In this document: in pieces, positions 1 to 64,000 of the stretch
How the letters are laid out: every line of letters begins with the position of its first letter
Position numbering within the stretch: the stretch's first letter is position 1
DNA from: a virus
Taxonomy: Duplodnaviria > Caudoviricetes
Virus record (IMG/VR): IMGVR_UViG_3300031867_000002
Location: 96,001 to 160,000 of that record
Length of the DNA: 64,000 bases
Direction: 5' to 3' (one strand)
Translations under genes and position numbers: made by a program
The notes under the pieces: generated by a model
Seen by the model: the letters and a program-made list of their open reading frames with translations, nothing else
Told to the model about the DNA's origin: nothing
The model's database searches: none

Positions 1-242
1 CAAGAAAGAAAAGCCTTAGCTTCTTGAATAGCTTCAGAACCAGATGTAGCATAAGATGCCCAGTAGCAACCCTTTGGAATACCATACCTTTCACAAGCAG
101 CATAATATTCTTCAAAGCGTTCATCTTTTTGAGAAGTAAGTCTACCATATCCAGCTCTGATAATAACAAAATCTACTTGTCCTTTGAGTTTGGAAAAGTT
201 AATACTACCATTCCATTTAGAAATATCTACGCCTTTAAGCAT
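1..242 (-). CDS. GH25 muramidase (endolysin), N-terminal part; runs off the window edge
   Basis: Manual translation from ATG at 242 (SD AGGAGG upstream): MLKGVDISKWNGSINFSKLKGQVDFVIIRAGYGRLTSQKDERFEEYYAACERYGIPKGCYW. The GVDISKW, FVIIRAGYG and D.RF motifs are typical of GH25. Not in the ORF track. Confidence 0.9.
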   Translation of the reverse strand, partial: MLKGVDISKWNGSINFSKLKGQVDFVIIRAGYGRLTSQKDERFEEYYAACERYGIPKGCYWASYATSGSEAIQEAKAFLS

Positions 243-277
243 ACAAATACCTCCTTTAATATTTTAATATAATGTTA

Positions 278-304
278 GAGAGACCCGAATTAATGGGTCT
301 CTCT
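278..304 (-). terminator. Intrinsic terminator-like hairpin
   Basis: AGAGACCC...GGGTCTCT inverted repeat directly after the 1334-aa ORF. Confidence 0.65.
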
Positions 305-308
305 TATA

Positions 309-3300
309 TTAACCATTGTGTTCGAGTTCACTTACTCTTCTTTCAAGTTGTTCAATTCTATATATTAATTCAGCAATACATGTTGGTGTAGGATAACTTG
401 GTGTATCAGAACCAGATGGTTTATATGCATTAACTTCTCTTTCAAAGAATTCTTTAGTACATAATAATCCATCATTATTGATATACATTCTTGAAGGATA
501 TACAGTTCCTCTTTCTAAAGTATAAGTAAATTTTTCTGGGTCAGTGCCGCCATTTCTTCTTTGAATAGAACTAAATCCTTCTGTTTCAAATACTATTACA
601 CCTCTATTATTTAAAATTCTTGTATTATTAGTTATACTAGTATTAGGATATCCATACCCATAATAAAAATTATATATATTGTGCTTACTATCATATTCAG
701 CATTATGGTCATGATAGTTTTTACTAGATTCTGGGAACATATTTGCATCATGTTTATTAGCGTCATCCTGAGTTATACTATCATTTATATCTACTTTACT
801 ATTTATATTTTGTCCAGAATCATCGAAATATTTATTTAAGTCTTGTTTAATATTTATAAGAGAGTCAGATAGTATGTCTATTGTCTTATTGTTATTAAGA
901 GCTAATAGCATTGTATTCCAATTAATCTTATCTACATCAATATCTGAAATATTACCATTTATAGACAATAGTACTGGATTTAAAGGTTCATTATCTGTTA
1001 TAGATACTCCATATACAGATTTATCTCCAGTCTTAGTTATTGTAATATTTATAGCATCATCTGATTTATATTTTTCTGTAATATCTTCATTTGCTGTAAT
1101 TCTTTCTGGATTATCTTTATCTGCTCTTATAGGTTTAACAAGGCTAAATCTATTATAAGAGAATATATTTTTCTTATCCATATCAGATTTTAAATACAAT
1201 GATGAATAAACTGTAACTTTGTTATTATTTTCGTCTATAAATTTACCATCACTGTTAAATCCTTTAATCTTCAGAATTTGTTCTTTAGTGTATAGAGTTC
1301 TGTTACATGATGTTGGTAAATAAGATTCATCACTATAGAAGTCTTTTCCTATATCTCTAGTTAGTAAGTAATGATAAAATTCATATATAGATTTATTTAC
1401 ATAATACTCATCTCTAATACCACAACCGTTTATATATTTGAATATCGCTGTATCAAAGCAATCTTTAACTTTTCTATTCTTTAACCATTTATTATAAGAA
1501 TCTACACTATAATCAAAGATTCCGTTTATCTTAGTATCTGATACATATGGTGCCATACAGTTCATTTCAACAGCATAATTATTAGAACCTATATATTCTC
1601 TAAGTTCTTTAATTTTATCTAAGTCTCTACTTACAGCACAATCTACTCTATAGTCTTCTTCAGCTAGATTTACTGTAGTAGAATTACCAAATGATGTGTC
1701 ATAACGAACATATTTAGTTTCATCAGTTACACCATTAGAACCTTCTGGATAATCTACAGAGAATGGATGGAATTTATATCCAACGACAACATCTTTTACA
1801 ATAGTCATCCATCCATTATCGGAACTTACTATGCTATTATATCGTGCTATAGCATCTGATTCAGAAGATGATGTTTGACTAGCATAATAATATAACCAAG
1901 CATTATTAAAGAACGTTTTATCATCGTTATTATTAATACCACTTAAGTCTAATAGCTTTACTTTGTCTGTGAAATAATCATATAGTGCAACAACATCATC
2001 GAATGCATAATCATCATATTTATAACAGTACTTTATTCTATACAGTACATTATCCTTAATGAAATAGTAATAATCTATTCCTATAGGACAAAGACTATTA
2101 AGTTTAAAATTACTTTTTGTTAATTTTGTAACAATAATATCATTGTTATTTTTTTGTATAGTATAGAGTGGACATTCTACACCATCTATTTCGATAAAAA
2201 ATTCATTATTTCTGTCTCCTATATGGTCGCCAGCATAATGAATCTTTCTAGTTATCAATAAAGCTTGTGTAGCTAATTCTACATTGTTATAATCTGGAGC
2301 AGTTTCACCTTTCTTTACATAAGGAGTATCTATTTTAGCCACTCTAATTTTATTAACTAGTGTACATAGATATTTTACATTGTTGGTATTATCTATTATT
2401 AATATACCATTATCTCCACTAATAATAGATTGGCTAGGTCTACATTTATAATCATAGTTTACTCCATCTATATTACATTTTAATTTAGTCTCATCGTTAA
2501 ATTTAAAAGATGTGTTCATAGTAAATGGAGAATTATTTCTACCACAGTATCTATTAAGTAATTCATATGCTAGAATTCTATTTTCTGCATTATCCCAGTT
2601 ATATATACTTATTCTTTTTCTAAATTTATACTTGGTTCTATTAAAAGAATCATGTGATTCTTCTGGGTTAAATCCAGTAAATGTATGAATATTTGAAGAG
2701 TCTATAAACTGTCCATCAGATTCATCAAATAATACATGCTCAAATAATTCTGGATACATTGCAACTACACATACTGGGCTATTATCAAAAGGAGCGTCAT
2801 GGTTATTATTAAATCTAAATGTAACACTTCCAGACTTTGTATTATTAGCTTGTGCTAAAGCATTTCTTTTCATGGTAGCAATATAGTTAGAGTCGTTATT
2901 ACCAAAGAATTCTATAAAACGTTTTATATATTTTAAATTATTGTCAATACTAAAATAATCTTTAGGAGTAAAATTAGAATTTACGTATTGTGAGTTAGAT
3001 ACTATAATAGTCTTTACAACTCTATCTGATGCTGTATTGCTATAAGAAGACCAAGTACTATTATTAGAATCAAATATTTCATTACTTGCATCTTGAATTA
3101 TTAAATGTGCATAATCTCCAATATAGTTATAAACATGAAATCCACGTATAGTATCATCAGTCCAATAAGTTCCTTGCATATTATCAAATACAGTTCCATT
3201 AGCTTTAATGCTAACCCATTCACCATTACATTTTATAGCATTATTATCTAGATATGGCAATACCATAAATTTTTTATTTTCTATATCAAAAGGTATAGCA

Positions 3301-4313
3301 TTTAAGTGCTGATATTCTACATCATCAAAACTGTCGCTATTTAATCCTTTTGCAGTTATTACATACCCATATTTTTGTCTATGCTCTTCATCCAATGTGC
3401 TATAAAATCTGTTTATATAATTCTTTCCAAAAATCGGATTATTTATAAATTCATCATATGATAATACAAATTCGTTTATAAATTTTTCATTAGTAGAGCC
3501 TTCTATTGAACTATAAGTTTGAAAGCTATCTATTGTATCTATGCCTTTATATACATTAAAGCAGTTAGTATGAGGAAATGTAAAGTTTATAATAGCATTA
3601 TTAAGGCTATTTATATCTTCATTATACACATTAGCAACTGGAGTCATATATGTTGCTTGTGGGTCTTTTATGACAGGAATTTCATATACTACATTATCTA
3701 CATCATTACGCATTAAAGAGTATCTTCTATCAGTAACATCTTTATCCTCATTATCTGCTTCAAATTCTACGGCTTCTGCAAATACATCTAAATCAAACGG
3801 GTCTGTAATATTTCCACCTCCATAAATTGTATCTCCAGTAATATCAAATAGTTTAACATTACCATCTGCTCCTGGTCCTACAATAAAGTTTTTAAAGTTA
3901 CTTTCTGAACAAAGATGAATACTAGCATTATCAAAATCGATAATTACCATTACATAATCGCCCTCATTAAATACATCTTTAGTTGCAGGATACGCTTTCT
4001 TTTCACCAATATTATTATCAATTCTTCTTCCAGCAAAGTCATATACATTTTCAAACTTTACTCTAAGAATTACTTCGTCTTCTGTATTTATAAGTAACCA
4101 ATCATCTCCAGCAAAATTATCACTGCCGTTATGTTTATAAAATGGATATGGTACAGCTGCTGTAAATAATTTAATTATCTTACCAGACAGTTTAACTGGA
4201 TAACTTGTATCCATTTTAAGCATATTAACCATTTCAAATATATTATTATTTATAAAATGTTTTCCATAGATATGCTTTAGGTCCATACGTCTATTTAAAA
4301 AGTTAGTCGACAT
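309..4313 (-). CDS. Large hypothetical protein (1334 aa), probably virion structural
   Basis: Long ORF with SD AGGAGG and a late-type promoter at 4339-4351; N/D/Y-rich; ends in a short coiled coil (IAELIYRIEQLERRVSELE). Confidence 0.6.
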   Translation of the reverse strand: MSTNFLNRRMDLKHIYGKHFINNNIFEMVNMLKMDTSYPVKLSGKIIKLFTAAVPYPFYKHNGSDNFAGDDWLLINTEDEVILRVKFENVYDFAGRRIDNNIGEKKAYPATKDVFNEGDYVMVIIDFDNASIHLCSESNFKNFIVGPGADGNVKLFDITGDTIYGGGNITDPFDLDVFAEAVEFEADNEDKDVTDRRYSLMRNDVDNVVYEIPVIKDPQATYMTPVANVYNEDINSLNNAIINFTFPHTNCFNVYKGIDTIDSFQTYSSIEGSTNEKFINEFVLSYDEFINNPIFGKNYINRFYSTLDEEHRQKYGYVITAKGLNSDSFDDVEYQHLNAIPFDIENKKFMVLPYLDNNAIKCNGEWVSIKANGTVFDNMQGTYWTDDTIRGFHVYNYIGDYAHLIIQDASNEIFDSNNSTWSSYSNTASDRVVKTIIVSNSQYVNSNFTPKDYFSIDNNLKYIKRFIEFFGNNDSNYIATMKRNALAQANNTKSGSVTFRFNNNHDAPFDNSPVCVVAMYPELFEHVLFDESDGQFIDSSNIHTFTGFNPEESHDSFNRTKYKFRKRISIYNWDNAENRILAYELLNRYCGRNNSPFTMNTSFKFNDETKLKCNIDGVNYDYKCRPSQSIISGDNGILIIDNTNNVKYLCTLVNKIRVAKIDTPYVKKGETAPDYNNVELATQALLITRKIHYAGDHIGDRNNEFFIEIDGVECPLYTIQKNNNDIIVTKLTKSNFKLNSLCPIGIDYYYFIKDNVLYRIKYCYKYDDYAFDDVVALYDYFTDKVKLLDLSGINNNDDKTFFNNAWLYYYASQTSSSESDAIARYNSIVSSDNGWMTIVKDVVVGYKFHPFSVDYPEGSNGVTDETKYVRYDTSFGNSTTVNLAEEDYRVDCAVSRDLDKIKELREYIGSNNYAVEMNCMAPYVSDTKINGIFDYSVDSYNKWLKNRKVKDCFDTAIFKYINGCGIRDEYYVNKSIYEFYHYLLTRDIGKDFYSDESYLPTSCNRTLYTKEQILKIKGFNSDGKFIDENNNKVTVYSSLYLKSDMDKKNIFSYNRFSLVKPIRADKDNPERITANEDITEKYKSDDAINITITKTGDKSVYGVSITDNEPLNPVLLSINGNISDIDVDKINWNTMLLALNNNKTIDILSDSLINIKQDLNKYFDDSGQNINSKVDINDSITQDDANKHDANMFPESSKNYHDHNAEYDSKHNIYNFYYGYGYPNTSITNNTRILNNRGVIVFETEGFSSIQRRNGGTDPEKFTYTLERGTVYPSRMYINNDGLLCTKEFFEREVNAYKPSGSDTPSYPTPTCIAELIYRIEQLERRVSELEHNG

Positions 4314-4370
4314 ACTGTTTCCTCCTTTACAAGAATCTTTATATTAAAGTTCCACTATTACAATAAAAAA

Positions 4371-4396
4371 GAAACGTGCCATAAGAGGCACGTTTC
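4371..4396 (-). terminator. Intrinsic terminator
   Basis: GAAACGTGCC-ataaga-GGCACGTTTC followed by a U-tract on the minus strand. Confidence 0.8.
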
Positions 4397-4399
4397 TCG

Positions 4400-5185
4400 T
4401 TATCTGGTAAACATTATTTCCATCAGAATCTTATGCAGCTCTAATAAGAATGTCATATTATAGCTTTTATCAATAAATTGTCTGAGACTAATTTTTTCTT
4501 CTTCTGTTAAATCAGATACGCCAAAGTTTCTTCCTATTAAGCGATAACTTGAATTAGAATTGAATTCTCTGTAGCATTCAATAGGAAAATCTTTAGAGTT
4601 ATATCTTTCTCTAATCTCAGTAATATAACTCATAGCAGATTGTAAATCACCTTGTTGAACGTATCTTAGTATATCACATATGATAGACATAAAAGCTTCA
4701 TGAAGATATAGTTTATCATCATTAATACCTTTAATCTGTATATCGTAATCATCTGTTCTTTCATCCCAAAAGAAGTATATTTCTAATCCCATACAATTTA
4801 AGAAGATTGAGTATGTTCCTCTAAGGGTAAAGTGAATGTTAGTAAAATCTGTAATATTTAGTCTTCTTAATACATATAGAGCATCTTTTTTAATAGATAC
4901 AATATCGTCCTCTCTTATATCATTTACTGCTATTAAAGATTTTCTAGCTTCTTCAAAACCTCTATTAATAGCATTAGAATACATAGGATTCTGTTGAAGT
5001 CTACCAATAGCAATTTGACGTTGCAGTTTATTCATCTGAGAATACATTTCAAACTCTTTTGGAGAAATATATCCATACTGTAACAGTATGGATATATTTG
5101 CTTTTGTAATATCGTATTCAAAGATTTCATGAATTAACCATTTGGCTTTTATCGTATATAAAGTTCTTTTATATAACTCGTTCAT
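4400..5185 (-). CDS. Small divergent DNA-polymerase-palm-like protein
   Basis: EYDITKANISIL (motif A-like), KLQRQIAIG (motif B-like), SIKKDAL (motif C-like); only 261 aa. Confidence 0.5.
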   Translation of the reverse strand: MNELYKRTLYTIKAKWLIHEIFEYDITKANISILLQYGYISPKEFEMYSQMNKLQRQIAIGRLQQNPMYSNAINRGFEEARKSLIAVNDIREDDIVSIKKDALYVLRRLNITDFTNIHFTLRGTYSIFLNCMGLEIYFFWDERTDDYDIQIKGINDDKLYLHEAFMSIICDILRYVQQGDLQSAMSYITEIRERYNSKDFPIECYREFNSNSSYRLIGRNFGVSDLTEEEKISLRQFIDKSYNMTFLLELHKILMEIMFTR

Positions 5186-5194
5186 AATAACCCC

Positions 5195-5683
5195 TCATTC
5201 TGGTTCATTCTCTAAACCTCTAGTTCCAAAGTACTGAAGATAATTTTCCATATTATCATCAAACATTTGAATTCCAATCGGCGAGAATTGACCTTCTACA
5301 AAGTTTTCTGTATCGTCTGGTGTATGAGCCACATTACAAGCATAACCATAAGTTTCCATAATATACTTAATAAGTGTCTCTACTACATTAGATGCTGTCT
5401 CAGTAGAAAAGTCTACAAGTATCCAAACGTTCTTACCATTATAAGCTTCTCTAATAAGATTAATAAACTCTCTAAATGCTTCTGGTGTAGAAGCAAGATA
5501 GTTTACATACCACATATCAAACTCATAACAGTTAGTATTACCATAATATTGATTATTACGATAAGGATTAAGATACATAAGTTGTGGAATACACTCAAGC
5601 ATTGTATTAAAATTTACTATAGAGTTTATAACTACTCTGCTTCTACAATACTTCAGTGCGTCTGGGCTACCGAAGATTATCAT
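5195..5683 (-). CDS. Hypothetical protein, DUF488-like pattern; probable paralog of 5696-6265
   Basis: F..WY..YL....EA...F..L......GKNVWIL pattern; SD present. Confidence 0.4.
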   Translation of the reverse strand: MIIFGSPDALKYCRSRVVINSIVNFNTMLECIPQLMYLNPYRNNQYYGNTNCYEFDMWYVNYLASTPEAFREFINLIREAYNGKNVWILVDFSTETASNVVETLIKYIMETYGYACNVAHTPDDTENFVEGQFSPIGIQMFDDNMENYLQYFGTRGLENEPE

Positions 5684-5695
5684 ATAATCTCCTCC

Positions 5696-6265
5696 TTAAA
5701 ACTGATGAAATACAGATTCTTGAATAATTTGTGCATATCCATTATCATACAGAATATTTAAATTATTCATCATGAATTCTGGCATTACAGATTGATTATA
5801 TAATACGTTAGGATTATTCTGGATGTCTAAAGCACTATAAAATACTAGTCCGAATGCTAATCTAAGATAATTGAATAGAAACGTTACTATAGTTCCCATA
5901 TTTGAATTATTGTCAAAGTCAAAATACAATATATAATCCCAAGATTTTTCCATCAATCCAGCTACGAGTGCAATTATATATTCTACTACATCTTTATCTT
6001 CAGTAAGTTTTGCTTTATAAAGATAATAAAATTGGTCATAATTACCATCTATCAAATAATCCATAGCTCTAGGCGGTGGTAATAAGATAGGCGCACATAA
6101 AAAGTCTTCAATTCCTCTAGGACAAAAATCATCTATAGATATGACTTTGCATTTTGGAGCATCAATTCCTCTACTCTTATATGCAGCTACTTTAGTATTC
6201 ATTCTTGTTTGTAGAATGAAAGTTAACTCGTTAGGGTTTGTTGCAAATGAAATGTTTCCAATCAT
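5696..6265 (-). CDS. Hypothetical protein, DUF488-like pattern
   Basis: LLPP...F...YKAKL...V.EYI..L pattern; start placed at ATG 6265 after GGAGG. Confidence 0.4.
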   Translation of the reverse strand: MIGNISFATNPNELTFILQTRMNTKVAAYKSRGIDAPKCKVISIDDFCPRGIEDFLCAPILLPPPRAMDYLIDGNYDQFYYLYKAKLTEDKDVVEYIIALVAGLMEKSWDYILYFDFDNNSNMGTIVTFLFNYLRLAFGLVFYSALDIQNNPNVLYNQSVMPEFMMNNLNILYDNGYAQIIQESVFHQF

Positions 6266-6345
6266 AATAAATTCCTCCAATATATAATATTATAGGTAAG
6301 TTGAGACAAGTGTAGTTTTTGCCCCAACTTACCTATTGGGTTCAA

Positions 6346-8583
6346 TTACTTACGTTTCTTATTACGTTTACCCATATTCTTTTGAAACTTTTGTTGTTGT
6401 TTTTTAGACATTGGGTGAGTATTATATTCATAAATCGAACCAGCTGTATTAGTAGGAACTGTATAAGTGTCATCATCAATACTATCATCAAATACATCAT
6501 CTGCCACATTTCTTTCTGTATTCTCCTCAGAAATCGTCTCTGATTTATTTAATAGAATCTGCATAATTTCATCATCGATACTATCATCTGCCTCAGACGG
6601 AGTAGCTTGAAGTGCCTCTTCAGTATCAAAAACATCATCAACACTTACAGTTACACAATAAGATAATTCGGCAAGGTCTTTACTTCTGGTGAGTGTTACA
6701 GTCTTTGTCTTATCTGTGTTATAAGCTGCTTTATCAGCATTATTAAACATGATATCCATTTCTTTAATCTTATCCCTAAAAGCAACAAATGAGTTAGCTC
6801 TATTATAAGTCATAGTACCACTCAAATTAACATTAAATGGATAATCTTCAAATACAATTACCATTACGTTTCTAATAATGTCATAGACATCTTTATAGAA
6901 AGTATAGGAGTCTTGCCCAGGTGCTTCATCATGAAATGCAAATCTATAGCATACCGTTCTAAAGAACATTACCACAGATTCCATAAATGATAATGTGTTC
7001 TTTACATTGTTGATAAGACGACAGAATGCTGCGAAGTTATTACAGTATTCATAAGAATCATCTTCATTTTCTTCGGTATACATATCTGGGTATACTTTTT
7101 GTAAAAGTTTAGCAACAAGAGTATTATCATTGTCTGTACACAGGTCTTTATCAGAGATATATCCTGGTTCATACATGTTTAAATCAAGAGTTGCAACAGA
7201 AACTTCTCTAAACAGATTCATAGCATTTTCCATAGTAATATAATCTGTTTGATTACTACTCTTTTTCTTAAGAACACTAACAACCTTTTCGATATAACTA
7301 GCATCATAGTTATTAGTCTCGTAGTCTACTACAACATCTATAGCAAACTTATCAAACATTCTAACCGCTTCTTCTACTGATAAAGACTGTTGACTGTCAA
7401 TATCATAGAAGTGTTCTACTACTGGAGTAAAGGGAACTACAGGAGTTTTCTTTTCTACAATAGTAGGGCTTACTGTAACAACAGGCTGTTTAGGCTGTTT
7501 CTGTTCAACAACCTTAGGTCTTACGGAAGATTCAGGTTCTATAAGACCAGTCTCAGGATTATAAACACCAAGTACAACATCTTTAAATCCGATGTTTGGA
7601 ACTTTAGTATCTGGTTGAGGTTCATTAAAGTTAATAACCTCTTTAGGTCCTCTGAATCTATTTCTCTTGCTGTTAGGATTCGCATAATTACTTTTCCCAC
7701 CAACTTCTCTTACAGATTCGACTTCTCCAGTCTCCAGATTTACAACTTTGAATTTCATACTAATTTGCTCCTTTTCTGTTTTTTGTTGATAACCAACTGC
7801 TTGTAAAAGTTTGGAGATATCTTCTCCATCTTTCTTTGCGAGTGTTCTAGCAAAATGTGTTCTACCACATTCACTACAAACAATCATATTAAAACCCTCA
7901 TCATAATCTAACGTGCCACCGCATATCTGACCATTAACGACATCACGACAGAATCTTTTCGAGGGGTCTAATACATACATAGTAGGATAGTCCAATAACA
8001 CTGGACCGAATCCATTTCGATATCCCCAGTTCTTCATAGAACGAGTGCCGATATCTTCAATACCGATATCATTATTTCTAATCTTGAAATAAAGGATATC
8101 ATAAATATCTTGTGCATACTTCTGAAACTCTTGTACACTTTTAATAGGAACAATCTTCTCTATTATAGACAGAGTTCCACAAGGAGTCACATCAAATATC
8201 TTACAACAAAAAGGTTTTAATACATTTTGATTTACAAGCTCTCTAAGATTACTTGTAAAGCCTACTTGGTCTGTTGCTACTTTAGCAACTATTCTATCAT
8301 CGTAGATACACTCATAGGCTCTTCTATTAGTACCTCCTCCTATAAGTTTAAAACCTCTTGCTTCCATTAATTCGCCTATAAGACGATACTTTTCTTTTAC
8401 ATTACAATTTAAACCAGGTGACATAGCTAACTTGTGTAGATATGCTACGTCTTGTAATGTAAAGTAACTTAGTAATGGATTTACAGTATAATTGTCAAAC
8501 CATTTAATATATTCTTGTTGAAGTTTAGATATACCAATAGTATCTTTCTTATAGATATCAACAAGTTTATTATTAACTTTCAT
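6346..8583 (-). CDS. Protein kinase-like domain + Zn ribbon + long C-terminal region
   Basis: Gly-loop IGGGTNRRAY, VAKVA lysine, helix-C Glu (NLRE), catalytic loop EDIGTRSMKNWG, LLDY (DFG equivalent), then C..C/CSEC. Confidence 0.75.
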   Translation of the reverse strand: MKVNNKLVDIYKKDTIGISKLQQEYIKWFDNYTVNPLLSYFTLQDVAYLHKLAMSPGLNCNVKEKYRLIGELMEARGFKLIGGGTNRRAYECIYDDRIVAKVATDQVGFTSNLRELVNQNVLKPFCCKIFDVTPCGTLSIIEKIVPIKSVQEFQKYAQDIYDILYFKIRNNDIGIEDIGTRSMKNWGYRNGFGPVLLDYPTMYVLDPSKRFCRDVVNGQICGGTLDYDEGFNMIVCSECGRTHFARTLAKKDGEDISKLLQAVGYQQKTEKEQISMKFKVVNLETGEVESVREVGGKSNYANPNSKRNRFRGPKEVINFNEPQPDTKVPNIGFKDVVLGVYNPETGLIEPESSVRPKVVEQKQPKQPVVTVSPTIVEKKTPVVPFTPVVEHFYDIDSQQSLSVEEAVRMFDKFAIDVVVDYETNNYDASYIEKVVSVLKKKSSNQTDYITMENAMNLFREVSVATLDLNMYEPGYISDKDLCTDNDNTLVAKLLQKVYPDMYTEENEDDSYEYCNNFAAFCRLINNVKNTLSFMESVVMFFRTVCYRFAFHDEAPGQDSYTFYKDVYDIIRNVMVIVFEDYPFNVNLSGTMTYNRANSFVAFRDKIKEMDIMFNNADKAAYNTDKTKTVTLTRSKDLAELSYCVTVSVDDVFDTEEALQATPSEADDSIDDEIMQILLNKSETISEENTERNVADDVFDDSIDDDTYTVPTNTAGSIYEYNTHPMSKKQQQKFQKNMGKRNKKRK

Positions 8584-8597
8584 ACTCTCTCACCACC

Positions 8598-10289
8598 TTA
8601 GAAACCTATTGCCATTAACTCTTCATCTGTCATACTATCATCTGCAGATTTACATTGAGTATCAACAGCTACATCAAATTCCTGTTGAGATATAACTTCT
8701 CCTGTTTCATCATCTACAGTCATGAAGCCGACGGTTCTTTGTTGTGGTATTACTTGTCCATTTGCATCCAGTTTAACACCATTCATTGCAAGTATTTCCT
8801 CCTTTGATAATGAAGCTGGATTAGATTTGTTATCTGGAATGAACATATTTGGAGTAGAGATTTGCGGTGTAACAATCTTAGTATACATTACTTGGTTTTC
8901 AGGTTTATCAAAATCTTCAAGAGTGAGACTCTGTATATCAGGCTTTGGGAAAGTAGGATGATAGTTAATATCCATCATCATATTACAACCTAAATTACCA
9001 CTATTTACTTTCTCCATAAACACTCTTCTTTTAACTTCATATTCTTGCTGAAGCTTCTGATGAACTGCTGGGTCATTCTGCATTTCTTCAGGTGTAGATA
9101 TGAGTCTCTTATAATGAAGGTCTCTTTCAAAGTCATAACTTAAACTAAAGAAGTTAGACTTATTAGCATAATCTAATTCACAATGACAGCATTTCTTAAG
9201 AATGTCATTGAACTTCTCTCTTGAATAGCTTGCTGTAATGAGAGCTCTATTAATAAGCTTTTCATGTTTCTTCCAGTCTACTCTCTCGTCTTCATAACGA
9301 GTATACATTTCTGCATCGGTTAATCCTTCTGCTTTCCATCCTTCCCATTTAGCTATATTACCGAAGTAGTCCTGATTGAATAAACGAGCAAATGTCTGAT
9401 TGAATCTTTCTTGTTGACGCATTGCATTATGAAGTTGCTGGATTTCATAGTTTCTTTTATTATCTTCTGCCATAGTATGAATCTCGTAAGACTGACCATT
9501 TTCATCTTTACGGCATTTAAATTCGTTAACAACTTCACCTGTTTCAACGCATACTACCTTGAAACTAATACTTCTCTGGAGACGATATCCGTTAGCATCG
9601 TATACATCATATACTGTCTTTGTACCATCATCTCCGTAGAGTTCTTTTCTTCTTTCTTCTTCAGCTCTTTGACGAGCCTCAGCTTGTTCTTTTACAATAT
9701 CATCAGCTGATTTAAACTTAAACTGTTCAATCCATTCAGCATCTTCTTTGGTTGCAATACCACTCTTAATACCAAGATTAAAGAACATATAAGTTAAACC
9801 TTCTTCTTTTTCACGCTGTTGTTCTAACATGTTATAGTAATCCTCAAGGTCTCTTTCATCTAAGAAAGCATAAGGATTAATATTGTAAAGACGCATACCA
9901 GGGTGTTGATTATACATCATAACTCTTCTGTCAATATTCTGATTCCAAACGTTTCCAAAGAAACCATTTTGTTGGAATAGATTCATTGTTTGTGGTGACA
10001 TAGCACCTCTTCCTACAGAAGACAGATTACCTTCCCATGGTGCTTTAAAAGTAATCTGATTTGTATTTCCATTTTGTGGTTGATTTGCATAATTGACAAC
10101 GATACCACGATTATCCTTGTCTGCATCTACTGAGATAAAATCTCTCAGTTCTTCGTCTTGAGATAATAACATATTTACCTCTTCATCATTCATAGAGTTG
10201 AGCTGATTCATAATAGCTTGACTTTGTTGTTTAGTTACACCAGCAGCTCTACGAAGATTTTGCATACGAGGGTCATTCTCATTAATCAT
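8598..10289 (-). CDS. Hypothetical protein (563 aa, Q/N/E-rich)
   Basis: Long ORF, SD, first gene after the early-type promoter at 10346-10353. Confidence 0.6.
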   Translation of the reverse strand: MINENDPRMQNLRRAAGVTKQQSQAIMNQLNSMNDEEVNMLLSQDEELRDFISVDADKDNRGIVVNYANQPQNGNTNQITFKAPWEGNLSSVGRGAMSPQTMNLFQQNGFFGNVWNQNIDRRVMMYNQHPGMRLYNINPYAFLDERDLEDYYNMLEQQREKEEGLTYMFFNLGIKSGIATKEDAEWIEQFKFKSADDIVKEQAEARQRAEEERRKELYGDDGTKTVYDVYDANGYRLQRSISFKVVCVETGEVVNEFKCRKDENGQSYEIHTMAEDNKRNYEIQQLHNAMRQQERFNQTFARLFNQDYFGNIAKWEGWKAEGLTDAEMYTRYEDERVDWKKHEKLINRALITASYSREKFNDILKKCCHCELDYANKSNFFSLSYDFERDLHYKRLISTPEEMQNDPAVHQKLQQEYEVKRRVFMEKVNSGNLGCNMMMDINYHPTFPKPDIQSLTLEDFDKPENQVMYTKIVTPQISTPNMFIPDNKSNPASLSKEEILAMNGVKLDANGQVIPQQRTVGFMTVDDETGEVISQQEFDVAVDTQCKSADDSMTDEELMAIGF

Positions 10290-10403
10290 TATCCGATTCC
10301 TTCTTTCATTTTAATTTTGAGAGTAAGCGTCTCTCTATTACATAAATAATATATGATTCAACTTACTATTAAATTATTGTACAGAAGGGAGTAGATTCTT
10401 AAT

Positions 10404-11093
10404 ATGTTGAACCCAGAATTATTGCTTAACGATATTACTGTATTTGATAAGGGTAAATCAGCTAGATATAGATATCAAGGCAGAGGAGTTCCTAGTGTAA
10501 CAGAATTATTATCTTTCATTGATACAGAAGGTCTTGTTGGGTGGGCAAATAGAATCGGTAGACAAGGTATTGATAATAGAGATGTAGTAAAGAAAGCTGC
10601 AGATTTTGGCACTATGGTGCATGAGTCTATAGAGATGTATTTAAAAAAGAAACCAGTATTAAACGATAACGTATGTTTAGAAGCGTTTAAGAAATGGTGG
10701 GATGGAGTAAATAGTTGTCATAGAGTTAGAGTATTGGGACAAGAAGAACCTATGATAGGTGAGTTCTTTGCTGGCACATATGACTTATTAATCAGTATAG
10801 ATGACAAACCATATCTCATAGATTTCAAGACATCTAATCGTGTAGGATATAAGTACTTTATGCAATTAGCTGCATATAGATATCTTATATATACAAAAAA
10901 GAATATCAATCTTGAAGGGTGTCTAATTCTACAGTTTGATAAAGAAGAGGTAAACTTTAGAGAGTATTCTTTAACATTTAGTGACCCAGCAGATTATGAA
11001 TTCATTGAGAATTGTTATAGAGCTTTTATGGGACTTGTATATACGTATTATAACGCTAAGTTATGCCAACGTCAATTTGGAATTATATTTTAA
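10404..11093 (+). CDS. PD-(D/E)XK exonuclease (RecB/Cas4-like phage nuclease)
   Basis: PSVT..L, GT.VH..IE, AGTYDLL, IDFKTS, QLAAY motifs. Confidence 0.85.
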   Translation: MLNPELLLNDITVFDKGKSARYRYQGRGVPSVTELLSFIDTEGLVGWANRIGRQGIDNRDVVKKAADFGTMVHESIEMYLKKKPVLNDNVCLEAFKKWWDGVNSCHRVRVLGQEEPMIGEFFAGTYDLLISIDDKPYLIDFKTSNRVGYKYFMQLAAYRYLIYTKKNINLEGCLILQFDKEEVNFREYSLTFSDPADYEFIENCYRAFMGLVYTYYNAKLCQRQFGIIF

Positions 11094-11099
11094 GAAAAG

Positions 11100-11132
11100 A
11101 ATAACGGGTGTCATATATGACACCCGTTTATT
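11100..11132. terminator. Bidirectional terminator-like hairpin between convergent genes
   Basis: AACGGGTGTCAT-at-ATGACACCCGTT. Confidence 0.75.
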
Positions 11133-12392
11133 TTATGGAGTTGTAGTTTCTTCTGGAATTTCATACACTCTATTCTCTACAGTATATTCTTTCTTAATAT
11201 CAGTTTCAGATTCTGTGTGAGTTTGTTTATGAGTAATATTACCATCGGCATCATATCTTTCTTCTACACGAGTTCTAAGTTCTTCTCCAGTCTCTTCATC
11301 TGTAGAATAAGTATAGATAATCTTATCAATCATAACAAATTCTCCATCAATTAGTTGTTTAGTAATAGCAGACTCACGTTTATTATCTTCGTTGTAAGTA
11401 TATGTAGTAACCTTAGAATTGTCTTCTGCAAATGTAAGAAGATTATTGTTTTCGTCATATACTTCTTTAATATACTTACTCTTCTGATGTCCATGTTTAT
11501 CTGTAGCATAAGTATGTTTTTCTACTGTTTTCTCACCAGTCTCACTATCAGTACTTCTAGAGATACGAGTCATTATCTCTACATCATCATCTTTTAATAC
11601 CATTTTAATTACCTCACTTTCTAGGTCATACCAATATTGTTCTCTAACAAAACCATTCTTGATAACTCTAGAAATTTTAAAATCTGCATTAGGGTCATAG
11701 ACTTTAGTAGTTTTAGCAAATACTTTCTTGTCGTTAAGATGTCTGAATATCTCTGTAGTAGAAAGTGTTTTACCATTATGGTCTTTATCTCTTTCTACGA
11801 AGCATTCAAAGTTTTTAGCATGTTCTACATAATGAACTAGTTCTCCATACTCATTATAAGTAGCAGAATATATTCTAGCAACAGATTTGCTTTTAATAGT
11901 TTTAGTCCATATGATAGTAACATTACCGTCTTGATTGTATTCTGTAGTTTGAATTGAGTCGGTAGATTTTATAGTCTTAGTTTTAATATTACCATTACCC
12001 CAATACCAAAATTGTTCTCTATTATACATGATACCAGTGCGAGTGTAATATTCACGTTTAACAACTCTACCCTTATCATCATAATAAGTCGTATTAGTAG
12101 TCTTTTCGATATCCGTAGATTGACCATTCTTAGACATTGTTTTTTCTACATTACAAGAAATTATATTACCATCACTATCTTTAGTATAATTATATTTATA
12201 CTTAATAACAAATTCATCACTAACAACAATCTTACCTGTTGGATATTCTCCATCTTTATCTTTAAATACTACTACAAGGTCTAAATCTGTTTTAGATAAT
12301 AGGTCGTCTTTTCTTGTTTCATCATATACTAATGTAGTAGTATGATGTTTAACTCTAAGTAAATTATCTTCTTTAATAATATTTGTAGCCAT
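11133..12392 (-). CDS. YD/RHS-like beta-hairpin repeat protein
   Basis: Repeated YDxxG/YNxxG motifs (YYDDKGR, EYNQDGN, TYNEYGE, VYDENNN, RYDADGN). Confidence 0.55.
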   Translation of the reverse strand: MATNIIKEDNLLRVKHHTTTLVYDETRKDDLLSKTDLDLVVVFKDKDGEYPTGKIVVSDEFVIKYKYNYTKDSDGNIISCNVEKTMSKNGQSTDIEKTTNTTYYDDKGRVVKREYYTRTGIMYNREQFWYWGNGNIKTKTIKSTDSIQTTEYNQDGNVTIIWTKTIKSKSVARIYSATYNEYGELVHYVEHAKNFECFVERDKDHNGKTLSTTEIFRHLNDKKVFAKTTKVYDPNADFKISRVIKNGFVREQYWYDLESEVIKMVLKDDDVEIMTRISRSTDSETGEKTVEKHTYATDKHGHQKSKYIKEVYDENNNLLTFAEDNSKVTTYTYNEDNKRESAITKQLIDGEFVMIDKIIYTYSTDEETGEELRTRVEERYDADGNITHKQTHTESETDIKKEYTVENRVYEIPEETTTP

Positions 12393-12436
12393 ACTAACTA
12401 CCTCCTTTACATATTATAATAAAGTTCAACACTAAA

Positions 12437-12472
12437 AAGAAACAGGACTAATACAAGCCCTGTTTCTTTTTT
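12437..12472 (-). terminator. Intrinsic terminator
   Basis: AAAGAAACAGG...CCTGTTTCTTT downstream of nrdG. Confidence 0.7.
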
Positions 12473-12475
12473 ATA

Positions 12476-13015
12476 TTAGATTTCTACCTCTACAACTTTG
12501 CCTTTTCTAATAGATTCTCTCACATCAATGATACGCTGATTAGTAGAACCTCTCCACTTACAGTCAAGCGAGGCTTTATCTTTTTCAAACTTACCATCGA
12601 TAAGATAGTCAATATTGTAAAGAAGTCTCATATAAGACATAATTCCTTCATCAATACCTTTCTTAATCTGTTCATAGGTATAACCTGTATAGCAGATAAT
12701 ATTAAACTCTCTTCCAACTTGTGCAATAGAGTTATTGAAATATTTATTGATAGCAATAGCTAAATCTGCTAATGCGTCAGCCTGAAGGAAAGGTTCACCA
12801 CCAGAAAAAGTGATACCGTCATACATAGGATTACTGATAAACTCTTTAAGAATATTATCTGTATCCATAGTAATACCACCCTGAGGGTCATGTGTCTGAG
12901 GATTATGACAACCCTCACACTTATGATAGCATCCTTGAACAAATACTACATATCTAAGTCCAGGACCGTCAACAATAGAATCTTTTGTGATTCCAGCTAC
13001 TCTAAGATTACTCAT
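12476..13015 (-). CDS. nrdG: Anaerobic ribonucleotide reductase activating protein (radical SAM)
   Basis: DSIVDGPGLR, CxxxCxxC (CYHKCEGC), TFSGGEPF, DGKF, WRGSTNQR. Confidence 0.95.
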   Translation of the reverse strand: MSNLRVAGITKDSIVDGPGLRYVVFVQGCYHKCEGCHNPQTHDPQGGITMDTDNILKEFISNPMYDGITFSGGEPFLQADALADLAIAINKYFNNSIAQVGREFNIICYTGYTYEQIKKGIDEGIMSYMRLLYNIDYLIDGKFEKDKASLDCKWRGSTNQRIIDVRESIRKGKVVEVEI

Positions 13016-13883
13016 TTGTATTACCTCCTAAGAAAGTTGTAAAGTTATCATAGATTGGAGATACTTTACCGTATGGAGTCATTGCTTCTCTATCTCCAAT
13101 CTTTGAGCAAATTTTGTCACAAATCTCTTCCTGTTCAATAACATTATCAGTGTCAACGTATTGCCACTCATTAACACTAATTCCAGGAATCGCTCCTACA
13201 TCATCAATTGTTTCGAATGGCTGATGTGTAATGAGTTCTTCTACCTCACCAATTACTTCGTCTTCATCACCTTCAAATTCATTCCAGTAACTAACTATTG
13301 GCATAAGCCATTTATCATAATATTCAGTATTACCATTCACATGAAAACAAGGATATTTTATCCATTGACCTTGAGAATTATTCACATAATCATTATCAAT
13401 TCTCGGAAACAATGGATTATCCCAATTCCAAAGTTTATCGAAAACCAATAATTCGTCTACACCTTCTGCATATATATTGACATTATATCTCGGTAAAATA
13501 CCCAAGTCATTAGTTGCATATATTTGCATACCAGGTTCAGATGCTTGAAACGTAAATGATACTCTATTCTGATAGAAGTAACAGAGTAGAGCTTGCCAGA
13601 ATTGAATATTAGGAGACCAAGCATCATTACATTCGATACTAAACTCTTCTTCATTAACTATATCACCTATCCAATAGATATAGCCACGTTGATAACACGA
13701 AATATCAACGCCGTATCCGTACTTAGCTAAATACACCTCCCATAAATCTCTGTTTTCAGGACAGATTTGTTGCATAAGTTTAGAGACTTGTTCCATTTTA
13801 TTATGCAAGTCTACTAAAGCACATTTTCCTTCTGGAGTACCATCGCTCCAGAATGTGATAAAATTGTTACACCAGTTAGGCAT
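13008..13883 (-). CDS. DUF1281/YubB ferredoxin-like family protein
   Basis: N-terminal MPNWCNN, AWSP and EPG motifs. Confidence 0.65.
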   Translation of the reverse strand: MPNWCNNFITFWSDGTPEGKCALVDLHNKMEQVSKLMQQICPENRDLWEVYLAKYGYGVDISCYQRGYIYWIGDIVNEEEFSIECNDAWSPNIQFWQALLCYFYQNRVSFTFQASEPGMQIYATNDLGILPRYNVNIYAEGVDELLVFDKLWNWDNPLFPRIDNDYVNNSQGQWIKYPCFHVNGNTEYYDKWLMPIVSYWNEFEGDEDEVIGEVEELITHQPFETIDDVGAIPGISVNEWQYVDTDNVIEQEEICDKICSKIGDREAMTPYGKVSPIYDNFTTFLGGNTNE

Positions 13884-13949
13884 AAATCATCGTTCCTTTC
13901 GATATAAAAATTTCTGTAGATTCTTCTCTACACAAAAATAATATATAAT

Positions 13950-14375
13950 TCATACAGTGTTTATAAATACATCACGAGTAATTTTACAACGTTCTCTATC
14001 TATAATCTTTTTTACTGATTCACCAAAAGAATTAGTTCTAATAACAATATCATTCTTATAATAGCTATATAGTTCATCATATCCAGTATTATCCCAAAAG
14101 TTAGATATATTACCTTTAGAATTATATTTACAGTTCCATTCATTACCTCTACTATCTTGATAATGAATAGGTTGTTTATTGGCATTATATTCTATCCAAT
14201 ATTCAAACTTTTCATCTCCTATATACTGAGAAGCATAAATTATATTTCCAGAAGTATCTCTTTTAACTTCTGGATTCTTATTCTTTGTAATGTCTTGTGA
14301 AACTTTAAAACTAACTGGAGCAGTACTCTTAACAGGACCACTTTTCTTTTTCCTTCTTCTATACGTTCTACTCAT
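13950..14375 (-). CDS. Hypothetical protein with short beta-hairpin repeats and basic N-terminus
   Basis: YQDSRGNE/FWDNTGYD/TNSFGE repeats; MSRTYRRRKKK. Confidence 0.55.
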   Translation of the reverse strand: MSRTYRRRKKKSGPVKSTAPVSFKVSQDITKNKNPEVKRDTSGNIIYASQYIGDEKFEYWIEYNANKQPIHYQDSRGNEWNCKYNSKGNISNFWDNTGYDELYSYYKNDIVIRTNSFGESVKKIIDRERCKITRDVFINTV

Positions 14376-14415
14376 ATAGACACCTCCTATGATATATTAT
14401 AAGGAAGTTAAAGCG

Positions 14416-14439
14416 AGGGTAGGAATCAACCTACCCTCA
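14416..14439 (-). terminator. Terminator-like hairpin
   Basis: GAGGGTAGG-aatcaa-CCTACCCTC. Confidence 0.6.
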
Positions 14440-14445
14440 AATATA

Positions 14446-14949
14446 TTAAGAACGTTTAACTACTTTAATACCTGCATTAATACAGTTTCTAATCTGGTCA
14501 TGACATCTACGAAGAAGACCGCAATCTACATATTTTTTAGCATGGTCAATAAGACCTTTATTAACTTCGTCGCATTCTACAACTACATATACATCTTCTG
14601 GGTCAATACTATAATATTCACAAATATTTAAAACAGCTTGTGCGTCATCATTAATATCATTATCATTCATATAGATATCAAGAATTCTGCCATCAATAAA
14701 ATATGCAGATTCATTACAATTACTGCCACATTCAATTCCACATTCGGTTTTAGAAGCTTTACAAACTTCTACATTACCGCATTCAAACTTAAGATTATTA
14801 GGAACAATAGCAGAAGAAAAATTATGTCCATTACCGATAGTATCCTGAAAATCTGCACACTCGTTACCGCATTCAGTTTTAGTAGTAGTATTTTTTCCTT
14901 TACTAGATTCAAGAAGAATATTAAATACTCTCTCATTATACATACTCAT
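14446..14949 (-). CDS. Hypothetical Cys-rich protein (repeated ECG motif)
   Basis: SD AGGAGG; KTECG/FECG/KTECGIECG repeats. Confidence 0.55.
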   Translation of the reverse strand: MSMYNERVFNILLESSKGKNTTTKTECGNECADFQDTIGNGHNFSSAIVPNNLKFECGNVEVCKASKTECGIECGSNCNESAYFIDGRILDIYMNDNDINDDAQAVLNICEYYSIDPEDVYVVVECDEVNKGLIDHAKKYVDCGLLRRCHDQIRNCINAGIKVVKRS

Positions 14950-14963
14950 GATAGTATCCTCCT

Positions 14964-16424
14964 TTATAAGTTAGCTATAGAGTTAAGCATACTTTCATTA
15001 ATTTCATATATGCTATTAACTCCTTTAGTTCTTTTACATGTAAGTTTGTTATAAGCAAAATATTTACCGTTTAGACTTTGTAGAATAGTTAAATCTTCAT
15101 ACTCTCTTAAAAGTTTCTTTTTGTATTCATACTTAACAGGGTCAAGTATATTAAATACAATAGGTTTAACTCCTTCTAAAATAGCTTCAGATTGAAATTG
15201 TAGAGTCGCTAAACTACTATTAAAGTTTTCATGGATTTGTTCCATATCAACCACTTCAAGTAATGTACTAAACTCTAATTGGTCATCTGATAACACTTCA
15301 CTAAATTCCGTAACTAAACAAGGTAGATATTGATAATCTACATATTGTTCAGTTTTATATTTATGATAAACCTCTTTCAATATATTAGCTATGTTTTCAC
15401 CTTTATATTTATAAGTGGTGAATTCACATTCATCTAGTAAATCTTTTGTTTTTTTCTTTTTAAGTTTACCAGATTCTTTATCTCTAGTAATCATGTATTC
15501 AGAAGTAATATCGTTAGATAATGCAAATCCAGATTCAAATGTATTTTTATCCATGTAGTTTGTTATAAATACACTAGGAGACATATCTGTTCCTACTGCT
15601 GGCATACCACCTATACTAGCTGGACCTGTATGCTCATGAACTCTAGAAATAGTCTTTGGTTCAGTATCATTCATATAAGATTCTTTAAGCTCAGCAAACA
15701 TAGTAAGCAACTGTACAAACTCGTTATTAGTAAGTCTAATATAATTATACTCACCTTGGTCTGTAATAAATTTTTCTTTCTCTAATTGTTTTGCTCTATA
15801 TTCAGGCATCTCACGATTATTCTTATTATCTCCACCATCTTTAATATCAAATACAAGATTATAAGGTAAATAAATAGCATCTGTAATCCAAGTATGTTCT
15901 TTGCCTTCAAACTCATAATAGATAGTAGGACCAGGAGTTAATAAGTCTTCAGAATTAATCTTCAATACATTATCACAAAACTCTAAGAACTTCTTTTCAT
16001 AACTTCCAACATAAGTTTTGTATGTTCCGTCAGACCATCTGTATTTACCAGATATACTTCTGTTAGCAAGCATTTTTTGTTCTTGCCATTCCATATCATC
16101 AAGTAGAGTAGTTTTACCGTATACTCTAAGCATATTGTTTTTATAGTTTTCTCTAGCTTGTTGTTTACATTTTTCAGAACAATAAGATTTATATCGCACA
16201 GAATTCTCGTCCCACTCAGTAGGTTTCTTACAAATACGACATACACCCTGTCCTGCTCCGATTGGTTCTTTATTATTACAAATGTCGAATACAATTCTAT
16301 TTGCAGTATATCCTTTATCAGGATTTAACATGTCATCATGATGTTTATCAATATGACTAGCTAACTTAGGTCTTTCAAAAGATTTACTACAAAATGGACA
16401 CTTATACTTTCTTACTGAAGCCAT
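14964..16424 (-). CDS. Zn-finger + TnsA/T4 gp4-like PD-(D/E)XK nuclease
   Basis: C2H2 finger (CPFC..HIDKHH), CRIC..C..C, YVGSYEKKFLEFCD, IYYEFEGKEHTWITD, FDIKDG. Confidence 0.65.
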   Translation of the reverse strand: MASVRKYKCPFCSKSFERPKLASHIDKHHDDMLNPDKGYTANRIVFDICNNKEPIGAGQGVCRICKKPTEWDENSVRYKSYCSEKCKQQARENYKNNMLRVYGKTTLLDDMEWQEQKMLANRSISGKYRWSDGTYKTYVGSYEKKFLEFCDNVLKINSEDLLTPGPTIYYEFEGKEHTWITDAIYLPYNLVFDIKDGGDNKNNREMPEYRAKQLEKEKFITDQGEYNYIRLTNNEFVQLLTMFAELKESYMNDTEPKTISRVHEHTGPASIGGMPAVGTDMSPSVFITNYMDKNTFESGFALSNDITSEYMITRDKESGKLKKKKTKDLLDECEFTTYKYKGENIANILKEVYHKYKTEQYVDYQYLPCLVTEFSEVLSDDQLEFSTLLEVVDMEQIHENFNSSLATLQFQSEAILEGVKPIVFNILDPVKYEYKKKLLREYEDLTILQSLNGKYFAYNKLTCKRTKGVNSIYEINESMLNSIANL

Positions 16425-16522
16425 AACAGTCCTCCTTTCATAGTATTATATCAATGTTCTGGAAATCAAATATAATGAGATTGTAAAAGTTTAATATTTT
16501 GTATATATATAATATAAGTGAA

Positions 16523-16720
16523 TAAGAGATAATATCAAATCGATAGCCGTCACTATCGACCACTCATATTATCTCTTAGTGGACTCTCGGTAGAGGCTTA
16601 GCGACAGCCATACTACACTAAAAGTACCGAGATTATCCAAGAGGAGTTGCGTCCTTAGGTTTCTGGAATATCCTTTAAAACCAGAGCAACTATCTATGTT
16701 CCTGAAAATTCATGGAACAA
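16523..16720 (+). ncRNA. Putative structured RNA / 5' leader with four stem-loop domains
   Basis: Perfect 13-bp stem 16523-16535/16566-16578 enclosing TCGATAG/CTATCGA; TCTCGGTA/TACCGAGA; AGTTGC/GCAACT; TGTTCC/GGAACA; follows an early-type promoter. Confidence 0.5.
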
Positions 16721-16747
16721 ATTTTATCTATAAGGAGTCATTTAATC

Positions 16748-17377
16748 ATGGCTGAAACAATGAATGTAGTAGTAAAAGAAATCGTTATCCGTAACTGTGT
16801 TAAGCAGATTTATGTTGCTAATGGTATGATTTACAATATCATTGGTCATGGAGAGTTTGCAGCTGCTCAGCTTACACCCGAAGGCGAAGCAACCGAAGTA
16901 GAGCTCTATAATGCTCTCGGTCCTGATGATATCGAAAGATGGCCTCTGGCAGCTAGTCTCGGTCAGATGGCGGATTTCACACTCGTTGGTGAATCTGAAA
17001 AAGTTACTGATAATACAGAAGAAGTACAGAATAATGAAAATATTGGCTTTGGCACTGCAGCGTATAAAGTCGATAACAGCAGCTTTGATGAAGTTGTGGA
17101 ATACCTGACACATCTCAAGGGTGAAGATTTCTTAAAGTTTGTGTATTATGCAAAAACACACGATAATAATTTTCCCCGTTATATAGATGTGTTTGCAAAC
17201 ATTATTAATGCAGATGATGCGTATTGCACAGCGATTATTAAGCTGACACGTCATCTTGGCGAAGCAGTTGAAAAAAGAGCCTTCGAACTCTTCGATGCAG
17301 CTGCGGATGATAAAATATACGAAGCAAACGTCTTTTTCAATTTCTGGAAAGCACTCCAGGTAATCAACTTCTGCTAA
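16748..17377 (+). CDS. Hypothetical protein (209 aa)
   Basis: SD AAGGAG before ATG 16748; lone + strand gene that looks more GC-rich than its neighbours. Confidence 0.7.
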   Translation: MAETMNVVVKEIVIRNCVKQIYVANGMIYNIIGHGEFAAAQLTPEGEATEVELYNALGPDDIERWPLAASLGQMADFTLVGESEKVTDNTEEVQNNENIGFGTAAYKVDNSSFDEVVEYLTHLKGEDFLKFVYYAKTHDNNFPRYIDVFANIINADDAYCTAIIKLTRHLGEAVEKRAFELFDAAADDKIYEANVFFNFWKALQVINFC

Positions 17378-17442
17378 TAACACAACAGTATTATTTTGAC
17401 AATTGAATAATCAGCTAGATGACTTAAGTCATTAGTAGTTGG

Positions 17443-17479
17443 AAAAGAACGGACTCATTAAGAGTCCGTTCTTTTTTTT
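17443..17479. terminator. Bidirectional intrinsic terminator
   Basis: AAAAGAACGGACTC-attaa-GAGTCCGTTCTTTT between convergent genes. Confidence 0.85.
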
Positions 17480-17482
17480 ATA

Positions 17483-19177
17483 TTAATAATTATTCATGTT
17501 AATTGTAGGAAGGATAAACTGGTTTGCTGTTACCATGATTGTAATAATTTTAGAGATTGTATCAATAATACAAATGTCTGTATCAATACTAGAAAGTACT
17601 TTACCATCATATTTTCCAGTAGTAATATTGTAAGGGCAATCATGAGTAATACAATCGTGAATAATCGTATTAGAATCGATTTCACCTACAGTATCATAGA
17701 GTTCGGTCATGATTTCATAATATGAAGATTTAATTATATCTGCAATATCTCCAGCCATACTATTTTCAAGTTCTTCAGATGCTAAAATAGAAGCTTTATA
17801 TCCTTCAAAGTTAGCTGCATATCCTACACCATTAAGTGCTGCAGAACGACAATTGAGTACTGCATCTTCAAGTAAATCACGCTCTGCATCACGGTCTGCC
17901 ACGGTAACACCACCGATATAGATTTCTACCATCTTACCTTTAAGAGAATTAAGACGTTTTTTAAGGGTATAGATTTCTGTAGTAGTATTACCTTCTATAT
18001 TAAGTTTATCAATCTGTTTCTGAAGATAATCTGTTCTTTGTTTAAAGAGAGAAGAATATTCTCCTTTTACATTAAACATTTTAAACGGATTTACAAATGT
18101 AGTTTTATATGCATCGCTAGATACTAGTTCTGCTTCACCAGCAAATGTATCAATATTATCTGGAGTAGGAGCTAAACCAGATTCAATATCTTTTTTTTGA
18201 ATTTCTGGGTCAAGATATTTCTTGATATACTTACAACCACAAAGGTCACAAATATCTTCAAACTGTTCCATATCACAACCTTGAATATCGGTAATAATGT
18301 TCAAAATACCACGATTAGCTGCAGGAACATTTGCAATAGACTCCATAAGAGTATCCATATATGCAGAATAATCTCTAGAAATTCTAGGAGCCATAATTAC
18401 AGTAGGAACTACTTCTTCTGGTTTCTTTTCACTAATAGGTTTGAGAATATTCTTTACAAGAATAATGTCCAAGAACATACCCATCTCTGCAGTATCAATA
18501 GGGTCTTTAAATGCATAAATTTTAGGATTCTTAATATCAACTGTATTTTTCACTGTATCGTTAATCAATGTAGGGTCAAGGAATCCACATTCCATAGTCA
18601 TACCATTGATTTCTTTAAGATAAGTTGTACCATTCATAGATGCTTTTACATCAATATACACATCAAGTCCATATTCTTTATATACATTATTAAGAATCTT
18701 AGCTAGTTCTTCATCACCATTTGTAGCGATAAGAGCTATATCATACATATCTTCAATAGTAGCTAGTCTACCATTTAATTCGATATTTTTCTTAATAACT
18801 TCTGCTGTTTTCTTGAACGCTTTTACTAATGATACTGGAGTAAAATTATGTTCAGCTTCGTATGCAGACAGTCTATTAAAAATAAGAGAAGATAAGATAG
18901 TAATACTAGTTGTAGAATCGCCAACTTTTTGAGCCTGTGTACGAGTCTCTTCTTCAATATCAGCATGTACAGCTTTTGCAATCGGGTCTACAAATTGAAG
19001 GTGAGAAAGAATAGTATGACCGTCTTTGGTATATCTAGAAAGTGCACCATCTTTACCAATAATAGAATTAGAACCATAAGGACCAAATGACTTTACTAAT
19101 GCATCTGATAAAATACTCATTGTTTCTAATTGAACTTTTCTAAGAGCTTCTTTTCCAACAATATTTGAATAAACCAT
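17483..19177 (-). CDS. Phage GroEL-like chaperonin
   Basis: SFGPYG, YTKDGHTIL, VGDSTTS (GDGTTT variant), IYIGG...EDAV; 564 aa. Confidence 0.9.
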   Translation of the reverse strand: MVYSNIVGKEALRKVQLETMSILSDALVKSFGPYGSNSIIGKDGALSRYTKDGHTILSHLQFVDPIAKAVHADIEEETRTQAQKVGDSTTSITILSSLIFNRLSAYEAEHNFTPVSLVKAFKKTAEVIKKNIELNGRLATIEDMYDIALIATNGDEELAKILNNVYKEYGLDVYIDVKASMNGTTYLKEINGMTMECGFLDPTLINDTVKNTVDIKNPKIYAFKDPIDTAEMGMFLDIILVKNILKPISEKKPEEVVPTVIMAPRISRDYSAYMDTLMESIANVPAANRGILNIITDIQGCDMEQFEDICDLCGCKYIKKYLDPEIQKKDIESGLAPTPDNIDTFAGEAELVSSDAYKTTFVNPFKMFNVKGEYSSLFKQRTDYLQKQIDKLNIEGNTTTEIYTLKKRLNSLKGKMVEIYIGGVTVADRDAERDLLEDAVLNCRSAALNGVGYAANFEGYKASILASEELENSMAGDIADIIKSSYYEIMTELYDTVGEIDSNTIIHDCITHDCPYNITTGKYDGKVLSSIDTDICIIDTISKIITIMVTANQFILPTINMNNY

Positions 19178-19211
19178 ATCGGTTCCTCCTTTAAATATAT
19201 AATAGTATTAC

Positions 19212-19988
19212 TTATTTGTTTTTGGGTTTCTTTTTTACTACCTTTAACTTCAGGGTAGCGTAGTCATTATCTTCTTTACTATATGTGTCGATGATTGCAG
19301 TTTTAGAGTATCCATTTTCCCACAACCATTTACCTAAATCTAAATCACAATATAGCATCTTATCATCAAAGAAGACATTGAATTTATAGTTTAATAACAT
19401 AATTCGTTTTTCAATAAATTTCTGTTTAAACTTATATACATCATATTTACTTTTGAAAATAAATTCAGTATAATCGTTTACATCTATATCAGATAACTCA
19501 TTGACTATCTTTACGTTAACACTTTTATGATATCGTCTTACAATATCTTCTTCTAGTTTATTCCCGCATACTATAGTAACATGTGTATTATCCATAGCAG
19601 CATATACAGAGATTAGAAAAAATATTCCAGTGATTGCCATATACTTACTTTCTTTAAGTAAGTCACCATATCTAGTAGACATGATTTCTTTATAAATAGA
19701 ATCTGCAATTTCTTTATCTTTAAAGCATATTGTTAATGGATTAGGGTCTTCTCTATTGATTAGAAGAAATTTAACTTCTTTTGTTGACATATTCATAACG
19801 TCTTGGTTAATGAATTTAGGATTGTTGTATTCTGCTTGTACCATTCTTAATACAGCAAAATCTAAATCTACTATAGTATTAAACATAACTAAATAATTAT
19901 GATAACCTGCTGCAGCTTTATCTACTTCAATCTTTTTCTTTGTACCATCTGGGTTAACTTCTTCTACATTAATAGAATCAATTGCCAT
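19212..19988 (-). CDS. Hypothetical protein (258 aa)
   Basis: ORF in operon, SD GAGGAGG. Confidence 0.6.
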   Translation of the reverse strand: MAIDSINVEEVNPDGTKKKIEVDKAAAGYHNYLVMFNTIVDLDFAVLRMVQAEYNNPKFINQDVMNMSTKEVKFLLINREDPNPLTICFKDKEIADSIYKEIMSTRYGDLLKESKYMAITGIFFLISVYAAMDNTHVTIVCGNKLEEDIVRRYHKSVNVKIVNELSDIDVNDYTEFIFKSKYDVYKFKQKFIEKRIMLLNYKFNVFFDDKMLYCDLDLGKWLWENGYSKTAIIDTYSKEDNDYATLKLKVVKKKPKNK

Positions 19989-19990
19989 AA

Positions 19991-20455
19991 TTATTCCTCC
20001 TCTTCTTCAAATAGAGGACTATCTGAATTATTATCTAACGAAGATATAATAGAATTTCCTACTAAGGTTGCTAAATGAATTAGTTCTTCATCAGCTAAGC
20101 TATTGATATATTCATATCTTTCTTTAGTCTTACTCTGTTCAATATCATCAAAGAATGGAGTAGAAACACTTTTCAATAAGTCTTTAGCTTCTCTAACAGA
20201 ATCTTCGTGAGTCCATTGTGCTTTTTCTTGAAGTATCATTTCTTTATCATAGATTGGTATATGCTGTTTGGCTAGTACTGGAATATCAGGGATATTAAGA
20301 ATATGCTCATACTCTTCTGATACTTGTGCAACAAATTCTTTACTTAGTATACTTCTAAGATACATATATTTTTTATAGTTATGATAATGCGTAAAACCAT
20401 GCGATTTTGCAAGCCTTCTACATTTCTTTCTTTTTCTCCAATGCATTATAGTCAC
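19991..20455 (-). CDS. Hypothetical protein (154 aa)
   Basis: ORF in operon. Confidence 0.55.
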   Translation of the reverse strand: MTIMHWRKRKKCRRLAKSHGFTHYHNYKKYMYLRSILSKEFVAQVSEEYEHILNIPDIPVLAKQHIPIYDKEMILQEKAQWTHEDSVREAKDLLKSVSTPFFDDIEQSKTKERYEYINSLADEELIHLATLVGNSIISSLDNNSDSPLFEEEEE

Positions 20456-20456
20456 C

Positions 20457-20639
20457 TCATACCATCTTTAATGCCATTTCTACATGAGCTCCTTCGCTAT
20501 CAAATCTATCTGAATTAAAATGTAGCCAATTAGTAGCCTGTTCTTCTGTATCAAATAAGACATTAGTTACATCAGCAAAGATATAATCTCCTCTATAAGT
20601 CTTATATAAATATTTTCCTTCTTTAATAATAGTATACAT
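20457..20639 (-). CDS. Small hypothetical protein
   Basis: SD AGGAGG, operon context. Confidence 0.55.
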   Translation of the reverse strand: MYTIIKEGKYLYKTYRGDYIFADVTNVLFDTEEQATNWLHFNSDRFDSEGAHVEMALKMV

Positions 20640-20835
20640 AATTAATTAACCTCCTGATAAGTTTAATTACAATAATCCATGTAGTTATACTTAATATGAT
20701 AAGATATAAATAAGGATGTATTTTTCTAAAGAATAAGTCTCCTATATAGGTTTTATACTCTTTATCTTTGACTCTACCTATTATACATATATAACAAAAG
20801 AGTCCCACTATTAATGTTATTATTGTTGAAATCAT
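20623..20835 (-). CDS. Small membrane protein (two hydrophobic segments)
   Basis: Two hydrophobic stretches; SD GAGG. Confidence 0.5.
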   Translation of the reverse strand: MISTIITLIVGLFCYICIIGRVKDKEYKTYIGDLFFRKIHPYLYLIILSITTWIIVIKLIRRLINYVYYY

Positions 20836-20857
20836 ACGTATATACCTCTTAATAAAA

Positions 20858-20884
20858 GAGAGGGAATGATTACATTCCCTCTCA
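20858..20884 (-). terminator. Intrinsic terminator
   Basis: GAGAGGGAATG-atta-CATTCCCTCTC. Confidence 0.75.
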
Positions 20885-20889
20885 AAATT

Positions 20890-21702
20890 TTAATCCATGA
20901 TAGATGCAATGTCATTCATAACGTCTTCATATGTTGAAGAGTTATTTTTAGAACCTTCAGAAGATACAGAAGAAGAGCTATTACCGTTATTATTGAACCA
21001 GTTAGAACGATTATAATTCTTACTTCCATCGCTCTTAGAAATTCCAAGTTTCTCTCTTACATCCTTAATAAAGCTAAACTGTCTCGCTTCATTGAACTTA
21101 CCAGTCTCCATGATAGATGCTGCTACTGCATTTGTAGACGCATTGATAAACTGTACAAGCAGATTTTCAAACATGTCAAGTTCAAGACTATCTGCGTAAC
21201 TAGAATCTTTGCCGAAGTCAGAACCACCCATGTAATTTGTAATAACATACATGTCCTTAGTATTAAACTCATATGCTGCTTCTGCTTCTTTTTCACCAGT
21301 CTCATTGTTAATAAGATTGATTACTATGCAAACTCCACCGTGACCAAACATCTTATAACCATTTGCAATAAAGATGATGCCCTTGTTTGTGTTAACACCG
21401 ATGTTTGTATAAGCATCAGGATTCTTTCTGAATTCCTTTACACAATACAGAAGCATTTTAGCCTTAGAAGGGGACAGATAGATATCTACATGATTATCTG
21501 TATCTACTTTATTAGCAGAACCTTCCTTTACAATGATAGGATTCATTGTAATCTTGAGCAGAGAGTTCCAGAAGTTGAAACTCATAGAAGTGTTGTCGAT
21601 TTCAGATTCAGAGTTAAAGAATCTATAAGCTGAGCGAGTAGTGGGAGTGAAGATATCATTTCCACCGTTGTTGTTCTGACTGTTGTAATTGTTATTATTC
21701 AT
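20890..21702 (-). CDS. Hypothetical protein, possibly ssDNA-binding (S/N-rich linker, acidic tip)
   Basis: SD AGGAGG before ATG 21702; beta-rich N-domain, low-complexity linker, acidic C-terminus; function is a guess. Confidence 0.4.
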   Translation of the reverse strand: MNNNNYNSQNNNGGNDIFTPTTRSAYRFFNSESEIDNTSMSFNFWNSLLKITMNPIIVKEGSANKVDTDNHVDIYLSPSKAKMLLYCVKEFRKNPDAYTNIGVNTNKGIIFIANGYKMFGHGGVCIVINLINNETGEKEAEAAYEFNTKDMYVITNYMGGSDFGKDSSYADSLELDMFENLLVQFINASTNAVAASIMETGKFNEARQFSFIKDVREKLGISKSDGSKNYNRSNWFNNNGNSSSSVSSEGSKNNSSTYEDVMNDIASIMD

Positions 21703-21794
21703 AATACTTACCTCCTGGCTTTTAGCCATAATAATATTTTACTTATTTGTTTATGGTATGGTAATTTATAACTCTAATCGTACCTGATTAGGTC

Positions 21795-21807
21795 AACTTA
21801 TTAATAA
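21795..21807 (+). promoter_or_regulatory. Late-type phage promoter AACW-N6-TAA (example, upstream of terminase)
   Basis: AACT-TATTAA-TAA; 23 copies found in the window, listed in findings. Confidence 0.75.
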
Positions 21808-21831
21808 AAATCTTAAGAAAGGAGTATTATC

Positions 21832-24177
21832 ATGAAAATAGTAGATACTGGTATTACAATTATAGAAGAGAAAGAAGATAATAATGACGTCCAATATAAT
21901 CAACCAGATAATCTAGCTACTATGAATCCTATACCAAATGCCAATCAAAAAAGATATGTTCCATTGCTTAGTTTCATGGCTAATAGAAATAATAATGGTA
22001 TAGAAGAAGATAGACGATATGATGGTTCTGGATATGTATCTATCTTTTATCAAATGAATACTCAAAACCAGTCTTTTCTAGATATGCACTACTATTTAAA
22101 AGCAAAAGGTATTAAAAACAATAAGTTTCATTTATTGTTATATGATAAGGATTTAGCATATATTGACCCTCATGACCCATATTTACCTCCTCAAATAAAA
22201 CAAAAAGTATTTCTAGAATGTCAAAGAAACTTTTGGTATTATATAAGAGAAGTAGTTAGAGTACAAAGTCAGGGTGGACCTTATGTAAGATATAAACTAG
22301 ATAGAGGTAATCTAGCATTAAATTTTTGTTTTACATTGAATCTGAATATATATCAAGAACAACCACGTCAGACTGGTAAAACGGTTGCAACAGAAGTATG
22401 GTTTAGTTGGGTATATAACTTTGGTTCTCGTAATGCTAATATGGTATTCTTAAATAAGAAACATGATGACGCTAAACGTAACTTATCATCTCTTAAAGAT
22501 ATTATAAAAGCATTACCTACTTATTTACGTTTTGACCAAGCATTCGGTGTAGATGGTAAGAAGCTTAAAGCATCTAATACCGTGCAATATATCCAGCATA
22601 AGATTAACTTTAATAATATTAAAGCTCTACCAATGGCTCGTAACCGTACATCTGCTATATCTTTACTTCGTGGTCAAACTATTACTAACTGTTGGATTGA
22701 TGAATCTGCGTTCTTCCAATATTTAGAAGAATCTTTACAAAACGGTATGCCAGCATTGACTACCGCATTTAGAAACTGTAGAATTAATGGAGCACCTCAT
22801 GGACTTTGTTTAACTTCTACACCTGGATTCTTAACAACAGAAGAAGGTCAATATATGTATGACCTTAAAAATAAGATGACTCCATTCTCTGAACTATGGT
22901 ATGATTTTTCTTTACAGAAATTAACAGAGACATTAAATGCTAATGAGAAGTCTATCTTTGTATATATTAAAACAACTTATCAACAACTAGGATATTCTGA
23001 AGAATGGCTTAAAGAAAGAATCAAAGAACAGAACCAAAAATGGACTGACATAAGACGTGAATTCTTACTTGAATGGGCTACATCTTCTGAAAATTGTCCA
23101 TTCTCTCAAGAGGAACTTAGAAATGTGCAAAGATATGTACGCAATCCAATTAAACAAGTTTATATTTCCAACTTCTTATTCAATATCTATTCTGAGATAT
23201 CTCCAAGAGATAAGACATTGATTGGTGTAGACGTTGCGGCAGGTTACTCTAAAGACTCTTCTGCAATTTCTGTTACAGATTCTAAGACTACTAAACTTGT
23301 AGCAGACTTTAACTGTAACTATATTAACCCAGTTGATTTGGCTACAGTAATATATAACCTTGTATTAAACTACTTACCTAACTCATTAATTACTATCGAG
23401 CGTAATGGTGTAGGTACAGGTACACTAGCTAAGTTAATGAAATCTAAGATTAGAAATAATCTATATTATGAGATTAAAGAGCGTACTATAGAAGAACGTC
23501 CTGATGGATTAAGGTCTCATAAGAGAAAACAACTTACTAAAGTATATGGTGTAGATAATACTGGTACTGTACGTGAACAATTAATGGACTTATTAACTGA
23601 CCGTGTAAGAGACCATTATGATAAATTCATATCTCCTATCTTGTATGAAGAATTAAAGAATCTAGAAATTAAAAAGACTGGTCGTATAGACCACTCTGCT
23701 AATAGTCATGACGATAGTACATTCTCTTACCTATATTCTATTTATCCTATTTATTATGGAAAGAATGTAAGAGAAAATTGGAATATATCTATACCTACAT
23801 TAAGAACAGCAGATGATGAGGCACAAGAAATATTCCAAGACTTTAGTGCTATAGAAGAGATATCTATTGTTAGAGATATAGAAAATCTTGAAAATGATGA
23901 TATGATTAATGAACAACTTAAACAGTTGGATAAGACAAAATTATATAGTCAATTCTTAGCACAGCAACAAGCTGAAAATGATAGAGCTATGGCTCAAATA
24001 TTATCTACTAAAATAGGTAGAGAAGCATATGCTAGACAATTTAATATTCCTATAGAAAATATAGAATCCGATGAAACTGGATTTAGTATGCTAGGAGCTA
24101 TAAATAATTTCTACTCAGAATCTCTAGATGAAAGCGAAGATTATCAAAGATATAATGATTATCCGTGGAGACAATAA
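21832..24177 (+). CDS. terL: Terminase large subunit
   Basis: Walker A PRQTGKT, Walker B CWIDE, LTSTP, nuclease motifs IGVDVAAG, IERNGVG and HDD. Confidence 0.92.
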   Translation: MKIVDTGITIIEEKEDNNDVQYNQPDNLATMNPIPNANQKRYVPLLSFMANRNNNGIEEDRRYDGSGYVSIFYQMNTQNQSFLDMHYYLKAKGIKNNKFHLLLYDKDLAYIDPHDPYLPPQIKQKVFLECQRNFWYYIREVVRVQSQGGPYVRYKLDRGNLALNFCFTLNLNIYQEQPRQTGKTVATEVWFSWVYNFGSRNANMVFLNKKHDDAKRNLSSLKDIIKALPTYLRFDQAFGVDGKKLKASNTVQYIQHKINFNNIKALPMARNRTSAISLLRGQTITNCWIDESAFFQYLEESLQNGMPALTTAFRNCRINGAPHGLCLTSTPGFLTTEEGQYMYDLKNKMTPFSELWYDFSLQKLTETLNANEKSIFVYIKTTYQQLGYSEEWLKERIKEQNQKWTDIRREFLLEWATSSENCPFSQEELRNVQRYVRNPIKQVYISNFLFNIYSEISPRDKTLIGVDVAAGYSKDSSAISVTDSKTTKLVADFNCNYINPVDLATVIYNLVLNYLPNSLITIERNGVGTGTLAKLMKSKIRNNLYYEIKERTIEERPDGLRSHKRKQLTKVYGVDNTGTVREQLMDLLTDRVRDHYDKFISPILYEELKNLEIKKTGRIDHSANSHDDSTFSYLYSIYPIYYGKNVRENWNISIPTLRTADDEAQEIFQDFSAIEEISIVRDIENLENDDMINEQLKQLDKTKLYSQFLAQQQAENDRAMAQILSTKIGREAYARQFNIPIENIESDETGFSMLGAINNFYSESLDESEDYQRYNDYPWRQ

Positions 24178-24182
24178 AAGAA

Positions 24183-24208
24183 CCCCACACCAATAAAGGT
24201 GTGGGGAT
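24183..24208. terminator. Bidirectional terminator
   Basis: CCCCACACC-aataaa-GGTGTGGGG between convergent genes. Confidence 0.8.
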
Positions 24209-24212
24209 TTTA

Positions 24213-24821
24213 TTATCCTAACAGAGCATCAATTATTTCATCAAAAGTATCGGCAGACATCATTACTCCATACATAGAACTAACATTGATTTTTTCACAT
24301 TTATCATCATTATATTTTTTATGCTGGCATTCATGCAGACACTTCTTAGCACAATTAGTAGAACACTTGTTATCGCTATTACAAGTATCTTTTGCTTTTT
24401 TATAATTTTTAACAAGTTCGTTATACTTATTTTCTTTGAACCAACTCTTTATCATATCTTTATTATCAAGCATAGAAGCAGTCATCTTATCAGTAGTTGT
24501 ATCTTTCTTATTTGTAACAAAATGAACTACTTCCCAGAAATGATTAAAGATAAATTCATTGTTAGGAACCCACGGTGTATTCTTACCATCTAAACTCTTA
24601 TAAAGATATCTACTATTCATTTTAGAATTATCATCAGGATTTTGAAGCTTGATTACAATACCTTCTTTCCATGTTCTAATTCTAATACCATATTCATCAT
24701 CTTTAGATTTATTGTCTTCTAATTCAACTAGTTTGTCGAGAGCTTTACCAAATGATAAAAAGCTTTCAATGATATCATAATTGCAATTAGTAGTTGTTGT
24801 TTCTTCATACATATCAACCAT
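24213..24821 (-). CDS. DUF2829/Tad2-like domain protein with C-terminal extension
   Basis: SFGKAL...IRIRTW...IKLQNPDDNSKM..RYLY...PWVP....F...WEVV pattern. Confidence 0.6.
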   Translation of the reverse strand: MVDMYEETTTTNCNYDIIESFLSFGKALDKLVELEDNKSKDDEYGIRIRTWKEGIVIKLQNPDDNSKMNSRYLYKSLDGKNTPWVPNNEFIFNHFWEVVHFVTNKKDTTTDKMTASMLDNKDMIKSWFKENKYNELVKNYKKAKDTCNSDNKCSTNCAKKCLHECQHKKYNDDKCEKINVSSMYGVMMSADTFDEIIDALLG

Positions 24822-24835
24822 TTTAGTTACCTCCA

Positions 24836-25090
24836 TTAGTTAAAATCTTTAATAACTTTGTTTTCGAACTTCTTATAAGCATCCAGATAGAGTTCGTTAG
24901 TATCTCTATTATATGTACACTCATAGTACATACCATCGGGAAGAGTAGTACTAATACACGCCTTCCAGTTCTGAAGTGCCTTGCAAGTCCATACGATATA
25001 AACATCGTCAAGCGTGATAGAAACCTCATCGGTTTTATCAAGGTGTGATACAACATAGTCGTATACTACTTTTCTCATCTTATCAAACAT
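24836..25090 (-). CDS. DUF6275-like protein
   Basis: VYIVWTCKALQNWKACIST...GMYYECTYN...ELYLDAYKKFEN. Confidence 0.75.
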   Translation of the reverse strand: MFDKMRKVVYDYVVSHLDKTDEVSITLDDVYIVWTCKALQNWKACISTTLPDGMYYECTYNRDTNELYLDAYKKFENKVIKDFN

Positions 25091-25138
25091 GATAGATTCC
25101 TCCTTATAAAAATTTACTATTTTGTTTCTGAATGTGTA

Positions 25139-25525
25139 TTATTTAAAAGTCGGGATTTCACGATTCAGAATTTCATCAAAACCAGATGTAGACAACTCCT
25201 CAATGTAACGAATATCTGCCACATTAATAGAAGTAGTCTTGGAAATATTATCATCTGAATAGTCAATCTTAAGTGTATCTACTACAGTAGGTTTAGTATT
25301 CTGATTTACAAAAGATAAAACCTCTTCTGTATTACACATAGTATATCCAGTAATACGTGCATTATAAGTACGAAGTCCTGTCATATTATCTGCAACAGTA
25401 ATCTTATATACCTTATCAGAAGAAATCTCGTATACACATTTAGCAATCTTATCTTTCTTTTGATACGATACCTCTAGAACAAGTCTTAATACTGCCTTAG
25501 CATTACAAGTTAAAAAAGAAACCAT
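25139..25525 (-). CDS. Hypothetical protein, paralog of the core of 53344-53904
   Basis: Shared G..T..ARI and DYSD...SK...I....I..I motifs. Confidence 0.6.
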   Translation of the reverse strand: MVSFLTCNAKAVLRLVLEVSYQKKDKIAKCVYEISSDKVYKITVADNMTGLRTYNARITGYTMCNTEEVLSFVNQNTKPTVVDTLKIDYSDDNISKTTSINVADIRYIEELSTSGFDEILNREIPTFK

Positions 25526-25558
25526 ATAATTACCTCCTTTGGTATTTTAATAAAATGT

Positions 25559-25583
25559 TGAGGGGTGATTATCTCACCCCTCA
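25559..25583 (-). terminator. Terminator-like hairpin
   Basis: TGAGGGGTGA-ttatc-TCACCCCTCA. Confidence 0.65.
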
Positions 25584-25587
25584 TATA

Positions 25588-27405
25588 TTATCTCTTTCTC
25601 TTATTTCTCTTTCTATTCTTTTTAGTGTTTCTCATCTTAAGTGGAGTCATATACTTATCAATCTCATCAACAAGCCAATCTACACCTTTCTTAATAGCTT
25701 GAATAGCTCTACTATTATTAGCTGTATAGTTTAGATTGAGAAGAGAGTTGGTAAGATAGTATCCATATATGTGTTCTTCAAGACTACCATCTTCTACAGC
25801 TGCTTTAACTTCAGATACAACAAGAGAGATTATAGTCTTAGAATAATCTTCTGGATATCCTGCTGTTAAAAGACCCTTGAGACAAATATCTAAATCTCTT
25901 GGTTTTGGAGATATTTTAGAAATAGTATTATTATAATCTTCTACTAGTTTATTCCAATTGTCTCTACCATTCTTATAATGTTTATTACAGATAGATGGAT
26001 TATCAGAAATTTTATTTCCTATTCTTATCATGCTAAGAGATTCTTCAAAGTTTTTAGCAACCAATTCTAATTGATTTGCTTTTTCTGGGTCTGTGTCTCT
26101 AATCTCTTTAGATTTTTCAAGAAGATTGGTAGTAAACTTATCATAAACTTCATCATTATATTCATCCATCATAGTACCTACAATATTACCCATAGGCGCA
26201 AGTGTTTCTTTAAGTTCTGTGTTGAAGTCTTTAATCTCTCTATCAAGATAGGTATTATTAACAAGGTCATTAATAAATGACTTTGCAAAGAAGTTAATAG
26301 TAGAACGGTCTGCTCCAACAGACATAGCTTCTTTAAGAATTACATCCTTAATAGACTGAGGTAATGCTTCAAATACATTGAATTTCTCATGAGCTTTATA
26401 ACGATTCATTACAGAAATTAACTGAGCTGCATCTTGATAAGTTACGCTATCATATTGTTCCATAAGTGCAGAAGTAATTACTTCATCAGGAAGATTAATT
26501 TCAGTTACAGGAACATCATTAAATTCTTCGATACTCATAGGTTTGTCTTTATCATCTTCTTCAACTTTAGGAAGAGCTTCGGTTAATGCTTCTCCAGAAG
26601 TAACTTTATCAATAGTTGTATTAAGATTATCTATTACATTTTCTAAAGATTCATTATCATCAAAAGTAGCTGGTTCTGATAGTATAGCTACAGCAGATGG
26701 AAAACCAAAAGCTACTTTATTAATAGATTCTTTAGAAAGCTTTGGCTTTTCTTTTTCTCCTTCTTTAAATACATTAATTACAGATTCTGCATCCATTCGA
26801 GTATTCTCTTCAACAAGAGTAACACCTTCAACTGGAGTAGCAATTTCACCTGTTCCATCAGACCATTTTTCTTCTGTGAATTCAACTGGAAATGAACTCT
26901 CCTGAATTTCCTCCTGAGATATTACCTCTGTTACTTGTTCGATATCACCAGCAATAGGTGTATTAAGATTTGCTCTAAGTTCTGCTTCAATATTACTCAT
27001 AGCTTCATTATCCTCCTTAGTCATTTGCTGTGTAGTTTTACCTAGTTTTCTAGCTTTCATATCTTGATATTTCTGATACATACCATTAGCAATAAGTTCA
27101 TTTCTTTCTTCAATACTCATTGGTGTATCAGATTCAAAAATACCTTTAAGAATCTCCTCTTCAACAGCAATATTATCTTGTTCTAATTCTCGCTGTTCTT
27201 GCATGATAGGGTCATAGAATTTTGATGTTTCTTTAATCTGGTCCATCAATATAACATCTGGATTTTCCATACGGGTTTTACAAAGAGAATCAATTAGATT
27301 ATTGATATCTTTTCTACTCATATCTTTATGAGTAATATCCATATCAGATGGTGAATAAGCATAATTTCCTTCATTGATAGGATATGCATTGTCGATAATA
27401 GGCAT
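25588..27405 (-). CDS. Hypothetical protein (605 aa; acidic, basic C-terminal tail)
   Basis: Long ORF, overlaps the upstream stop (TAATG). Confidence 0.6.
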   Translation of the reverse strand: MPIIDNAYPINEGNYAYSPSDMDITHKDMSRKDINNLIDSLCKTRMENPDVILMDQIKETSKFYDPIMQEQRELEQDNIAVEEEILKGIFESDTPMSIEERNELIANGMYQKYQDMKARKLGKTTQQMTKEDNEAMSNIEAELRANLNTPIAGDIEQVTEVISQEEIQESSFPVEFTEEKWSDGTGEIATPVEGVTLVEENTRMDAESVINVFKEGEKEKPKLSKESINKVAFGFPSAVAILSEPATFDDNESLENVIDNLNTTIDKVTSGEALTEALPKVEEDDKDKPMSIEEFNDVPVTEINLPDEVITSALMEQYDSVTYQDAAQLISVMNRYKAHEKFNVFEALPQSIKDVILKEAMSVGADRSTINFFAKSFINDLVNNTYLDREIKDFNTELKETLAPMGNIVGTMMDEYNDEVYDKFTTNLLEKSKEIRDTDPEKANQLELVAKNFEESLSMIRIGNKISDNPSICNKHYKNGRDNWNKLVEDYNNTISKISPKPRDLDICLKGLLTAGYPEDYSKTIISLVVSEVKAAVEDGSLEEHIYGYYLTNSLLNLNYTANNSRAIQAIKKGVDWLVDEIDKYMTPLKMRNTKKNRKRNKRKR

Positions 27406-28238
27406 TAATATTCAGCTCCTTCTTCCTCTTCATTATATTCTTCATCATTAGTATCTTGTTGTTCTGGAACTTGTTCTTGTTGAGAAACCATTATATCCGA
27501 TTCTAATAGCTTTTGAATTGCAATTCTAATCTCTGTTAGAATAGTTGGATTATTTACTACTTGACAAAATTCATCTTTAAAGATATTTCCAAAAGGTTGA
27601 ATGTTTTGATATAAGAAGTCACACATATCTCTATTATAATTAAATGACAAGAAAGTATAAAGGTCTATATCAAATCCAGACATATAATATACCACTTCTT
27701 TAATACGTGCAATTATAATAGATACTACTTGGTCATTATATGCTTTTCGTATATAATTAGAAGTACTGTCTTTAATCTTCTTATATCTATCTAATCCCAT
27801 AGCATCATAGAATTGATTTCTATTAGTATAGATATAACGAGCAAAAAAATTAATAATGTTTCTAGCATAGCCAGAAACAAAAAGGTCATATAAATTATAA
27901 GCTAGAATATAACAGTCTGGTTCATTACCAACATACTGTACATTAAAAGAAGAACAAATTTTATTGATTATATTAAGATAAGTTTCATATCTAATAGACA
28001 TAATATTATCTGCATCTGATGGGAATCTACCAAGCATATCTTTAAAGTTAATTTCATAAGAGTTAACAATATTTGGATTGGATAAAGTAGGATTATAAGC
28101 AAATCTATTCTTAATAGAGTTATCAATAACATCCATCACATATGAGTTACTAAATTGAGAGAGTAGACTAGCTACTTCTCCTTCTGCGACCATATTATAA
28201 ATCTGGTCATTTCTATACAAGTCAATCATGAGAGACAC
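27405..28238 (-). CDS. Hypothetical protein (277 aa; ATG at 28229 may be the true start)
   Basis: SD AAGGAG, late-type promoter 28256-28268. Confidence 0.6.
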   Translation of the reverse strand: MSLMIDLYRNDQIYNMVAEGEVASLLSQFSNSYVMDVIDNSIKNRFAYNPTLSNPNIVNSYEINFKDMLGRFPSDADNIMSIRYETYLNIINKICSSFNVQYVGNEPDCYILAYNLYDLFVSGYARNIINFFARYIYTNRNQFYDAMGLDRYKKIKDSTSNYIRKAYNDQVVSIIIARIKEVVYYMSGFDIDLYTFLSFNYNRDMCDFLYQNIQPFGNIFKDEFCQVVNNPTILTEIRIAIQKLLESDIMVSQQEQVPEQQDTNDEEYNEEEEGAEY

Positions 28239-28290
28239 ACTCCTTTATATAAATATTACTAAATTGTTAAATTATGTGTTGAGTACAAAA

Positions 28291-28319
28291 AAGAAGGGCT
28301 GGAGTAGAGCAGCCCTTCT
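28291..28319 (-). terminator. Intrinsic terminator
   Basis: AGAAGGGCTG...CAGCCCTTCT with U-tract on minus strand. Confidence 0.75.
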
Positions 28320-28336
28320 AAAGCAATAGTTATTTA

Positions 28337-29512
28337 TTACTGCATCTTATTTTTTAAAAGAATAGTTTTGTCATATAAATAGACCCAGAATTTCGGGTCT
28401 TTCATTGCTGCATTTGGATTCCAGATAGAATAGTATGTCAGTGCATATTTGATTAATTGCGGGCCTATTTGTTGGAATATAAGTCTTGGGTCGGTAATGA
28501 AATACCAGAACCCATATTTATCTTTTTCCAGAAAGATTCTTATAGGTGAAATTATTGCGTATATCAAAGATGTCGGAATATAGCCTGGTAAAGACTCATT
28601 GGAAAAAGTAGTCTTTTGCTTTTTGTCTTTGTCAATATCATTTAATATTGTTTTTGTTTTGTCAGGAAGTGTTACAGACAAACTTTTATAGCGCCCTACT
28701 TTATTGTAAAGTGTGACAAAGTTGCGTTCGGTATAATCAAATAAATTGATTATGTCGGTAATAACATTCTTGAGGGCATAGTATGGATTTTCGGGAGTTT
28801 CACCATATTTCTCATACATTTTTGCATAATCTAATTGGGTGTGCCTTGCGGAGTTGTAACTGTCTGTCGGGGCCTTTTCACATATATCCCCATGGCCCCA
28901 TCTATCAGGGTCGAAGGAATTTAATAACCCTATTATTCTAGTGCAGAGAATTCTTTTCTTTGAATTCTCTTCCCATTTAATATCAAAGTAGTAGGGTTCA
29001 TTTAATATTTCCTTCTTAATGAAATCAAAATAACCTCTAAGGTTATTAAGAGACATCTCCTTAACTTTTTCTGTCGTATTAAAAGTCTCAGAGATTTTAT
29101 TAGCGAGAGCCACAGCACCCTTACCATAGATAACTTTTGCCATTATTTTGGCATTAGAATCTTTATTTCTTAACGCCACGGTAAATGAATGTCCGCCGTC
29201 AACCAATCCCTGTGTCTTATCAGTAAAGACAAATGTGACATCACCTCCTTTACTATAGATACAGTCATCACAAACTATCGTCAAACCTCTATTCAGCACC
29301 TCAAAGAGCTCAGGCTCTTCTTGAATTGTCGTTTCAATCTTCTTCGTGGTGCTACCTTCATGAAATGAGCGGGGATTTGCCTCTCTGGGCAAAAACTTAA
29401 GCTCAGAAACTTTGATACGCATTATTGCGGTATCTACTTCGCCAATACCTTCGATATTTGTTCTGAAGGCAGGAATCATTTCTGCTTTAATGGTGATATT
29501 TGTAGTTTTCAT
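28337..29512 (-). CDS. AIPR family protein (ParB-like fold), copy 1
   Basis: ANPR, PELF..LNRGLTIVC, GLVDGGHS, IS..FNT motifs. Confidence 0.8.
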   Translation of the reverse strand: MKTTNITIKAEMIPAFRTNIEGIGEVDTAIMRIKVSELKFLPREANPRSFHEGSTTKKIETTIQEEPELFEVLNRGLTIVCDDCIYSKGGDVTFVFTDKTQGLVDGGHSFTVALRNKDSNAKIMAKVIYGKGAVALANKISETFNTTEKVKEMSLNNLRGYFDFIKKEILNEPYYFDIKWEENSKKRILCTRIIGLLNSFDPDRWGHGDICEKAPTDSYNSARHTQLDYAKMYEKYGETPENPYYALKNVITDIINLFDYTERNFVTLYNKVGRYKSLSVTLPDKTKTILNDIDKDKKQKTTFSNESLPGYIPTSLIYAIISPIRIFLEKDKYGFWYFITDPRLIFQQIGPQLIKYALTYYSIWNPNAAMKDPKFWVYLYDKTILLKNKMQ

Positions 29513-29637
29513 AATTATACCTCATAGGTACTGCTCTTGGACCATAATAAATTTAATATAGTGCCTCTATGGGCTAGCGGTCCTCCACAGGATAGGGTTT
29601 ATGACTCCACTATCACAATAATAATATATAATACAAA

Positions 29638-29670
29638 AAAAGAAGACTGACATATAGTCAGTCTTCTTTT
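29638..29670 (-). terminator. Intrinsic terminator
   Basis: AAAAGAAGACTGAC-atata-GTCAGTCTTCTTTT. Confidence 0.8.
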
Positions 29671-29677
29671 ATAATGC

Positions 29678-31030
29678 TTAATCTTCAAGATTATTGACAT
29701 TGAAGATGATAATCATGCTACCAGGTTCGGTAATATAATCTGAATCATCTTCAACTTTGAAATTATCAGGATTATACTTGTAGTCTGCATTTTTAGGTGT
29801 AGGAAGAGTTCCATTAAATACGAACGTACCGAAGTTATCTGAGATTTCAGATTTCTTTACTTTGTCAGTAAAGCATAAACGCTTATGTTCGTTTATATAG
29901 AGCTTGATAGGTTTCATATCTTCAGTTCTAAACTCGGCAATATAGTCGATATACTTAAGGATAATGAAGCCTACCTTTGTCTTCCATGCTTTTTCAATAC
30001 CAATCTCATCGGCTTTCTCATTAAACTCTTTTACAAGCTTTCTGAGATTATAATTGTAATTGGTAATAAGGTCATCTTTAAAAGCGTCATGAGAAGCAAT
30101 TTTATAGTCAATCTTGTCACTCATCTTGGTGATTAAATCCATTTCTACATCATACTTATACTCTGGATTATCATTTCTATAATCTTCTACTGCAATTAAA
30201 TAGCTACTGATATAAGGCTTCTTCTCAGTTGTCATTACAGGTTTATCGAAAATGAATTCAGGCTTAATCTTAAGAGTGGCTTCATCTTTATTATTCAAAA
30301 CAGATGGGTTTTTGATTCTAACATCAGTGTTCATAGCTTTAATTCCATCCGAAATAACGATACAATATTCACGATAATCCTTTCTACCATTATCAATAGA
30401 ATGGAGTGTATGAACAAGTATCCATTTAGAATCTTCGTTAGGTGAGATATAAATATATTTGTTATACTTATTAATGAACTGAATCATTGTCACCATCTGT
30501 CGATATGCTACAAATTTCTCAGGGTCTTCATTAAACTTAATCTTAAGTTTATTCAGACAGCTAAGCATATCAGCTTTAGTATCAAGAATATATCTTTTAA
30601 ATCCATTACAATTCATATCCTTTTTATTGATGAGTACAATTGTATCATCAGGATAAGAACAAATGTGAGTAATGTCTACCATATCGGTATTAATTACATC
30701 GGGTTCAATTCTATAATCAGATTTGATAAGATAATGTGGGAAATAATAGATTACTCCATATTTCTTATCCTTATCTTTCTCATCTACATGAGGTTTGAAA
30801 CAGTCTGGATGAGGTGTAAGTGAACAAGTATACTTGTCAACTTTCTCACAAGTAGCATCAAAAGGTCTCAAAGTACTCAAAGTACCATTTTTGATATATC
30901 TGTTTACATATTCTTCATGAGTTGTATTTACATATTCAACTCCGAGAATTTCCTTAAAATTAATTTTGTTTGTGTTATTCATAGTAACATCTCCATTTTC
31001 GTTTTCATTTAAATACTTATTGTCTTTCAT
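29678..31030 (-). CDS. Hypothetical protein (about 450 aa)
   Basis: SD AAGGAG before ATG 31030. Confidence 0.6.
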   Translation of the reverse strand: MKDNKYLNENENGDVTMNNTNKINFKEILGVEYVNTTHEEYVNRYIKNGTLSTLRPFDATCEKVDKYTCSLTPHPDCFKPHVDEKDKDKKYGVIYYFPHYLIKSDYRIEPDVINTDMVDITHICSYPDDTIVLINKKDMNCNGFKRYILDTKADMLSCLNKLKIKFNEDPEKFVAYRQMVTMIQFINKYNKYIYISPNEDSKWILVHTLHSIDNGRKDYREYCIVISDGIKAMNTDVRIKNPSVLNNKDEATLKIKPEFIFDKPVMTTEKKPYISSYLIAVEDYRNDNPEYKYDVEMDLITKMSDKIDYKIASHDAFKDDLITNYNYNLRKLVKEFNEKADEIGIEKAWKTKVGFIILKYIDYIAEFRTEDMKPIKLYINEHKRLCFTDKVKKSEISDNFGTFVFNGTLPTPKNADYKYNPDNFKVEDDSDYITEPGSMIIIFNVNNLED

Positions 31031-31067
31031 TGTAAAGACTCCTTTCAAATTATAAGATTTTATAAAA

Positions 31068-31095
31068 AGGTTGGAGACATGTTAGTCTCCAACCT
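31068..31095 (-). terminator. Intrinsic terminator
   Basis: AGGTTGGAGAC-atgtta-GTCTCCAACCT. Confidence 0.7.
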
Positions 31096-31105
31096 AGTTA
31101 ACAAA

Positions 31106-32326
31106 TTAGTCATTGTTTCCATTGCTCATCTTTAACAGTAAAGAAGATGATGCTTTATATAAGTCTTCCCAGAGAGAAATATTATCGGCTGTCTGAGCAG
31201 GAATATGATTATTATTATTGATATAATATTTTCTAAAGACTATATCAACAAATTCAACTCCATACTCTTCTATAAATTCTCTCGGGTCACGTTTCCATCT
31301 GTAGAATCCGTCTTCTCCAATCTCTACAAGTGGACGTAACGTAACCAATAAAGTGAATATCATTGTTCTTGGAGAATAAGAAATTTTCTTCTCGCTATTA
31401 AACAATGTCTCACCAGGATTTATTGCGTCAAATCTTTGAGGTTTCTTGCCAGAGCCTCTCAGTAAAGAACCCCATTCAATATGAGCTTGTGCTGCATAAA
31501 TAGGCATGTTCTTTTCATACAATTCATAGCAATCGAATATATCAAGAATGATATTTCTCATTGCATAGTATGGATTTTGTATTGTTTTTCCATACTTCTT
31601 ATAAAGTGCAGTATAATGGTCTACTCTAGATTTTTTGGTATTAATACCTTTAGACTGGAATTCACCATCTTTATTCTTAAACTTACTCATATCAAACGTA
31701 TTGAGCATCTTAAGAATTTTTGCTATAGAAAGTTCTGCTTCAGCATTACCTTCATAGATAACTCTAAAAGCATAGGGTTGTCCTTCCCATACTTCTTTGA
31801 GCATTTCATATTCACCTCTGTGCTCTGCAATTGCTTCTGCTGATACTGAACGAGCAGTATTTCTTGCAATGCTTATGAGAAGTGCATATTTTCTTCTTGC
31901 ATCTTCATCGCCCCAATCAAACTCGATAGGAACATACATAACTCCCTTTGGAAGTTTATTAATATAATTCATGATGCAACGATATGTGTGTCCGCCATCT
32001 GCGATGCCTTCATAAGGGTCATTGCAGATTCTTATAGTCAGAGTATTTTTTTCTCTGTCTATCTTTACATCTTCACATATGATTACTAATCCTCTATTCA
32101 TCTCATGGAATAAAGGATTGAATTGAGATAATGATGTTTCGATAGCTTTAGTAACATCACTATCTACATGTGTCTTTCTAGGATTTACATCCTGCGGAAT
32201 GTCCTTAGGTAAAGAGGACAAGTCGAAGTATGCACGTGTAGTTAACATACCACATTTTTCGATTACTGGAGCAATGCTGCTTTCTCCATCTTTTCCTAAC
32301 ATAATGTCTTTGAATTCGATAATCAT
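31106..32326 (-). CDS. AIPR family protein, copy 2
   Basis: VNPR, F..MNRGLVIIC, GIADGGHTY, ISIARNT motifs. Confidence 0.8.
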   Translation of the reverse strand: MIIEFKDIMLGKDGESSIAPVIEKCGMLTTRAYFDLSSLPKDIPQDVNPRKTHVDSDVTKAIETSLSQFNPLFHEMNRGLVIICEDVKIDREKNTLTIRICNDPYEGIADGGHTYRCIMNYINKLPKGVMYVPIEFDWGDEDARRKYALLISIARNTARSVSAEAIAEHRGEYEMLKEVWEGQPYAFRVIYEGNAEAELSIAKILKMLNTFDMSKFKNKDGEFQSKGINTKKSRVDHYTALYKKYGKTIQNPYYAMRNIILDIFDCYELYEKNMPIYAAQAHIEWGSLLRGSGKKPQRFDAINPGETLFNSEKKISYSPRTMIFTLLVTLRPLVEIGEDGFYRWKRDPREFIEEYGVEFVDIVFRKYYINNNNHIPAQTADNISLWEDLYKASSSLLLKMSNGNND

Positions 32327-32403
32327 ATTATCAATTCCTTTCTTAAAAATTTTTATAATGTAATAGTATTTCTACTATTCATATCAATATTATATAATCG
32401 ATT

Positions 32404-32781
32404 TTAATTATACTCATCTATTCTGCCAAAAAAGTAAAATGGTCCATTATCATAAATATCATTAGATTCTTTGGGTCTATTTTCTTTTGGTATAATAGCT
32501 CTTAAACATCTATCTATTGTCTCTTCATCTGGCATTAAAAAGAACTTCTGGTTAGCAGCAGAAGCATATGCGTCTTGCCAAGTAATACCAGAATACATCA
32601 CATCCTTATATCTAGGCGATGTTTTAAATAAAATTTCTTTCACAATATTTATTGCTGTTGGTCCTCCAGTTTCAAAAATACGTTTGTCTACTTTTGAAAC
32701 TTTATCTACTATGTCTGCTATAGTAGCTATAAATGTTCCCTTTCTTTCAAAATAATTTTGATACTTGTCGATATAAATCAT
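32404..32781 (-). CDS. Hypothetical protein (125 aa)
   Basis: SD AAGGAG. Confidence 0.55.
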   Translation of the reverse strand: MIYIDKYQNYFERKGTFIATIADIVDKVSKVDKRIFETGGPTAINIVKEILFKTSPRYKDVMYSGITWQDAYASAANQKFFLMPDEETIDRCLRAIIPKENRPKESNDIYDNGPFYFFGRIDEYN

Positions 32782-32892
32782 ACTATCGACTCCTTTCTAA
32801 AATATATTTTTATACGGATTGCAATCCGTATTTACCATAATGTAGGTGATAGTGTAGAAATTAATCTACACTATCATGATAATTATATATAA

Positions 32893-33387
32893 TTAATCAT
32901 CAAATCTAGCACCATGCTTTACACGGTCTTTTTCTTCAGCTTTCTTTGCATCATTAAAAGTATCTAATGTGCCAGAAAGATATCCTGTTACACGTCTAAT
33001 TCTGTCAAACTTAATACCGTCTTCTTCTTTACGTCCACAATAAGGACAAGTATCGCCAATAACTCCAGTATATCCACATACAGGGTCTCTATCTACTGGA
33101 TGATTAATAGCACCATATCCTACGCCTTGGTCATGCATACATTTAACAATAGCTTCGATTGCCTTAACGTTAGACGCAGCATCGCCATCAATTTCAATAT
33201 ATGCGATATGACCTGCATTTGTAAGTTCATGGAAAGGCGCTTCTAGTCTAATCTTATCATATGCTGTAATATTATAATAAACTGGAATATGGTTACTATT
33301 AGTGAAATATTCTCTATCAGTAACACCTTCAATTACACCATACTTAGCTTTACACTTTCTTAATGCAGAACCACACAGACCTTCTGC
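32893..33387 (-). CDS. nrdD: Anaerobic ribonucleoside-triphosphate reductase, exon 2
   Basis: AEGL continues LATP of exon 1; YFTNS, AGHIAY, Zn site DPVC..CPYC, glycyl-radical motif RRVTGYL. Confidence 0.95.
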   Translation of the reverse strand, partial: AEGLCGSALRKCKAKYGVIEGVTDREYFTNSNHIPVYYNITAYDKIRLEAPFHELTNAGHIAYIEIDGDAASNVKAIEAIVKCMHDQGVGYGAINHPVDRDPVCGYTGVIGDTCPYCGRKEEDGIKFDRIRRVTGYLSGTLDTFNDAKKAEEKDRVKHGARFDD

Positions 33388-33659
33388 CAAAATTACACCC
33401 TAGCTTTCGCTATATTTTGTTAGTCATTTAAGACTGGGATTAGAGTACATCTACATCTTTTATTCTTTAAGAACATTCAGATGTTAGGCACTTCACATCA
33501 GGAATTTCACCTGAATGCTAACAACTTTTATAACTCGTATTCAGTTATTATTCGTTGATACTCGTTACACTTTCCTTTAATATCGTCATAATATATGAAT
33601 GTATTACATAATAATTCTATTGGAAATCCGTTATTTAAGATGCGTTTACTATGATTTGA

Positions 33660-34292
33660 CTATCTTATTATTGTAGTTTTATCTACATTAAGAAGTCTTG
33701 AAGCTGATGATATAGAACCATATAAATGAAATACAGCATTAGAATCAATAAAAATCACTTTAATAGATTGAGAATCATTGAATGCTTTATCGTTTACACA
33801 TAATCCATTATCAAAGGCATGTTGCATATTTTCACTATCAGTACACCATTCTAGATTTGTATAGTGATTATTTAGTTTATTTCCATCAATATGATTTACA
33901 TATGGTTTGTTTAACGGATTATCTATAAAAGCTGATGCTACTAATCTATGAACTCTTACATTTCTTCTAACACCAAAATCATCAGTAATTCCTACTAAAT
34001 GATATCCAAAGTTAATAAAACCTGTTAACTTTTCAAGAAATCCTCTTTTAAACAAATATACATCACCATTATCTGATATATAATATGATGAGTAATTAGG
34101 AATCCGAACAATTCTACCGTTTGAAAAATTTTCAAGTTTTCTAGAATTATAGTATTCTAAATCATCTTCGTCATAGATTCTATTTCCATTAGAATCTCTA
34201 TTGGAACCAATCCCATGTACTTGATTGTGAATCCAATATACAGTCTTTTTACTTGTTAAACCAGTAATATTCATATATTCTTTACTATTCAT
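33660..34292 (-). CDS. Intron-encoded HNH homing endonuclease (MerR-like HTH + NUMOD4-like + HNH), possibly truncated
   Basis: VHRLVA.AF, VNHIDGNKLNN...NLEW, ENMQHA; SD AAGGAG; frame stays open past the TAG to a TAA at 33528. Confidence 0.9.
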   Translation of the reverse strand: MNSKEYMNITGLTSKKTVYWIHNQVHGIGSNRDSNGNRIYDEDDLEYYNSRKLENFSNGRIVRIPNYSSYYISDNGDVYLFKRGFLEKLTGFINFGYHLVGITDDFGVRRNVRVHRLVASAFIDNPLNKPYVNHIDGNKLNNHYTNLEWCTDSENMQHAFDNGLCVNDKAFNDSQSIKVIFIDSNAVFHLYGSISSASRLLNVDKTTIIR

Positions 34293-34317
34293 ATATAAAT
34301 CACTCCTTTATAAGAAT

Positions 34318-34330
34318 TTATATATGAGTT
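34318..34330 (-). promoter_or_regulatory. Late-type promoter inside the intron, upstream of the HNH gene
   Basis: AACT-CATATA-TAA about 25 nt upstream of the HNH ATG. Confidence 0.6.
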
Positions 34331-34553
34331 AGTATGATATTAAAAGCTTAGCTCGGTATTTCCAGCTATCCATATTTCAGGACCTTAGGTTCTCTTAGGA
34401 GCGTATTCGTCTTTGGAGTATGATGGTATCGTCGACCATCAGTCTTATCTAGCTCTTACCGATAGCATAAAATCAATTGATTTTACACACCCTATATTTA
34501 TAGGTTCACCTACTTTTAACTGATATATTTCTATATCAGTGCCCACAGATTCT

Positions 34554-36473
34554 AGGCGTAGCTAATACAGAGAAATTAAGATGAGTTTCAGAAGCTACCT
34601 TATCTGTATACTCTCTCATATGTTTTACAATAGCATATCCCTTATCCCAATACTCTTGTCCTTCACCGTGATGATGACCATAAAGTGCAACTAATGCTTC
34701 TGCGAGTCCAACAAAACCAATAGAAAGAGAACCATGTTTAAGTACTTCTCCAACTTCATCTTCTGGACCAAGTTTTTCAGAATCAAGCCATACACCTTGT
34801 CCCATAAGGAAAGGAAGATTCTTTACCTTAAGATGAGACTGAATTTCAAATCTCTCTAAGAGTTGCTTCTTTACAAGCTCTAAGTATTTATCAAGAAGCT
34901 CATAGAATTTCTTTTCGTCATGATTAGCTTCAATAGCAAGCATAGGAAGATTAATTGTGGTGAAAGAAAGATTACCTCTAGAATGAGAAATCTCTCTCGT
35001 TGGGTCATAGACATTTCCGATAACTCTTGTGCGGCAACCCATAGTAGCTACTTCAGTTTCAGGATGTCCTGGTTTGTAATACTGAAGATTGAAAGGAGAG
35101 TCGAGGAATAAATAATTAGGAAACAGACGCTTACCAGTAACTCTATAAGATAACTGAAGTAAATCATAGTTTGGGTCTTCTGGATTATAGTTTACTCCTT
35201 CTTTTACCTTAAAGATTACAATTGGGAAGATACAAGTTTCACCATGTCCTAATCCAGCTTCCATAGCAAGAAGAAGATTCTTAATAACCATACGTCCTGC
35301 ATTAGAAGTATCTGTACCTAAGTTGATTGACGAGAATGGAAGTTGACCCCCAGCTCTAGCGTGAAGCGTATTAAGATTGTGAACGAAGCCTTCCATAGCC
35401 TGATAACACTCATGTTCTAAGTCTTTTTTAGTCATATCAATTATCTTATATAATTGCTCATCAAGGCAATCTCCAGTCTTTTCTTTATTGAAATACTGAT
35501 AGTCTTTTTTATCACAAAGTACAGACTCTATCAATTCATCTTCTTCATCAAAGATATTACTTATTCTTACATATTTGTATTCGTCATTATCTGTAAGAGT
35601 GGTTATATTTTTATTTTTGTGTATGATAAGGGTAAAATCATCTTTATTTAAAAGTCCAAACTCGATAGCCTTTTCTACATTACGTTTCCAAGCTTTTCTA
35701 AATGACTTATAAATACCTTGTGTCATAGAATAATCAAAGTTGGGAATAGATTGCCCACCATGACAATCCCCCTGGTCCGACTGGATTGCAATGGCAGCTA
35801 ATGTAGTATAAGAACTAATTGACTGCGGTTCTCTTACAAAACCATGACCTGGATTAAATCCACCCTTAGCAAGTTTCTTAAAATCAATTTGACAACAAGT
35901 CACAGTGAGTTTATAAAAGTCAAGGTCATGAATATGAATATAACCATCGATATGTGCTTTAGCAATATCTTTACTCATCATATTATTTAGATAATAATTC
36001 TTTGATACGTTAGAACCAACCTGCAACATAGTACCCATAGCTGTATTGCCATCAATATTAGCATTCTCACGTTTAGCATCACAATCTTTAGAATCACTCA
36101 TAAGTACATCAGAGATTGTTTTAGAGATACTATCTCTTGTACTACGAATTTCATCTCTCTTTCTACGATATAAGATATATGCTTTAGCAGTATCAGAAAA
36201 GCCATTCTTAATGAGAGTGCGTTCTACGATATCTTGAATAACGTTAATATCAATACTCTTAATTGAGGATGGATAATCAGTCTGTTTATCAAAGATATCT
36301 TTAATCTGAACAACGACATCAGATGTAAGTCTTTCAAGAACAAGATTACTGAAATCTTTAAGTTCCTCCTGTGTATGAGAAGCAATTACTGCTTTATGAA
36401 TAGCTTCTCTGATTCTGTCTGGTACAAAAGGTTCGACAGTACCGTTTCTCTTAATAACCATATAATTTTCCAT
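34554..36473 (-). CDS. nrdD: Anaerobic ribonucleoside-triphosphate reductase, exon 1 (with ATP cone)
   Basis: Start ATG 36473 after AAGGAGG; VIKRNG ATP cone, HIHDLD, TCC, GGQ, MGCRT, RGNLSF, ..LATP. Confidence 0.95.
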
Positions 36474-36474
36474 A

Positions 36475-36705
36475 TTAGTTTTCCTCCTTATCGATATACA
36501 AATCAATCCATGGACTAGACCATCCGTCATAAGTTCCATTTATCTCAGAAACTTTATAATTTTCATATTGTTTTAAGATTTCTTCTGTAGCTTTTGGGTA
36601 AATATTAAGATAATCTTCATGATTTGTACAAATACGTTCATTGTTTTCACAAAGTATAATACAATAATACCCTGTTAAACGTTTTAATACTTCTTTTAAC
36701 GTCAT
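36475..36705 (-). CDS. Small hypothetical protein
   Basis: SD AAGGAGG; ATGA overlap with upstream gene. Confidence 0.6.
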   Translation of the reverse strand: MTLKEVLKRLTGYYCIILCENNERICTNHEDYLNIYPKATEEILKQYENYKVSEINGTYDGWSSPWIDLYIDKEEN

Positions 36706-37247
36706 ATATCATTTTCCTCCTTATAATATGACTTCAAATTCAAGAAGTCCTTTTCATTCATTCCGTATTTGTGAGCATCTTTCCATCCAACAAGACTCTT
36801 CTCGAATACATCTACTTTATAGAGACTAGATGTAAGTTTATCAAGGTCCATTGGTGAACCGAGTAAGAGATTCAAAGATTCATTATACTGAGCTTTATAT
36901 CTACAGTATATTATATAGTAATGCTCATATTCTGGGTCTATTACCATGAAAGAACCTTCTGTAGAGAAATGCTTGGGTGATATACAATCAACAACTACAT
37001 CCTCTATATTAGGAATGGCTTCTTGAAGTGTTCTCTTTACAATCTCTTCTTTGTTATCCCCTCTACGAATCTCCAAGAAGTTATGAGTAAAGTCATCATA
37101 TAATACTGGGTCCGATGCCCATTTACTATAATGACCATAGAACTCGTCAAAGAGATTCACTACATAACGACATTCCCTTCTTTCAAGTGCCTCTATCATT
37201 GTAGATAAAGGCACTGTTCCATTAGGGTTAAATGTAAATATTTCCAT
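36702..37247 (-). CDS. Hypothetical protein (181 aa)
   Basis: SD AAGGAG. Confidence 0.6.
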   Translation of the reverse strand: MEIFTFNPNGTVPLSTMIEALERRECRYVVNLFDEFYGHYSKWASDPVLYDDFTHNFLEIRRGDNKEEIVKRTLQEAIPNIEDVVVDCISPKHFSTEGSFMVIDPEYEHYYIIYCRYKAQYNESLNLLLGSPMDLDKLTSSLYKVDVFEKSLVGWKDAHKYGMNEKDFLNLKSYYKEENDI

Positions 37248-37346
37248 ATCAATGCTCCTTTGTCATGATAAAATCATGACTCCTTTCTTATTTGGTTTAC
37301 TTCAATGTTATCTATTCGTTAAAACAAAAAATAAGGAAAAATAAAT

Positions 37347-37373
37347 GTCAGCGTACCCATAGAGTACGCTGAC
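37347..37373 (-). terminator. Intrinsic terminator
   Basis: GTCAGCGTAC-ccataga-GTACGCTGAC. Confidence 0.7.
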
Positions 37374-37403
37374 GCATTTTCTTGATAACTTATAATGCCT
37401 GTC

Positions 37404-37841
37404 TTAGACAGTATATTTTACAATTACTTCATCATCATTGATAGTAGTTTCAATCTTATTAATTATTGGATTAGTAGCAATAAGCTCTTCTAAAGTAATT
37501 ACATGTTTACTTGTAGAAGATACATCGAAGTAATTCGCACATGCAATTCCGTCTGATGTATATAATTCCCACTTTGTATCATCTGCTAAAGAAGCAATAA
37601 TTTCTTTAAATCTAGCTTTATACACAGGAGCATTAATAATTACATGAGTATATGAATCAATACCATCATATGCTCCAGAAATAGATACTACATCACTTTC
37701 ATCAATAATAGACATCTCATTATTAGATGGGGTTATATGAGTAGACGAATCTAATGTATTAATATATACATTCTTATCAGAGTCAATAACATATAACCCT
37801 ACATTTTTATCAATAATACTATGAAGTTCTTTAAATTTCAT
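37404..37841 (-). CDS. Hypothetical protein
   Basis: SD AAGGTGG; late-type promoter 37864-37876. Confidence 0.55.
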   Translation of the reverse strand: MKFKELHSIIDKNVGLYVIDSDKNVYINTLDSSTHITPSNNEMSIIDESDVVSISGAYDGIDSYTHVIINAPVYKARFKEIIASLADDTKWELYTSDGIACANYFDVSSTSKHVITLEELIATNPIINKIETTINDDEVIVKYTV

Positions 37842-37887
37842 AATATCAACCACCTTTCTATAATTACTATAAAGTTGATATAAACAA

Positions 37888-37918
37888 AAAATAAGCCAGC
37901 GTTTAACTGGCTTATTTT
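37888..37918 (-). terminator. Intrinsic terminator
   Basis: AAAATAAGCCAG-cgtttaa-CTGGCTTATTTT. Confidence 0.75.
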
Positions 37919-37945
37919 TATATTGTGCTTATACAGCAGAATGAT

Positions 37946-38395
37946 TTATTTTTCGATATGCTTCTGTTTTTCATACCATGCATCATTTGGAATAATCCAG
38001 AGTGCAGGCACTTCAAAATCTCCCATAGGGTCAGAACCAATAAAGGTGACTTTGGATTGCATAAGTTCTTCTGAAGTCACTGTAATACCATTGGGTGTCT
38101 TATATACATTTTCCTCTAAACTATACTCAAGATGAGCATAGTATGAGTCATCGCTTTTAACCATATCTTCATCATCAAGATATACGTTAAATCCATTGGG
38201 CATGAGCTTAAAGAGACCAAACTCCTTGAGTTCCTTGTAAGCCTTACCTGTGTTTTGAACATTCTTATTAATATAATCATGATATCTATCATGATTACAA
38301 GTTCCAACTTTTGGAATCATGCATGTTGAGCAATCTCTTGTTGTGTTAATACATACTTCATTTCCGTTTACCATAGTAATATTGTTGTCTTTCAT
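37946..38395 (-). CDS. Hypothetical protein (149 aa, CxxC..C.H)
   Basis: SD AGGAGG, early-type promoter 38451-38458. Confidence 0.6.
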   Translation of the reverse strand: MKDNNITMVNGNEVCINTTRDCSTCMIPKVGTCNHDRYHDYINKNVQNTGKAYKELKEFGLFKLMPNGFNVYLDDEDMVKSDDSYYAHLEYSLEENVYKTPNGITVTSEELMQSKVTFIGSDPMGDFEVPALWIIPNDAWYEKQKHIEK

Positions 38396-38473
38396 TATAA
38401 AGACCTCCTAAAATAAAATATTTGTGATAGGAACTGGTCCTATCACAAATATAGTATACAATTAATAAACAAA

Positions 38474-39253
38474 TTACACACAATACATTAATGGCTGATT
38501 TTTATTTGCGGCTCCAACATATGCTTCTTTAAGTTCTCCGATATAGTCTTCTCTTCTTCCAGCCCAGTTTTCAAGGAAAGATAATTTAAGGTCTACTCCA
38601 GCAAACACTGTTTCAAGTCCATCATAGTGTTGTAAGTATGCTACTAAGAAAGATGCTACATCTGTAGTAGCAAGATTCTCAAATACACCCATCATTGTAC
38701 CAGGTATAGTCATTAGATTAGCTGGATGACATACAAATACATCTAATGGAATACTACCAAGACCACCAGTAATATCACCATGAGTAACACTTTGTAAACG
38801 AATCATATTAGGCTCTTTAAAGTCAACAAAGATTGTATTATTAAAGATAGATGTCATATCGGCACGAGCCTGAAGCAGCATTACGTCATCCATACTATAG
38901 TTATTATATGCCGACATATAATCATAGTAACCTATCCCGCTTTGCTGAGCTAAACCACCATCTTCTTGACCATAAGTAGTCCAGTCTATATCTTTTACAC
39001 CTAAGATATCTTGACCACCAACTAATGCGTTATCAATTATGAAGTATCCATCTTTCTTCTTAGATTTATCATTAGTATCAATCTTAATTCTCACCATATG
39101 AGGAAAGTAACGACTGAATGTAAGTAATGTATCTGGAATAATAGTCTCTTCAACCCACTTATCTTTAGAAATATCGTCAGGAAGCATTAATGGCTTCGTA
39201 CCTAAACGACGTTCAATTTTATTAAGTAGGAGATTCATTTTATTAATAGGCAT
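38474..39253 (-). CDS. Hypothetical protein, possibly neck/head-completion structural protein
   Basis: Late-type promoter 39271-39283; KIERRLG N-terminus; function inferred only loosely. Confidence 0.45.
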   Translation of the reverse strand: MPINKMNLLLNKIERRLGTKPLMLPDDISKDKWVEETIIPDTLLTFSRYFPHMVRIKIDTNDKSKKKDGYFIIDNALVGGQDILGVKDIDWTTYGQEDGGLAQQSGIGYYDYMSAYNNYSMDDVMLLQARADMTSIFNNTIFVDFKEPNMIRLQSVTHGDITGGLGSIPLDVFVCHPANLMTIPGTMMGVFENLATTDVASFLVAYLQHYDGLETVFAGVDLKLSFLENWAGRREDYIGELKEAYVGAANKNQPLMYCV

Positions 39254-39307
39254 ACCAATCTCCTCCTTTCTTATCTAAATGTTTTCGTATATAAAAAACA
39301 AGGCGGC

Positions 39308-39871
39308 TTAAGAAGCAGCCTTGTTTACTTTATACACCTTAGAAGGTGTATTAATGGTGACAATATAATCACCTGTTTTAGATACTTCAAAAGATATGAA
39401 ATCTTTGAAGTATCTTTTCAAAGTATGTTTCAATCTTCTTTCTGGCTCTTTATCCATAGCTTTGTTATCAATGATTGACAGAGCCTGGTCAATCATGATA
39501 TCTTCGAAATCTTTTTGAGAGAAGTTATTATCAAGCTCTTCTTTTAAAAGATTTAATTTTATCTCCTCTTCTAACCTGAATAGATTTTCTTCAGGTTTGT
39601 ATTCATACCTCCTTACATTCAGAGGTTTGATAGAATAAAGACTAGCTTCTGTTGTAACATCAGCTTTGTCTTTGTAAAGATAAGTTGATAAAAACACCTC
39701 TCTTCTTGTTAATAGAAAATGAATAGCGGTGATTATATTATCAAAAATAGGAGATTTGTCTTCTCCATTTTCTTTATATATCACTTCAACTGCATCCATT
39801 TTAAAATTCTTGAGAGCATGAATTTCAAACTCGCTGCTCTCGATTGGGTTGTTTAAATTGTAATCTCTCAT
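39308..39871 (-). CDS. Hypothetical protein (187 aa)
   Basis: SD AAGGAGG, early-type promoter 39906-39913. Confidence 0.6.
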   Translation of the reverse strand: MRDYNLNNPIESSEFEIHALKNFKMDAVEVIYKENGEDKSPIFDNIITAIHFLLTRREVFLSTYLYKDKADVTTEASLYSIKPLNVRRYEYKPEENLFRLEEEIKLNLLKEELDNNFSQKDFEDIMIDQALSIIDNKAMDKEPERRLKHTLKRYFKDFISFEVSKTGDYIVTINTPSKVYKVNKAAS

Positions 39872-39926
39872 AATAAGAGACCTCCTTATTTTATATTCTA
39901 CTATAATAATATATAAACGAAAGAAA

Positions 39927-39950
39927 TCCAGGTGACATATGTCACCTGGA
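39927..39950 (-). terminator. Perfect 24-bp palindrome / terminator
   Basis: TCCAGGTGACATATGTCACCTGGA. Confidence 0.6.
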
Positions 39951-39956
39951 GATATA

Positions 39957-40268
39957 TTATAGTATTTGCATAATAGTAATTAGTAACTTATTATAACCTT
40001 CTTGTATTGCAAACTCTAATCTATATGCTTTTCCATATAGATATACAATTTGATTATCTGGTAATGACCTGATAGTATCCATATCAGTGTCAGAAAGATT
40101 GCTAATATCATATACTACACAGGTACCGTCGACACAAGTTTTAATATCGAAACTCATATCTTTGAGTAATGAGTATGCAATCATATTTTGGTCAATATAG
40201 TTTATAACGTAATCGACAAGGTCAACACCAGATATTTGTTTAGTAAAATTTAGGATATCATTGTACAT
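39957..40268 (-). CDS. Hypothetical protein (103 aa)
   Basis: SD GGAGG; TAATG overlap with upstream frame. Confidence 0.6.
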   Translation of the reverse strand: MYNDILNFTKQISGVDLVDYVINYIDQNMIAYSLLKDMSFDIKTCVDGTCVVYDISNLSDTDMDTIRSLPDNQIVYLYGKAYRLEFAIQEGYNKLLITIMQIL

Positions 40269-40471
40269 TATGGTATTAACCCTCCCTCTTCTAATACGTC
40301 TTCTACCGCATCAGCTTGAGCCTCTTTCTTACCTTCTTCACTTTGCATCTTCTCGAAGGCAATCATATATAAAACTTGAGACATAGCAACGGGCATCTCA
40401 TATAATTCCATAAGAGATACCCGTCCTTTATAGTAAGTACTCAATTGCTCAAGCTTTCTTATATCTTTTTC
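40268..40471 (-). CDS. Unlisted reading frame, probable -1 frameshift extension of the 583-aa protein
   Basis: EKDIRKLEQLSTYYKGRVSLMELYEMPVAMSQVLYMIAFEKMQSEEGKKEAQADAVEDVLEEGGLIP*; fills the gap; no good SD/start; TAATG-coupled to next gene. Confidence 0.6.
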   Translation of the reverse strand, partial: EKDIRKLEQLSTYYKGRVSLMELYEMPVAMSQVLYMIAFEKMQSEEGKKEAQADAVEDVLEEGGLIP

Positions 40472-42210
40472 ATAAGACCCAGCTGATGTCTGGTAAAAAG
40501 CATATTATCGGGATTTACCTCAACCTCATCGATTTTCTTACCACATTTAGGACAACGACGTTCAGGATATACATAAGTAATATCTCTAATAAGATTGCCA
40601 TTATCGTCTAATTCACCAGCATCATATTTATCAGTTTCTACGGACAAAGCCTGGAGCTGGTCAGATGTTAGAGATTTGAGAATAGTAGCATATGTCTTAA
40701 CTCGACGTTTATAAGAAAGTGCTTTATCTGTTGCTACTGGTTTAGTATCAATAGGAATAAGTTGACGAGTATTATAATCAATTCTATATACAGAATCAAT
40801 ATAAGTCAACAGAAGAATTAGGTCTTCATACTTAGAAGAAAAGTTCTGGTCAACGAGAGTAGGTTCAATATAAGTATTATAAAGAGACGGAATCTTAAGA
40901 CCAAATACATAATCATCGGAAGCTTGATACAAGTCAATCTTATATTCAGAAGAGGTAGAATCTGTATTGCCTTGAGTAAGAATATTCATATATTCTTCCT
41001 TCTTCTTATCATCTGTGAATTTAAGCATAGAATGAACTGGTACATTTTCCATGAATACATTATTACATTTATCATCATTGCAATTGAATGTAACAATATT
41101 TGCTGTACCAAATGTAGCCTTATATGCAGTAAACATATAATCATCCATAACAGTATTAGGAGTAATCATAGCCCATGCTTCAAAGTTCTTAGGTTTATTA
41201 GCGTCAACAATATGCTCATAGATAAGCTTTAGTTTATTCTCAATGAACTTATTGTAGTTTGCATTACCACCACGAAGTCTCTGTGGGTCAAGAGACTGAA
41301 TTTCCATAGGTTTAAATGCAGACATTCTTACTGCACGCTTTTCAGACCACAGAACACCATCTGCACATTCAATAGCCTTAGTTTTAATCTCATTGATAAT
41401 CTTAGAAGCATTGATAGGCTTCTTAGAGATTGTGAAATTCTTAAGGTCAAGCTTATGAGCAACAGGATTAAAGTTATGGTTAATCTCCTGTCTGATATTC
41501 TGTTTAATAGCTTCCTGTTTTGCCTTAGTATCGTCCTCTTCATCAGATTCAGTTGTATCTTCAGAAGATTCATCCTCATCATCAAGGAACTTCATATCTT
41601 CATCATCAATACCATCAAAAAGATGGTCGTCTTCATCATCTGTATTATTAACAACATTAGGGTCGTCCACAGTATCATATACAGACGCATCCTGAACCAT
41701 AGAAATAGTTTCCTTCTTAGTACCAGCAACTGGAGCAGATACATCTACTTCCTGTTCTACCATAACTGGCTTAGTAATGGATATAGTTTCAGAAGGTGCT
41801 ACTACTTCTACAGGATTAGAATTATTGTACTTAAGTTGTACATCATCAAATGTGTTAACCTTAATTGTTTGAGCAGCAATTACATTAACATCATCGTCAT
41901 CATCAATATCAGCATCACCGTTTTCGATAGCCTGCTCAATTCTCTCTTCATTACCCTTTGCAATAATTTCAGCAGATTCATTAGCAAGTCTATTTACCGT
42001 AGAATCAATATTTTCAAATGCTGCATCAAGCATTGGGTTACCAGTACCTTTACCTACAACAGAACCGTCATCTCCAGGAAGTACTGCTTCAGCAAGATTA
42101 GCCTCTTTCACATTCTTAGTATTAAGCTTTGGTTTAACAGGCATACCAACTGGAGTAGCAGTTGGAATAGCACCATTAGAGAGCTCGGACAGTGTTACAT
42201 TATCAGACAT
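40459..42210 (-). CDS. Baseplate hub assembly / tail chaperone protein (T4 gp26-like C-half, acidic N-half)
   Basis: Two Zn knuckles (CNDDKC, CPKCG), YKATFG, LKIPSL; immediately downstream of a gp25-like gene. Confidence 0.6.
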   Translation of the reverse strand: MSDNVTLSELSNGAIPTATPVGMPVKPKLNTKNVKEANLAEAVLPGDDGSVVGKGTGNPMLDAAFENIDSTVNRLANESAEIIAKGNEERIEQAIENGDADIDDDDDVNVIAAQTIKVNTFDDVQLKYNNSNPVEVVAPSETISITKPVMVEQEVDVSAPVAGTKKETISMVQDASVYDTVDDPNVVNNTDDEDDHLFDGIDDEDMKFLDDEDESSEDTTESDEEDDTKAKQEAIKQNIRQEINHNFNPVAHKLDLKNFTISKKPINASKIINEIKTKAIECADGVLWSEKRAVRMSAFKPMEIQSLDPQRLRGGNANYNKFIENKLKLIYEHIVDANKPKNFEAWAMITPNTVMDDYMFTAYKATFGTANIVTFNCNDDKCNNVFMENVPVHSMLKFTDDKKKEEYMNILTQGNTDSTSSEYKIDLYQASDDYVFGLKIPSLYNTYIEPTLVDQNFSSKYEDLILLLTYIDSVYRIDYNTRQLIPIDTKPVATDKALSYKRRVKTYATILKSLTSDQLQALSVETDKYDAGELDDNGNLIRDITYVYPERRCPKCGKKIDEVEVNPDNMLFTRHQLGLMKKI

Positions 42211-42227
42211 AGTTATTTCCTCCTTGA

Positions 42228-42662
42228 TTATCTAAAATCATGTAGTTTCAATGTATTTTCAAGAACTTCTCCTGTCTCTGTATTAATAGGTAGATAGACA
42301 TTAAGTTCTTCGGATGTAATATAAATTTTGATGACTTTTTCTTCACCAGTTTTACTATCGCCTAATACACACTTTACATTAACAAGTGAATATTGAGGTA
42401 GATATAACATAATTTGGTCTTTAATTCTTTTTTGTAATTCAGCCATATCTACATTAGTAGCATATCTAAATTTAGATACTAACCCAACACCACAATCTGG
42501 ATGTGTTTGAAATGTACCAGGTTCAAGAAGAATTAATCTTACTAGTAATAAAGTTGCATAGTTTGTATCAGTAGCAACAAGAGGTTTATAGTATTTATCA
42601 ACAGACAATAGTGGTTCAGTTTTATCCACAAAGTAATCTGTGTATTTACCACTAGTAGCCAT
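42228..42662 (-). CDS. Baseplate wedge gp25-like protein
   Basis: LILLEPGT.QTHPDCGVGL...IKDQI..YLP pattern. Confidence 0.65.
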   Translation of the reverse strand: MATSGKYTDYFVDKTEPLLSVDKYYKPLVATDTNYATLLLVRLILLEPGTFQTHPDCGVGLVSKFRYATNVDMAELQKRIKDQIMLYLPQYSLVNVKCVLGDSKTGEEKVIKIYITSEELNVYLPINTETGEVLENTLKLHDFR

Positions 42663-42709
42663 GGAGTTAACCTCCTTTCATTATATTACTATTTTGTTTT
42701 TGTATTAAA

Positions 42710-42742
42710 AAAATAACGGGTATTGTTAGCACCCGTTATTTT
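42710..42742 (-). terminator. Intrinsic terminator
   Basis: AAAATAACGGGT...ACCCGTTATTTT. Confidence 0.75.
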
Positions 42743-42749
42743 AATTTAA

Positions 42750-43673
42750 TTAATCCTTGTCTGCTAGAATATGACAAATTTCAATTGCACGTTCTCTTGT
42801 CTCTGTACTTCCAAGGAAGCAAGAAGGATGTAAGAATGTTACACCTTCCCAGTCACGTACCTCATTTGGAATATCGCATATATGTGAATTCATATCCTCA
42901 ACAGAAGTACTAATAGTTTTGAAGTACCAACCACCTCTCTGATTCGGATATACATAAAATGGAATACTGCGTTCTCTACAGATATCATCTGCACCAGGAA
43001 GATAATAATCTGTAACAAGACAAACTCCATCGCTATTAGCAACAGCTATAATCAATGCTCTTACACAATTTTGAATAAAACGATAGTGAGCGATTGTTTC
43101 TCTAAAAAAGTTCATACAAAGATTAACAGCTCTATCGAAATTAATATCAAACATTTTGTCTGTAGGATTAAGAATGTTTGGATTCATCATAGAGATAAAA
43201 GTAGACAGAGGATTATGTCCGTTACCATTATCATGGTCGTCTACAAATCTAATGATACTATCATAAATGATTTGAGCATATTTCTTTCCTATCCACTGCT
43301 CACCAATTTCATTCCAAATGAGACCGACGGCAGCGTATTTCTTAACTACTGTATGTTTCTGTCCAAATTCATCTGTAATCTCATCAACTCGAATACAGTG
43401 CTTTGCATCTTCTCCTACTTGATGATGGTCATATTGTCCAAGTCCAATGTCATAGACAATAGTATTAGGAGTGTTGTCATCATAACCATCCTCTTTAGGA
43501 GTGAAAGTGCGTACTAGGTTTGTCTTAAACTTAAGCTCTTCTTCAAAGAGAAGCTTAAGAATTGCAGTAGCCATTACATCATCAGAATGAAACTTACCCT
43601 TATGGGTAACAAGGGTAATAGTGTCCTTAGTCTGGTCTGCGTCACGGATAATGTCTAAAATCTTTGTACTCAT
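42750..43673 (-). CDS. MYG1 family (DHH-like) exonuclease/hydrolase
   Basis: THKGKFHSDDV, VRT, DIG.GQYDHHQ, YAAVGLIW, VDDHDNG, FLHPSCF. Confidence 0.88.
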   Translation of the reverse strand: MSTKILDIIRDADQTKDTITLVTHKGKFHSDDVMATAILKLLFEEELKFKTNLVRTFTPKEDGYDDNTPNTIVYDIGLGQYDHHQVGEDAKHCIRVDEITDEFGQKHTVVKKYAAVGLIWNEIGEQWIGKKYAQIIYDSIIRFVDDHDNGNGHNPLSTFISMMNPNILNPTDKMFDINFDRAVNLCMNFFRETIAHYRFIQNCVRALIIAVANSDGVCLVTDYYLPGADDICRERSIPFYVYPNQRGGWYFKTISTSVEDMNSHICDIPNEVRDWEGVTFLHPSCFLGSTETRERAIEICHILADKD

Positions 43674-43810
43674 AATAAGTACCTCCTATAATAAAAAATT
43701 TTATTGCGATAGATTATTTCTATCACAGATATAATATACAATCTAATATTTTGTTTTTACAAGTGTTAAAACTTAACTATAAAGATTTCTTTTAGAAAGG
43801 AACATTATAT

Positions 43811-44590
43811 ATGGCTAAATTAAAATATACGTTTGATGACTATATCTCTAATCCTTCTGGTAGAGGTAGTGCTGTTAACTCTATGGCTTCTAATAGCGAG
43901 CCTTATGAGAAAGAACTTATGTCGCTTGAAAGTAGAAATGATAAAGTTAAATATACTGTTTATAGACAGACTAAAACTGGTGGTAAACAGACATATTATA
44001 TTCACTTTCTTATACCTTCTTCTACAAAAGGTTTCTTTAATGATACTGTAGTAGAGTTCAATCAAAATGAAGATGATTCTTCTAGTACAAGAAGCATTAA
44101 GAAGTATACAGTTAGATTTTTCTCTAATGATACTAACTTTGTGTATACATATGCTTATACATTTAAGTCTCATGGAGTCTTAATCTCGGACCTTGAAAAA
44201 CATCTCCCATTCAGATGTCTTGTACAGAAACCTACAATGAGAAACCCAGACAATGCTATGGGTTATAATAAATCGATTTACTTTGCTTATATTGTAATGA
44301 ATAGAGAAGACTTGTTTAGTAAAGATACACTTAATAGAATTGCTGTTAATGGTGGTATGGTTAAACTTGCAAGTACTATTCCAAGTTTCGATAAGAAAAA
44401 TCAGGAACGTAGTAAAATTGAAAAAGAGGCTAAAGAAGCTGGCAAAAAAGAAGAATCGCAAAAAAGTAAAGTAATTAAATCTAAAGGTTTATTAGGTGAT
44501 AATCCATTAGAATCTTTGAAACCTAAGATTACTAAAATTGTAGGAAAAACTAAGACAACTTCAACCACTAAAAAAGTTAAAAAGAGATAA
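43811..44590 (+). CDS. Hypothetical protein (259 aa, Lys-rich tail)
   Basis: SD AAGGA, late-type promoter 43770-43782. Confidence 0.6.
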   Translation: MAKLKYTFDDYISNPSGRGSAVNSMASNSEPYEKELMSLESRNDKVKYTVYRQTKTGGKQTYYIHFLIPSSTKGFFNDTVVEFNQNEDDSSSTRSIKKYTVRFFSNDTNFVYTYAYTFKSHGVLISDLEKHLPFRCLVQKPTMRNPDNAMGYNKSIYFAYIVMNREDLFSKDTLNRIAVNGGMVKLASTIPSFDKKNQERSKIEKEAKEAGKKEESQKSKVIKSKGLLGDNPLESLKPKITKIVGKTKTTSTTKKVKKR

Positions 44591-44595
44591 GATTG

Positions 44596-44610
44596 TATAC
44601 TATTATTGTG
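44596..44610 (+). promoter_or_regulatory. Early-type phage promoter TATAYHAT-N4-GTR (example)
   Basis: TATACTAT-TATT-GTG; 12 copies found, listed in findings. Confidence 0.65.
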
Positions 44611-44646
44611 TAAATCTAATCTCTATATGAATAGGAGGTATTTTTC

Positions 44647-46227
44647 ATGGAACTATATCAAATCTTAAACTCACCAGAATATCTACCAAGAGTAGATGAA
44701 TGGTACCCGAGAGAAGGTGAAAGAATATTTAAACAATGCAAGAATGCTATCATCTTACCAGTATCGAAATTCTTTGGTATTGAAGAAAGTAAAGTATTAG
44801 ATAGCTTTATGTTAACCCCGAAAAGATGTTATAACTCTGATGAAGTTAGAAATCATATATGTCAGTATCTCAATTATTTTGAGAGATATTTTGATGAAGA
44901 ACACGAGTTATTGTTCTATATGTTTAGAATGAAGCAACTCATGGATACAGGATTCATTGATAATAATGGAAATCTTATTAGGACTTATCAGTTACAAGAT
45001 TTCTATAATGATATCAGAACTTATATCTTATCAGACTCTATGTATAATAAAGCGTGGAGTATGGTAACAGTAAATTATCAACTTGACCTGAATTATAAAA
45101 ATAAGAGTAATGAGGGCCTACAGTATAATAATCAACACGGTAAGTATTTTATGGAGATGAGTCTTTTTATGAATATGCTTATCCCATTGATTATGCATTT
45201 TGTGTATAGGAATAAGATTATGTCTACTGAAAAGATTCATGAGATTATATTCACTGTATACAATTGGCTTTTTGAAGTTTATATAGACTTCAATAAAATG
45301 GCTAATAGAGGATTAAAGCCCGCGGATATGTATGCAAAGCTTTATGAAACTGCAAGCACTACAATGCAGTCTCACTATAAAACCAATAATATTCTCTGGA
45401 AGATTTCAGAGATTAGAGGATATAGTCCGACTATAAATGCTAATGATGCTATTAATACAACCATTATGCAAGTAATGCCCAAATACACATATAATGGTAA
45501 TATTGTTAGTTACAACATATCATCTGTTCGTAATAATATCAAGTATAATATTTCTGATATTAGTTATGAGTATGACTATTCATCTCTTAGTAGTAGTAAA
45601 AGAGATGGAGAGGATAACACATCTCAATTTGATAAGTTTGAAGCACATCTTATCAAAACAGACGAGTCACTTCTATTACAGAATGACTTTAGATGTGAGA
45701 AAATAATGGAGTCTATTATTGCAAAGTATGGACCATTTGACCAAGATGAAATTGAATTCTATAAGAGGGAACTTACTAAACATGGTCGCCCAGTAATTAA
45801 CAAGTTCCAACAGAATCTTGTAAATAACATGTTTTATAGTTCTTTCGGTGATACAGTTAGTATCAATTCTATTAATGCAGACCAGTATATTATTCTTATG
45901 ATTGCTGGTAAGCGTCTTATGCTAAATCAAGGTATGAGATTATTACCATATATCTTCGCTAGTAATATTATTCAGATTAGTTCTAGAACAACTCTTTGTA
46001 AGAAAGAACTTATCAAGTTAGAACAATCTGAATATTATAATGACATTTTGAAAAAGTATAATGGTGATGAAAAGAAAATTAAACAAATTCTTGCTCTTGT
46101 GGCAACTATGTTAAGTAGTAAGTTTACAATCATCGATTATTACGACAAAGAAATCAACGGTATGGATATCAAGATGGAATCAGATATTCTTATTGATGAA
46201 GTCTTGAGATTCATTATTCAAATCTGA
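44647..46227 (+). CDS. Candidate non-virion RNAP promoter-specificity (sigma-like) subunit, phiKZ gp68/AR9 gp226-like
   Basis: 526 aa helical protein; QYN..H...FME.S.FM..LIP.I.HF segment recalls that family; early-type promoter at 44596-44603. Family call is from memory of the pattern only. Confidence 0.45.
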   Translation: MELYQILNSPEYLPRVDEWYPREGERIFKQCKNAIILPVSKFFGIEESKVLDSFMLTPKRCYNSDEVRNHICQYLNYFERYFDEEHELLFYMFRMKQLMDTGFIDNNGNLIRTYQLQDFYNDIRTYILSDSMYNKAWSMVTVNYQLDLNYKNKSNEGLQYNNQHGKYFMEMSLFMNMLIPLIMHFVYRNKIMSTEKIHEIIFTVYNWLFEVYIDFNKMANRGLKPADMYAKLYETASTTMQSHYKTNNILWKISEIRGYSPTINANDAINTTIMQVMPKYTYNGNIVSYNISSVRNNIKYNISDISYEYDYSSLSSSKRDGEDNTSQFDKFEAHLIKTDESLLLQNDFRCEKIMESIIAKYGPFDQDEIEFYKRELTKHGRPVINKFQQNLVNNMFYSSFGDTVSINSINADQYIILMIAGKRLMLNQGMRLLPYIFASNIIQISSRTTLCKKELIKLEQSEYYNDILKKYNGDEKKIKQILALVATMLSSKFTIIDYYDKEINGMDIKMESDILIDEVLRFIIQI

Positions 46228-46230
46228 ATT

Positions 46231-46262
46231 AAAGACAGAGAGGGTAACACCTCTCTGTCTTT
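46231..46262 (+). terminator. Intrinsic terminator
   Basis: AAAGACAGAGAGG-gtaaca-CCTCTCTGTCTTT. Confidence 0.7.
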
Positions 46263-46289
46263 ATATATAAAATTTTTGGAGGTCTTATT

Positions 46290-47270
46290 ATGTTTGAAAA
46301 GAGAAAACCAATTTATGCAGGAGTTACTTACATCTTTGATGCTCTTAATGAAAGCAATATGGCTGCTAGCACAAGTGTAGTAACAACAATTAAAAAATCC
46401 AAGAAAAGAAAACATTGGATTGTACTCTCTGTTAATAACGGAGATATCTTTGAGTGTCATGAGAATCTCTTAACAGAGTTTGTTAATTATGACACTGTTA
46501 ATCCTATCATTAGATGTCAGTATGGTGAAACTGATTTCACACAAATGGATGTAGCATTTTTAGATATAATAGTAGAAGCTCTTGCTATGATGGATGACCA
46601 GATTGACAACCCTAAGTTCAAAGAGCTTAATACTAAGATTAAATCTTATATGGATAGCTTTAGAAGTAAGGTGAAGAAGTATGCTGATATCTCTAGTTAT
46701 AAATATACTATTGAAGCTATGTCTAATATAAATGATTCTATAGAAAAAGCTGTAGAACATAAAGTTTCTGAAACACTTAGCAGACTTATGTCGCCTCTTA
46801 AACAAAATGATTCTGAGATAAATAACTTTGAAGAAACTGTTAGCGAATCTAAATTCTATAATAAGTTCGACAATGAAGTAAAAGAATATCTTTACTCAGA
46901 TGAAAGTATGGAAGACTTTATAGATAAAGCACTTGATATCTTAGAAGAAGATTTTCCTGAAAAAGCTATGATTCCTAATGATAAGAAATATAAATATATC
47001 ACACCTGGAGATATAGACAATCTTAAAAGAGCTGCTAGTAAACAAATACATTCTAATAATATGGTATTCCTCGTTGGAATTACTTCTAATGGTGTTCAAA
47101 TAGCAGTATGTGTATATGATATGTCTGACTTTGATGAAGTGGATAAATTCATTGATACAGTTTATGATAAGTGGTCGGATAGAGGTGTTAATTACTATAC
47201 AGAGCATAGAATTGTTATGCTTAGTGTTCCAATTAGACAAGATTTTAATGGAGATGATAACTATGAATAA
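46290..47270 (+). CDS. Hypothetical protein (326 aa)
   Basis: SD GGAGG. Confidence 0.6.
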   Translation: MFEKRKPIYAGVTYIFDALNESNMAASTSVVTTIKKSKKRKHWIVLSVNNGDIFECHENLLTEFVNYDTVNPIIRCQYGETDFTQMDVAFLDIIVEALAMMDDQIDNPKFKELNTKIKSYMDSFRSKVKKYADISSYKYTIEAMSNINDSIEKAVEHKVSETLSRLMSPLKQNDSEINNFEETVSESKFYNKFDNEVKEYLYSDESMEDFIDKALDILEEDFPEKAMIPNDKKYKYITPGDIDNLKRAASKQIHSNNMVFLVGITSNGVQIAVCVYDMSDFDEVDKFIDTVYDKWSDRGVNYYTEHRIVMLSVPIRQDFNGDDNYE

Positions 47271-47547
47271 TAAAGATATCGATGTATATGTACAAGGTAA
47301 ATATATTGGTATGAGACTTGAAAGTATTCGTAAGTCTCGCCATATATCACAAAAACAAATGGTAGAACTTTCTGGATTAAATCAAGGAACAATATGTCAT
47401 ATAGAGCACGGTTATGGATGTAATCTTGATAGTTTAATCAAATATATAAATGTAATCGGATATGATATTGATTTTACTAAGAAAGTAGATGGTGATGACA
47501 ATGATTCAGAAGGAAGCAATAAAACAATATCTTCTACAAGTACTTGA
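47263..47547 (+). CDS. XRE/Cro-family HTH protein
   Basis: IGMRLESIRKSRHISQKQMVELSGLNQGTICHIEHG..CNLDSL; ATG 47263 after GGAG. Confidence 0.8.
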   Translation: MNNKDIDVYVQGKYIGMRLESIRKSRHISQKQMVELSGLNQGTICHIEHGYGCNLDSLIKYINVIGYDIDFTKKVDGDDNDSEGSNKTISSTST

Positions 47548-48523
47548 TAGACCGCAAATTGTTTCTGGGGGCAACGAAATTGCTTGCCCCTGCCCTTTTT
47601 GCGGAGAACAAAGACCTAAGTTATATATAGGTCCGTTTAATGACCCGAATAAGCCAATCAAGTATAATTGTTTCATCTGTAAAGTACACGGTTATTTAGA
47701 CCAAGACTTTTTAGATAGTATCGGAATAGCTAAACAGATTGACCCAGAAATATTGAAGTCTAATAAAGGTTCAGACTTTAAGATGGGCTACTCTGGAAAC
47801 AATTCATTTTATAACTTATTATGGGATAATGTTACTATAAATGAATTAACAGAGTATAAACTTAAGTACGTGAATGATAGATTAGGATTACACTTAACTT
47901 ATCAAGATTGTATACAGAATAAGATTATACTCAATATTCAAGACTTATTATCTTATAATGGTATTAAATACCTTACTAGACATCCAGATACTGTACAACA
48001 ATTAAACTATTACTTTATAGGATTCTTATCTAGAAGTAATGCTAGTTTGAATATGAGAAATATAATATCTGGTAGTTATGCAGAAAGTAAACTAGAAGAA
48101 TCTTTGTGGCAAAAGTATATCAATTATAAAGTATTCAAGAATACACCAGATAATGACTTCTATGTATTACCTTGCGATATAGATTTAAGTAGACCTATAA
48201 AGCTATATATAGCAGAAGGTCCATTTGATATATTGGGTATTAAATACAATCTTGTAAAGAGTATAGATAATTGTGTCTATGTTGCTGGTCGTGGTAAAGC
48301 ATATGAAAAAGCTTTATATTGGTTTATTCATACAGCTATGCCATTTAATATGGAAGTACACTTCTTTCCAGATGCAGATGTAAATGAGAAGATGATAACT
48401 AATATAACCAGAAATTATTCTGTATTTGGATATCAATTCTACTTGCATAGAAATAAGTATAAGAACGAAAAGGACTTTGGTGTACCAGAGTGGAGAATCA
48501 ATGATTTCTGTTATACAATATAA
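47489..48523 (+). CDS. DNA primase (Zn finger + TOPRIM); start may be 47501
   Basis: CPFC...CFIC Zn finger, YIAEGPFD, FPDAD, KDFG. Confidence 0.75.
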   Translation: MVMTMIQKEAIKQYLLQVLDRPQIVSGGNEIACPCPFCGEQRPKLYIGPFNDPNKPIKYNCFICKVHGYLDQDFLDSIGIAKQIDPEILKSNKGSDFKMGYSGNNSFYNLLWDNVTINELTEYKLKYVNDRLGLHLTYQDCIQNKIILNIQDLLSYNGIKYLTRHPDTVQQLNYYFIGFLSRSNASLNMRNIISGSYAESKLEESLWQKYINYKVFKNTPDNDFYVLPCDIDLSRPIKLYIAEGPFDILGIKYNLVKSIDNCVYVAGRGKAYEKALYWFIHTAMPFNMEVHFFPDADVNEKMITNITRNYSVFGYQFYLHRNKYKNEKDFGVPEWRINDFCYTI

Positions 48524-48550
48524 GGGGTGATACTTCACCCCTTATTTTTT
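48520..48550 (+). terminator. Intrinsic terminator
   Basis: ATAAGGGGTGA-tact-TCACCCCTTAT followed by T-tract. Confidence 0.8.
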
Positions 48551-48597
48551 GTTTGTTGAACATTTCAATAATATATAACGTACAAGGAGGTATTTAG

Positions 48598-49788
48598 ATG
48601 GGTAAGTTTATTAATAAGTCTTATACTAAAGCTATTGACTCTCTTACTTCTGGTATGATACAGAAAGTAAAAACTGCCAATTATGTATTCAATAATAAGC
48701 CTCCTGTTATTTGTGATTGGTATAATATTGATAAAGATGCTACTACTTTTGATGAAGGCACTGGAGCAGAGTACTCGGCTATCGGTAAGAATAGTCCAAT
48801 TCGTTATAAGTTAATTAAAGACGCTATCTTTTATGGGCAAGGTATTCAAATTGAAATTGACTTAGAATATGATGAAGACGGTCTTACTACAGCTCCTCCA
48901 TCTGTTAGCGGTATTGTTTTACCTAATACTTGGATTCCATATTCTGGAGACCATTTCACTCTTAAACAGGCTGGAAAAGAATTTATATACAGAGTTAACT
49001 CTGTATCATATGACACTATAGACAATAACAATAACGTCTATAAGTTTGAAGCACAAGTTGACCAAACTGGAAAATCTTATATAGACAATCAAGTTACAGA
49101 AACTTATAGAATGATAATAAATAATGTAGGTACTAGTTATAAAGCTATAGTAAAAGAAACTATCTATGATTGTATTGATACATTAGATGAATTTCTATTA
49201 CAATTTAAGAATTATTATATAGCACTTTTCTATAATGATTGTGTACAGACATTTACTTATGTTGGTCCTTATGGAAATCTTTATGACCCGTATATGATTG
49301 AGTTCTTATCTAGAAATGATATTCTAGCTGGTTCTAATGAGTATATTTATGTAAACCATGAAGTACCAGTTTCAAGAACCTTCTCTATAGATTATAATAA
49401 CAGTTTATTTAGAGCTTTGGAAACTAAAACTATAGATAATTTCACTAATCAAAATTGTAATGCCGAACTTATACAAGACCAGTATTCATTATTCTCTACT
49501 GTAGCAGAAGATTACTATATGATTAAACATAAAGATTTTGGTTTATCATTATTTAATCCAGTAGATGCACAATTGATTAGTAATGTAAAATTTGGAGAAA
49601 AATTACTTCCAAATGACCCCAAAGCATATTATAATATTATAGTAGATTATTTTAATGATGTTAAATTAGATTCTTCTATTATTCCAATATTAGAAGCTAT
49701 TAATTTTACTCCAAGTGTTGATTTATTCTACGTAATACCTATGCTTATATTTGTTATCGAATATAGCATTAAAAAGCTCATGTCTTAA
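48598..49788 (+). CDS. Hypothetical protein, probably virion structural (396 aa)
   Basis: Late-type promoter 48559-48571, SD AAGGAGG. Confidence 0.55.
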   Translation: MGKFINKSYTKAIDSLTSGMIQKVKTANYVFNNKPPVICDWYNIDKDATTFDEGTGAEYSAIGKNSPIRYKLIKDAIFYGQGIQIEIDLEYDEDGLTTAPPSVSGIVLPNTWIPYSGDHFTLKQAGKEFIYRVNSVSYDTIDNNNNVYKFEAQVDQTGKSYIDNQVTETYRMIINNVGTSYKAIVKETIYDCIDTLDEFLLQFKNYYIALFYNDCVQTFTYVGPYGNLYDPYMIEFLSRNDILAGSNEYIYVNHEVPVSRTFSIDYNNSLFRALETKTIDNFTNQNCNAELIQDQYSLFSTVAEDYYMIKHKDFGLSLFNPVDAQLISNVKFGEKLLPNDPKAYYNIIVDYFNDVKLDSSIIPILEAINFTPSVDLFYVIPMLIFVIEYSIKKLMS

Positions 49789-49821
49789 CATACCAATAAT
49801 CTAGGAAAGGAGGACTTTTAT

Positions 49822-50307
49822 ATGTCTCAACCTGTTACACTTGATAGTCTTATGACTGATTTTGTATGTGATATGGTAGTAGCAGATGACGAATTATCTG
49901 ATTCTATCTTTACATGTGTAGATAATTTCATTGATGATTTATGTCTTAGAGTAATGGATGATGAGAATAATATCTTTGAAACAGATAGAGATGAGGGTGA
50001 TTTACCATTTAACTTCATTGTAGATAAAGTACTTGAACGAATTGACACAATTGAAGATATTGCAAATGATTCATATGGTGAAGTTCTTAAAAAACAACTT
50101 GGTCTTAAAGGTGATGATGAGCATCTTAATAATATGGACCCTGATTATTGTGAAGATGTAAACTTTGATGAACTTACTCCAGAAGATTTTCAATTATATA
50201 TTGCTGTTCCAAATATAGATGGAGAAGCAGATGAACAAGATGTAGATTGGACTACAGATGATGGAACAAATGTAGATTCAACTTACGATTCTATCTTCAA
50301 TGCTTAA
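49822..50307 (+). CDS. Highly acidic hypothetical protein
   Basis: Late-type promoter 49787-49799, SD AGGAGG. Confidence 0.6.
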   Translation: MSQPVTLDSLMTDFVCDMVVADDELSDSIFTCVDNFIDDLCLRVMDDENNIFETDRDEGDLPFNFIVDKVLERIDTIEDIANDSYGEVLKKQLGLKGDDEHLNNMDPDYCEDVNFDELTPEDFQLYIAVPNIDGEADEQDVDWTTDDGTNVDSTYDSIFNA

Positions 50308-50323
50308 GAAAGGAGGCATTTAT

Positions 50324-50749
50324 ATGCTTACTAATACAGTTTCTGTTGACCAGATTATTGAAGATATAATGAATGCTCAAAGAGACCTGGTTGTAGAAAA
50401 TGCTGTTGATGAATACTTACTTGCTGAAAGAGATATTCTAACCGAAGCTACTACAGCAGCTGATAAAATGGCTGACTTAGAAATTGATGCTGGTTATGAT
50501 GATGAATCTCAGTTTCTTGAAGATGACGAAGAAGTAAATGCGTTTATTGATTCTGAAATTACAGATAGTATTAATGGAGAAGATAATTTATTCCAAGATA
50601 CTCTAGATGATTGTGGTATTGATAACGAAGACGATTTAATTGAAGATATAGAAGATGTGCTTAATCCATATGATGATTTAGAAGCTTTTATGGATGATGG
50701 TGACGATGTTGATTCTCTAATTGATGGAGATATTGATATAGATTATTAA
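50324..50749 (+). CDS. Highly acidic hypothetical protein
   Basis: SD AGGAGG before ATG 50324; very D/E-rich. Confidence 0.6.
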   Translation: MLTNTVSVDQIIEDIMNAQRDLVVENAVDEYLLAERDILTEATTAADKMADLEIDAGYDDESQFLEDDEEVNAFIDSEITDSINGEDNLFQDTLDDCGIDNEDDLIEDIEDVLNPYDDLEAFMDDGDDVDSLIDGDIDIDY

Positions 50750-50766
50750 TTTAGGAGGAAATAACA

Positions 50767-51228
50767 ATGGCTATTAACGTAACTAAATTTATGGTAACTG
50801 TAGAAACAAAGAATTATCCTGTAGTTACTATAAGACCACAAATCCAAAGATATGCTAAGATTCGTAAAAAGATGAATGCTTCTGAAATTGCTCAGTGTCT
50901 TTCTTGCTATGCTATCGTTACATTAGAAAAAAATAATGGTATTAAGGTTAGACTTACTGCAGATAATTTCAAACAAGTGCTTCGTTCTTATACAGCTGAA
51001 ATCAATAATGTTAAAATTAATAAAGGTATTATTGCTGAAGAAGATAAGAATGCTTCTCGTGTAGAAAAGATTAAAGAAGAACCTGAAGTAATTACTAATA
51101 CAAATACTGTTACTAATGATGATGCAACCACTATTGTAGATGAACAGGTTGAAACTACAGAACAGGCTGACCCAGAAGATGAAGATACATTTGATTCATC
51201 TCCATATTATGAAAATGATGATGACTAA
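50767..51228 (+). CDS. Hypothetical protein (acidic C-tail)
   Basis: SD AGGAGG. Confidence 0.6.
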   Translation: MAINVTKFMVTVETKNYPVVTIRPQIQRYAKIRKKMNASEIAQCLSCYAIVTLEKNNGIKVRLTADNFKQVLRSYTAEINNVKINKGIIAEEDKNASRVEKIKEEPEVITNTNTVTNDDATTIVDEQVETTEQADPEDEDTFDSSPYYENDDD

Positions 51229-51232
51229 TACA

Positions 51233-51267
51233 AAAAATAACCCAGGCAATGAGCCTGGGTTATTTTT
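51233..51267. terminator. Bidirectional intrinsic terminator
   Basis: AAAAATAACCCAGGC-aatga-GCCTGGGTTATTTTT. Confidence 0.85.
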
Positions 51268-51269
51268 CA

Positions 51270-51418
51270 TTTGAAATTCTCGTTTGCTTGACTGAATTAA
51301 TATTTTCAGTCAACGAAGCCTCCAAATCCGTCACCCATACTAACACCTCCTTTCGGATAGTATGGATGAGAATGAAGGCTATTAAAACCTGAAAGTATTA
51401 ATAGATTTACTCTCATCA
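51270..51418 (-). ncRNA. Putative structured small RNA containing a 10-codon ORF (51306-51338, MGDGFGGFVD)
   Basis: Own early-type promoter (51424-51431) and terminator; stems GATGAGA/TCTCATC, CTATTAA/TTAATAG, CATACTA-TCC-GAAA-GGA..TAGTATG, TTGACTGAA/TTCAGTCAA. Confidence 0.5.
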
Positions 51419-51436
51419 CTATTATGATATACAATT

Positions 51437-53242
51437 TTAGAACTCTGGATTAACAAACTTAACACTTTTATCTGGATGAATAGTAAGTTCATATAAGCAA
51501 AGAATATTTTCTTTTGAAATACCTCTTGTTGTAAAACCATTCATACCAAGAACTTGAATTTTTGCATTAGCTTGTTTCTCACATTCCTGATTAGCCTCAA
51601 TTGTGTATACTGGTTTAACAATTGCTGTATCACCGTCATAGTCCATACCCATAGCTTCAATAAGACCATTACTAATAGAAAGTGTATCTTCGAATACTGG
51701 AGATGTATTAGAGTTAATGTCAGTATCCTCAATAACAGGATACCATTTATATAATTTCATATTGTCTTCAAAATCAGATTGAATAACCATAGGCGCAGTT
51801 TTAACAGTAGACTTTATTCTAACTTTTGTAGGATACTGATTAAGATAGGAGTCAATTGGGAAACGAGTAATAAGACACATCTTATCTGATGTAACATCAC
51901 ATGCTGCCATATAGAATAAATCACACCATGTAATACGTCTATTTACTTTAAGAGTTTCTGAATAATCTTGTTTAGTCTCTTTATATTCTTCTGAATTATT
52001 AAGTTTATATCCAGTAAATCCCATCCAAAAATTTAAATTTTTCAAATCTTTAATTTCTTTACCAGAAATAGCTCCAACTATTTGATGATTCTTAGCACGT
52101 CTAGCAAACTCTTCTTTATCTACTGGAATTTCAATAGGAATAAAACGGTTGCTATAACCATGAATAAAACGTTCAATCTGTTTATCTATTTCTACATCAG
52201 AGAATGCAATCTGATAATCTACTAATGGCACCATGATAGATTCTTTTTCATTTATCATAATAGGATACTCTAGTTTACCAGCAAATCTATTCTCAAAGAA
52301 ACGTCTTAACCAGAATGATACAAATGGTTTAAAGCAACATAGTGCTGCAGCTAGTGGTAATGCACAGTGGTCCATGTCAATCATTAAATCATCTATATCT
52401 TCTCCACTTACATCGGGAGCAGACATTACCAAACGTGCACTATAATCTACTGTTTTATACATAGTACCACGTTTAATAAGACCCATTTTACCAGGTAAGT
52501 TAGCAGGTGTTTCTTTACCATTTATAGTAGTACCATTACCAAACCAATCAAAAATTTGTACTAAAATATTTTGTACTCTTGCTTTAGTAACGTCACTTAA
52601 TGTAAGTCCATATCCAGATGTTTCTTTAAGTGCTTTTGTAGCCATTATCAAACTACTATAGAGTTTGTTTATTTCTCCTACTCCAATACCAGCATCTCTA
52701 GTATCTACGTCTCTATAGTATGCTGGTATTACTACCCACTTATCTACCCACATCTTATTTTTTACTTTCTCAATAAAGTCAATTCTCTTATTTCTAGATG
52801 CAGAATCATTCTTCTTAAACTTAATCTTAGAGAAGTTTTTCTTTAACCAATCTATCCCAGTATCGCCATCATCACTTGGAACTAAATCACCTTTATCATC
52901 AATAATAAAATAATCTGTACCATTTACAATATCTGCAATCTTACCATTGAGTTTTAATAGTGTCTTATATACTAGTGGTTGTATAAATTGAGAACCTAAA
53001 TCTATATATGCATATATACCAGCACGTTCATTTTTTGTAATGCCAAATATTTCATTGCTTAATAATCCATCTTCTGTTGGTGTAGGACCATTAAAAAATA
53101 CTGGATTACTTACCTCTTTTAACAAGTTATTCTTAATAAACTTATCTATGTCTAATAACTCTGTTTTAAAGTGTTCAGTTGCAGCTTCAGTAAAATAATC
53201 AGTTTCATCCTTAGCAATATTAACAGCTTCATCTATAAGCAT
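51437..53242 (-). CDS. Multisubunit RNA polymerase beta'-like subunit, N-terminal half with catalytic site (probably virion RNAP)
   Basis: GLLSNEIFG, VIPAYYR, GKMGLIK...KTVDYSARLVMS, RFP, MGMDYDGD; ATG 53242 after AGGAGG; late-type promoter 53271-53283. Confidence 0.9.
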   Translation of the reverse strand: MLIDEAVNIAKDETDYFTEAATEHFKTELLDIDKFIKNNLLKEVSNPVFFNGPTPTEDGLLSNEIFGITKNERAGIYAYIDLGSQFIQPLVYKTLLKLNGKIADIVNGTDYFIIDDKGDLVPSDDGDTGIDWLKKNFSKIKFKKNDSASRNKRIDFIEKVKNKMWVDKWVVIPAYYRDVDTRDAGIGVGEINKLYSSLIMATKALKETSGYGLTLSDVTKARVQNILVQIFDWFGNGTTINGKETPANLPGKMGLIKRGTMYKTVDYSARLVMSAPDVSGEDIDDLMIDMDHCALPLAAALCCFKPFVSFWLRRFFENRFAGKLEYPIMINEKESIMVPLVDYQIAFSDVEIDKQIERFIHGYSNRFIPIEIPVDKEEFARRAKNHQIVGAISGKEIKDLKNLNFWMGFTGYKLNNSEEYKETKQDYSETLKVNRRITWCDLFYMAACDVTSDKMCLITRFPIDSYLNQYPTKVRIKSTVKTAPMVIQSDFEDNMKLYKWYPVIEDTDINSNTSPVFEDTLSISNGLIEAMGMDYDGDTAIVKPVYTIEANQECEKQANAKIQVLGMNGFTTRGISKENILCLYELTIHPDKSVKFVNPEF

Positions 53243-53343
53243 TGTAATATACCTCCTTATTATCATATAATTATTATAAAGTTCCACCTATCCATTCTAA
53301 CAAAACATACATATAAAATTGATTATAAAGGAGGATATTCTAT

Positions 53344-53904
53344 ATGAAGAAGCCTGTTTATTACTATCAGAATGTACAGCATTTTGATGATTATAATTGT
53401 TGTCCTAGACCTTGTCCACCGCCTCATCCATGCCCTCCTCCTCACCATCATTGTCATCCACATTATCATGGCAAAGTTGGTATTGTAGGAAGAACAGTAT
53501 TATCTGTTCGCTATGTGGATTGTCATGGTCACGTACAGACATTTGATATTCATGAGAATGAAACTTATGAGATTAAAGCAGTTAGTCAGACTCGTGGAGT
53601 TTGTACTTTTGCTGCAAGAATCATTGATTTTGAATGCTCTAAGGGTATTGAAAAGCTCATTGATAAACCTCATATGATTGATGTAACTGCAATTATTGTA
53701 GATTACTCTGATGCATATGAAAGCAAGCTTCTTAGAATTGGTATTGAGAATATCATTTCTATTAAGCCAGTAAAGTGCTTTGATGGTATGATTCCTGATT
53801 TTGTACCTCAGTGTCCAGAACCAGTATCTCCACCTCATCATTGTGAATGTAGCCCATCTGGTTATGAAGAATATGTTATTAATGACCCGTTTGAGATGGG
53901 TTAA
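53344..53904 (+). CDS. Hypothetical protein with Pro/His/Cys-rich termini
   Basis: CCPRPCPPPHPCPPPHHHCHPH; core paralogous to 25139-25525; late-type promoter 53304-53316. Confidence 0.65.
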   Translation: MKKPVYYYQNVQHFDDYNCCPRPCPPPHPCPPPHHHCHPHYHGKVGIVGRTVLSVRYVDCHGHVQTFDIHENETYEIKAVSQTRGVCTFAARIIDFECSKGIEKLIDKPHMIDVTAIIVDYSDAYESKLLRIGIENIISIKPVKCFDGMIPDFVPQCPEPVSPPHHCECSPSGYEEYVINDPFEMG

Positions 53905-53939
53905 TCGTTCTCCAAATCTAAGAAAGGAGATGAATTGTA

Positions 53940-56813
53940 TTGAAGAGATATTCTAATCTCGATATGACAGGTAATCAGATTACTAGAGTCGTAATTGAAC
54001 TTGTATCTACATTACCTGTTACTGACCTTAATATTGGTAGAATTGTATATCTTACTACAGATGATAAATTCTACGGTTATACATCTAATGGTTGGAAAGA
54101 AGTAACTCCAGATATGTTTCCTGGATATGCATATCTTGACCCTGCAGACGATAATACTAAACAGATTACTAAGTGGTCTGAACCTGGTACTACACCAGAT
54201 GCAGAAGATGACGGAGCTAAAGCTGTAGATGAGCATTCTCATAAAGATGATTATGTAACTGCAGCACAAGTTGCTACTACACTTATAAATCTTCGTAGAT
54301 TTGATGACCCAAGTATTGATAATACTAAGAATCATTACGGTTATCCAGTATACGATGTTAATGGTCAGCTTACTTCTATTGATACTACAAAAATTGTTGC
54401 AGATTATCAGTGGAGTGATTTACTGAAAAACAGAATGATGATTCCTAGAATTGCAGCAAATGGTAGTGTCGTAGAAAGTCCATTCTTTGTAGATGGTGGA
54501 TGGTATAAACTTACTACTAGAGACCAGTGGGAAACTATGATTCCTACATCTGGATGTGTAATTGAGAATATTAAACACATGGCAGAATATATTCTCGGAG
54601 TAGCATATGCTAATTTAGGTAATGGTATCTTTGCTACTAATTCAAGCGGTGAAACTATTTGGATTAGTACAACTGCTGGTAGTGCAGAAGAAAAGCTTCT
54701 TAGTGTTACAAGTAATGGTGTACAAGTACAACTTAATGTAACAACTACTGTAGATAGTAATAGCACTGATACTCAAATTCCTACTGCAAAAGCTGTATAT
54801 GATGCATTATCTTCTAGTAGTGGCTTAGATGATGCAAAAATAAATGTAATAGACGATGAAATAACACTGCACACTTTTGATACATTATCTGATGCTAAAG
54901 ACTATATTGATTCTAATAATAAACCAAAAAGTGTTATTATAGGCTCTAATGCTGGTGTAACTAGTATTGGTGATGGTACATTTGAAATGTGTGAATCTCT
55001 TACATCTATTACTATACCTGATAGTGTAACTAGTATTGGTGATAATGCATTTAGAAATTGTACATCACTTACATCTATTACTATACCTGATAGTGTAACT
55101 AGTATTGGTAATAATACATTTGATGGTTGTACATCTCTTACATCTATTACTATACCCGATAATGTAACTAGTATTTGTAATAATACATTTAGAAATTGTA
55201 CATCACTTACATCTATTACTATACCCGATAGTGTAACTAGTATTGATAGCAGTGCATTTGATGGTTGTACATCTCTTATATCTATTACTATACCCGATAA
55301 TGTAACTAGTATTGGTAATAGTGTATTTAGTGGTTGTACATCTCTTACATCTATTAATATACCTAGTAGTGTAACTAGTATTGGTAATGATGCATTTAGC
55401 GGTTGTGATATACTTTTACTCGATAACTATAAGTCTAGAACAGGTTATCCTTGGGGTGCTACTGATATATTAATTCATAACGAAAACGTTACTACTACTA
55501 TTAACGAGAATAGTACAGATAGACAAGTGCCTACAGCTAATAGTGTATATAATTTTATTATAGAAAACATGTTTTCTATAAAATTTGATATGGAATATCT
55601 AAAAGAATATATAGAAAGAACAATTACATCTATTAATATATCTGATAGTGTAACTAGTATTGGTGATGGTGCATTTAGGTATTGTAAATCTCTTACATCT
55701 ATTAATATACCTGATAGTGTAACTAGTATTGGTAGAGATGCATTTCGTAATTGTACATCACTTACATCTATTACTATACCTGATAGCGTAACTATTATTG
55801 GTAGCGGTACATTTTATGGTTGTAAATCTCTTACATCTATTACTATACCTAGTAGTGTAACTAGTATTAGTAGCAGTGCATTTTCTAATTGTAAATCTCT
55901 TACATCTATTACTATACCTAGTAGTGTAACTAGTATTAGTAGCAGTGCATTTTCTAATTGTACATCTCTTACATCTATTACTATACCTGATAGCGTAACT
56001 AGTATTGGTAGAGGTGCATTTGATGGTTGTGAATCTCTTACATCTATTACTATACCTAGTAGTGTAACTAGTATTGATGATAGTGCATTTAGGTATTGCG
56101 AATCTCTTACATCTATTACTATACCTAGTAGTGTAACTAGTATTAGTAGCAGTGCATTTGAAAATTGTAAATCTCTTACATCTATTACTATACCTGATAG
56201 CGTAACTAAAATTGGTGATGCTGCATTTAGGTATTGTACATCACTTACATCTATTACTATACCTGATAGCGTAACTAAAATTGGTAGCGGTGCATTTGAA
56301 AATTGTACATCACTTACATCTATTAATATACCTGATAGTGTAATTAGAATTGGTAGCAGTGCATTTAGCGGTTGTAAATCTCTTACATCTATTACTATAC
56401 CTGATAGTGTAACTAGTATTGGTTATGATGCATTTAGGTATTGTACATCACTTACATCTATTACTATACCTGATAGTGTAACTATTATTGGTGATGATGC
56501 ATTTGCTAGTTGTACATCTCTTACATCTATTAGTATACCTAGTAGTGTAACTAGTATTGGTAGCGGTACATTTGCTAGTTGTACATCTCTTACATCTATT
56601 AATATACCTAGTAGTGTAACTAGTATTGGTAATGATGCATTTGCTAGTTGTACATCTCTTACATCTATTACTATACCTAGTAGTGTAACTAGAATTGGTA
56701 GATATGCATTTGGTAGTAGGTCTATTACATCTATTACAATAAATAAACCAGAAGGAAGTATATCTGGTGCTCCTTGGGGAGCAACAAACGCTACAGTTCA
56801 ATGGACTGGATAA
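53940..56813 (+). CDS. Fibre/receptor-binding-like protein with BspA-type (LRR_5) leucine-rich repeats
   Basis: TTG start after AGGAG; N-terminus similar to 57169 protein; two PTAxxVY fibre motifs; 7 + 16 23-aa repeats [21 protein letters not shown]; PWGAT caps. Confidence 0.85.
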   Translation: MKRYSNLDMTGNQITRVVIELVSTLPVTDLNIGRIVYLTTDDKFYGYTSNGWKEVTPDMFPGYAYLDPADDNTKQITKWSEPGTTPDAEDDGAKAVDEHSHKDDYVTAAQVATTLINLRRFDDPSIDNTKNHYGYPVYDVNGQLTSIDTTKIVADYQWSDLLKNRMMIPRIAANGSVVESPFFVDGGWYKLTTRDQWETMIPTSGCVIENIKHMAEYILGVAYANLGNGIFATNSSGETIWISTTAGSAEEKLLSVTSNGVQVQLNVTTTVDSNSTDTQIPTAKAVYDALSSSSGLDDAKINVIDDEITLHTFDTLSDAKDYIDSNNKPKSVIIGSNAGVTSIGDGTFEMCESLTSITIPDSVTSIGDNAFRNCTSLTSITIPDSVTSIGNNTFDGCTSLTSITIPDNVTSICNNTFRNCTSLTSITIPDSVTSIDSSAFDGCTSLISITIPDNVTSIGNSVFSGCTSLTSINIPSSVTSIGNDAFSGCDILLLDNYKSRTGYPWGATDILIHNENVTTTINENSTDRQVPTANSVYNFIIENMFSIKFDMEYLKEYIERTITSINISDSVTSIGDGAFRYCKSLTSINIPDSVTSIGRDAFRNCTSLTSITIPDSVTIIGSGTFYGCKSLTSITIPSSVTSISSSAFSNCKSLTSITIPSSVTSISSSAFSNCTSLTSITIPDSVTSIGRGAFDGCESLTSITIPSSVTSIDDSAFRYCESLTSITIPSSVTSISSSAFENCKSLTSITIPDSVTKIGDAAFRYCTSLTSITIPDSVTKIGSGAFENCTSLTSINIPDSVIRIGSSAFSGCKSLTSITIPDSVTSIGYDAFRYCTSLTSITIPDSVTIIGDDAFASCTSLTSISIPSSVTSIGSGTFASCTSLTSINIPSSVTSIGNDAFASCTSLTSITIPSSVTRIGRYAFGSRSITSITINKPEGSISGAPWGATNATVQWTG
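54955..55407 (+). repeat. 69-bp tandem repeat block 1 (about 7 units)
   Basis: Recurrent CTTACATCTATTACTATACCxGATAGTGTAACTAGTATT. Confidence 0.9.
55624..56740 (+). repeat. 69-bp tandem repeat block 2 (about 16 units)
   Basis: Same unit; near-identical framework codons. Confidence 0.9.
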
Positions 56814-56828
56814 AGGAGATGTTAGAAT

Positions 56829-57152
56829 ATGTTATTAGAAAGTATTATTTCTAGAAATGTGTCATCTATTACTATACCTAATGGTGTAACTAGTATTGGC
56901 GATTATGCGTTTTTTTATTGTATGTCTCTTACATCTATTACTATACCTAGTAGTGTAACTAGTATTGGTAGCGGTGCATTTACTGGTTGTACATCTCTTG
57001 CATCTATTACTATACCTAGTAGTGTAACTAGTATCGGTGAAGGTGCATTTGCTAGTAATTCTATTACATCTATTACAATAAATAAACCAGAAGGAAGTAT
57101 ATCTGGCGCTCCTTGGGGAGCAACAAACGCTACAGTAACTTGGACTGGATAA
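56829..57152 (+). CDS. Mini BspA-LRR protein duplicating the C-terminus of the upstream gene
   Basis: Three repeats plus [30 protein letters not shown]; own SD AAGGAG. Confidence 0.8.
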
Positions 57153-57168
57153 TAAAGGAGGATAATAT

Positions 57169-58503
57169 ATGAAAGTTTTGACTAATCTTGACCTTGTCAA
57201 AAATCAACTTCTGAATGGTGTTATTCAGAAAGTTGCTGCTGACCCTACAACTAAACTTGCTGCAGGTTGGATTATCTTTAACACAGAAGAAGCTAAACTG
57301 AAGTATTACAATGGTGAAGAGTGGGTTACTATTGGTTCTGGTGGTGGTAGTTCTGTAGATATTGCTACAGTAATCAACTCTACTTCTACTAATTCTAAAG
57401 CTGCTGGTGCTAAAGCAGTATATGATTTTGTAACAGAAAATCTTGCTGATATTCGTGCTGTAGCAAATGGCGATGTACTCATTGTTGATTCTACAACTGG
57501 TAATATTGTAGGCATTGATGTAGATACTGTTGTTACTGAAGACTCTGTAAATCTTATTACTTCTGGTGCTGTATTTACTGCACTTCAAGAGGCTGTATCT
57601 ACTGTAGATGCAATGAAGTTCAAGGGCACTCTTGCTGCTGATGGTACTATTACTTCTACAGATACAAGTATCAATAATAAGAAGCTTACAACACTTACTG
57701 ATATTAAGAATGGTTGGACATTCAAGGCTGCTGCTGCTATTGATGCAGATGTTCTTGATATTGATGATAAGCCTATTGAAGTAGGTGATATGGTAATCGC
57801 TTGTGGTAATATGGCTACGTATGATGCTACCAAGTTCTCTGTTATCCAGATGAATCTTGATGGTGTTGTAATTGGTCCTGCATCTTCTAACGATGATACT
57901 ATTGTAGTATTCAATGGTGTTACTGGTAAAGCAGTTAAGGCATCTACTGTTACTAAGACACAGCTTGAAGCACTGTTTACTAGTCTTATCTCTTTACAAG
58001 CTGCAGCAGATGCAACCGATGTAGTATTATCTTCTTCTAATGCAGGTGACCCAACTACAGTAAAGCCAGGTCAAACAATCCAGGCTACTCTTAAGTCTAC
58101 TGGCGTAACAGCAAATACTTATGGTGATAACTCTGGTATTGTAGGTTCTACTATTGATGATAAGGACAGTTTTACTATTCCTCAGTTTACTGTAGATGAA
58201 AAAGGTCGTATGACTGCTGCAGAAGATAAGGTTATTACACTTAACCTTGCTTCTAAAGGTAATATCTATCGTAAATCTAATCCTGCTCTTACTGCAGATG
58301 CAAACGATGATTGTTCTTGGGTAATCGATGATATTGCTCTCGAAGTAAATCAGTATCCATCGGTAAACCTGTATGAAGTAAATACTGGTGAGATGGTATT
58401 AGCAGATGTATCTGTTAACTTTACTAATGAAGAAATCACCATTAGCTTTAAGCAGACTGGTGATATTTCTTCTGGTAGATATGTAGCAGTAATTGTAGTA
58501 TAA
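57169..58503 (+). CDS. Tail fibre-like structural protein
   Basis: NLDL.KNQ N-terminus, AKAVYD fibre motif, MKFKG, VDEKGR.TAA; T/S/A/G-rich. Confidence 0.65.
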   Translation: MKVLTNLDLVKNQLLNGVIQKVAADPTTKLAAGWIIFNTEEAKLKYYNGEEWVTIGSGGGSSVDIATVINSTSTNSKAAGAKAVYDFVTENLADIRAVANGDVLIVDSTTGNIVGIDVDTVVTEDSVNLITSGAVFTALQEAVSTVDAMKFKGTLAADGTITSTDTSINNKKLTTLTDIKNGWTFKAAAAIDADVLDIDDKPIEVGDMVIACGNMATYDATKFSVIQMNLDGVVIGPASSNDDTIVVFNGVTGKAVKASTVTKTQLEALFTSLISLQAAADATDVVLSSSNAGDPTTVKPGQTIQATLKSTGVTANTYGDNSGIVGSTIDDKDSFTIPQFTVDEKGRMTAAEDKVITLNLASKGNIYRKSNPALTADANDDCSWVIDDIALEVNQYPSVNLYEVNTGEMVLADVSVNFTNEEITISFKQTGDISSGRYVAVIVV

Positions 58504-58521
58504 AAAGGAGAGTGAAGACAT

Positions 58522-59547
58522 ATGGCTAACGATTTCTATGATGAGTTTGAAAGTGTCTTCATTGATAACGATAAACCTGAATTGGTTCCTGGTTTGGACG
58601 AGGGTTGTTGTCATTGTCCACCACCAAAGCCTGCTCCAAATCCAAGAGAGTATTTCAGGAGGCCAGAAGTTATCAATAGACCTTACTCTGATAAACCTGC
58701 TCCTGGTCCATATAGACCAGATTATTATGTAGACAGTTATGGTGATGCACAACCTAATCCAGTACCAAATACTTATTTTGTTCCTGGACGTAAATGCCCA
58801 CCACCACCTAAGCCTTGTCCTCCCCCACCTCCACCACACGATAGATGTATTCATCCTATGCATTGGGAAGAGGACCATAGATATGTGACTAAGGGTGAAC
58901 TTAATCATATTCTTATGCATATCGCTGATGCAGATATCTTTAGAGATTTATCTGAAAATGGTACTACTGTATCTGTAGGTGGTATTAAGAAGGGTACTAA
59001 ATTCCGCAAGCTTACATTTGCTCAACTAATGTGCCTTATGTTATATCCTAAGGATGGAGTAGAAGAAGATGATTATGCTTGTGAAACTGCAGATGGTAAG
59101 ACTGTACTGAATTCTACTGTTAAATATCCTATTGGTGGATTCAAAGAAGGAGATTCTCTTAAAGGTATGACTATCTCTGAAATCTTTGAAACTCTGCTTT
59201 GTGGTAAGAATCCTTGGGGTACTTATATGTGGATTTCTGATGAGATTACTGTTAATGCAGCAGATACAACAATCGATGCAGAAGTGCTCATTCCTAAGCT
59301 TGTAGAAGATTACCATGAAAACCGTGTATTCGAATTGCACGTACTTGGTACATCTGAAGCAACTGAATCTAATTACAAGTATGACGAAATCATTGCTAAG
59401 AAGGATAGCACACAAAAAACAAATGTCACTACAGAAGGTGTTCCTAGTGATATTAAATGGAGCTACAATCCAGAAAGCAAGAAGATTACTCTTCATACAG
59501 ATACAGAAATCACAAGTGTTATTAAGGTAGTAATGGTAAGACGATAA
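58522..59547 (+). CDS. Hypothetical structural-like protein with Pro/Cys-rich N-region
   Basis: CPPPPKPCPPPPPP; duplicated motif VGGIKKG..F..LTF / IGGFKEG..L..MTI. Confidence 0.6.
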   Translation: MANDFYDEFESVFIDNDKPELVPGLDEGCCHCPPPKPAPNPREYFRRPEVINRPYSDKPAPGPYRPDYYVDSYGDAQPNPVPNTYFVPGRKCPPPPKPCPPPPPPHDRCIHPMHWEEDHRYVTKGELNHILMHIADADIFRDLSENGTTVSVGGIKKGTKFRKLTFAQLMCLMLYPKDGVEEDDYACETADGKTVLNSTVKYPIGGFKEGDSLKGMTISEIFETLLCGKNPWGTYMWISDEITVNAADTTIDAEVLIPKLVEDYHENRVFELHVLGTSEATESNYKYDEIIAKKDSTQKTNVTTEGVPSDIKWSYNPESKKITLHTDTEITSVIKVVMVRR

Positions 59548-59551
59548 AAAA

Positions 59552-59578
59552 GAAGGCGGGATGTAGAGTCCCGCCTTC
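59552..59578. terminator. Bidirectional terminator
   Basis: GAAGGCGGGA-tgtagag-TCCCGCCTTC. Confidence 0.75.
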
Positions 59579-59596
59579 CTTCTTGATGCTGAAAGG

Positions 59597-59782
59597 TTAA
59601 TCCTCCTCTCCATACCTTTCAGCATCAGTCATGAGCATGAGGTCAATTTGCTCTTGTTCATAATCTTCTCTTTCTTTCCAATACTTAATCCACTTGTCCT
59701 TTGACCATGGGATTTCGTTATTGCCGAGGGCATCCTTCACGAAATCTTCATATGTCTCACCATAAATGTTAACGTATTCCAT
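59597..59782 (-). CDS. Small hypothetical protein
   Basis: SD GGAGGTG before ATG 59782. Confidence 0.55.
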   Translation of the reverse strand: MEYVNIYGETYEDFVKDALGNNEIPWSKDKWIKYWKEREDYEQEQIDLMLMTDAERYGEED

Positions 59783-59783
59783 A

Positions 59784-60092
59784 TTATTCACCTCCTTTCA
59801 AAGCGGAAATTTTCATTATCCACTTATTTCCTTTCTTATTATATATATTTACATATACAACACCATTCTTCTCTAAATTTTCTCTCCCCTTTATTTCATT
59901 TTTATTTTCTCCGAAGAAAATAAGAATTGGTAAATTTGGATTTTCCGTGTAACCCATTACACAAAATCCCAATTCTTCCTTCTCCCCCCTTTCTAATGAT
60001 TCTTTAAACATAGCAGAATTAAACCTGCCAAGTTTAATAATTTTTTCATTGTTGTTCCCTGTTTTGATTTGATAAATTCTGCCATCTAACAT
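59784..60092 (-). CDS. Hypothetical protein (102 aa)
   Basis: SD GGAGG; early-type promoter 60155-60162. Confidence 0.55.
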   Translation of the reverse strand: MLDGRIYQIKTGNNNEKIIKLGRFNSAMFKESLERGEKEELGFCVMGYTENPNLPILIFFGENKNEIKGRENLEKNGVVYVNIYNKKGNKWIMKISALKGGE

Positions 60093-60249
60093 GATATTCC
60101 TCCGAGAGGTCGTAGAGTCTTTATAACCGTTTTACAGTAACCTCTTACACATTAATAATATATAAAAAAGAATGATAAGTTTAACAACCAACAATTTTTA
60201 TACCTTTAACATCCAAGTAATAAATTGATATAGATAGGAGGCGATATAC

Positions 60250-60972
60250 ATGGATACACCTAGCTTCATTAAAGTTAAAGGTGACTCTTATGTATTTGCT
60301 AATGATGGTTGCTTTAAATTCTATGTTCCTGAGAAGTTCTTTTCTAATAAACTTGCAGAGTTTATTGGTGAATGTATTGCTCTATTTGGAGTAATACCTT
60401 ATGCTCTCTTTGATAAGAATGATAAACCCATCGGAAAGCTGAGAAACTTTAAATTCCCTAATACATTTCTCACTAAACCAGATGAGATTGAAATTGCTAA
60501 GGGAATTGTATTAACTAAGAATAACAAACCTGAAGATTATCGTATTCTGAAATATTATAAAGAAGGAGTTATTGTTGTAAACTATAATATCTCTCAAGAT
60601 GCAGAGAATATTCAACATTGGTATTCTGCTCTTGATACTGGTGCTTTACCTAATAATATTCATTACGATGAACTTCAGAACTACTTCTTAAGAAATGCTC
60701 AAATTACTGGTAACGGATATGGCGTTTCATTACAACTTATCGGAGTTGTAATCGGAGAATTATGTCGCTGTAGTAAAGATATTGATACTCCATATAGACT
60801 AGGAAAAGACGAAGACCCAAACGCATATCAATGGATTGCTATCAAAGATGTACCTAGAGGAACATCGCCGTTTACAGCTATTCAAGCTGAACAATGGGAT
60901 TTAGCTGTTATTTCATCAATTACTAATGATAATAATAAAGACTCTCCTCTTGAGAAGATTATGATGGATTGA
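60250..60972 (+). CDS. Hypothetical protein, probably virion-associated (240 aa)
   Basis: Late-type promoter 60208-60220, SD AGGAGG, upstream of the sheath gene. Confidence 0.55.
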   Translation: MDTPSFIKVKGDSYVFANDGCFKFYVPEKFFSNKLAEFIGECIALFGVIPYALFDKNDKPIGKLRNFKFPNTFLTKPDEIEIAKGIVLTKNNKPEDYRILKYYKEGVIVVNYNISQDAENIQHWYSALDTGALPNNIHYDELQNYFLRNAQITGNGYGVSLQLIGVVIGELCRCSKDIDTPYRLGKDEDPNAYQWIAIKDVPRGTSPFTAIQAEQWDLAVISSITNDNNKDSPLEKIMMD

Positions 60973-61080
60973 GAGTCGCAGATTTTTAACATAAAGATAA
61001 ATGGTCTAGTAGCCTCACATACTACTGGCTTTACACACACATTAATATATATAAAATTTTTTGATAAAGGAGGATAAAAC

Positions 61081-64000
61081 ATGAGTAGATATCCTGGTAC
61101 ACAATTTAAAGTGTATGACAATTCTCAGGCTACTGCAATAGTGCCAATTACTAATGCTGGCCCTGCCGATTCTGTCACATATCTCAGTACCTTTGCTTCT
61201 GTTAAAGGTCCTGAAGGTATCACTTTATCTTACGGTAACAACTTCTACAATAGATATGGTACTCAAGACAAAGTAGACTTTAAGAAATATGGTCAACCAT
61301 TGTTCCAGACTTCTATGAACGTAAATAATGGTGCTAATATTCTTGCAAAGAGAGCTGTTCTCGATGACGCTACTCTCGGTAATGCAACTCTAGCAGTTGT
61401 TCTTACTAAATATAGAGATGTAATTGTAGAAACTGATAGCGTTGATAAAACTCGTATCAAATCTATAACTTATAATAATAATTCAGATTATAAATATTCT
61501 ATTGCGCCTTTAGTATTTAGTGTAGAAAATGCTAATAATTATGCATTTGCTAATGTTAAACTTGATGAGCATAAAGAAAGATATGATTTATACAAGAATT
61601 ATATTATCGATATAATTGCTAATGAAGATACACCAGATAATAGATTCTTATCTAAATTAATTGATGGTGGTTCTAAAGATATTCTTTCTGGATTTACTCA
61701 GTCTATATTCTATGATAATGAAGATAGAGTAATTAATATTTCATCTGAAGGTAAGAATCAAGTAAGACAAGTCGTAAATATTACAACTGGACTTACTAAT
61801 GGAGAAAAGAAAACGTTCTCTTCTACATTTGATGCTAAAGATGATATTATTAATGCAACAGCTGAAAATAATACTCCAATTGGTGGTACTCCAGTATATG
61901 ATACTACTAGAGTTTGGCAAAATCTTAATGGAGATAATACTGCTGATGAAGCTGGTTATACAATTGCTAAATATGTAGTGCATAGAACTGGTAAAGGAAC
62001 AGCAGAAAGCCCTTATCAGTATGAAGGATATTGGGAGATAGATAATGAAGATTGTATTAGAGATGATACTAAGGTTGTTCCATCTGCAAAGATTGAATAT
62101 AAAGATATTGCTACAAAAATAGATATTAAAAGATTTTTTACATCTATTACAGAACTTCAGGATATCGTCGATGCAGGTACCTGGAATACAGAAGAAGCAT
62201 ATGCTGCACAAAATCCTTCTAAGGGTACTGGTATTTACGAATATGCATTTATTCAAGGTTTAGTTACAACAGATAAAATACCTAACCCAGATTATAATTC
62301 AAGTGTTTCTGGTTCACAAGAATATATATATCCAATTAACGGTATTTATAGACTAGCTAAAGGAAAAGATATTATTAATACAGCTGGATATGAAAACACA
62401 AATAGACTTATCAATGATATGATGACAAAGAGAAGTGGTTACATCGTTTGTGAATGGATTTTCCCAATGTTCTCTATCTTTGATATAGGTCGTGGTGAAT
62501 CTATTAAATCTATCGGTATTGAATATGATGCTTCTACTTCTGTTACTCTTAAAAAGGCTATTTATAAACTTTGTGTTTATAACTATGATACATCTAAGAA
62601 GCTTGAACAGTTCCAGTTCTCTTTGAATCCTTATGAAAGAAATAATGGTAGTGGATATACATTTGATATCGAAAGTACTGTTAATTATAATTCCGAACAG
62701 ATTTTTGTTAAGACATATTATGAATCATATGATGCTTTGTTAGAAACATTACAGCTTATTCTTCAAAGTACAGATAATAATCTGATTGGAAATTATGATA
62801 TTCTGTTTGGTCATGCTCCTAACGGTAAATACAATGCATTTAGTTCTTATCAAGTATCTAATCTTCTTAAGAGAAATGCGTATATTTATGACTATGCACA
62901 TCTTGATGTATTTGATAATGATATCATTACTGTTAATGCATACTGTGACTGGGAAAACATGACTTCTACAGATGAAACTCTTCAAGTTAAAGGTTATTAC
63001 TATAACTGGATTAGAACAAATAAAAAGATTCTTGAAAGACTTGAATTTGGTTCCGATGGTTATAATATTGATAGAATCAATGAACAAGTAATGTTTAATA
63101 ATACTGTAGCTCCTGTTGTTCCAGTATTAGTTATTGATGAAAAATGGGAAAATTATCCTGATTCTTCAGATGGAAGCTACGGATATTCTATGGCTGAAAT
63201 CATGGAACTTACTGGTCATAAGAATGGTACTATCATTTCTTCTAATACATTAGACCTTAATGATTCACCTATTGTTCCAGAAAACTTTGTAGCAATTAAA
63301 ATTCCAATGATTGACTGTACTAAATATGAATATGATTCAGAGTATACTGGTGGTACAGGCGAAATAAAACATTGTAAACCAACCCTATCTAAAATTGTTC
63401 CAGACAAAAAAGCAATTCAAGCTACTAGATTCTTCTTCGCTTCAGAAGCTGATGGCGTAGATGGTAGCGCAAAGAAAGACGCTGCAAAAGCTTCAGCACA
63501 AAATTTTGCTATAAATAATAAGTCATGGGCTGTATATTGTGATGATATAGACCTGAATACAAAAACTTGGACAAATACTCAAGTATTGATTCCTTATACA
63601 GTTGAAAAGATTTATCAAAAGCATTATTACAGATTCTTTGCTGGTGAATTCGATAAAGATATCTTTAATCTTGACGTTTACTTCCCTAATGCTGTATTTG
63701 ATGCTAACTATGATAATGATGTTAAGCTTGCTATTCAAAGACTTGCTGCTTATCGTGGTGACTTTATGTGCTATATGGATATGGGTATTAATCGTATTAA
63801 GAGCTATGAAGATTGTGCAGAAGTTATTCCAGGTACAGAAACTGGTCTTGATTTGACAAGCGAAACATCTTCTTACGCATATGTAAGAGATATGCATGTT
63901 GCTGTAACCTGTCTCAATTATAAGATTAGAAATCCATATGATAACAGAATCATTCATGTTACTGGTACTTATGGTCTTTCTAACTTATACATCACTCATT
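61081..64000 (+). CDS. Contractile tail sheath protein, partial (runs off window)
   Basis: MSRYPGTQFKVYDNS..., FASVKGPE, F..RYG, KYGQP, GANILAKRAV at the N-end; FDANYDNDVK.AI..LA.YRGD near the window end; SD AGGAGG; late-type promoter 60988-61000; absent from ORF track because no stop is reached. Confidence 0.8.
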   Translation, partial: MSRYPGTQFKVYDNSQATAIVPITNAGPADSVTYLSTFASVKGPEGITLSYGNNFYNRYGTQDKVDFKKYGQPLFQTSMNVNNGANILAKRAVLDDATLGNATLAVVLTKYRDVIVETDSVDKTRIKSITYNNNSDYKYSIAPLVFSVENANNYAFANVKLDEHKERYDLYKNYIIDIIANEDTPDNRFLSKLIDGGSKDILSGFTQSIFYDNEDRVINISSEGKNQVRQVVNITTGLTNGEKKTFSSTFDAKDDIINATAENNTPIGGTPVYDTTRVWQNLNGDNTADEAGYTIAKYVVHRTGKGTAESPYQYEGYWEIDNEDCIRDDTKVVPSAKIEYKDIATKIDIKRFFTSITELQDIVDAGTWNTEEAYAAQNPSKGTGIYEYAFIQGLVTTDKIPNPDYNSSVSGSQEYIYPINGIYRLAKGKDIINTAGYENTNRLINDMMTKRSGYIVCEWIFPMFSIFDIGRGESIKSIGIEYDASTSVTLKKAIYKLCVYNYDTSKKLEQFQFSLNPYERNNGSGYTFDIESTVNYNSEQIFVKTYYESYDALLETLQLILQSTDNNLIGNYDILFGHAPNGKYNAFSSYQVSNLLKRNAYIYDYAHLDVFDNDIITVNAYCDWENMTSTDETLQVKGYYYNWIRTNKKILERLEFGSDGYNIDRINEQVMFNNTVAPVVPVLVIDEKWENYPDSSDGSYGYSMAEIMELTGHKNGTIISSNTLDLNDSPIVPENFVAIKIPMIDCTKYEYDSEYTGGTGEIKHCKPTLSKIVPDKKAIQATRFFFASEADGVDGSAKKDAAKASAQNFAINNKSWAVYCDDIDLNTKTWTNTQVLIPYTVEKIYQKHYYRFFAGEFDKDIFNLDVYFPNAVFDANYDNDVKLAIQRLAAYRGDFMCYMDMGINRIKSYEDCAEVIPGTETGLDLTSETSSYAYVRDMHVAVTCLNYKIRNPYDNRIIHVTGTYGLSNLYITH

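Follow-up and report, generated by a model that had tools for sequence, protein, structure and literature searches.

The 64-kb stretch of DNA analyzed here (hereafter, the window) is part of the complete 224.6-kb genome of an uncultivated jumbo phage, the completeness of which was 100% as judged by CheckV. Genes were called with a simple custom open reading frame (ORF) and Shine-Dalgarno caller, with which single motif-to-start distances may shift by one start codon. Fifty-four of the 193 phage proteins matched AR9 in tblastn searches, and these matches, which are arranged in syntenic blocks, include all five pieces of the non-virion RNA polymerase and all four pieces of the virion RNA polymerase. 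Specifically, homologues of gp270, gp154, gp105 and gp089, the split beta/beta' subunits of the non-virion enzyme, were found with E values of 1e-27 to 1e-82, and a homologue of gp226 is encoded in the window together with a virion polymerase gene and many copies of the motif AAC-N7-TAA (Table 1).

Table 1. Polymerase-related genes and motif sites in the 64-kb window; all promoter calls are predicted from sequence.
Feature	Position	Strand	Context or support
AAC-N7-TAA promoter	264..276	-	34 nt before start of amidase/endolysin gene (AR9 g195 homologue)
AAC-N7-TAA promoter	4339..4351	-	before 1334-aa ORF 309-4313
AAC-N7-TAA promoter	6290..6302	-	absent from earlier list; 37 nt before start at 6265
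AAC-N7-TAA promoter	10360..10372	+	before ORF 10404-11093
AAC-N7-TAA promoter	12414..12426	-	before ORF 11133-12392
Early-type promoter	13931..13945	-	before ORF 13008-13883
AAC-N7-TAA promoter	14397..14409	-	before ORF 13950-14375; hairpin precedes promoter
AAC-N7-TAA promoter	16446..16458	-	before AR9 g233-like endonuclease gene 14964-16424
AAC-N7-TAA promoter	19208..19220	-	absent from earlier list; before GroEL-like gene 17483-19177
AAC-N7-TAA promoter	21739..21751	-	minus arm of divergent pair
AAC-N7-TAA promoter	21795..21807	+	before large terminase gene 21832-24177
AAC-N7-TAA promoter	25114..25126	-	before ORF 24836-25090
AAC-N7-TAA promoter	25547..25559	-	before ORF 25139-25525; hairpin precedes promoter
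AAC-N7-TAA site, weaker candidate	27448..27460	-	in 3' end of upstream gene; 55 nt before start at 27405
AAC-N7-TAA promoter	28256..28268	-	before ORF 27405-28229
Early-type promoter	29614..29628	-	before ORF 28337-29512
AAC-N7-TAA promoter, C at -8	31060..31072	-	before ORF 29678-31030
AAC-N7-TAA promoter	34318..34330	-	before HNH endonuclease gene 33660-34292
AAC-N7-TAA promoter	37297..37309	-	before ORF 36702-37247; overlapping second copy 37308-37320
AAC-N7-TAA promoter	37864..37876	-	before ORF 37404-37841
Early-type promoter	38444..38458	-	before ORF 37946-38395
AAC-N7-TAA promoter	39271..39283	-	before virion protein gene (AR9 g112 homologue) 38474-39253
AAC-N7-TAA promoter	42686..42698	-	before baseplate wedge gene (AR9 g232 homologue) 42228-42662
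Early-type promoter TATATTAT-N5-TG	43724..43738	-	before ORF 42750-43673
AAC-N7-TAA promoter	43770..43782	+	before AR9 g227 homologue 43811-44590
Early-type promoter TATACTAT-N5-TG	44596..44610	+	51 nt before gp226-homologue gene
gp226 homologue gene, 526 aa (non-virion RNA polymerase promoter-specificity subunit)	44647..46227	+	BLASTP, phrog_25005, Foldseek
DNA primase gene (AR9 g225 homologue)	47501..48523	+	near gp226 homologue, as in AR9
AAC-N7-TAA promoter	48559..48571	+	before virion protein gene (AR9 g165 homologue) 48598-49788
AAC-N7-TAA promoter	49787..49799	+	before ORF 49822-50307
Virion RNA polymerase beta'-N gene (AR9 g145 homologue)	51437..53242	-	phrog_2986; tblastn E=7e-51
AAC-N7-TAA promoter	53271..53283	-	before virion RNA polymerase beta'-N gene
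AAC-N7-TAA promoter	53304..53316	+	plus arm, divergent region shared with 53271..53283; before ORF 53344-53904
AAC-N7-TAA site, G at -8	57126..57138	+	43 nt before start at 57169
Early-type promoter	60148..60162	-	before ORF 59784-60092
AAC-N7-TAA promoter	60208..60220	+	before virion protein gene (AR9 g125 homologue) 60250-60972
AAC-N7-TAA promoter	60988..61000	+	93 nt before probable tail sheath gene (start 61081); unusually long leader

A preliminary description of the window had listed 23 copies of the 13-mer AACW-N6-TAA just upstream of Shine-Dalgarno sequences. All 23 were found on the strands given; 22 of them lie 30-62 nt 5' of a same-strand start codon with a AAAGGAGG-type Shine-Dalgarno sequence, and only the site at 60988 is farther away. 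The genes preceded by these sites include those for amidase/endolysin, large terminase, baseplate wedge, probable tail sheath and virion RNA polymerase beta'-N, and AAC-N7-TAA is the only motif serving the last of these. About six further sites are present, namely 6290(-), 19208(-), 27448(-), 31060(-), 37308(-) and 57126(+), and in the last three of these W is replaced by C or G. Across the whole 64-kb window, the degenerate motif was not enriched (51 copies versus 55.6 +/- 6.8 expected), whereas 82 intergenic copies were found in the whole genome against 14.1 +/- 4.0 expected (z=17). The window-wide count shows no excess because avoidance within genes cancels the intergenic excess, and the enrichment test by which the preliminary description was most simply to be refuted would therefore have misled. 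Within genes, in fact, the 7-nt spacing was the rarest one in both the sense (72 versus ~118) and antisense (33 versus ~87) orientations.

In an unbiased de novo scan for dyads, AAC-N7-TAA ranked first (p=5e-29), being present in 75/193 upstream regions as compared with 5/296 coding controls and 12/193 antisense regions. None of the six fixed bases was dispensable, nor was the 7-nt spacer (69/193 upstream regions versus 3/444 controls); none of the single-base and spacing variants was enriched upstream of genes, and only the 7-nt spacing stood out (69 versus 4-13 for other spacings). Genome-wide, 72 of 166 copies lie 13-80 nt 5' of a start codon, with a mode of 35-45 nt. The AAC block (-11 to -9 of the non-template strand) was invariant, and the fourth base (-8) was A in 43/72 and T in 29/72 of these sites, a few further sites having C or G, so that the motif does not show the strict A of the AR9 consensus.

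In total, ~40% of the phage genes carry AAC-N7-TAA upstream. Units headed by the motif hold all structural or lysis genes (19/19) and all virion-polymerase genes (4/4), and the motif also precedes genes for gyrase, DnaB, SbcCD, UvsX and DNA polymerase as well as two non-virion polymerase genes. In addition, the phage has a second motif, TATATTAT-N5-TG, which matches AR9 early promoters; this core is common to the phage motif and 35 annotated AR9 early promoters, and the full form in the phage is tGTATATTAT-N5-TG with a downstream block that is usually GTG. Units having only the early motif contain the genes for non-virion beta-C, gp226, ligase, helicase and primase. Of the 46 directions in divergent regions, 41 have an exact copy of one of the two motifs.

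The gp226 homologue aligned with AR9 gp226 over 451 aa (BLASTP E=3e-16) and belongs to phrog_25005. Its AlphaFold2 model (pLDDT 81.7) gave AR9 gp226 (7s01_A, E=1.9e-15) and 7um0_A as the top Foldseek matches, and the C-terminal domain matched 7um1_A with a TM score of 0.73. Foldseek also matched phiKZ gp68 (8que_B, E=2.5e-6), which was not recovered by sequence search. In tblastn searches, only gp226-type genes were matched, found in 13 cultured phage records that were all AR9/PBS1-, phiR1-37- or S6-like. In an alignment of ~22% identity that is locally uncertain, I249-L250-W251-K252-I253 of the 2.1bis helix aligns to V206-I207-W208-T209-Y210 of AR9, by which Trp208 is kept as W251, and Ile stands in the phage (Ile249 and Ile253) both for Val206, which discriminates uracil and is described as absolutely conserved in the gp226 family, and for the aromatic residue at position 210. 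The Val206 position is invariant in four cultured phages versus 11 states in the clade of uncultivated relatives. Ile249 is beta-branched as is Val206 and, by the AR9 structure, could still clash with the methyl group of thymine.

The late promoter of AR9, A-11 ACA-N6-T-1 A/G+1, is read by its non-virion RNA polymerase (PMC7598289, PMC9209446). The geometry of AAC-N7-TAA and the complete machinery, gp226 homologue included, indicate that the motif is almost certainly the promoter of the phage's own AR9-like RNA polymerase, and an AR9-type reading of its transcription is well supported; the "late" system previously suggested is nevertheless too narrow a term, since replication genes and two genes of the non-virion polymerase also lie behind the motif. 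In the programme that we propose, the injected virion polymerase would read tGTATATTAT-N5-TG as an early promoter and thereby switch on the non-virion polymerase genes. The four split beta/beta' subunits and the gp226-family specificity subunit would then form the enzyme that reads AAC(W)-N6-TAA and drives middle and late genes, which comprise many replication genes as well as every gene for structure, lysis or the virion polymerase. On the AR9 model, AAC would occupy -11 to -9, T would be -1 and the first A of TAA would be the start site, so that leaders of about 28 nt are predicted.

Homology and gene logic are the grounds for naming the non-virion polymerase, and not the virion one, as the reader of the motif. 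A phage promoter recognized without the gp226-containing enzyme (by an alternative non-virion form, by the virion polymerase or by some phage factor that escaped detection) would also be compatible with a motif that lies before genes of early type, among them replication genes and two for the non-virion polymerase; indeed, middle promoters of phiKZ have been suggested to use an alternative polymerase form (PMC7598289). We consider this unlikely, given that the AR9 geometry is exact, that the gp226 family is conserved across the clade, that a separate conserved motif already fits AR9 virion-polymerase promoters, and that expression of every protein packaged in the virion relies on the AAC motif.

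The phage genes point to DNA that probably contains ordinary thymine, unlike that of AR9. The phage encodes ThyX (118 bits; 98.6 bits for TIGR02170 in profile searches), which keeps the RHR, S-x-RY, AR..LP and LR-DSHAQ-EI motifs and is atypical in having ~150 extra residues, Ile for the first Ser of RHRxxS and a loop shorter by one residue. It also encodes a dCTP deaminase (TIGR02274) that is most similar to dUMP-forming enzymes. A thymine genome is most likely because the phage would supply its own dTMP by way of dCTP deaminase and then ThyX; in that case the gp226 homologue would read a T-containing 3'-TTG-5' template element. For the joint reading, in which AAC-N7-TAA is the promoter of the phage's own AR9-type non-virion polymerase and operates on thymine DNA, we estimate a probability of roughly 0.78.

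The full model of the preliminary description, a uracil-substituted genome with an AR9-type promoter that needs template-strand deoxyuridines, which are obligatory at -11 and -10 in AR9, is quite improbable. The motif geometry is identical to that of AR9, all other known members of the gp226 family come from phages in which dU-DNA is demonstrated or presumed (PMC9209446), Ile249 is beta-branched, and, of the genes it had named for a search, a dCTP deaminase is present and canonical dUTPase was not found in the phage genome, all of which are in its favor. However, uracil phages of the PBS1/AR9, phiR1-37 and S6/MarsHill-like groups encode a PF00383-type dCTP deaminase and a dTMP or dTTP hydrolase, and PBS1/AR9 also Ugi (PMC12697855), and these experimentally defined genes are all absent from the phage. 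In the complete genome, no match to PF00383 Dcd was found, although AR9 g221 does match; the three known dT-nucleotide hydrolase families (Dtm PF06941, Dtm PF12917 and Dtt PF01725) had no match at E<=0.1, an unrelated hydrolase being possible; and Ugi (PF18880) was absent at E<=1, which weighs little as small inhibitors are diverse. Furthermore, neither ThyX nor ThyA is encoded by 4/4 cultured gp226-clade phages (AR9, BpSp, phiR1-37 and Machias), whereas the phage has ThyX with its catalytic motifs, co-occurring with dCTP deaminase across relatives, and a deaminase closest to dUMP-forming enzymes. On the gp226 side, Tyr210 is lost and the Val206 position is unconstrained in the clade.

Host-type initiation, in which sigma-A or a phage sigma factor would use a -10 element overlapping TAA, is very unlikely. 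The sequence following TAA is AT-rich, and 4-5/6 matches to TTGACA are in slight excess upstream (23 versus ~11, with a control of mostly coding DNA), yet no column upstream of the motif is conserved across sites, T at the would-be -7 occurs at background level (30/76 sites), sigma-70 promoters have nothing like the mandatory AAC set exactly 7 nt from TAA, the phage encodes no sigma-70 region 2, and the phage has two complete polymerases of its own. Least probable of all is that the motif acts in the RNA, for instance in processing or as part of the leader: despite the constant distance to the ribosome-binding site and the terminator-like hairpins that many sites follow (T-run <=25 nt upstream in 37/76), divergent intergenic regions, which no transcript enters from upstream, have a separate motif for each direction, antisense copies are avoided within genes, and no sequence or structure is conserved around the two short blocks.

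AAC-N7-TAA was conserved across ~80 metagenomic relatives and was the top strand-specific dyad in 4/4 divergence groups of IMG/VR relatives, reaching down to 33% gp226 identity and into a lineage of 41% GC. The clade comprises >100 IMG/VR contigs and 358 protein clusters. ThyX or ThyA is encoded in 39 of 41 large relatives; L033 and L035 are without thymidylate synthase and have a dCMP-deaminase-family gene, and L033 keeps V-I-W. We see even odds that, in this AR9-related uncultivated clade, natural gp226 variants apply the template-strand promoter code of AR9 to DNA with ordinary thymine. If so, these variants would read 3'-TTG-5', uracil dependence would be a specialization of a few lineages, and L033 and L035 would be candidates for uracil DNA, of independent origin or in transition.

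The uracil requirement of AR9 has been explained as a way of telling phage from host DNA, and its polymerase is, to our knowledge, the only multisubunit RNA polymerase that reads its promoter on the template strand. If the promoter code works in a thymine-DNA phage family, template-strand reading and the need for uracil would be separable. States at the Val206 position in the clade include Gly, as in the single engineered V206G mutant, and in that case many natural thymine-tolerant gp226 versions would be available for comparison with it. We know of no way to annotate transcription units and temporal classes for the late genes of AR9, phiKZ and Staphylococcus jumbo phages from sequence alone; AAC-N7-TAA and TATATTAT-N5-TG allow such annotation in hundreds of uncultivated jumbo phages. 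In addition, thymidylate synthase versus the set of PF00383 deaminase and dT hydrolase provides a simple genomic screen for uracil-DNA candidates.

Compared with known systems, the phage most likely has a naturally occurring form of the AR9 promoter system that reads thymine. Both have the AAC block, six nucleotides separating the fourth base from a T that is followed by the start-site purine, no -35 element and a homologous five-subunit enzyme, and with the same pipeline the spacing from motif to start codon is the same for the published AR9 motif (median 42 versus 38 nt). The phage differs in accepting A or T as the fourth base, where AR9 has A in its consensus and its enzyme almost no U/T preference at -8 (PMC9209446); in the strictness of TAA (83% of AACA-N6-TR sites near starts versus 27% in AR9); and in gp226, with Ile at both positions where AR9 has Val206 and Tyr210, on DNA that is probably T rather than U. 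Its signal is also sharper (z=17 versus 6.5) and can be found de novo, whereas de novo finding of late motifs failed for AR9-like phages (PMC7598289; 10.1101/2020.12.14.422802). The AR9/MarsHill-like early promoters (AAATATATATTAT-N5-TG), which the virion RNA polymerase recognizes, share the TATATTAT-N5-TG core and likewise precede short early genes and non-virion polymerase genes, but their upstream flank is AAATATA versus tGTATA in the phage, whose downstream block is usually GTG. PBS1/AR9, phiR1-37 and S6/MarsHill-like phages have in common with it the gp226 family, the two-polymerase strategy and many syntenic core genes, whereas its gene set is opposite to that of these dU-DNA phages, lacking PF00383 Dcd, dT hydrolase and Ugi and including ThyX. 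Finally, the late promoter of phiKZ, T-3ATG+1, is a start-site element only, with no -10-like AAC block, whereas the gp68 subunit of its non-virion RNA polymerase is of one structural family with the gp226 homologue, and its DNA contains thymine, as in the reading favored here for the phage.

All 23 13-mers listed in the preliminary description were present on the strands it gave, and its observation of a recurrent motif ahead of genes was confirmed in a stronger form than originally stated. Note that AACW-N6-TAA showed no enrichment over the full window (51 matches versus 55.6 ± 6.8 in dinucleotide shuffles), because an intergenic excess is cancelled by avoidance inside genes. The window comprises bases 96001-160000 of one contig, 224,632 bp long and 31.7% GC. 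IMG/VR lists this contig as viral, with direct terminal repeats; its completeness is 100% by CheckV, and our own simple gene caller gave it 193 genes, 93% coding DNA and 15.5 kb of intergenic DNA. Over this whole genome, 82 copies of AACW-N6-TAA lay wholly within the intergenic DNA, compared with 14.1 ± 4.0 expected (z = 17.4), and 72 of 166 copies had a start codon on their own strand 13-80 nt downstream, the mode being 35-45 nt. In an unbiased scan of all trinucleotide-gap-trinucleotide dyads, AAC-N7-TAA ranked first (p = 5e-29), occurring in 75/193 upstream regions, 5/296 coding controls and 12/193 antisense controls. All six fixed bases were required, as was the 7-nt spacing (69/193 versus 3/444), no one-base variant or other spacing being enriched. 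Inside genes, AAC-N7-TAA was the rarest of 14 spacings on both strands (sense, 72 versus ~118; antisense, 33 versus ~87). Credible sites in the window number about 29, that is, the 23 listed earlier and about six more.

A second motif, tGTATA(T/C)TAT-N5-TG, was common to genes that have sizeable upstream gaps and lack the AAC motif; 26 of its 30 copies were intergenic, and they lay 51-116 nt before starts. Since the 35 annotated early promoters in the AR9 record read AAATATATATTAT-N5-TG, the early core TATATTAT-N5-TG is common to both phages, and it has also been described in MarsHill-like phages (10.1101/2020.12.14.422802). Units with the AAC motif held 19/19 recognisable structural or lysis genes and 4/4 virion-polymerase genes, while the genes for non-virion beta-C, gp226, ligase, a helicase and primase were in units with the early motif only, and non-virion beta'-C had both. 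The AR9-type late system first proposed is upheld as AR9-type by the motif geometry and by the polymerase and gp226 homologues, but not as purely late: the AAC motif is a middle-and-late promoter, because gyrase A, DnaB, SbcCD, UvsX and both DNA-polymerase genes are preceded by it too. The early-type match overlapping one late promoter in the window (see the table) probably reflects two AT-rich motifs coinciding by chance. Three early promoters outside the window are followed by a near-identical leader of ~60-80 nt (TAGTAGAGGTCAGACAATGCT..CTGAAC..CACGAGGATATG.AGAATA) and the short genes that come next are unrelated; a structured 5' leader may be conserved here.

In divergent intergenic regions two promoters must exist. 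Among 23 genuine regions of this kind, 41 of the 46 directions carried one of the two motifs exactly, and the other five carried one-base variants of the early motif. This occupancy, with one motif per direction, favours promoters over RNA-processing sites; the RNA-processing reading was also rejected on the avoidance inside genes. A sigma-70 promoter was dismissed since the -35 region is not conserved, T is not conserved at the would-be -7 (30/76 sites), and there is no sigma-70 gene. We consider AAC-N7-TAA to be the promoter of a phage polymerase, with a probability of about 0.9.

By tblastn, 54 of the 193 predicted proteins matched AR9, arranged in syntenic blocks. Among cultured phages there was no megablast match for 24 kb of sequence. 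Homologues of AR9 gp270, gp154, gp105 and gp089 (non-virion RNA polymerase core) and of the four virion polymerase pieces gp189, gp264, gp145 and gp078 are encoded. AR9 gp226 is the subunit that confers promoter specificity, and the gene for its homologue here lies near the primase gene, as in AR9. An AlphaFold2 model of its product (mean pLDDT 81.7) matched AR9 gp226 best in a Foldseek search of the PDB (7s01_A, E = 1.9e-15), followed by phiKZ gp68 (2.5e-6); phmmer against PDB sequences gave no match, although BLASTP and Foldseek did recover gp226. Recognition of the motif by the gp226 enzyme specifically is likely. The HNH endonuclease gene of the window is free-standing, whereas its AR9 homologue g271 is located inside the non-virion beta'-N gene. 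The tail sheath is a putative assignment from weak similarity and synteny, a PHROGs search having given no match, and the protein adjoining the UvsX homologue may, from its sequence, be a PhuZ-like tubulin of an AR9-related phage. No tRNA genes were found within the window.

Coordinates of the genes and sites discussed, in the frame of the window or of the whole genome
Feature	Position	Strand	Remarks
gp226 homologue	window 44647-46227	+	526 aa; BLASTP E=3e-16 over 451 residues; phrog_25005
ThyX	genome 10644-11807 (L010:1450-2613:-)	-	118 bits Pfam; passes TIGR02170 equivalog cut-off; outside window
dCTP deaminase	genome 6107-6658	-	PF22769 126.8 bits; TIGR02274 107.8 bits, cut-off 92.8
HNH homing endonuclease	window 33660-34292	-	AR9 g271 homologue; own AAC-N7-TAA promoter
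Late promoter with early-type match	window 48559-48575	+ (late), - (early-type)	- strand reads TATATTAT-N5-TG; no gene downstream on - side
5647-aa ORF	genome 187376-204319	+	weak similarity to AR9 tape measure protein; own AAC-N7-TAA promoter 36 nt upstream
431-aa protein	genome 36997-38292 (L093:16997-18292:-)	-	adjoins UvsX homologue; weak sub-threshold PF00091 (tubulin/FtsZ GTPase) match, E=3.4e-4
Three tRNA genes	genome 15892-16615	+	early-gene region; Leu-TAG, Leu-TAA, Glu-CTC
Early promoters with shared leader	genome ~64770-64850, 94160-94240, 208205-208285	+	outside window

The uracil-substituted genome suggested in the preliminary description is very unlikely, given the presence of ThyX and a dUMP-forming-like dCTP deaminase and the absence of dU-DNA enzymes and Ugi. 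The enzymes that make dU-DNA, as set out in a 2025 study, are a dCTP deaminase of the PF00383 family, found in PBS1, DSS3_VP1 and phiR1-37, and a second enzyme that is either a dTMP phosphatase (PF06941, PF12917) or a dTTP pyrophosphatase (PF01725) (PMC12697855); Ugi (PF18880) is encoded by PBS1 and AR9. The gene search set out earlier did recover a dCTP deaminase, of the PF22769 family, and no canonical dUTPase (PF00692), but profile searches of the complete genome found none of PF00383, PF06941, PF12917, PF01725 and PF18880. ThyA, thymidylate kinase and dCMP deaminase were also absent from it, and tblastn gave no counterparts of AR9 g104, g151 and g221. ThyX aligned with T. maritima ThyX at the FAD-binding RHR, the S-x-R-Y loop, the AR..LP arginine and LR-DSHAQ-EI, with an atypical Ile where RHRxxS has its first Ser. 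At 387 aa it is unusually long, its counterparts in 28 relatives having 371-494 aa, and an insertion of ~150 residues separates the N-terminal part of the ThyX domain from the C-terminal part. The closest solved relatives of the deaminase include M. jannaschii 1ogh (E ~1e-16) and M. tuberculosis 2qxx (similar), the names of such relatives, 'dCTP deaminase, dUMP-forming' and 'bifunctional deaminase/diphosphatase', being the depositors' own; the monofunctional E. coli enzyme was a far weaker match (5e-8). Together with ThyX, the deaminase would supply dTMP from dCTP by way of dUMP, which would suit a thymine genome of 68% A+T. AR9, BpSp, phiR1-37 and Machias have no ThyX, ThyA or PF22769 protein.

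The gp226 residues bear on the same question. Val206 of AR9 gp226 clashes with the thymine methyl, the V206G enzyme accepts T, and the residue is absolutely conserved among close homologues (PMC9209446). In our alignment, four cultured phages have V-(I/M)-W-x-(Y/F) at this stretch, and the present homologue has I249-L250-W251-K252-I253 in an uncertain local alignment at 22% identity; Ile249 is beta-branched, like Val206. Clade-wide, 11 states, Gly among them, occur at the Val206 position; no aromatic residue is seen at position 210, and the Trp does not vary. For the beta-N pocket (AR9 gp105 R363/K375/N382), a very uncertain pairwise alignment gave N, K and a gap.

Only 13 records of the gp226 family come from cultured phages, all AR9/PBS1-like, BpSp, phiR1-37 or Staphylococcus S6-like, compared with 358 clusters in metagenomes. 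A scan of IMG/VR with a gp226-family alignment of the metagenomic set gave 80 loci, many on 200-340 kb contigs, and AAC-N7-TAA recurred upstream of genes throughout them; it was the top strand-specific dyad in 4/4 divergence groups, even where gp226 identity falls to 33-40% and in a lineage of 41% GC. Among 41 large relatives, ThyX is encoded by 28 and ThyA by 11 more, although a thymidylate synthase is only a proxy for thymine DNA and the ThyA homologues could be hydroxymethylases. Every genome with a strong PF22769 match had a thymidylate synthase as well. Only L033 (IMGVR_UViG_3300029305_004606) and L035 (IMGVR_UViG_3300028048_001169) lack both ThyX and ThyA; these two relatives have a PF00383 deaminase, as AR9 does, and still carry AAC-N7-TAA upstream of genes, and L033 gp226 keeps V-I-W. 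Both are candidate uracil-DNA members of the clade.

An AR9-type transcription system in the present phage is well supported, and the motif, very probably a promoter with the AR9 code, is unusually sharp, clade-conserved and probably read on thymine DNA. In AR9, the holoenzyme with gp226 reads the late promoter, 5'-A(-11)ACA-N6-T(-1)A/G(+1), from the template strand (PMC7598289, PMC9209446), and the blocks and gap of that promoter are the same as those found here. When the AR9 genome was put through the identical pipeline, 113 intergenic copies of AACA-N6-T[AG] were counted versus 63.9 expected, a signal (z = 6.5) far less sharp than that of the present phage (z = 17.4). The median distance from motif to start codon was 42 nt in AR9 and 38 nt here. 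The -8 position is looser here (A or T) than in the AACA of AR9, whose enzyme barely discriminates at -8 (PMC9209446), and the start-site block is stricter, with TAA in 43 of 52 AACA-N6-TR sites near starts compared with 22 of 81 in AR9.

Follow-up and report, generated by a model that had tools for sequence, protein, structure and literature searches.

A conserved multi-helix 5' leader RNA preceding a predicted early gene in an uncultivated AR9-like rumen jumbo phage

Stem-loops at the 5' terminus act as stabilisers of Firmicute and phage mRNAs, e.g., ermC, aprE and the early RNA stabiliser of phage SP82, and phage translational operators include the replicase operator of MS2 and the RegA and gene 32 sites of T4. 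Riboswitches of the preQ1-I type (RF00522) recognize their ligand by pairing with an invariant cytidine, located immediately 5' of the 3' strand of stem 1. Early genes of AR9/phiKZ-type jumbo phages are transcribed by an injected RNA polymerase, and to our knowledge the stabilisation, timing and shut-off of the resulting messages are largely unknown.

The closest described transcripts are those of Bacillus phage AR9, whose early 5' UTRs can be as long as 340 nt and contain unexplained motifs (Lavysh et al., 2017; PMC5312081). The text and Table S2 of the same report give the layout of AR9 early promoters as AAATATATATTAT-N6-G+1, with G or A at the start position; many of the promoters have ...ccgtattaaaa near –39 to –29, and an upstream ...GTATTAAAA box is often found near –35 (PMC5312081).

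Here we describe a cassette from a relative of AR9, an uncultivated rumen jumbo phage of the AR9/PBS1-like type. Its genome record comprises 224,632 bp with direct terminal repeats and has a GC content of 31.7%; the window, i.e., the whole stretch of 64,000 nt analyzed in this work, corresponds to bases 96001–160000 of the record. The large terminase shares about 35% identity with its counterparts in the Bacillus jumbo phages BpSp, AR9 and PBS1 and about 31% with the one in Staphylococcus phage S6; the host is probably a Firmicute.

Locus, promoter and gene

The cassette occupies the plus strand and is flanked on both sides by minus-strand genes (Table 1), in agreement with a preliminary description of the window, which had reported an ORF oriented against its neighbors. 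All features listed in that description (an early-type promoter, stems, SD sequence, ORF, 3' hairpin, and terminator) were recovered at or near their assigned positions. The gene order of endonuclease, leader with its gene, and chaperonin is retained in relatives wherever the contig is long enough. Comparison of the cassette DNA and the 209-aa protein with 50,697 phage records yielded no match, nor was similarity to any cultured phage observed; a tRNA/tmRNA scan yielded none.

Table 1. Features of the cassette and its neighbors (window coordinates; helices are given as paired strands or as whole elements).
Feature	Position	Strand	Remarks
Zn-finger endonuclease gene, upstream neighbor	14964–16424	–	phrog_15137
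AR9-type early (virion-RNAP-type) promoter, predicted	16481–16513	+	upstream box TTGTAAAA, 16481–16488; AT-rich core GTATATATATAAT, 16501–16513
Structured 5' leader RNA, 228 nt, new family	16520–16747	+	MFE z = –4.9; 13-leader alignment; no Rfam match
P1, 12–13-bp 5'-terminal stem	16523–16534 with 16567–16578 (element 16523–16578)	+	almost invariant
P1a, variable 7-bp hairpin inside P1	16540–16546 with 16553–16559	+	4 double-change pairs
P2 domain	16581–16638	+	GGA/TCC base, P2, P2a, invariant 3' internal loop ATACTACA
P2, 8 bp	16585–16592 with 16625–16632	+	4/8 pairs changed on both sides; 100% of cells paired
P2a, GGCT/AGCC, loop TRGCGAM	16595–16598 with 16606–16609	+	3/4 pairs changed on both sides; 97.7% of cells paired
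P3 hairpin, AGGA/TCCT	16642–16655	+	invariant loop TTGC; 2/4 double changes (AGGA/TCCT vs AAGC/GCTT)
P4	16656–16696	+	outer TAGGT/ATCTA, inner TTCTGG/CCAGAG, near-invariant 14-nt loop AATAKCCYTTAAAA
P5 hairpin, TGTTCC/GGAACA	16697–16719	+	1/6 double change, 2 one-sided changes
SD sequence AAGGAG	16732–16737	+	identified by sequence
Weak hairpin AGTCAT/ATGGCT over the start codon	16736–16753	+	equivalent in 12/13 homologs
ORF, 209 aa, acidic two-domain protein	16748–17377	+	ATG at 16748; no family or fold match
3' UTR hairpin	17412–17441	+	outer CAGCTA/TAGTTG, inner stem variable; 100% of cells paired
Bidirectional intrinsic terminator, common to the convergent chaperonin gene	17441–17479		16-pair stem 17441–17477, then T8
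GroEL-like chaperonin gene, downstream neighbor, convergent with the cassette	17483–19177	–	PF00118, phrog_5725

The early type of the promoter, suggested in the preliminary description, is supported by its arrangement of box, core, N6 and G, and by the enrichment of the motif in the genome. The core agrees with the AR9 consensus at 10 of 13 positions and is followed by the six bases ATAAGT and then by G16520, the predicted start, relative to which the upstream box occupies positions –39 to –32. The strict two-part motif is found five times in the 224.6-kb genome, compared to zero or one occurrence in 20 Markov-1 simulations (approximately 0.1 expected), while a looser pattern yields about a dozen plausible early promoters, and the leader studied here is the longest among them. 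The promoter is invariant in the relatives, and a sigma-70 scan identified no plus-strand promoter at the cassette. For the endonuclease gene we observe an AACA-N6-TAA sequence on the minus strand (16446–16458), corresponding to the AR9 late type. Given this layout, we infer that transcription of the cassette starts at G16520.

In the 209-aa protein, a beta-rich N domain (residues 1–76) is followed by a disordered acidic linker of variable length and a C domain of five helices with invariant N..NADDxYC residues (motif NADDxYC), modeled with pLDDT 94. Its pI is about 4.5, and values across all family members are 4.2–5.0. Searches against Pfam, PHROGs and PADLOC identified nothing for it, including no defence-system and no queuosine family; searches of Foldseek PDB, BFVD, VIA wide and Atlas, using a model of the whole protein (pLDDT 73) and one of the C domain (pLDDT 94), gave no fold match, the best scores (Z 4.5–5.2, TM about 0.5 or lower) being at the noise level for helical bundles. 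The gene had been called an orphan, which holds for these family databases; at the same time it has 10 close homologs (40–84% identical), and 36 cluster representatives were found in metagenomes at E ≤ 0.001. In several homologs the N domain is truncated and the leader unchanged. Being acidic, fast-evolving and predicted to be early, the protein may be a host-takeover or counter-defence factor, of which such features are typical.

The hairpin over the start codon is weak (–4.2 to –5.6 kcal/mol) and pairs the last SD bases and those following them with the AUG and the second codon; one leader (L013) has a hairpin covering the SD in its place, and the predicted probability of an unpaired AUG is low in most homologs. 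The 5' strand of P5, which reads UGUUCCU or UGCUCCU and normally pairs with its P5 partner, shows complementarity to the SD that could provide an expression platform.

The 3' UTR is also strongly structured (MFE –35.2 vs –14.3, z = –7.9), and its hairpin, followed by the terminator, coincides exactly with the one described previously. In relatives this hairpin has two double and three one-sided changes and three differing inner stems, with the outer stem and flanks kept; it is deleted in one relative (L019). The terminator is conserved with compensatory changes and is the sole terminator-like site of the unit, none being found between P5 and the ORF. Just upstream of the hairpin there is a conserved box, TTGA(C/A)AATT(G/T)AATA. 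The best pairing found between the 5' UTR and the 3' UTR comprises only 5 bp (ACUAC with GUAGU).

Fold, covariation and distribution of the leader

The predicted leader has an MFE of –66 kcal/mol, compared to –44 ± 4.5 kcal/mol for dinucleotide shuffles, and none of 200 shuffles folded as well. Of the four stem-loop domains previously proposed, the 13-bp stem with its nested 7-bp hairpin (P1 and P1a) and the 8-bp stem with nested GGCT/AGCC (P2 and P2a) are retained, whereas the two remaining stems should be replaced by three, P3, P4 and P5. P1 begins 3 nt from the predicted 5' end, and P1a is missing in L006. Near-invariant unpaired segments are ATACTACA, TATCCAAGA, TTGC, AATAKCCYTTAAAA, and GCA.

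For a comparative analysis, a covariance model (R1) was built from six sequences with a hand-drawn structure, and 13 distinct leaders were then aligned to it; the leaders came from contigs carrying close homologs of the protein and from pattern scans, and include those of two other complete genomes or large contigs (G001, 223.5 kb, and G004). In this alignment, which was fitted to R1 and is drawn from one narrow clade, standard pairs constitute 99.2% of the 593 pair cells, and changes on both sides are observed in 16 of the 53 pairs (69 cells). The common origin of all 13 sequences also means that the number of independent changes is low. Sliding the 3' partners by one to three columns reduced the paired fraction to 38–47% and left at most one pair with both-sided changes, and none of 500 column shuffles equaled the observed covariation score. 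Double changes are counted in four of the five P1a pairs in the alignment and in two of the six pairs of inner P4, while outer P4 has one-sided, pairing-preserving changes only. Moreover, as variants of the helices are combined differently among phages (e.g., L005, L019, L006, and L004), the changes are not one inherited block.

G-U pairs are conserved as well, e.g., UG at 158–183 in 12 of 13 leaders and GU at 156–191 in 11 of 13; since the complementary strand would have A-C mismatches at these positions, the structure is that of a plus-strand RNA. P1 and the GGA/TCC base of P2 are nearly invariant and hence outside the reach of covariation. Taken at the level of sequence comparison, these data confirm that the leader fold is real, strand-specific and under selection, so that the test proposed in the preliminary description, collection of homologous loci and analysis of covariation, shows a conserved structure.

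Some segments have alternative partners. In P4, AGG (16657–16659) may pair with CCT in the loop (16672–16674), which yields an H-type pseudoknot whose third loop is A-rich. One pair of this pseudoknot covaries (A-U in seven, G-C in five sequences), but the competing outer P4 helix, in which the same AGG strand pairs with the 3' strand ATCTA, also fits the data. In the distal part of P2, the invariant segments GUAG and CUAC could pair in an alternative register; three compensatory pairs speak for the 8-bp register, which we prefer, and switching between the two is possible. A tertiary contact is possible between the P3 loop, UUGC, and its complement GCAA in the internal loop of P4; both segments are invariant. 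A candidate upstream ORF at the ATG in CTATG was rejected, as the frames (8–19 codons) are of unrelated sequence and two sister leaders have CTACG.

No match to Rfam 15 was observed at the gathering threshold in the whole window. At E ≤ 10 in the region 16400–17520, the leader has no plus-strand match; two weak minus-strand matches overlap it (E 2.1 and 8.8), and the 3'-terminal terminator accounts for the remaining ones. The comparison with Rfam, likewise proposed earlier, thus assigns 16520–16747 to no known family, and the leader represents a new RNA family. R1 matches are single-copy in each of three genomes (the source genome, G001 and G004), and no match was identified in the distant complete genomes G002 and G003, in other leaders of the source genome (L002), or in L034–L036. 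The family occurs only in the clade in which the chaperonin gene has approximately 80% nucleotide identity to that of the window. Pattern scans of metagenome, viral and bacterial-genome collections added two more leaders, L013 and L014 from IMG/VR, each present in two collections; four other candidates (L015 and L031–L033) were discarded as chance matches, and no host-genome copy was found in the bacterial-genome collections.

Modularity and candidate roles

Nucleotide identity to the window among the relatives differs between parts of the locus: it is 77–92% in the leader (aligned positions), 81–85% in the endonuclease and chaperonin genes, and 60–73% in the ORF. Hence the leader is constrained as strongly as the core genes, while its cargo is fast-evolving. 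The upstream promoter region is 86–97% identical and the 3' UTR, where the hairpin is present, 84–90% (75% in L019).

In related phages, different predicted leaders are found on homologous proteins, and the same leader type on unrelated proteins. In L035, which has the same synteny, a homologous protein (P0021) is preceded by a different, 105-nt leader, whose homology to the leader at 81.6 kb of the source genome, located before an unrelated gene, extends along its length. In L021, the leader at this locus is a different one that begins with the same bases; behind it are an unrelated 88-aa ORF and then a separate promoter and a stand-alone homolog of the C domain, and in L023 the locus has two other cassettes; hhalign showed no relation of the N domain to the 88-aa protein of the former or to a 130-aa cargo protein of the latter. 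Four long early leaders of the source genome have a common 5' start, GAAUA(A)GA, and a CUAYGUUCC box (CTAYGTTCC in DNA, at genome positions 38695, approximately 81.7 kb, approximately 86.2 kb, and 112694). The box, part of which is the 5' strand of P5, is located just 3' of a helix, about 30 to over 100 nt before the AUG, and most early leaders of the genome start with a hairpin at +1 to +4. The exchange in L035, together with leader features common to unrelated genes, argues for an exchangeable module with common functional ends and against a dedicated RNA-protein pair.

Considering all these observations, we favor, with a probability of about 0.55, the interpretation of the 228-nt element as a cis-acting 5' leader of an early mRNA, an exchangeable module in which a protective 5' stem, a core, and hairpins at the SD and AUG set stability or translation. 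Transcription from the virion-RNAP-type promoter would start at G16520 and proceed through the ORF to the terminator at 17441–17479; P1, near the 5' end, would shield the transcript from 5'-end-dependent decay, and the P2–P4 core with P5 and the weak AUG hairpin would set the amount and timing of translation, either constitutively or in response to a phage or host factor recognizing the CUAYGUUCC box. The cis position is supported by the contiguity of the predicted start, leader, SD and ATG, and by the sole terminator-like site being after the ORF. Still, five helices, a near-invariant 14-nt loop and invariant junctions exceed the needs of a plain stabiliser or tuner and are more typical of ligand- or protein-binding RNAs. 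An alternative is a riboswitch-like sensor, in which the P2–P4 core would bind a small molecule and the transition of P4 between the extended hairpin and the H-type pseudoknot would alter pairing of UGUUCC with the P5 decoy or the SD. The covarying stems, invariant unpaired nucleotides, covarying pseudoknot pair and SD complementarity of P5 are consistent with such a sensor, as are the position of the leader directly upstream of the ORF with no terminator between them, and the P4 layout, which resembles the preQ1-I scaffold in that a stem and a loop strand are followed by an A-rich stretch and a complementary 3' strand. However, no Rfam riboswitch model matches, and G (U in the window) stands where preQ1-I has its ligand-pairing cytidine. 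The gene behind the leader is linked to neither metabolism nor transport, the RNA is a single-copy element of one narrow phage clade, and the same gene family follows another leader in L035. As the two covarying sites of the pseudoknot are 17 nt from each other, their covariation may also stem from linkage. We consider such a sensor unlikely. Thus, of the earlier suggestion of an unrecognised riboswitch or leader, the leader part stands, given compensatory changes, strand specificity, absence of Rfam matches and the position between the predicted start and the SD, whereas a riboswitch is possible but has no ligand-related gene context and a narrow distribution.

Equally doubtful is a stable trans-acting non-coding RNA (a decoy, sponge, or protein-binding RNA), being the leader itself or processed from it, with the ORF merely using the same promoter. 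Conservation of the leader independently of the fast-evolving ORF, its compact architecture with GC content of 38–42% against 31.7% in the genome, and differing cargo behind leaders of the same start in distant relatives would fit it; but the segment from P5 to the SD has neither a terminator nor an obvious processing signal, complementarity to a target was not found, and the conserved spacing of P5, SD and AUG together with the AUG hairpin points to a role in translation. The preliminary description had also offered an RNA-protein pair with an antitoxin-, decoy- or guide-like RNA. Binding of the 209-aa protein to its own leader, for autoregulation or in an antitoxin- or guide-like ribonucleoprotein, would explain adjacency and the common transcription unit, and these are the only points in its favor. 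We regard it as very unlikely and do not retain it: all members of the protein family are acidic, the searches revealed no RNA-binding family or fold, the leader stays conserved while the protein diverges fast and unchanged where the N domain is truncated, the L035 homolog has another leader, and neither ToxI-type tandem repeats nor a defence-system family match was found. AT-rich phage DNA forms many hairpins, and invariant P1 is beyond the covariation test; even so, chance hairpins in AT-rich intergenic DNA or a DNA-level element with no RNA function are extremely improbable in view of the folding z-score of –4.9, 16 compensatory pairs, conserved G-U pairs, and conservation equal to that of core genes.

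A bolder and rather improbable reading would have the P2–P4 core as a new aptamer or factor-binding domain, with a preQ1-I-like pseudoknot retuned to another ligand, that gates translation of an early host-takeover or anti-defence protein; the shared start and box would then mark a phage-wide post-transcriptional regulon of exchangeable leaders on transcripts of the virion RNAP.

Comparison with known systems

The P4 region, which may work like a small pseudoknot aptamer, can be drawn as an H-type structure resembling preQ1-I, with a short stem 1 and an A-rich stretch preceding the 3' strand to which the loop strand pairs. The pseudoknot pairing AGG/CCU (GGG/CCC in other variants) and the 6-bp second stem would fit this topology, with one covarying pair, but compete with the outer P4 helix, which is equally compatible with the alignment; the local strings GGUUNCUAG ... 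CCC ... AAAACUAG resemble those of the Bacillus subtilis queC aptamer. The differences are in the stem lengths (6 bp in stem 2 and 3 bp in stem 1 of the leader), in the embedding in a 228-nt RNA, and in the absence of queuosine gene context. The PreQ1 model gave no match in the window region 16640–16715 or in L010 215–295 (76–81 nt) at E ≤ 10 with lax filters, and the position equivalent to the preQ1-pairing cytidine (alignment column 168) is occupied by G in 12 sequences, the window having U there. Identity with the preQ1-I riboswitch was rejected on these grounds, that is, the unmatched Rfam model, G or U in place of the ligand-pairing C, and no queuosine genes. A type III toxin-antitoxin system (ToxIN-like) was also rejected, as no tandem repeats occur at 16400–17520 and no PADLOC, Pfam or PHROG match was found.

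With the 5'-terminal stabilisers the leader has in common a stable stem starting no more than a few nucleotides from the 5' terminus of an early mRNA, as in most early leaders of this genome; known stabilisers, however, are single hairpins or SD-like sites, which leaves the conserved P2–P4 core unaccounted for. The likeness to phage translational operators is in the hairpin that includes the start codon and in the box common to several early leaders, as expected for a common post-transcriptional regulator; the leader differs in that its AUG hairpin is weak (about –4 to –6 kcal/mol) and the shared box is 30–50 nt upstream of the AUG.

The locus provides a concrete, covariation-backed case of a complex 228-nt fold conserved like core genes before a rapidly evolving accessory gene, in a genome whose leaders are modules exchanged among genes. 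Should the core recognize a ligand or factor, it would represent a new class of regulatory RNAs in phages; otherwise, the leader would still serve as a defined model of how early mRNAs of uncultivated jumbo phages are built. The closest relation is to the early transcripts of AR9, a phage of the same group by the terminase (approximately 35% identity) and with the same types of early (AT-rich core, N6, G+1) and late (AACA-N6-TA) promoters. The text and Table S2 of the AR9 report describe no structure in the UTRs (PMC5312081), while here a multi-helix fold is backed by covariation.

Long and short early leaders

Four promoter-plus-leader modules, among them that of the 209-aa cassette, constitute one family within the phage genome (G000). 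In the G000 sequence, the 5' end of all four long leaders reads GAAUA(A)GA..., and in each of them a CUAYGUUCC box lies directly 3' of a helix; the proteins encoded downstream are unrelated to one another. The shared start and box may be a sign of common post-transcriptional control of early genes. Moreover, in a related phage (locus L035, 2355-2503), a homolog of the 209-aa protein occupies the same syntenic site behind a 105-nt leader. The latter is a homolog of the G000 leader at 81.6 kb, so cargo genes have exchanged leaders.

The same genome has short early leaders that open with a hairpin immediately at +1. Two of the four form this hairpin by the pairing AGAGGU/ACCUCU directly before the SD GGAGG, and therefore an SD-like decoy holds an anti-SD-like strand, on the same principle as in P5, the TGTTCC/GGAACA hairpin of the long leader.

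Features of the cassette, its surroundings and related loci
Feature	Location	Strand	Remarks
Promoter + long leader	G000:C1 38604-38800		L002 1478-1672
Promoter + long leader	G000:C1 81640-81790		L037
Promoter + long leader	G000:C1 86173-86390		L038
Promoter + long leader	window 16481-16747		
Short early leaders, +1 hairpin	G000:C1 15822, 139724, 156150, 187281	all -	
Stand-alone C-terminal helical domain cassette	L021 5278-5998	-	
AACATTGATATAA	window 16446-16458	-	AR9 late promoter match; upstream of endonuclease gene
Box TTGA(C/A)AATT(G/T)AATA	window 17396-17411		immediately 5' of 3' UTR hairpin
GroEL-like chaperonin, phage-encoded	window 17483-19177	-	PF00118, phrog_5725

The protein family and a split or recombined cassette

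The family of the 209-aa protein (ORF at 16748-17377 of the window) has an invariant signature N...NADDxYC(S/T)A at residues 140-160. The signature falls in a confidently predicted five-helix bundle, which is without a structural relative and may constitute a novel domain in early proteins of jumbo phages. In the relative represented by locus L021 (chaperonin protein identity 69%), the C-terminal helical domain is encoded alone, by a 112-aa gene with its own promoter, and an unrelated 88-aa early gene lies upstream; this arrangement is the cassette in a split or recombined form.

Flanks of the cassette

Related phages were located using the chaperonin gene as an anchor; its product retains 67-84% protein identity across the phage group. 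On the other side, AACATTGATATAA fits the AR9 late promoter AACA-N6-TA, and hence the early cassette and a late promoter stand back to back, separated by a 95-nt region that is conserved at 86-97%, above the level of the genes. The box TTGA(C/A)AATT(G/T)AATA is kept in all relatives that retain the 3' UTR hairpin; the box is similar to the early promoter's upstream box, but has no AT-rich core after it.

What the first reader, a model, noticed from the sequence alone, without database searches (positions are those of the whole stretch)
53940..57152. Variable LRR receptor-like system: fixed-framework 69-bp repeats with hypervariable codons plus a spare C-terminal cassette
Seen: 23 BspA-type repeats in two capped blocks, each preceded by a fibre motif. 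Framework codons are nearly identical, while about five positions vary (GDGT/GDNA/SSSA/GRDA/GYDA; EM/RN/DG/RY/SN/AS) and recur in new combinations. The next gene is 3 repeats plus an almost identical ~100-nt cap, so recombination could swap the tip or change repeat number. Most variable codons are NNT/C, reachable from AAT/AAC by changes at A. Known: BspA LRRs mediate protein binding/adhesion. Inference: a recombination-diversified adhesin or receptor-binding protein, conceptually like lamprey VLR assembly. DGR involvement is possible but no reverse transcriptase is in this window.
Basis: partly seen in the sequence, partly recalled or inferred. Interest (0 to 1): 0.75.

Follow-up and report, generated by a model that had tools for sequence, protein, structure and literature searches.

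The report
Recombining LRR tip on phage fibre
A giant phage from ruminant gut builds the outer part of a probable host-binding tail fibre from 23 almost identical leucine-rich repeats. A few exposed residues in each repeat change fast. Ordinary recombination, not a reverse transcriptase or a programmed switch, adds, removes and swaps the repeats, while sister phages put a retroelement-mutated lectin or an enzyme in the same slot.

Summary
Observation confirmed. Gene 53940-56813 (957 aa) holds 7+16 BspA/TpLRR-class 23-aa repeats in two capped blocks. Gene 56829-57152 holds 3 repeats plus a 94%-identical cap.

Framework codons are position-specifically identical. About ten codons vary, four of them strongly (pN 0.51 against pS 0.12).

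Interpretation partly supported.
- **Fibre/receptor-binding role:** well supported by context and by relatives.
- **DGR:** excluded here. The complete genome has no RT, there is no template repeat, and changes are not A-specific. One sister phage, however, carries a genuine DGR-diversified tip in this slot.
- **VLR-like assembly:** not supported. There is no cassette library and no recombinase, and the "spare cassette" is a conserved, translatable gene.
- **Recombination:** real. Relatives carry 2-16 terminal repeats and 1-3 blocks.
- **Tip exchange:** whole tips (LRR, DGR lectin, GDPD, GDSL esterase, phosphoesterase) are exchanged at a conserved fibre motif.

The scan has already met sister loci on other genomes with the same reading.

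Verdict: a striking but mechanistically ordinary mosaic fibre locus using an unusual fold. Interest 0.5.

The parts
53344..53904 (+). Conserved 186-aa gene directly upstream (context and synteny anchor), function unknown
   Evidence: 95-97% identical in all relatives and always followed by the fibre gene. No Pfam or PHROG hit.
53923..53929 (+). Shine-Dalgarno site (AAAGGAG) of the fibre gene, 10 nt before the TTG start
   Evidence: Read from the sequence. The TTG aligns with the ATG of the orthologues.
53940..56813 (+). Modular LRR fibre gene, 957 aa
   Evidence: ORF; LRR_5 E=2.7e-222; phrog_35892 and phrog_18805.
53940..54104 (+). N-terminal fibre anchor, about 55 aa
   Evidence: Shared with the 444-aa neighbour (38% over 39 aa, E=1.8e-4 within the genome; alignment A1). 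The neighbour's N-terminus matches an annotated tail fiber protein of Streptococcus phage Javan290 (49% over 61 aa, E=3e-7).
54105..54734 (+). Long shaft domain, present in the window phage but absent from the short-N-terminus relatives
   Evidence: The same shaft (86-100% identity) is fused to non-LRR tips in P0009-P0011, and at 48% identity to a GDSL-tipped protein in P0012. The AF2 single-sequence model failed (pLDDT 33).
54735..54803 (+). Fibre motif 1, the junction at which tips are exchanged
   Evidence: tblastn of motif 2 hits here at 65% (E=1e-7). Homologues P0009-P0011 diverge from the window protein immediately after it.
54804..54932 (+). N-cap of LRR block 1 (approximate limits)
   Evidence: Conserved in all relatives ahead of their first block, and repeated ahead of the middle block of L002 and P0013.
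54933..55415 (+). LRR block 1: 7 units of 69 nt
   Evidence: Register and translation.
55404..55484 (+). Internal C-cap of block 1
   Evidence: Conserved after every internal block in every relative, including distant L012.
55485..55559 (+). Fibre motif 2
   Evidence: Conserved in relatives; in L003 and L012 the non-LRR tips start right after it.
55560..55625 (+). Helical linker and N-cap of the terminal LRR module
   Evidence: Helices at model residues 18-27 and 36-46 of the AF2 model. Conserved in L001, L002, L010 and P0013.
55626..56729 (+). LRR block 2: 16 units of 69 nt (12 in another assembly)
   Evidence: AF2 gives a regular solenoid at pLDDT 84.9. Top Foldseek hits are 4fs7, 4gt6, 4h09 and 4cp6.
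55833..56108 (+). Units r4-r7 of block 2 (276 nt), absent from the ENA assembly of the same phage
   Evidence: Deleting this stretch reproduces the 865-aa protein P0008 exactly.
55825..55883 (+). 59-nt perfect direct repeat, left copy (breakpoint region)
56101..56159 (+). 59-nt perfect direct repeat, right copy
56730..56813 (+). Terminal C-cap and stop codon of the fibre gene
56814..56818 (+). Shine-Dalgarno site (AGGAG) of the small gene
   Evidence: Read from the sequence.
56829..57152 (+). Stand-alone mini-LRR gene, 107 aa: short N-cap, 3 units, same C-cap
   Evidence: LRR_5 E=3.6e-26. Intact with 7-8 units in L001, L002 and L010. Absent where the tip is not LRR (L003, L012).
57069..57152 (+). 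C-cap of the small gene, homogenised with the fibre gene's cap
   Evidence: 5 of 84 differences within the window genome. 0 of 84 within L002 and within L010 against at least 4 between genomes. 7 informative sites pair caps by genome against 1 by orthology.
57169..58503 (+). Neighbouring 444-aa fibre-like gene with the same N-terminal anchor and a fibre motif
   Evidence: phrog_8309 and phrog_1325.

Best explanation
The two genes are the host-recognition end of a tail-fibre-type protein of a complete 224.6-kb AR9-like jumbo phage. It comes from an anaerobic, probably Gram-positive, ruminant-gut host.

**Architecture.** The 957-aa protein has an N-terminal anchor shared with the neighbouring fibre-like gene, then a shaft, then two BspA/TpLRR-class solenoids. 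Each internal solenoid is closed by a cap and followed by a conserved fibre motif. The 107-aa gene is a free-standing copy of the terminal module. Each repeat offers 4-6 fast-evolving exposed residues (the x's of IgxxAFxxCx). These stack into a stripe along the solenoid and form the presumed ligand-binding surface.

**How diversity arises.** No dedicated enzyme is involved.
1. Point substitutions at those codons are favoured by selection.
2. Unequal homologous recombination among 69-nt units that share 45-74-nt perfect matches duplicates, deletes and reshuffles units.
This keeps them able to exchange tips.
4. Whole tips are swapped between co-circulating relatives at the fibre motif.

**Shown:** the fold, the selection contrast, gene conversion, variation in repeat and block number, tip swapping, and the absence of a DGR or recombinase.

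**Inferred:** virion location, receptor binding, the ligand, and whether recombination is frequent within a population.
For: **Phage context**
- Complete genome with direct terminal repeats.
- Split RNAP beta' subunit.
- Virion structural PHROGs on both sides.
- NrdD.

**Fibre identity**
- N-terminal anchor shared with the 444-aa neighbour and with an annotated tail fiber protein.

**Fold**
- LRR_5 at E=2.7e-222.
- AF2 pLDDT 84.9, with Foldseek hits to 4fs7, 4gt6, 4h09 and PcpA.

**Selection**
- Framework pN/pS is 0.20.
- The ten variable codons have pN 3.05 times the overall pS (bootstrap 2.6-4.0). The four core codons reach 4.2 times.
- The same positions are hypervariable in the relatives, Spearman 0.89.

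**Recombination**
- Terminal blocks have 2, 6, 8, 9 and 12/16 units across relatives; genes have 1-3 blocks; small genes have 3, 7 and 8 units.
- The window's units are more alike in framework (1.29 differences per 36 nt) than they are to other genomes' units (2.0-2.8).
- Variable modules are in linkage equilibrium.
- Caps are identical within L002 and within L010 over 95 and 93 nt. Seven informative sites against one pair caps by genome.
- An exact 4-unit indel lies between 59-nt perfect repeats.

**Tip swapping in the same slot**
- DGR-diversified tip in L003, P0015, P0016 and P0017: 13 of 13 TR/VR mismatches are at TR adenines, and the RT matches RVT_1 at 1.2e-16.
- GDPD in L012 at 1.2e-21.
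- GDSL esterase and phosphoesterase/lectin tips on the window-type shaft.
Against: - No direct evidence that either protein is in the virion or binds a host. The fibre assignment rests on a short N-terminal similarity and on context.
- The fibre motif has no Pfam hit.
- The 4-repeat indel may be an assembler collapse, because the 59-nt repeat exceeds common k-mer sizes. All three assemblies of this strain may come from one sample.
- L011 is 100% identical to L002 over 5.9 kb. This shows no array change there, but it also has no independent information value.
- The pS estimate rests on few synonymous sites.
- The role of the small gene is unknown.
- The location of the variable residues on the convex side is inferred from the class consensus and DSSP, not from coordinates.
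Confidence: 0.7

Rival explanations
1. A selected contingency locus. Nucleotide identity of the framework is maintained because it makes the array recombine at high frequency during each infection cycle. Every burst would then contain fibres with new repeat numbers, orders and tips, making this an RT-free functional counterpart of the DGR that sister phages carry in the same slot.
For: - Position-specific framework codons are identical across about 100 units in five genomes.
- Perfect matches of 45-74 nt exist inside the array.
- A 4-unit indel separates two assemblies of one strain.
- Variable modules are in linkage equilibrium.
- DGR and LRR tips occupy the same slot.
Against: - Framework pS among units (0.11) is about the level of divergence between these phages at single-copy genes (0.13-0.44). 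Recent common descent plus ordinary concerted evolution therefore suffices.
- In L001, units are no more alike within the genome than between genomes.
- The indel may be an assembly artefact.
- No population read data were available.
Confidence: 0.15
2. A virion-displayed or free adhesin that binds something other than the bacterial receptor, for example plant fibre, mucus or biofilm matrix. It would keep phages where hosts are, as proposed for Ig-like decoration domains.
For: - BspA-class LRR proteins of gut bacteria are general surface adhesins, as shown by the structural neighbours 4fs7, 4gt6 and PcpA.
- The small gene lacks any fibre anchor.
- The jumbo phage Goslar is proposed to carry a cloud of accessory fibres with LRR/beta-helix domains.
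Against: The alternative tips in the same slot are classic host-envelope-directed modules: a DGR lectin-type tip, a GDPD, and GDSL esterases. The N-terminus is of tail-fibre type.
Confidence: 0.1
3. DGR mutagenesis, present or recent, created the variable codons.
For: - 88% of core variable codons are NNY, and the residues used (N, D, S, G, Y, A) resemble DGR output.
- A sister phage has an active DGR at the locus.
Against: - No RVT_1 match in this complete genome or in the complete L002 genome.
- No template copy of the repeat exists anywhere else in the genome.
- 12 of 20 consensus-A columns never vary, 8 variable columns contain no A in any unit, and A>G (50) is about as common as G>A (44).
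- The NNT bias is genome-wide.
- In the sister phage the DGR targets a non-LRR domain.
Confidence: 0.02
4. Programmed cassette switching, either by a site-specific recombinase (Mu Gin, P1 Cin or shufflon type) or by VLR-like copy-choice assembly from silent cassettes.
For: Two genes share a near-identical 3' end.
Against: - No resolvase/invertase or tyrosine recombinase in the genome.
- Both genes are on the same strand, and there are no significant inverted repeats.
- There is only one extra copy. It is a translatable, conserved gene with its own Shine-Dalgarno site.
Confidence: 0.02

Closest known systems
BspA / TpLRR-class LRR surface proteins (Pfam LRR_5, PF13306; solved examples 4fs7, 4gt6, 4h09, PcpA 4cp6, TpLRR 6mlx)
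   Same: Same family and fold. Same 23-residue consensus LxxLxLxxxLxxIgxxAFxx(C/N)xx (PMC2946307). Same presumed role as a binding or adhesion module.
   Different: - Here the module sits on a phage fibre scaffold between fibre motifs.
- The units are nearly identical in DNA, with variation focused on the x's of the variable segment.
- There is no signal peptide and no cell-wall anchor.
Mosaic tail-fibre / receptor-binding loci of tailed phages (conserved N-terminus, exchangeable distal modules, as in T-even gp37/38 and lambdoid stf)
   Same: - A conserved anchor and shaft.
- Distal tips swapped between relatives at a conserved junction motif.
- A small accessory gene immediately downstream.
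   Different: - The tip is a tandem LRR array that also evolves internally by unit gain, loss and shuffling.
- The downstream gene is a paralogue of the tip rather than a recognisable chaperone.
Diversity-generating retroelements on phage fibres (Bordetella phage BPP-1 Mtd; gut phage DGRs, PMC6199706, PMC10743442)
   Same: The goal is the same: variation of a fibre tip's binding residues, drawn mostly from N, D, S, G and Y. A sister phage carries a real DGR in the orthologous slot.
   Different: There is no RT, no TR/VR pair and no adenine specificity. Variation is spread over many repeats instead of one C-terminal lectin-type segment.
Lamprey variable lymphocyte receptors
   Same: An LRR scaffold with capped ends, a fixed framework and hypervariable exposed residues. 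Recombination between similar LRR units takes place.
   Different: - VLRs are assembled somatically from hundreds of silent cassettes with a cytidine-deaminase-linked mechanism, and they vary on the concave sheet.
- Here there is one extra paralogue and germline-scale change, and the variation lies in the variable (convex) segment.
TAL effector repeat arrays
   Same: Near-identical tandem DNA repeats in which a few hypervariable residues per unit carry specificity. Both evolve by unit duplication, deletion and reshuffling through homologous recombination.
   Different: The fold differs, and the ligand is DNA for TALEs. No one-unit-one-ligand-element code is known or shown here.
LRR/beta-helix domains on DUF7941 accessory fibre proteins of the jumbo phage Goslar (bioRxiv 10.64898/2026.04.21.720040)
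   Same: A jumbo phage in which predicted host-recognition proteins join a virion anchor to an LRR-type binding domain.
   Different: - The anchor domain and the phage lineage differ (Chimalliviridae against an AR9-like clade).
- That work does not report near-identical repeat arrays or DGR alternation.

Membership tests
LRR_5 / TpLRR-class leucine-rich repeats | Significant match to PF13306 above the gathering score | tested here: met
   E=2.7e-222, 725.9 bits for the 957-aa protein; E=3.6e-26 for the 107-aa protein.
LRR_5 / TpLRR-class leucine-rich repeats | 23-25-residue unit with consensus LxxLxLxxxLxxIgxxAFxx(C/N)xx | tested here: met
   The 21 canonical units fit the consensus position by position. 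The consensus comes from PMC2946307.
LRR_5 / TpLRR-class leucine-rich repeats | Solenoid fold like solved members | tested here: met
   AF2 pLDDT 84.9. Foldseek hits 4fs7 (E=4.6e-17, TM 0.68/0.78), 4gt6, 4h09 and 4cp6.
Diversity-generating retroelement target | Reverse transcriptase encoded in the element or genome | tested here: not met
   No RVT_1 match in the complete genome. The control sister locus L003 scores 1.2e-16 to 1.9e-20.
Diversity-generating retroelement target | Template repeat paired with the variable repeat | tested here: not met
   All 53 BLAST hits of the array and tip DNA lie inside the locus; there are none elsewhere in the 224.6 kb.
Diversity-generating retroelement target | Substitutions confined to adenine positions | tested here: not met
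   12 of 20 A columns are invariant, 8 variable columns lack A in any unit, and A>G is 50 against G>A 44. For contrast, L003 shows 13 of 13 mismatches at TR adenines.
Lamprey-VLR-like cassette assembly | Library of silent donor LRR cassettes flanking an incomplete gene | tested here: not met
   There is only one further copy, a complete gene with its own Shine-Dalgarno site and start codon. No other copy exists in the genome.
Lamprey-VLR-like cassette assembly | AID/APOBEC-type deaminase driving assembly | not tested
   No search was run; the cassette-library feature had already failed.
Invertase- or shufflon-type tail-fibre switches (Mu Gin, P1 Cin, R64) | Site-specific recombinase plus inverted crossover sites | tested here: not met
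   No PF00239 or PF00589 match in the genome. Only weak chance inverted repeats were found, and both genes are co-directional.
Phage tail fibre / receptor-binding protein | N-terminal attachment region homologous to known fibre proteins | tested here: inconclusive
   The neighbour's N-terminus matches an annotated tail fiber protein (49% over 61 aa, E=3e-7). The LRR gene's N-terminus matches the neighbour's (38% over 39 aa, E=1.8e-4). The chain of evidence is short and indirect.
Phage tail fibre / receptor-binding protein | Distal module exchanged among relatives for other host-envelope-directed modules | tested here: met
   DGR tip (L003, P0015-P0017), GDPD (L012), and GDSL and phosphoesterase tips (P0009-P0012).
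Phage tail fibre / receptor-binding protein | Presence in the virion and binding to the host | not testable with these tools
   The phage is uncultured. This needs proteomics, EM and adsorption assays.

The most novel reading that the evidence does not exclude
The array may be a genuine enzyme-free diversification device. On this reading, selection keeps the 69-nt framework identical at the DNA level so that the replication and recombination machinery of the jumbo phage continually reshuffles, expands and contracts the repeats. It would also exchange the tip with the downstream paralogue. Each phage population would then carry a standing library of binding surfaces. Within one clade, this device and a DGR-mutated lectin tip would be interchangeable solutions for the same fibre slot.
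Probability: 0.2. Interest if true: 0.75.

Novelty: new variant of a known kind. Interest (0 to 1): 0.5.

Why it matters
Receptor-binding proteins set phage host range, and for gut and rumen phages they are mostly unknown. This locus shows three things.

- A bacterial-adhesin fold (BspA/TpLRR) serves as a modular fibre tip in uncultured jumbo phages.
- Within one clade the same slot holds a recombining LRR array, a DGR-mutated tip, or wall-polymer-degrading enzymes. That gives a natural side-by-side comparison of different routes to host-range change.
- The hypervariable stripe lies on the variable (convex) segment, with a nearly fixed Thr/Ser concave sheet. This departs from the usual LRR rule and is a testable structural prediction.

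There is also a practical point. Such arrays break or collapse in short-read assemblies, so fibre genes of this type are probably under-reported and mis-sized in virome catalogues.

Tried and rejected
- **DGR:** rejected.
- **Invertase or shufflon switch:** rejected.
- **Silent cassette library:** rejected. The two other LRR_5 ORFs in the genome (74625-75194 and 76313-76906 in genome coordinates) share no DNA with the array.
- **Read-through of the fibre gene's stop into the small gene:** rejected. A second in-frame stop lies in the 15-nt spacer, and the frame relation is not kept in L010.
- **AF2 model of the N-terminal 353 aa:** failed (pLDDT 33) and was not used.
- **Pfam on the fibre motif, the shaft and the 444-aa neighbour:** nothing significant.
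- **Nucleotide search of annotated phages:** one weak uncultured hit only.
- **Protein search of annotated phages:** 34 uncultured gut phage records, all unannotated or "hypothetical".
- **Literature:** searches for BspA/LRR_5 phage receptor-binding proteins found no description. The SPLASH preprint's LRR_5 signal is an unrelated MITE.
- **DNA of the ENA and Logan contigs:** could not be fetched. The indel was therefore reconstructed from the protein alone.
- **Atomic mapping of variable residues:** not possible, because model coordinates are not exposed.


Full report
**What is there**

The window is bases 96001-160000 of a complete 224,632-bp phage genome with direct terminal repeats and about 31% G+C. 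It carries a phiKZ/AR9-type split RNA polymerase beta' gene at 51437-53287 on the minus strand. It also carries an anaerobic ribonucleotide reductase, with virion structural protein families on either side of the finding.

The finding consists of two co-directional genes, each with a good Shine-Dalgarno site.
- The first runs 53940(TTG)-56813 and encodes 957 aa.
- The second runs 56829-57152 and encodes 107 aa.
- Both are BspA-type LRR proteins: PF13306 at E=2.7e-222 and 3.6e-26.

**Anatomy**

In order, the large protein has:
- a ~55-residue N-terminal anchor
- a ~210-residue shaft
- a fibre-type motif (54735-54803)
- an N-cap
- seven 23-residue units (54933-55415)
- an internal cap (55404-55484)
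- a second copy of the fibre motif (55485-55559)
- a helical linker
- sixteen units (55626-56729)
- a terminal cap (56730-56810)

The small gene is a shortened copy of the terminal module. It has a 12-residue N-cap, three units and the same cap, with 5 differences in 84 nt. TRF reports the 339-nt duplication at 86%.

**The variation is not random**

In 21 canonical units the framework codons are position-specifically identical. For example, the three Thr positions use ACA, ACT and ACT without exception, and Leu23 is always CTT.

| Codon set | Result |
|---|---|
| 13 framework codons | pN/pS = 0.20 |
| 10 variable codons | pN = 0.37, 3.05 x the overall pS of 0.12 (bootstrap 95% 2.6-4.0) |
| 4 core codons (14, 15, 18, 19) | pN = 0.51, 4.2 x the overall pS |

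The same positions are the variable ones in about 80 units from four relatives (Spearman 0.89). The variable modules are in linkage equilibrium: 16 alleles at codons 13-15 and 10 alleles at codons 18-19 give 20 combinations in 21 units.

The units fit the published TpLRR-class consensus LxxLxLxxxLxxIgxxAFxx(C/N)xx (PMC2946307). The fast positions are the x's of the variable segment that forms the non-concave side. The model's concave strand (unit positions 2-4) is almost fixed Ser/Thr. The expected "one concave face" is thus not what the sequence suggests. This is an inference from class knowledge and DSSP, not from coordinates.

**Not a DGR here**

- The complete genome has no reverse transcriptase, and neither does the complete genome of relative L002.
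- There is no other copy of the repeat DNA in the genome.
- Twelve of twenty consensus-A columns never vary, eight variable columns have no A in any unit, and A>G (50) balances G>A (44).
- The NNT/C habit of the variable codons (88%) mirrors genome-wide codon bias: 54% T at third positions in the non-repeat part.

**Not a programmed switch**

- There is no serine or tyrosine recombinase.
- There are no meaningful inverted repeats, and both genes share an orientation.
- The "spare cassette" is an intact gene with its own ribosome-binding site. It is intact in all four LRR-tipped relatives examined, with 3, 7, 7 and 8 units.
- It is absent exactly where the fibre tip is not LRR.

**What relatives show**

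Relatives were found through the N-terminus and the flanking genes.

| Relative | Architecture |
|---|---|
| L001 | two blocks, about 10 + 9 units |
| L010 | two blocks, 13 + 6 units |
| L002 and P0013 | three blocks; terminal block of about 8 and 2 units |
| L003, P0015, P0016, P0017 | anchor and one LRR block of 2-8 units, then after the fibre motif a ~420-residue non-LRR domain |
| L012 (more distant) | a degenerate LRR block, cap and fibre motif, then a GDPD phosphodiesterase (E=1.2e-21) |
| P0009-P0012 | the window-type long shaft, joined right after fibre motif 1 to a phosphoesterase/lectin-like module or to GDSL-type esterases |

In L003 and its kin, the last 120 nt of the non-LRR domain are a bona fide DGR variable repeat.
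- The template repeat lies 263 nt downstream.
- All 13 mismatches fall on template adenines.
- An RVT_1 reverse transcriptase follows.
- The variable segment differs in each of the four proteins.

The locus is therefore a mosaic fibre gene whose tips are exchanged at a conserved motif. All the alternative tips are of kinds that address bacterial envelopes. That is the strongest argument that the LRR modules are receptor-binding parts. The anchor adds to it: the neighbour's N-terminus resembles an annotated streptococcal phage tail fibre protein.

**Recombination inside the array**

- Framework distances are lowest among the window's own units: 1.29 per 36 nt, against 2.0-2.8 to other genomes.
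- Their synonymous divergence (0.11) is no greater than that of single-copy genes between these phages (0.13-0.44). This fits a recent expansion or homogenisation of block 2.
Between genomes they differ at 4-11 of 84 sites.
- Seven informative sites pair caps by genome and one pairs them by orthology. That is gene conversion.

**The four-unit indel**

The exact 107-aa protein and both exact flanking proteins also occur on a 224,370-bp ENA contig. There the fibre gene encodes 865 aa. Removing window 55833-56108, which is units r4-r7, reproduces that protein exactly. The breakpoints lie in a 59-nt perfect direct repeat.

This is what unequal homologous recombination would produce. It is also what an assembler with k below 59 would produce. 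A third (Logan) assembly of the same strain breaks at both edges of the array. The unit count of block 2 (16 or 12) is therefore unsettled.

**Verdict**

- The receptor-binding and recombination parts of the interpretation are supported.
- The DGR and VLR-like parts are not.

The best explanation is an ordinary evolutionary mechanism: diversifying selection, unequal crossing-over, gene conversion and modular tip exchange. It acts on an unusual fold for a phage fibre.

No description of BspA-class LRR phage receptor-binding proteins was found in the searchable literature. A 2026 preprint predicts LRR/beta-helix domains on accessory fibres of the jumbo phage Goslar. Thirty-four uncultured gut phage records carry unannotated LRR_5 proteins.

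Earlier notes of this scan on sister genomes reached the same reading. I tested the claims independently here. The open and more novel possibility is that the array is a selected, high-frequency, enzyme-free diversification device. It needs read-level population data.

Noticed in passing
L003:5204-6937: A complete DGR cassette in a sister phage: VR 5204-5323, TR 5467-5586 with 13 of 13 mismatches at TR adenines, an 87-aa ORF that may be the accessory protein, and an RT at 6002-6937. It occupies the slot that holds LRR block 2 and the small LRR gene in the window.
   Followed up: yes
window 53344-53904: A 186-aa ORF with a Pro/His/Cys-rich N-terminal stretch. It is 95-97% conserved in every relative and always lies directly upstream of the fibre gene. 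No family match. It could be a fibre-associated or metal-binding assembly factor.
   Followed up: partly
window 57169-58503: A 444-aa gene with the same N-terminal anchor as the LRR fibre gene and its own copy of the fibre motif. This is probably a second fibre protein of the same attachment class.
   Followed up: partly
genome coordinates 74625-75194 and 76313-76906 (upstream of the window): Two small ORFs with several ~25-residue repeats containing a GYP motif, followed by one or two LRR_5 units. They share no DNA with the array.
   Followed up: partly
window 51437-53287 (-): The RNAP beta' gene is far more diverged from the relatives (pS 0.38-0.44) than the adjacent genes (pS 0.13-0.23). 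This indicates a mosaic history around the fibre locus.
   Followed up: no
L012:6238-7779: In the distant relative, the gene after the GDPD-tipped fibre is a 513-aa fibre-motif protein with weak metallophosphoesterase and H-type lectin matches. The same module is fused to the window-type shaft in P0009.
   Followed up: partly
L005:1-120 and the Logan contigs of SRR9036512: Contigs of several assemblies start or end exactly at the edges of the LRR array. Arrays of this type systematically break short-read assemblies.
   Followed up: partly
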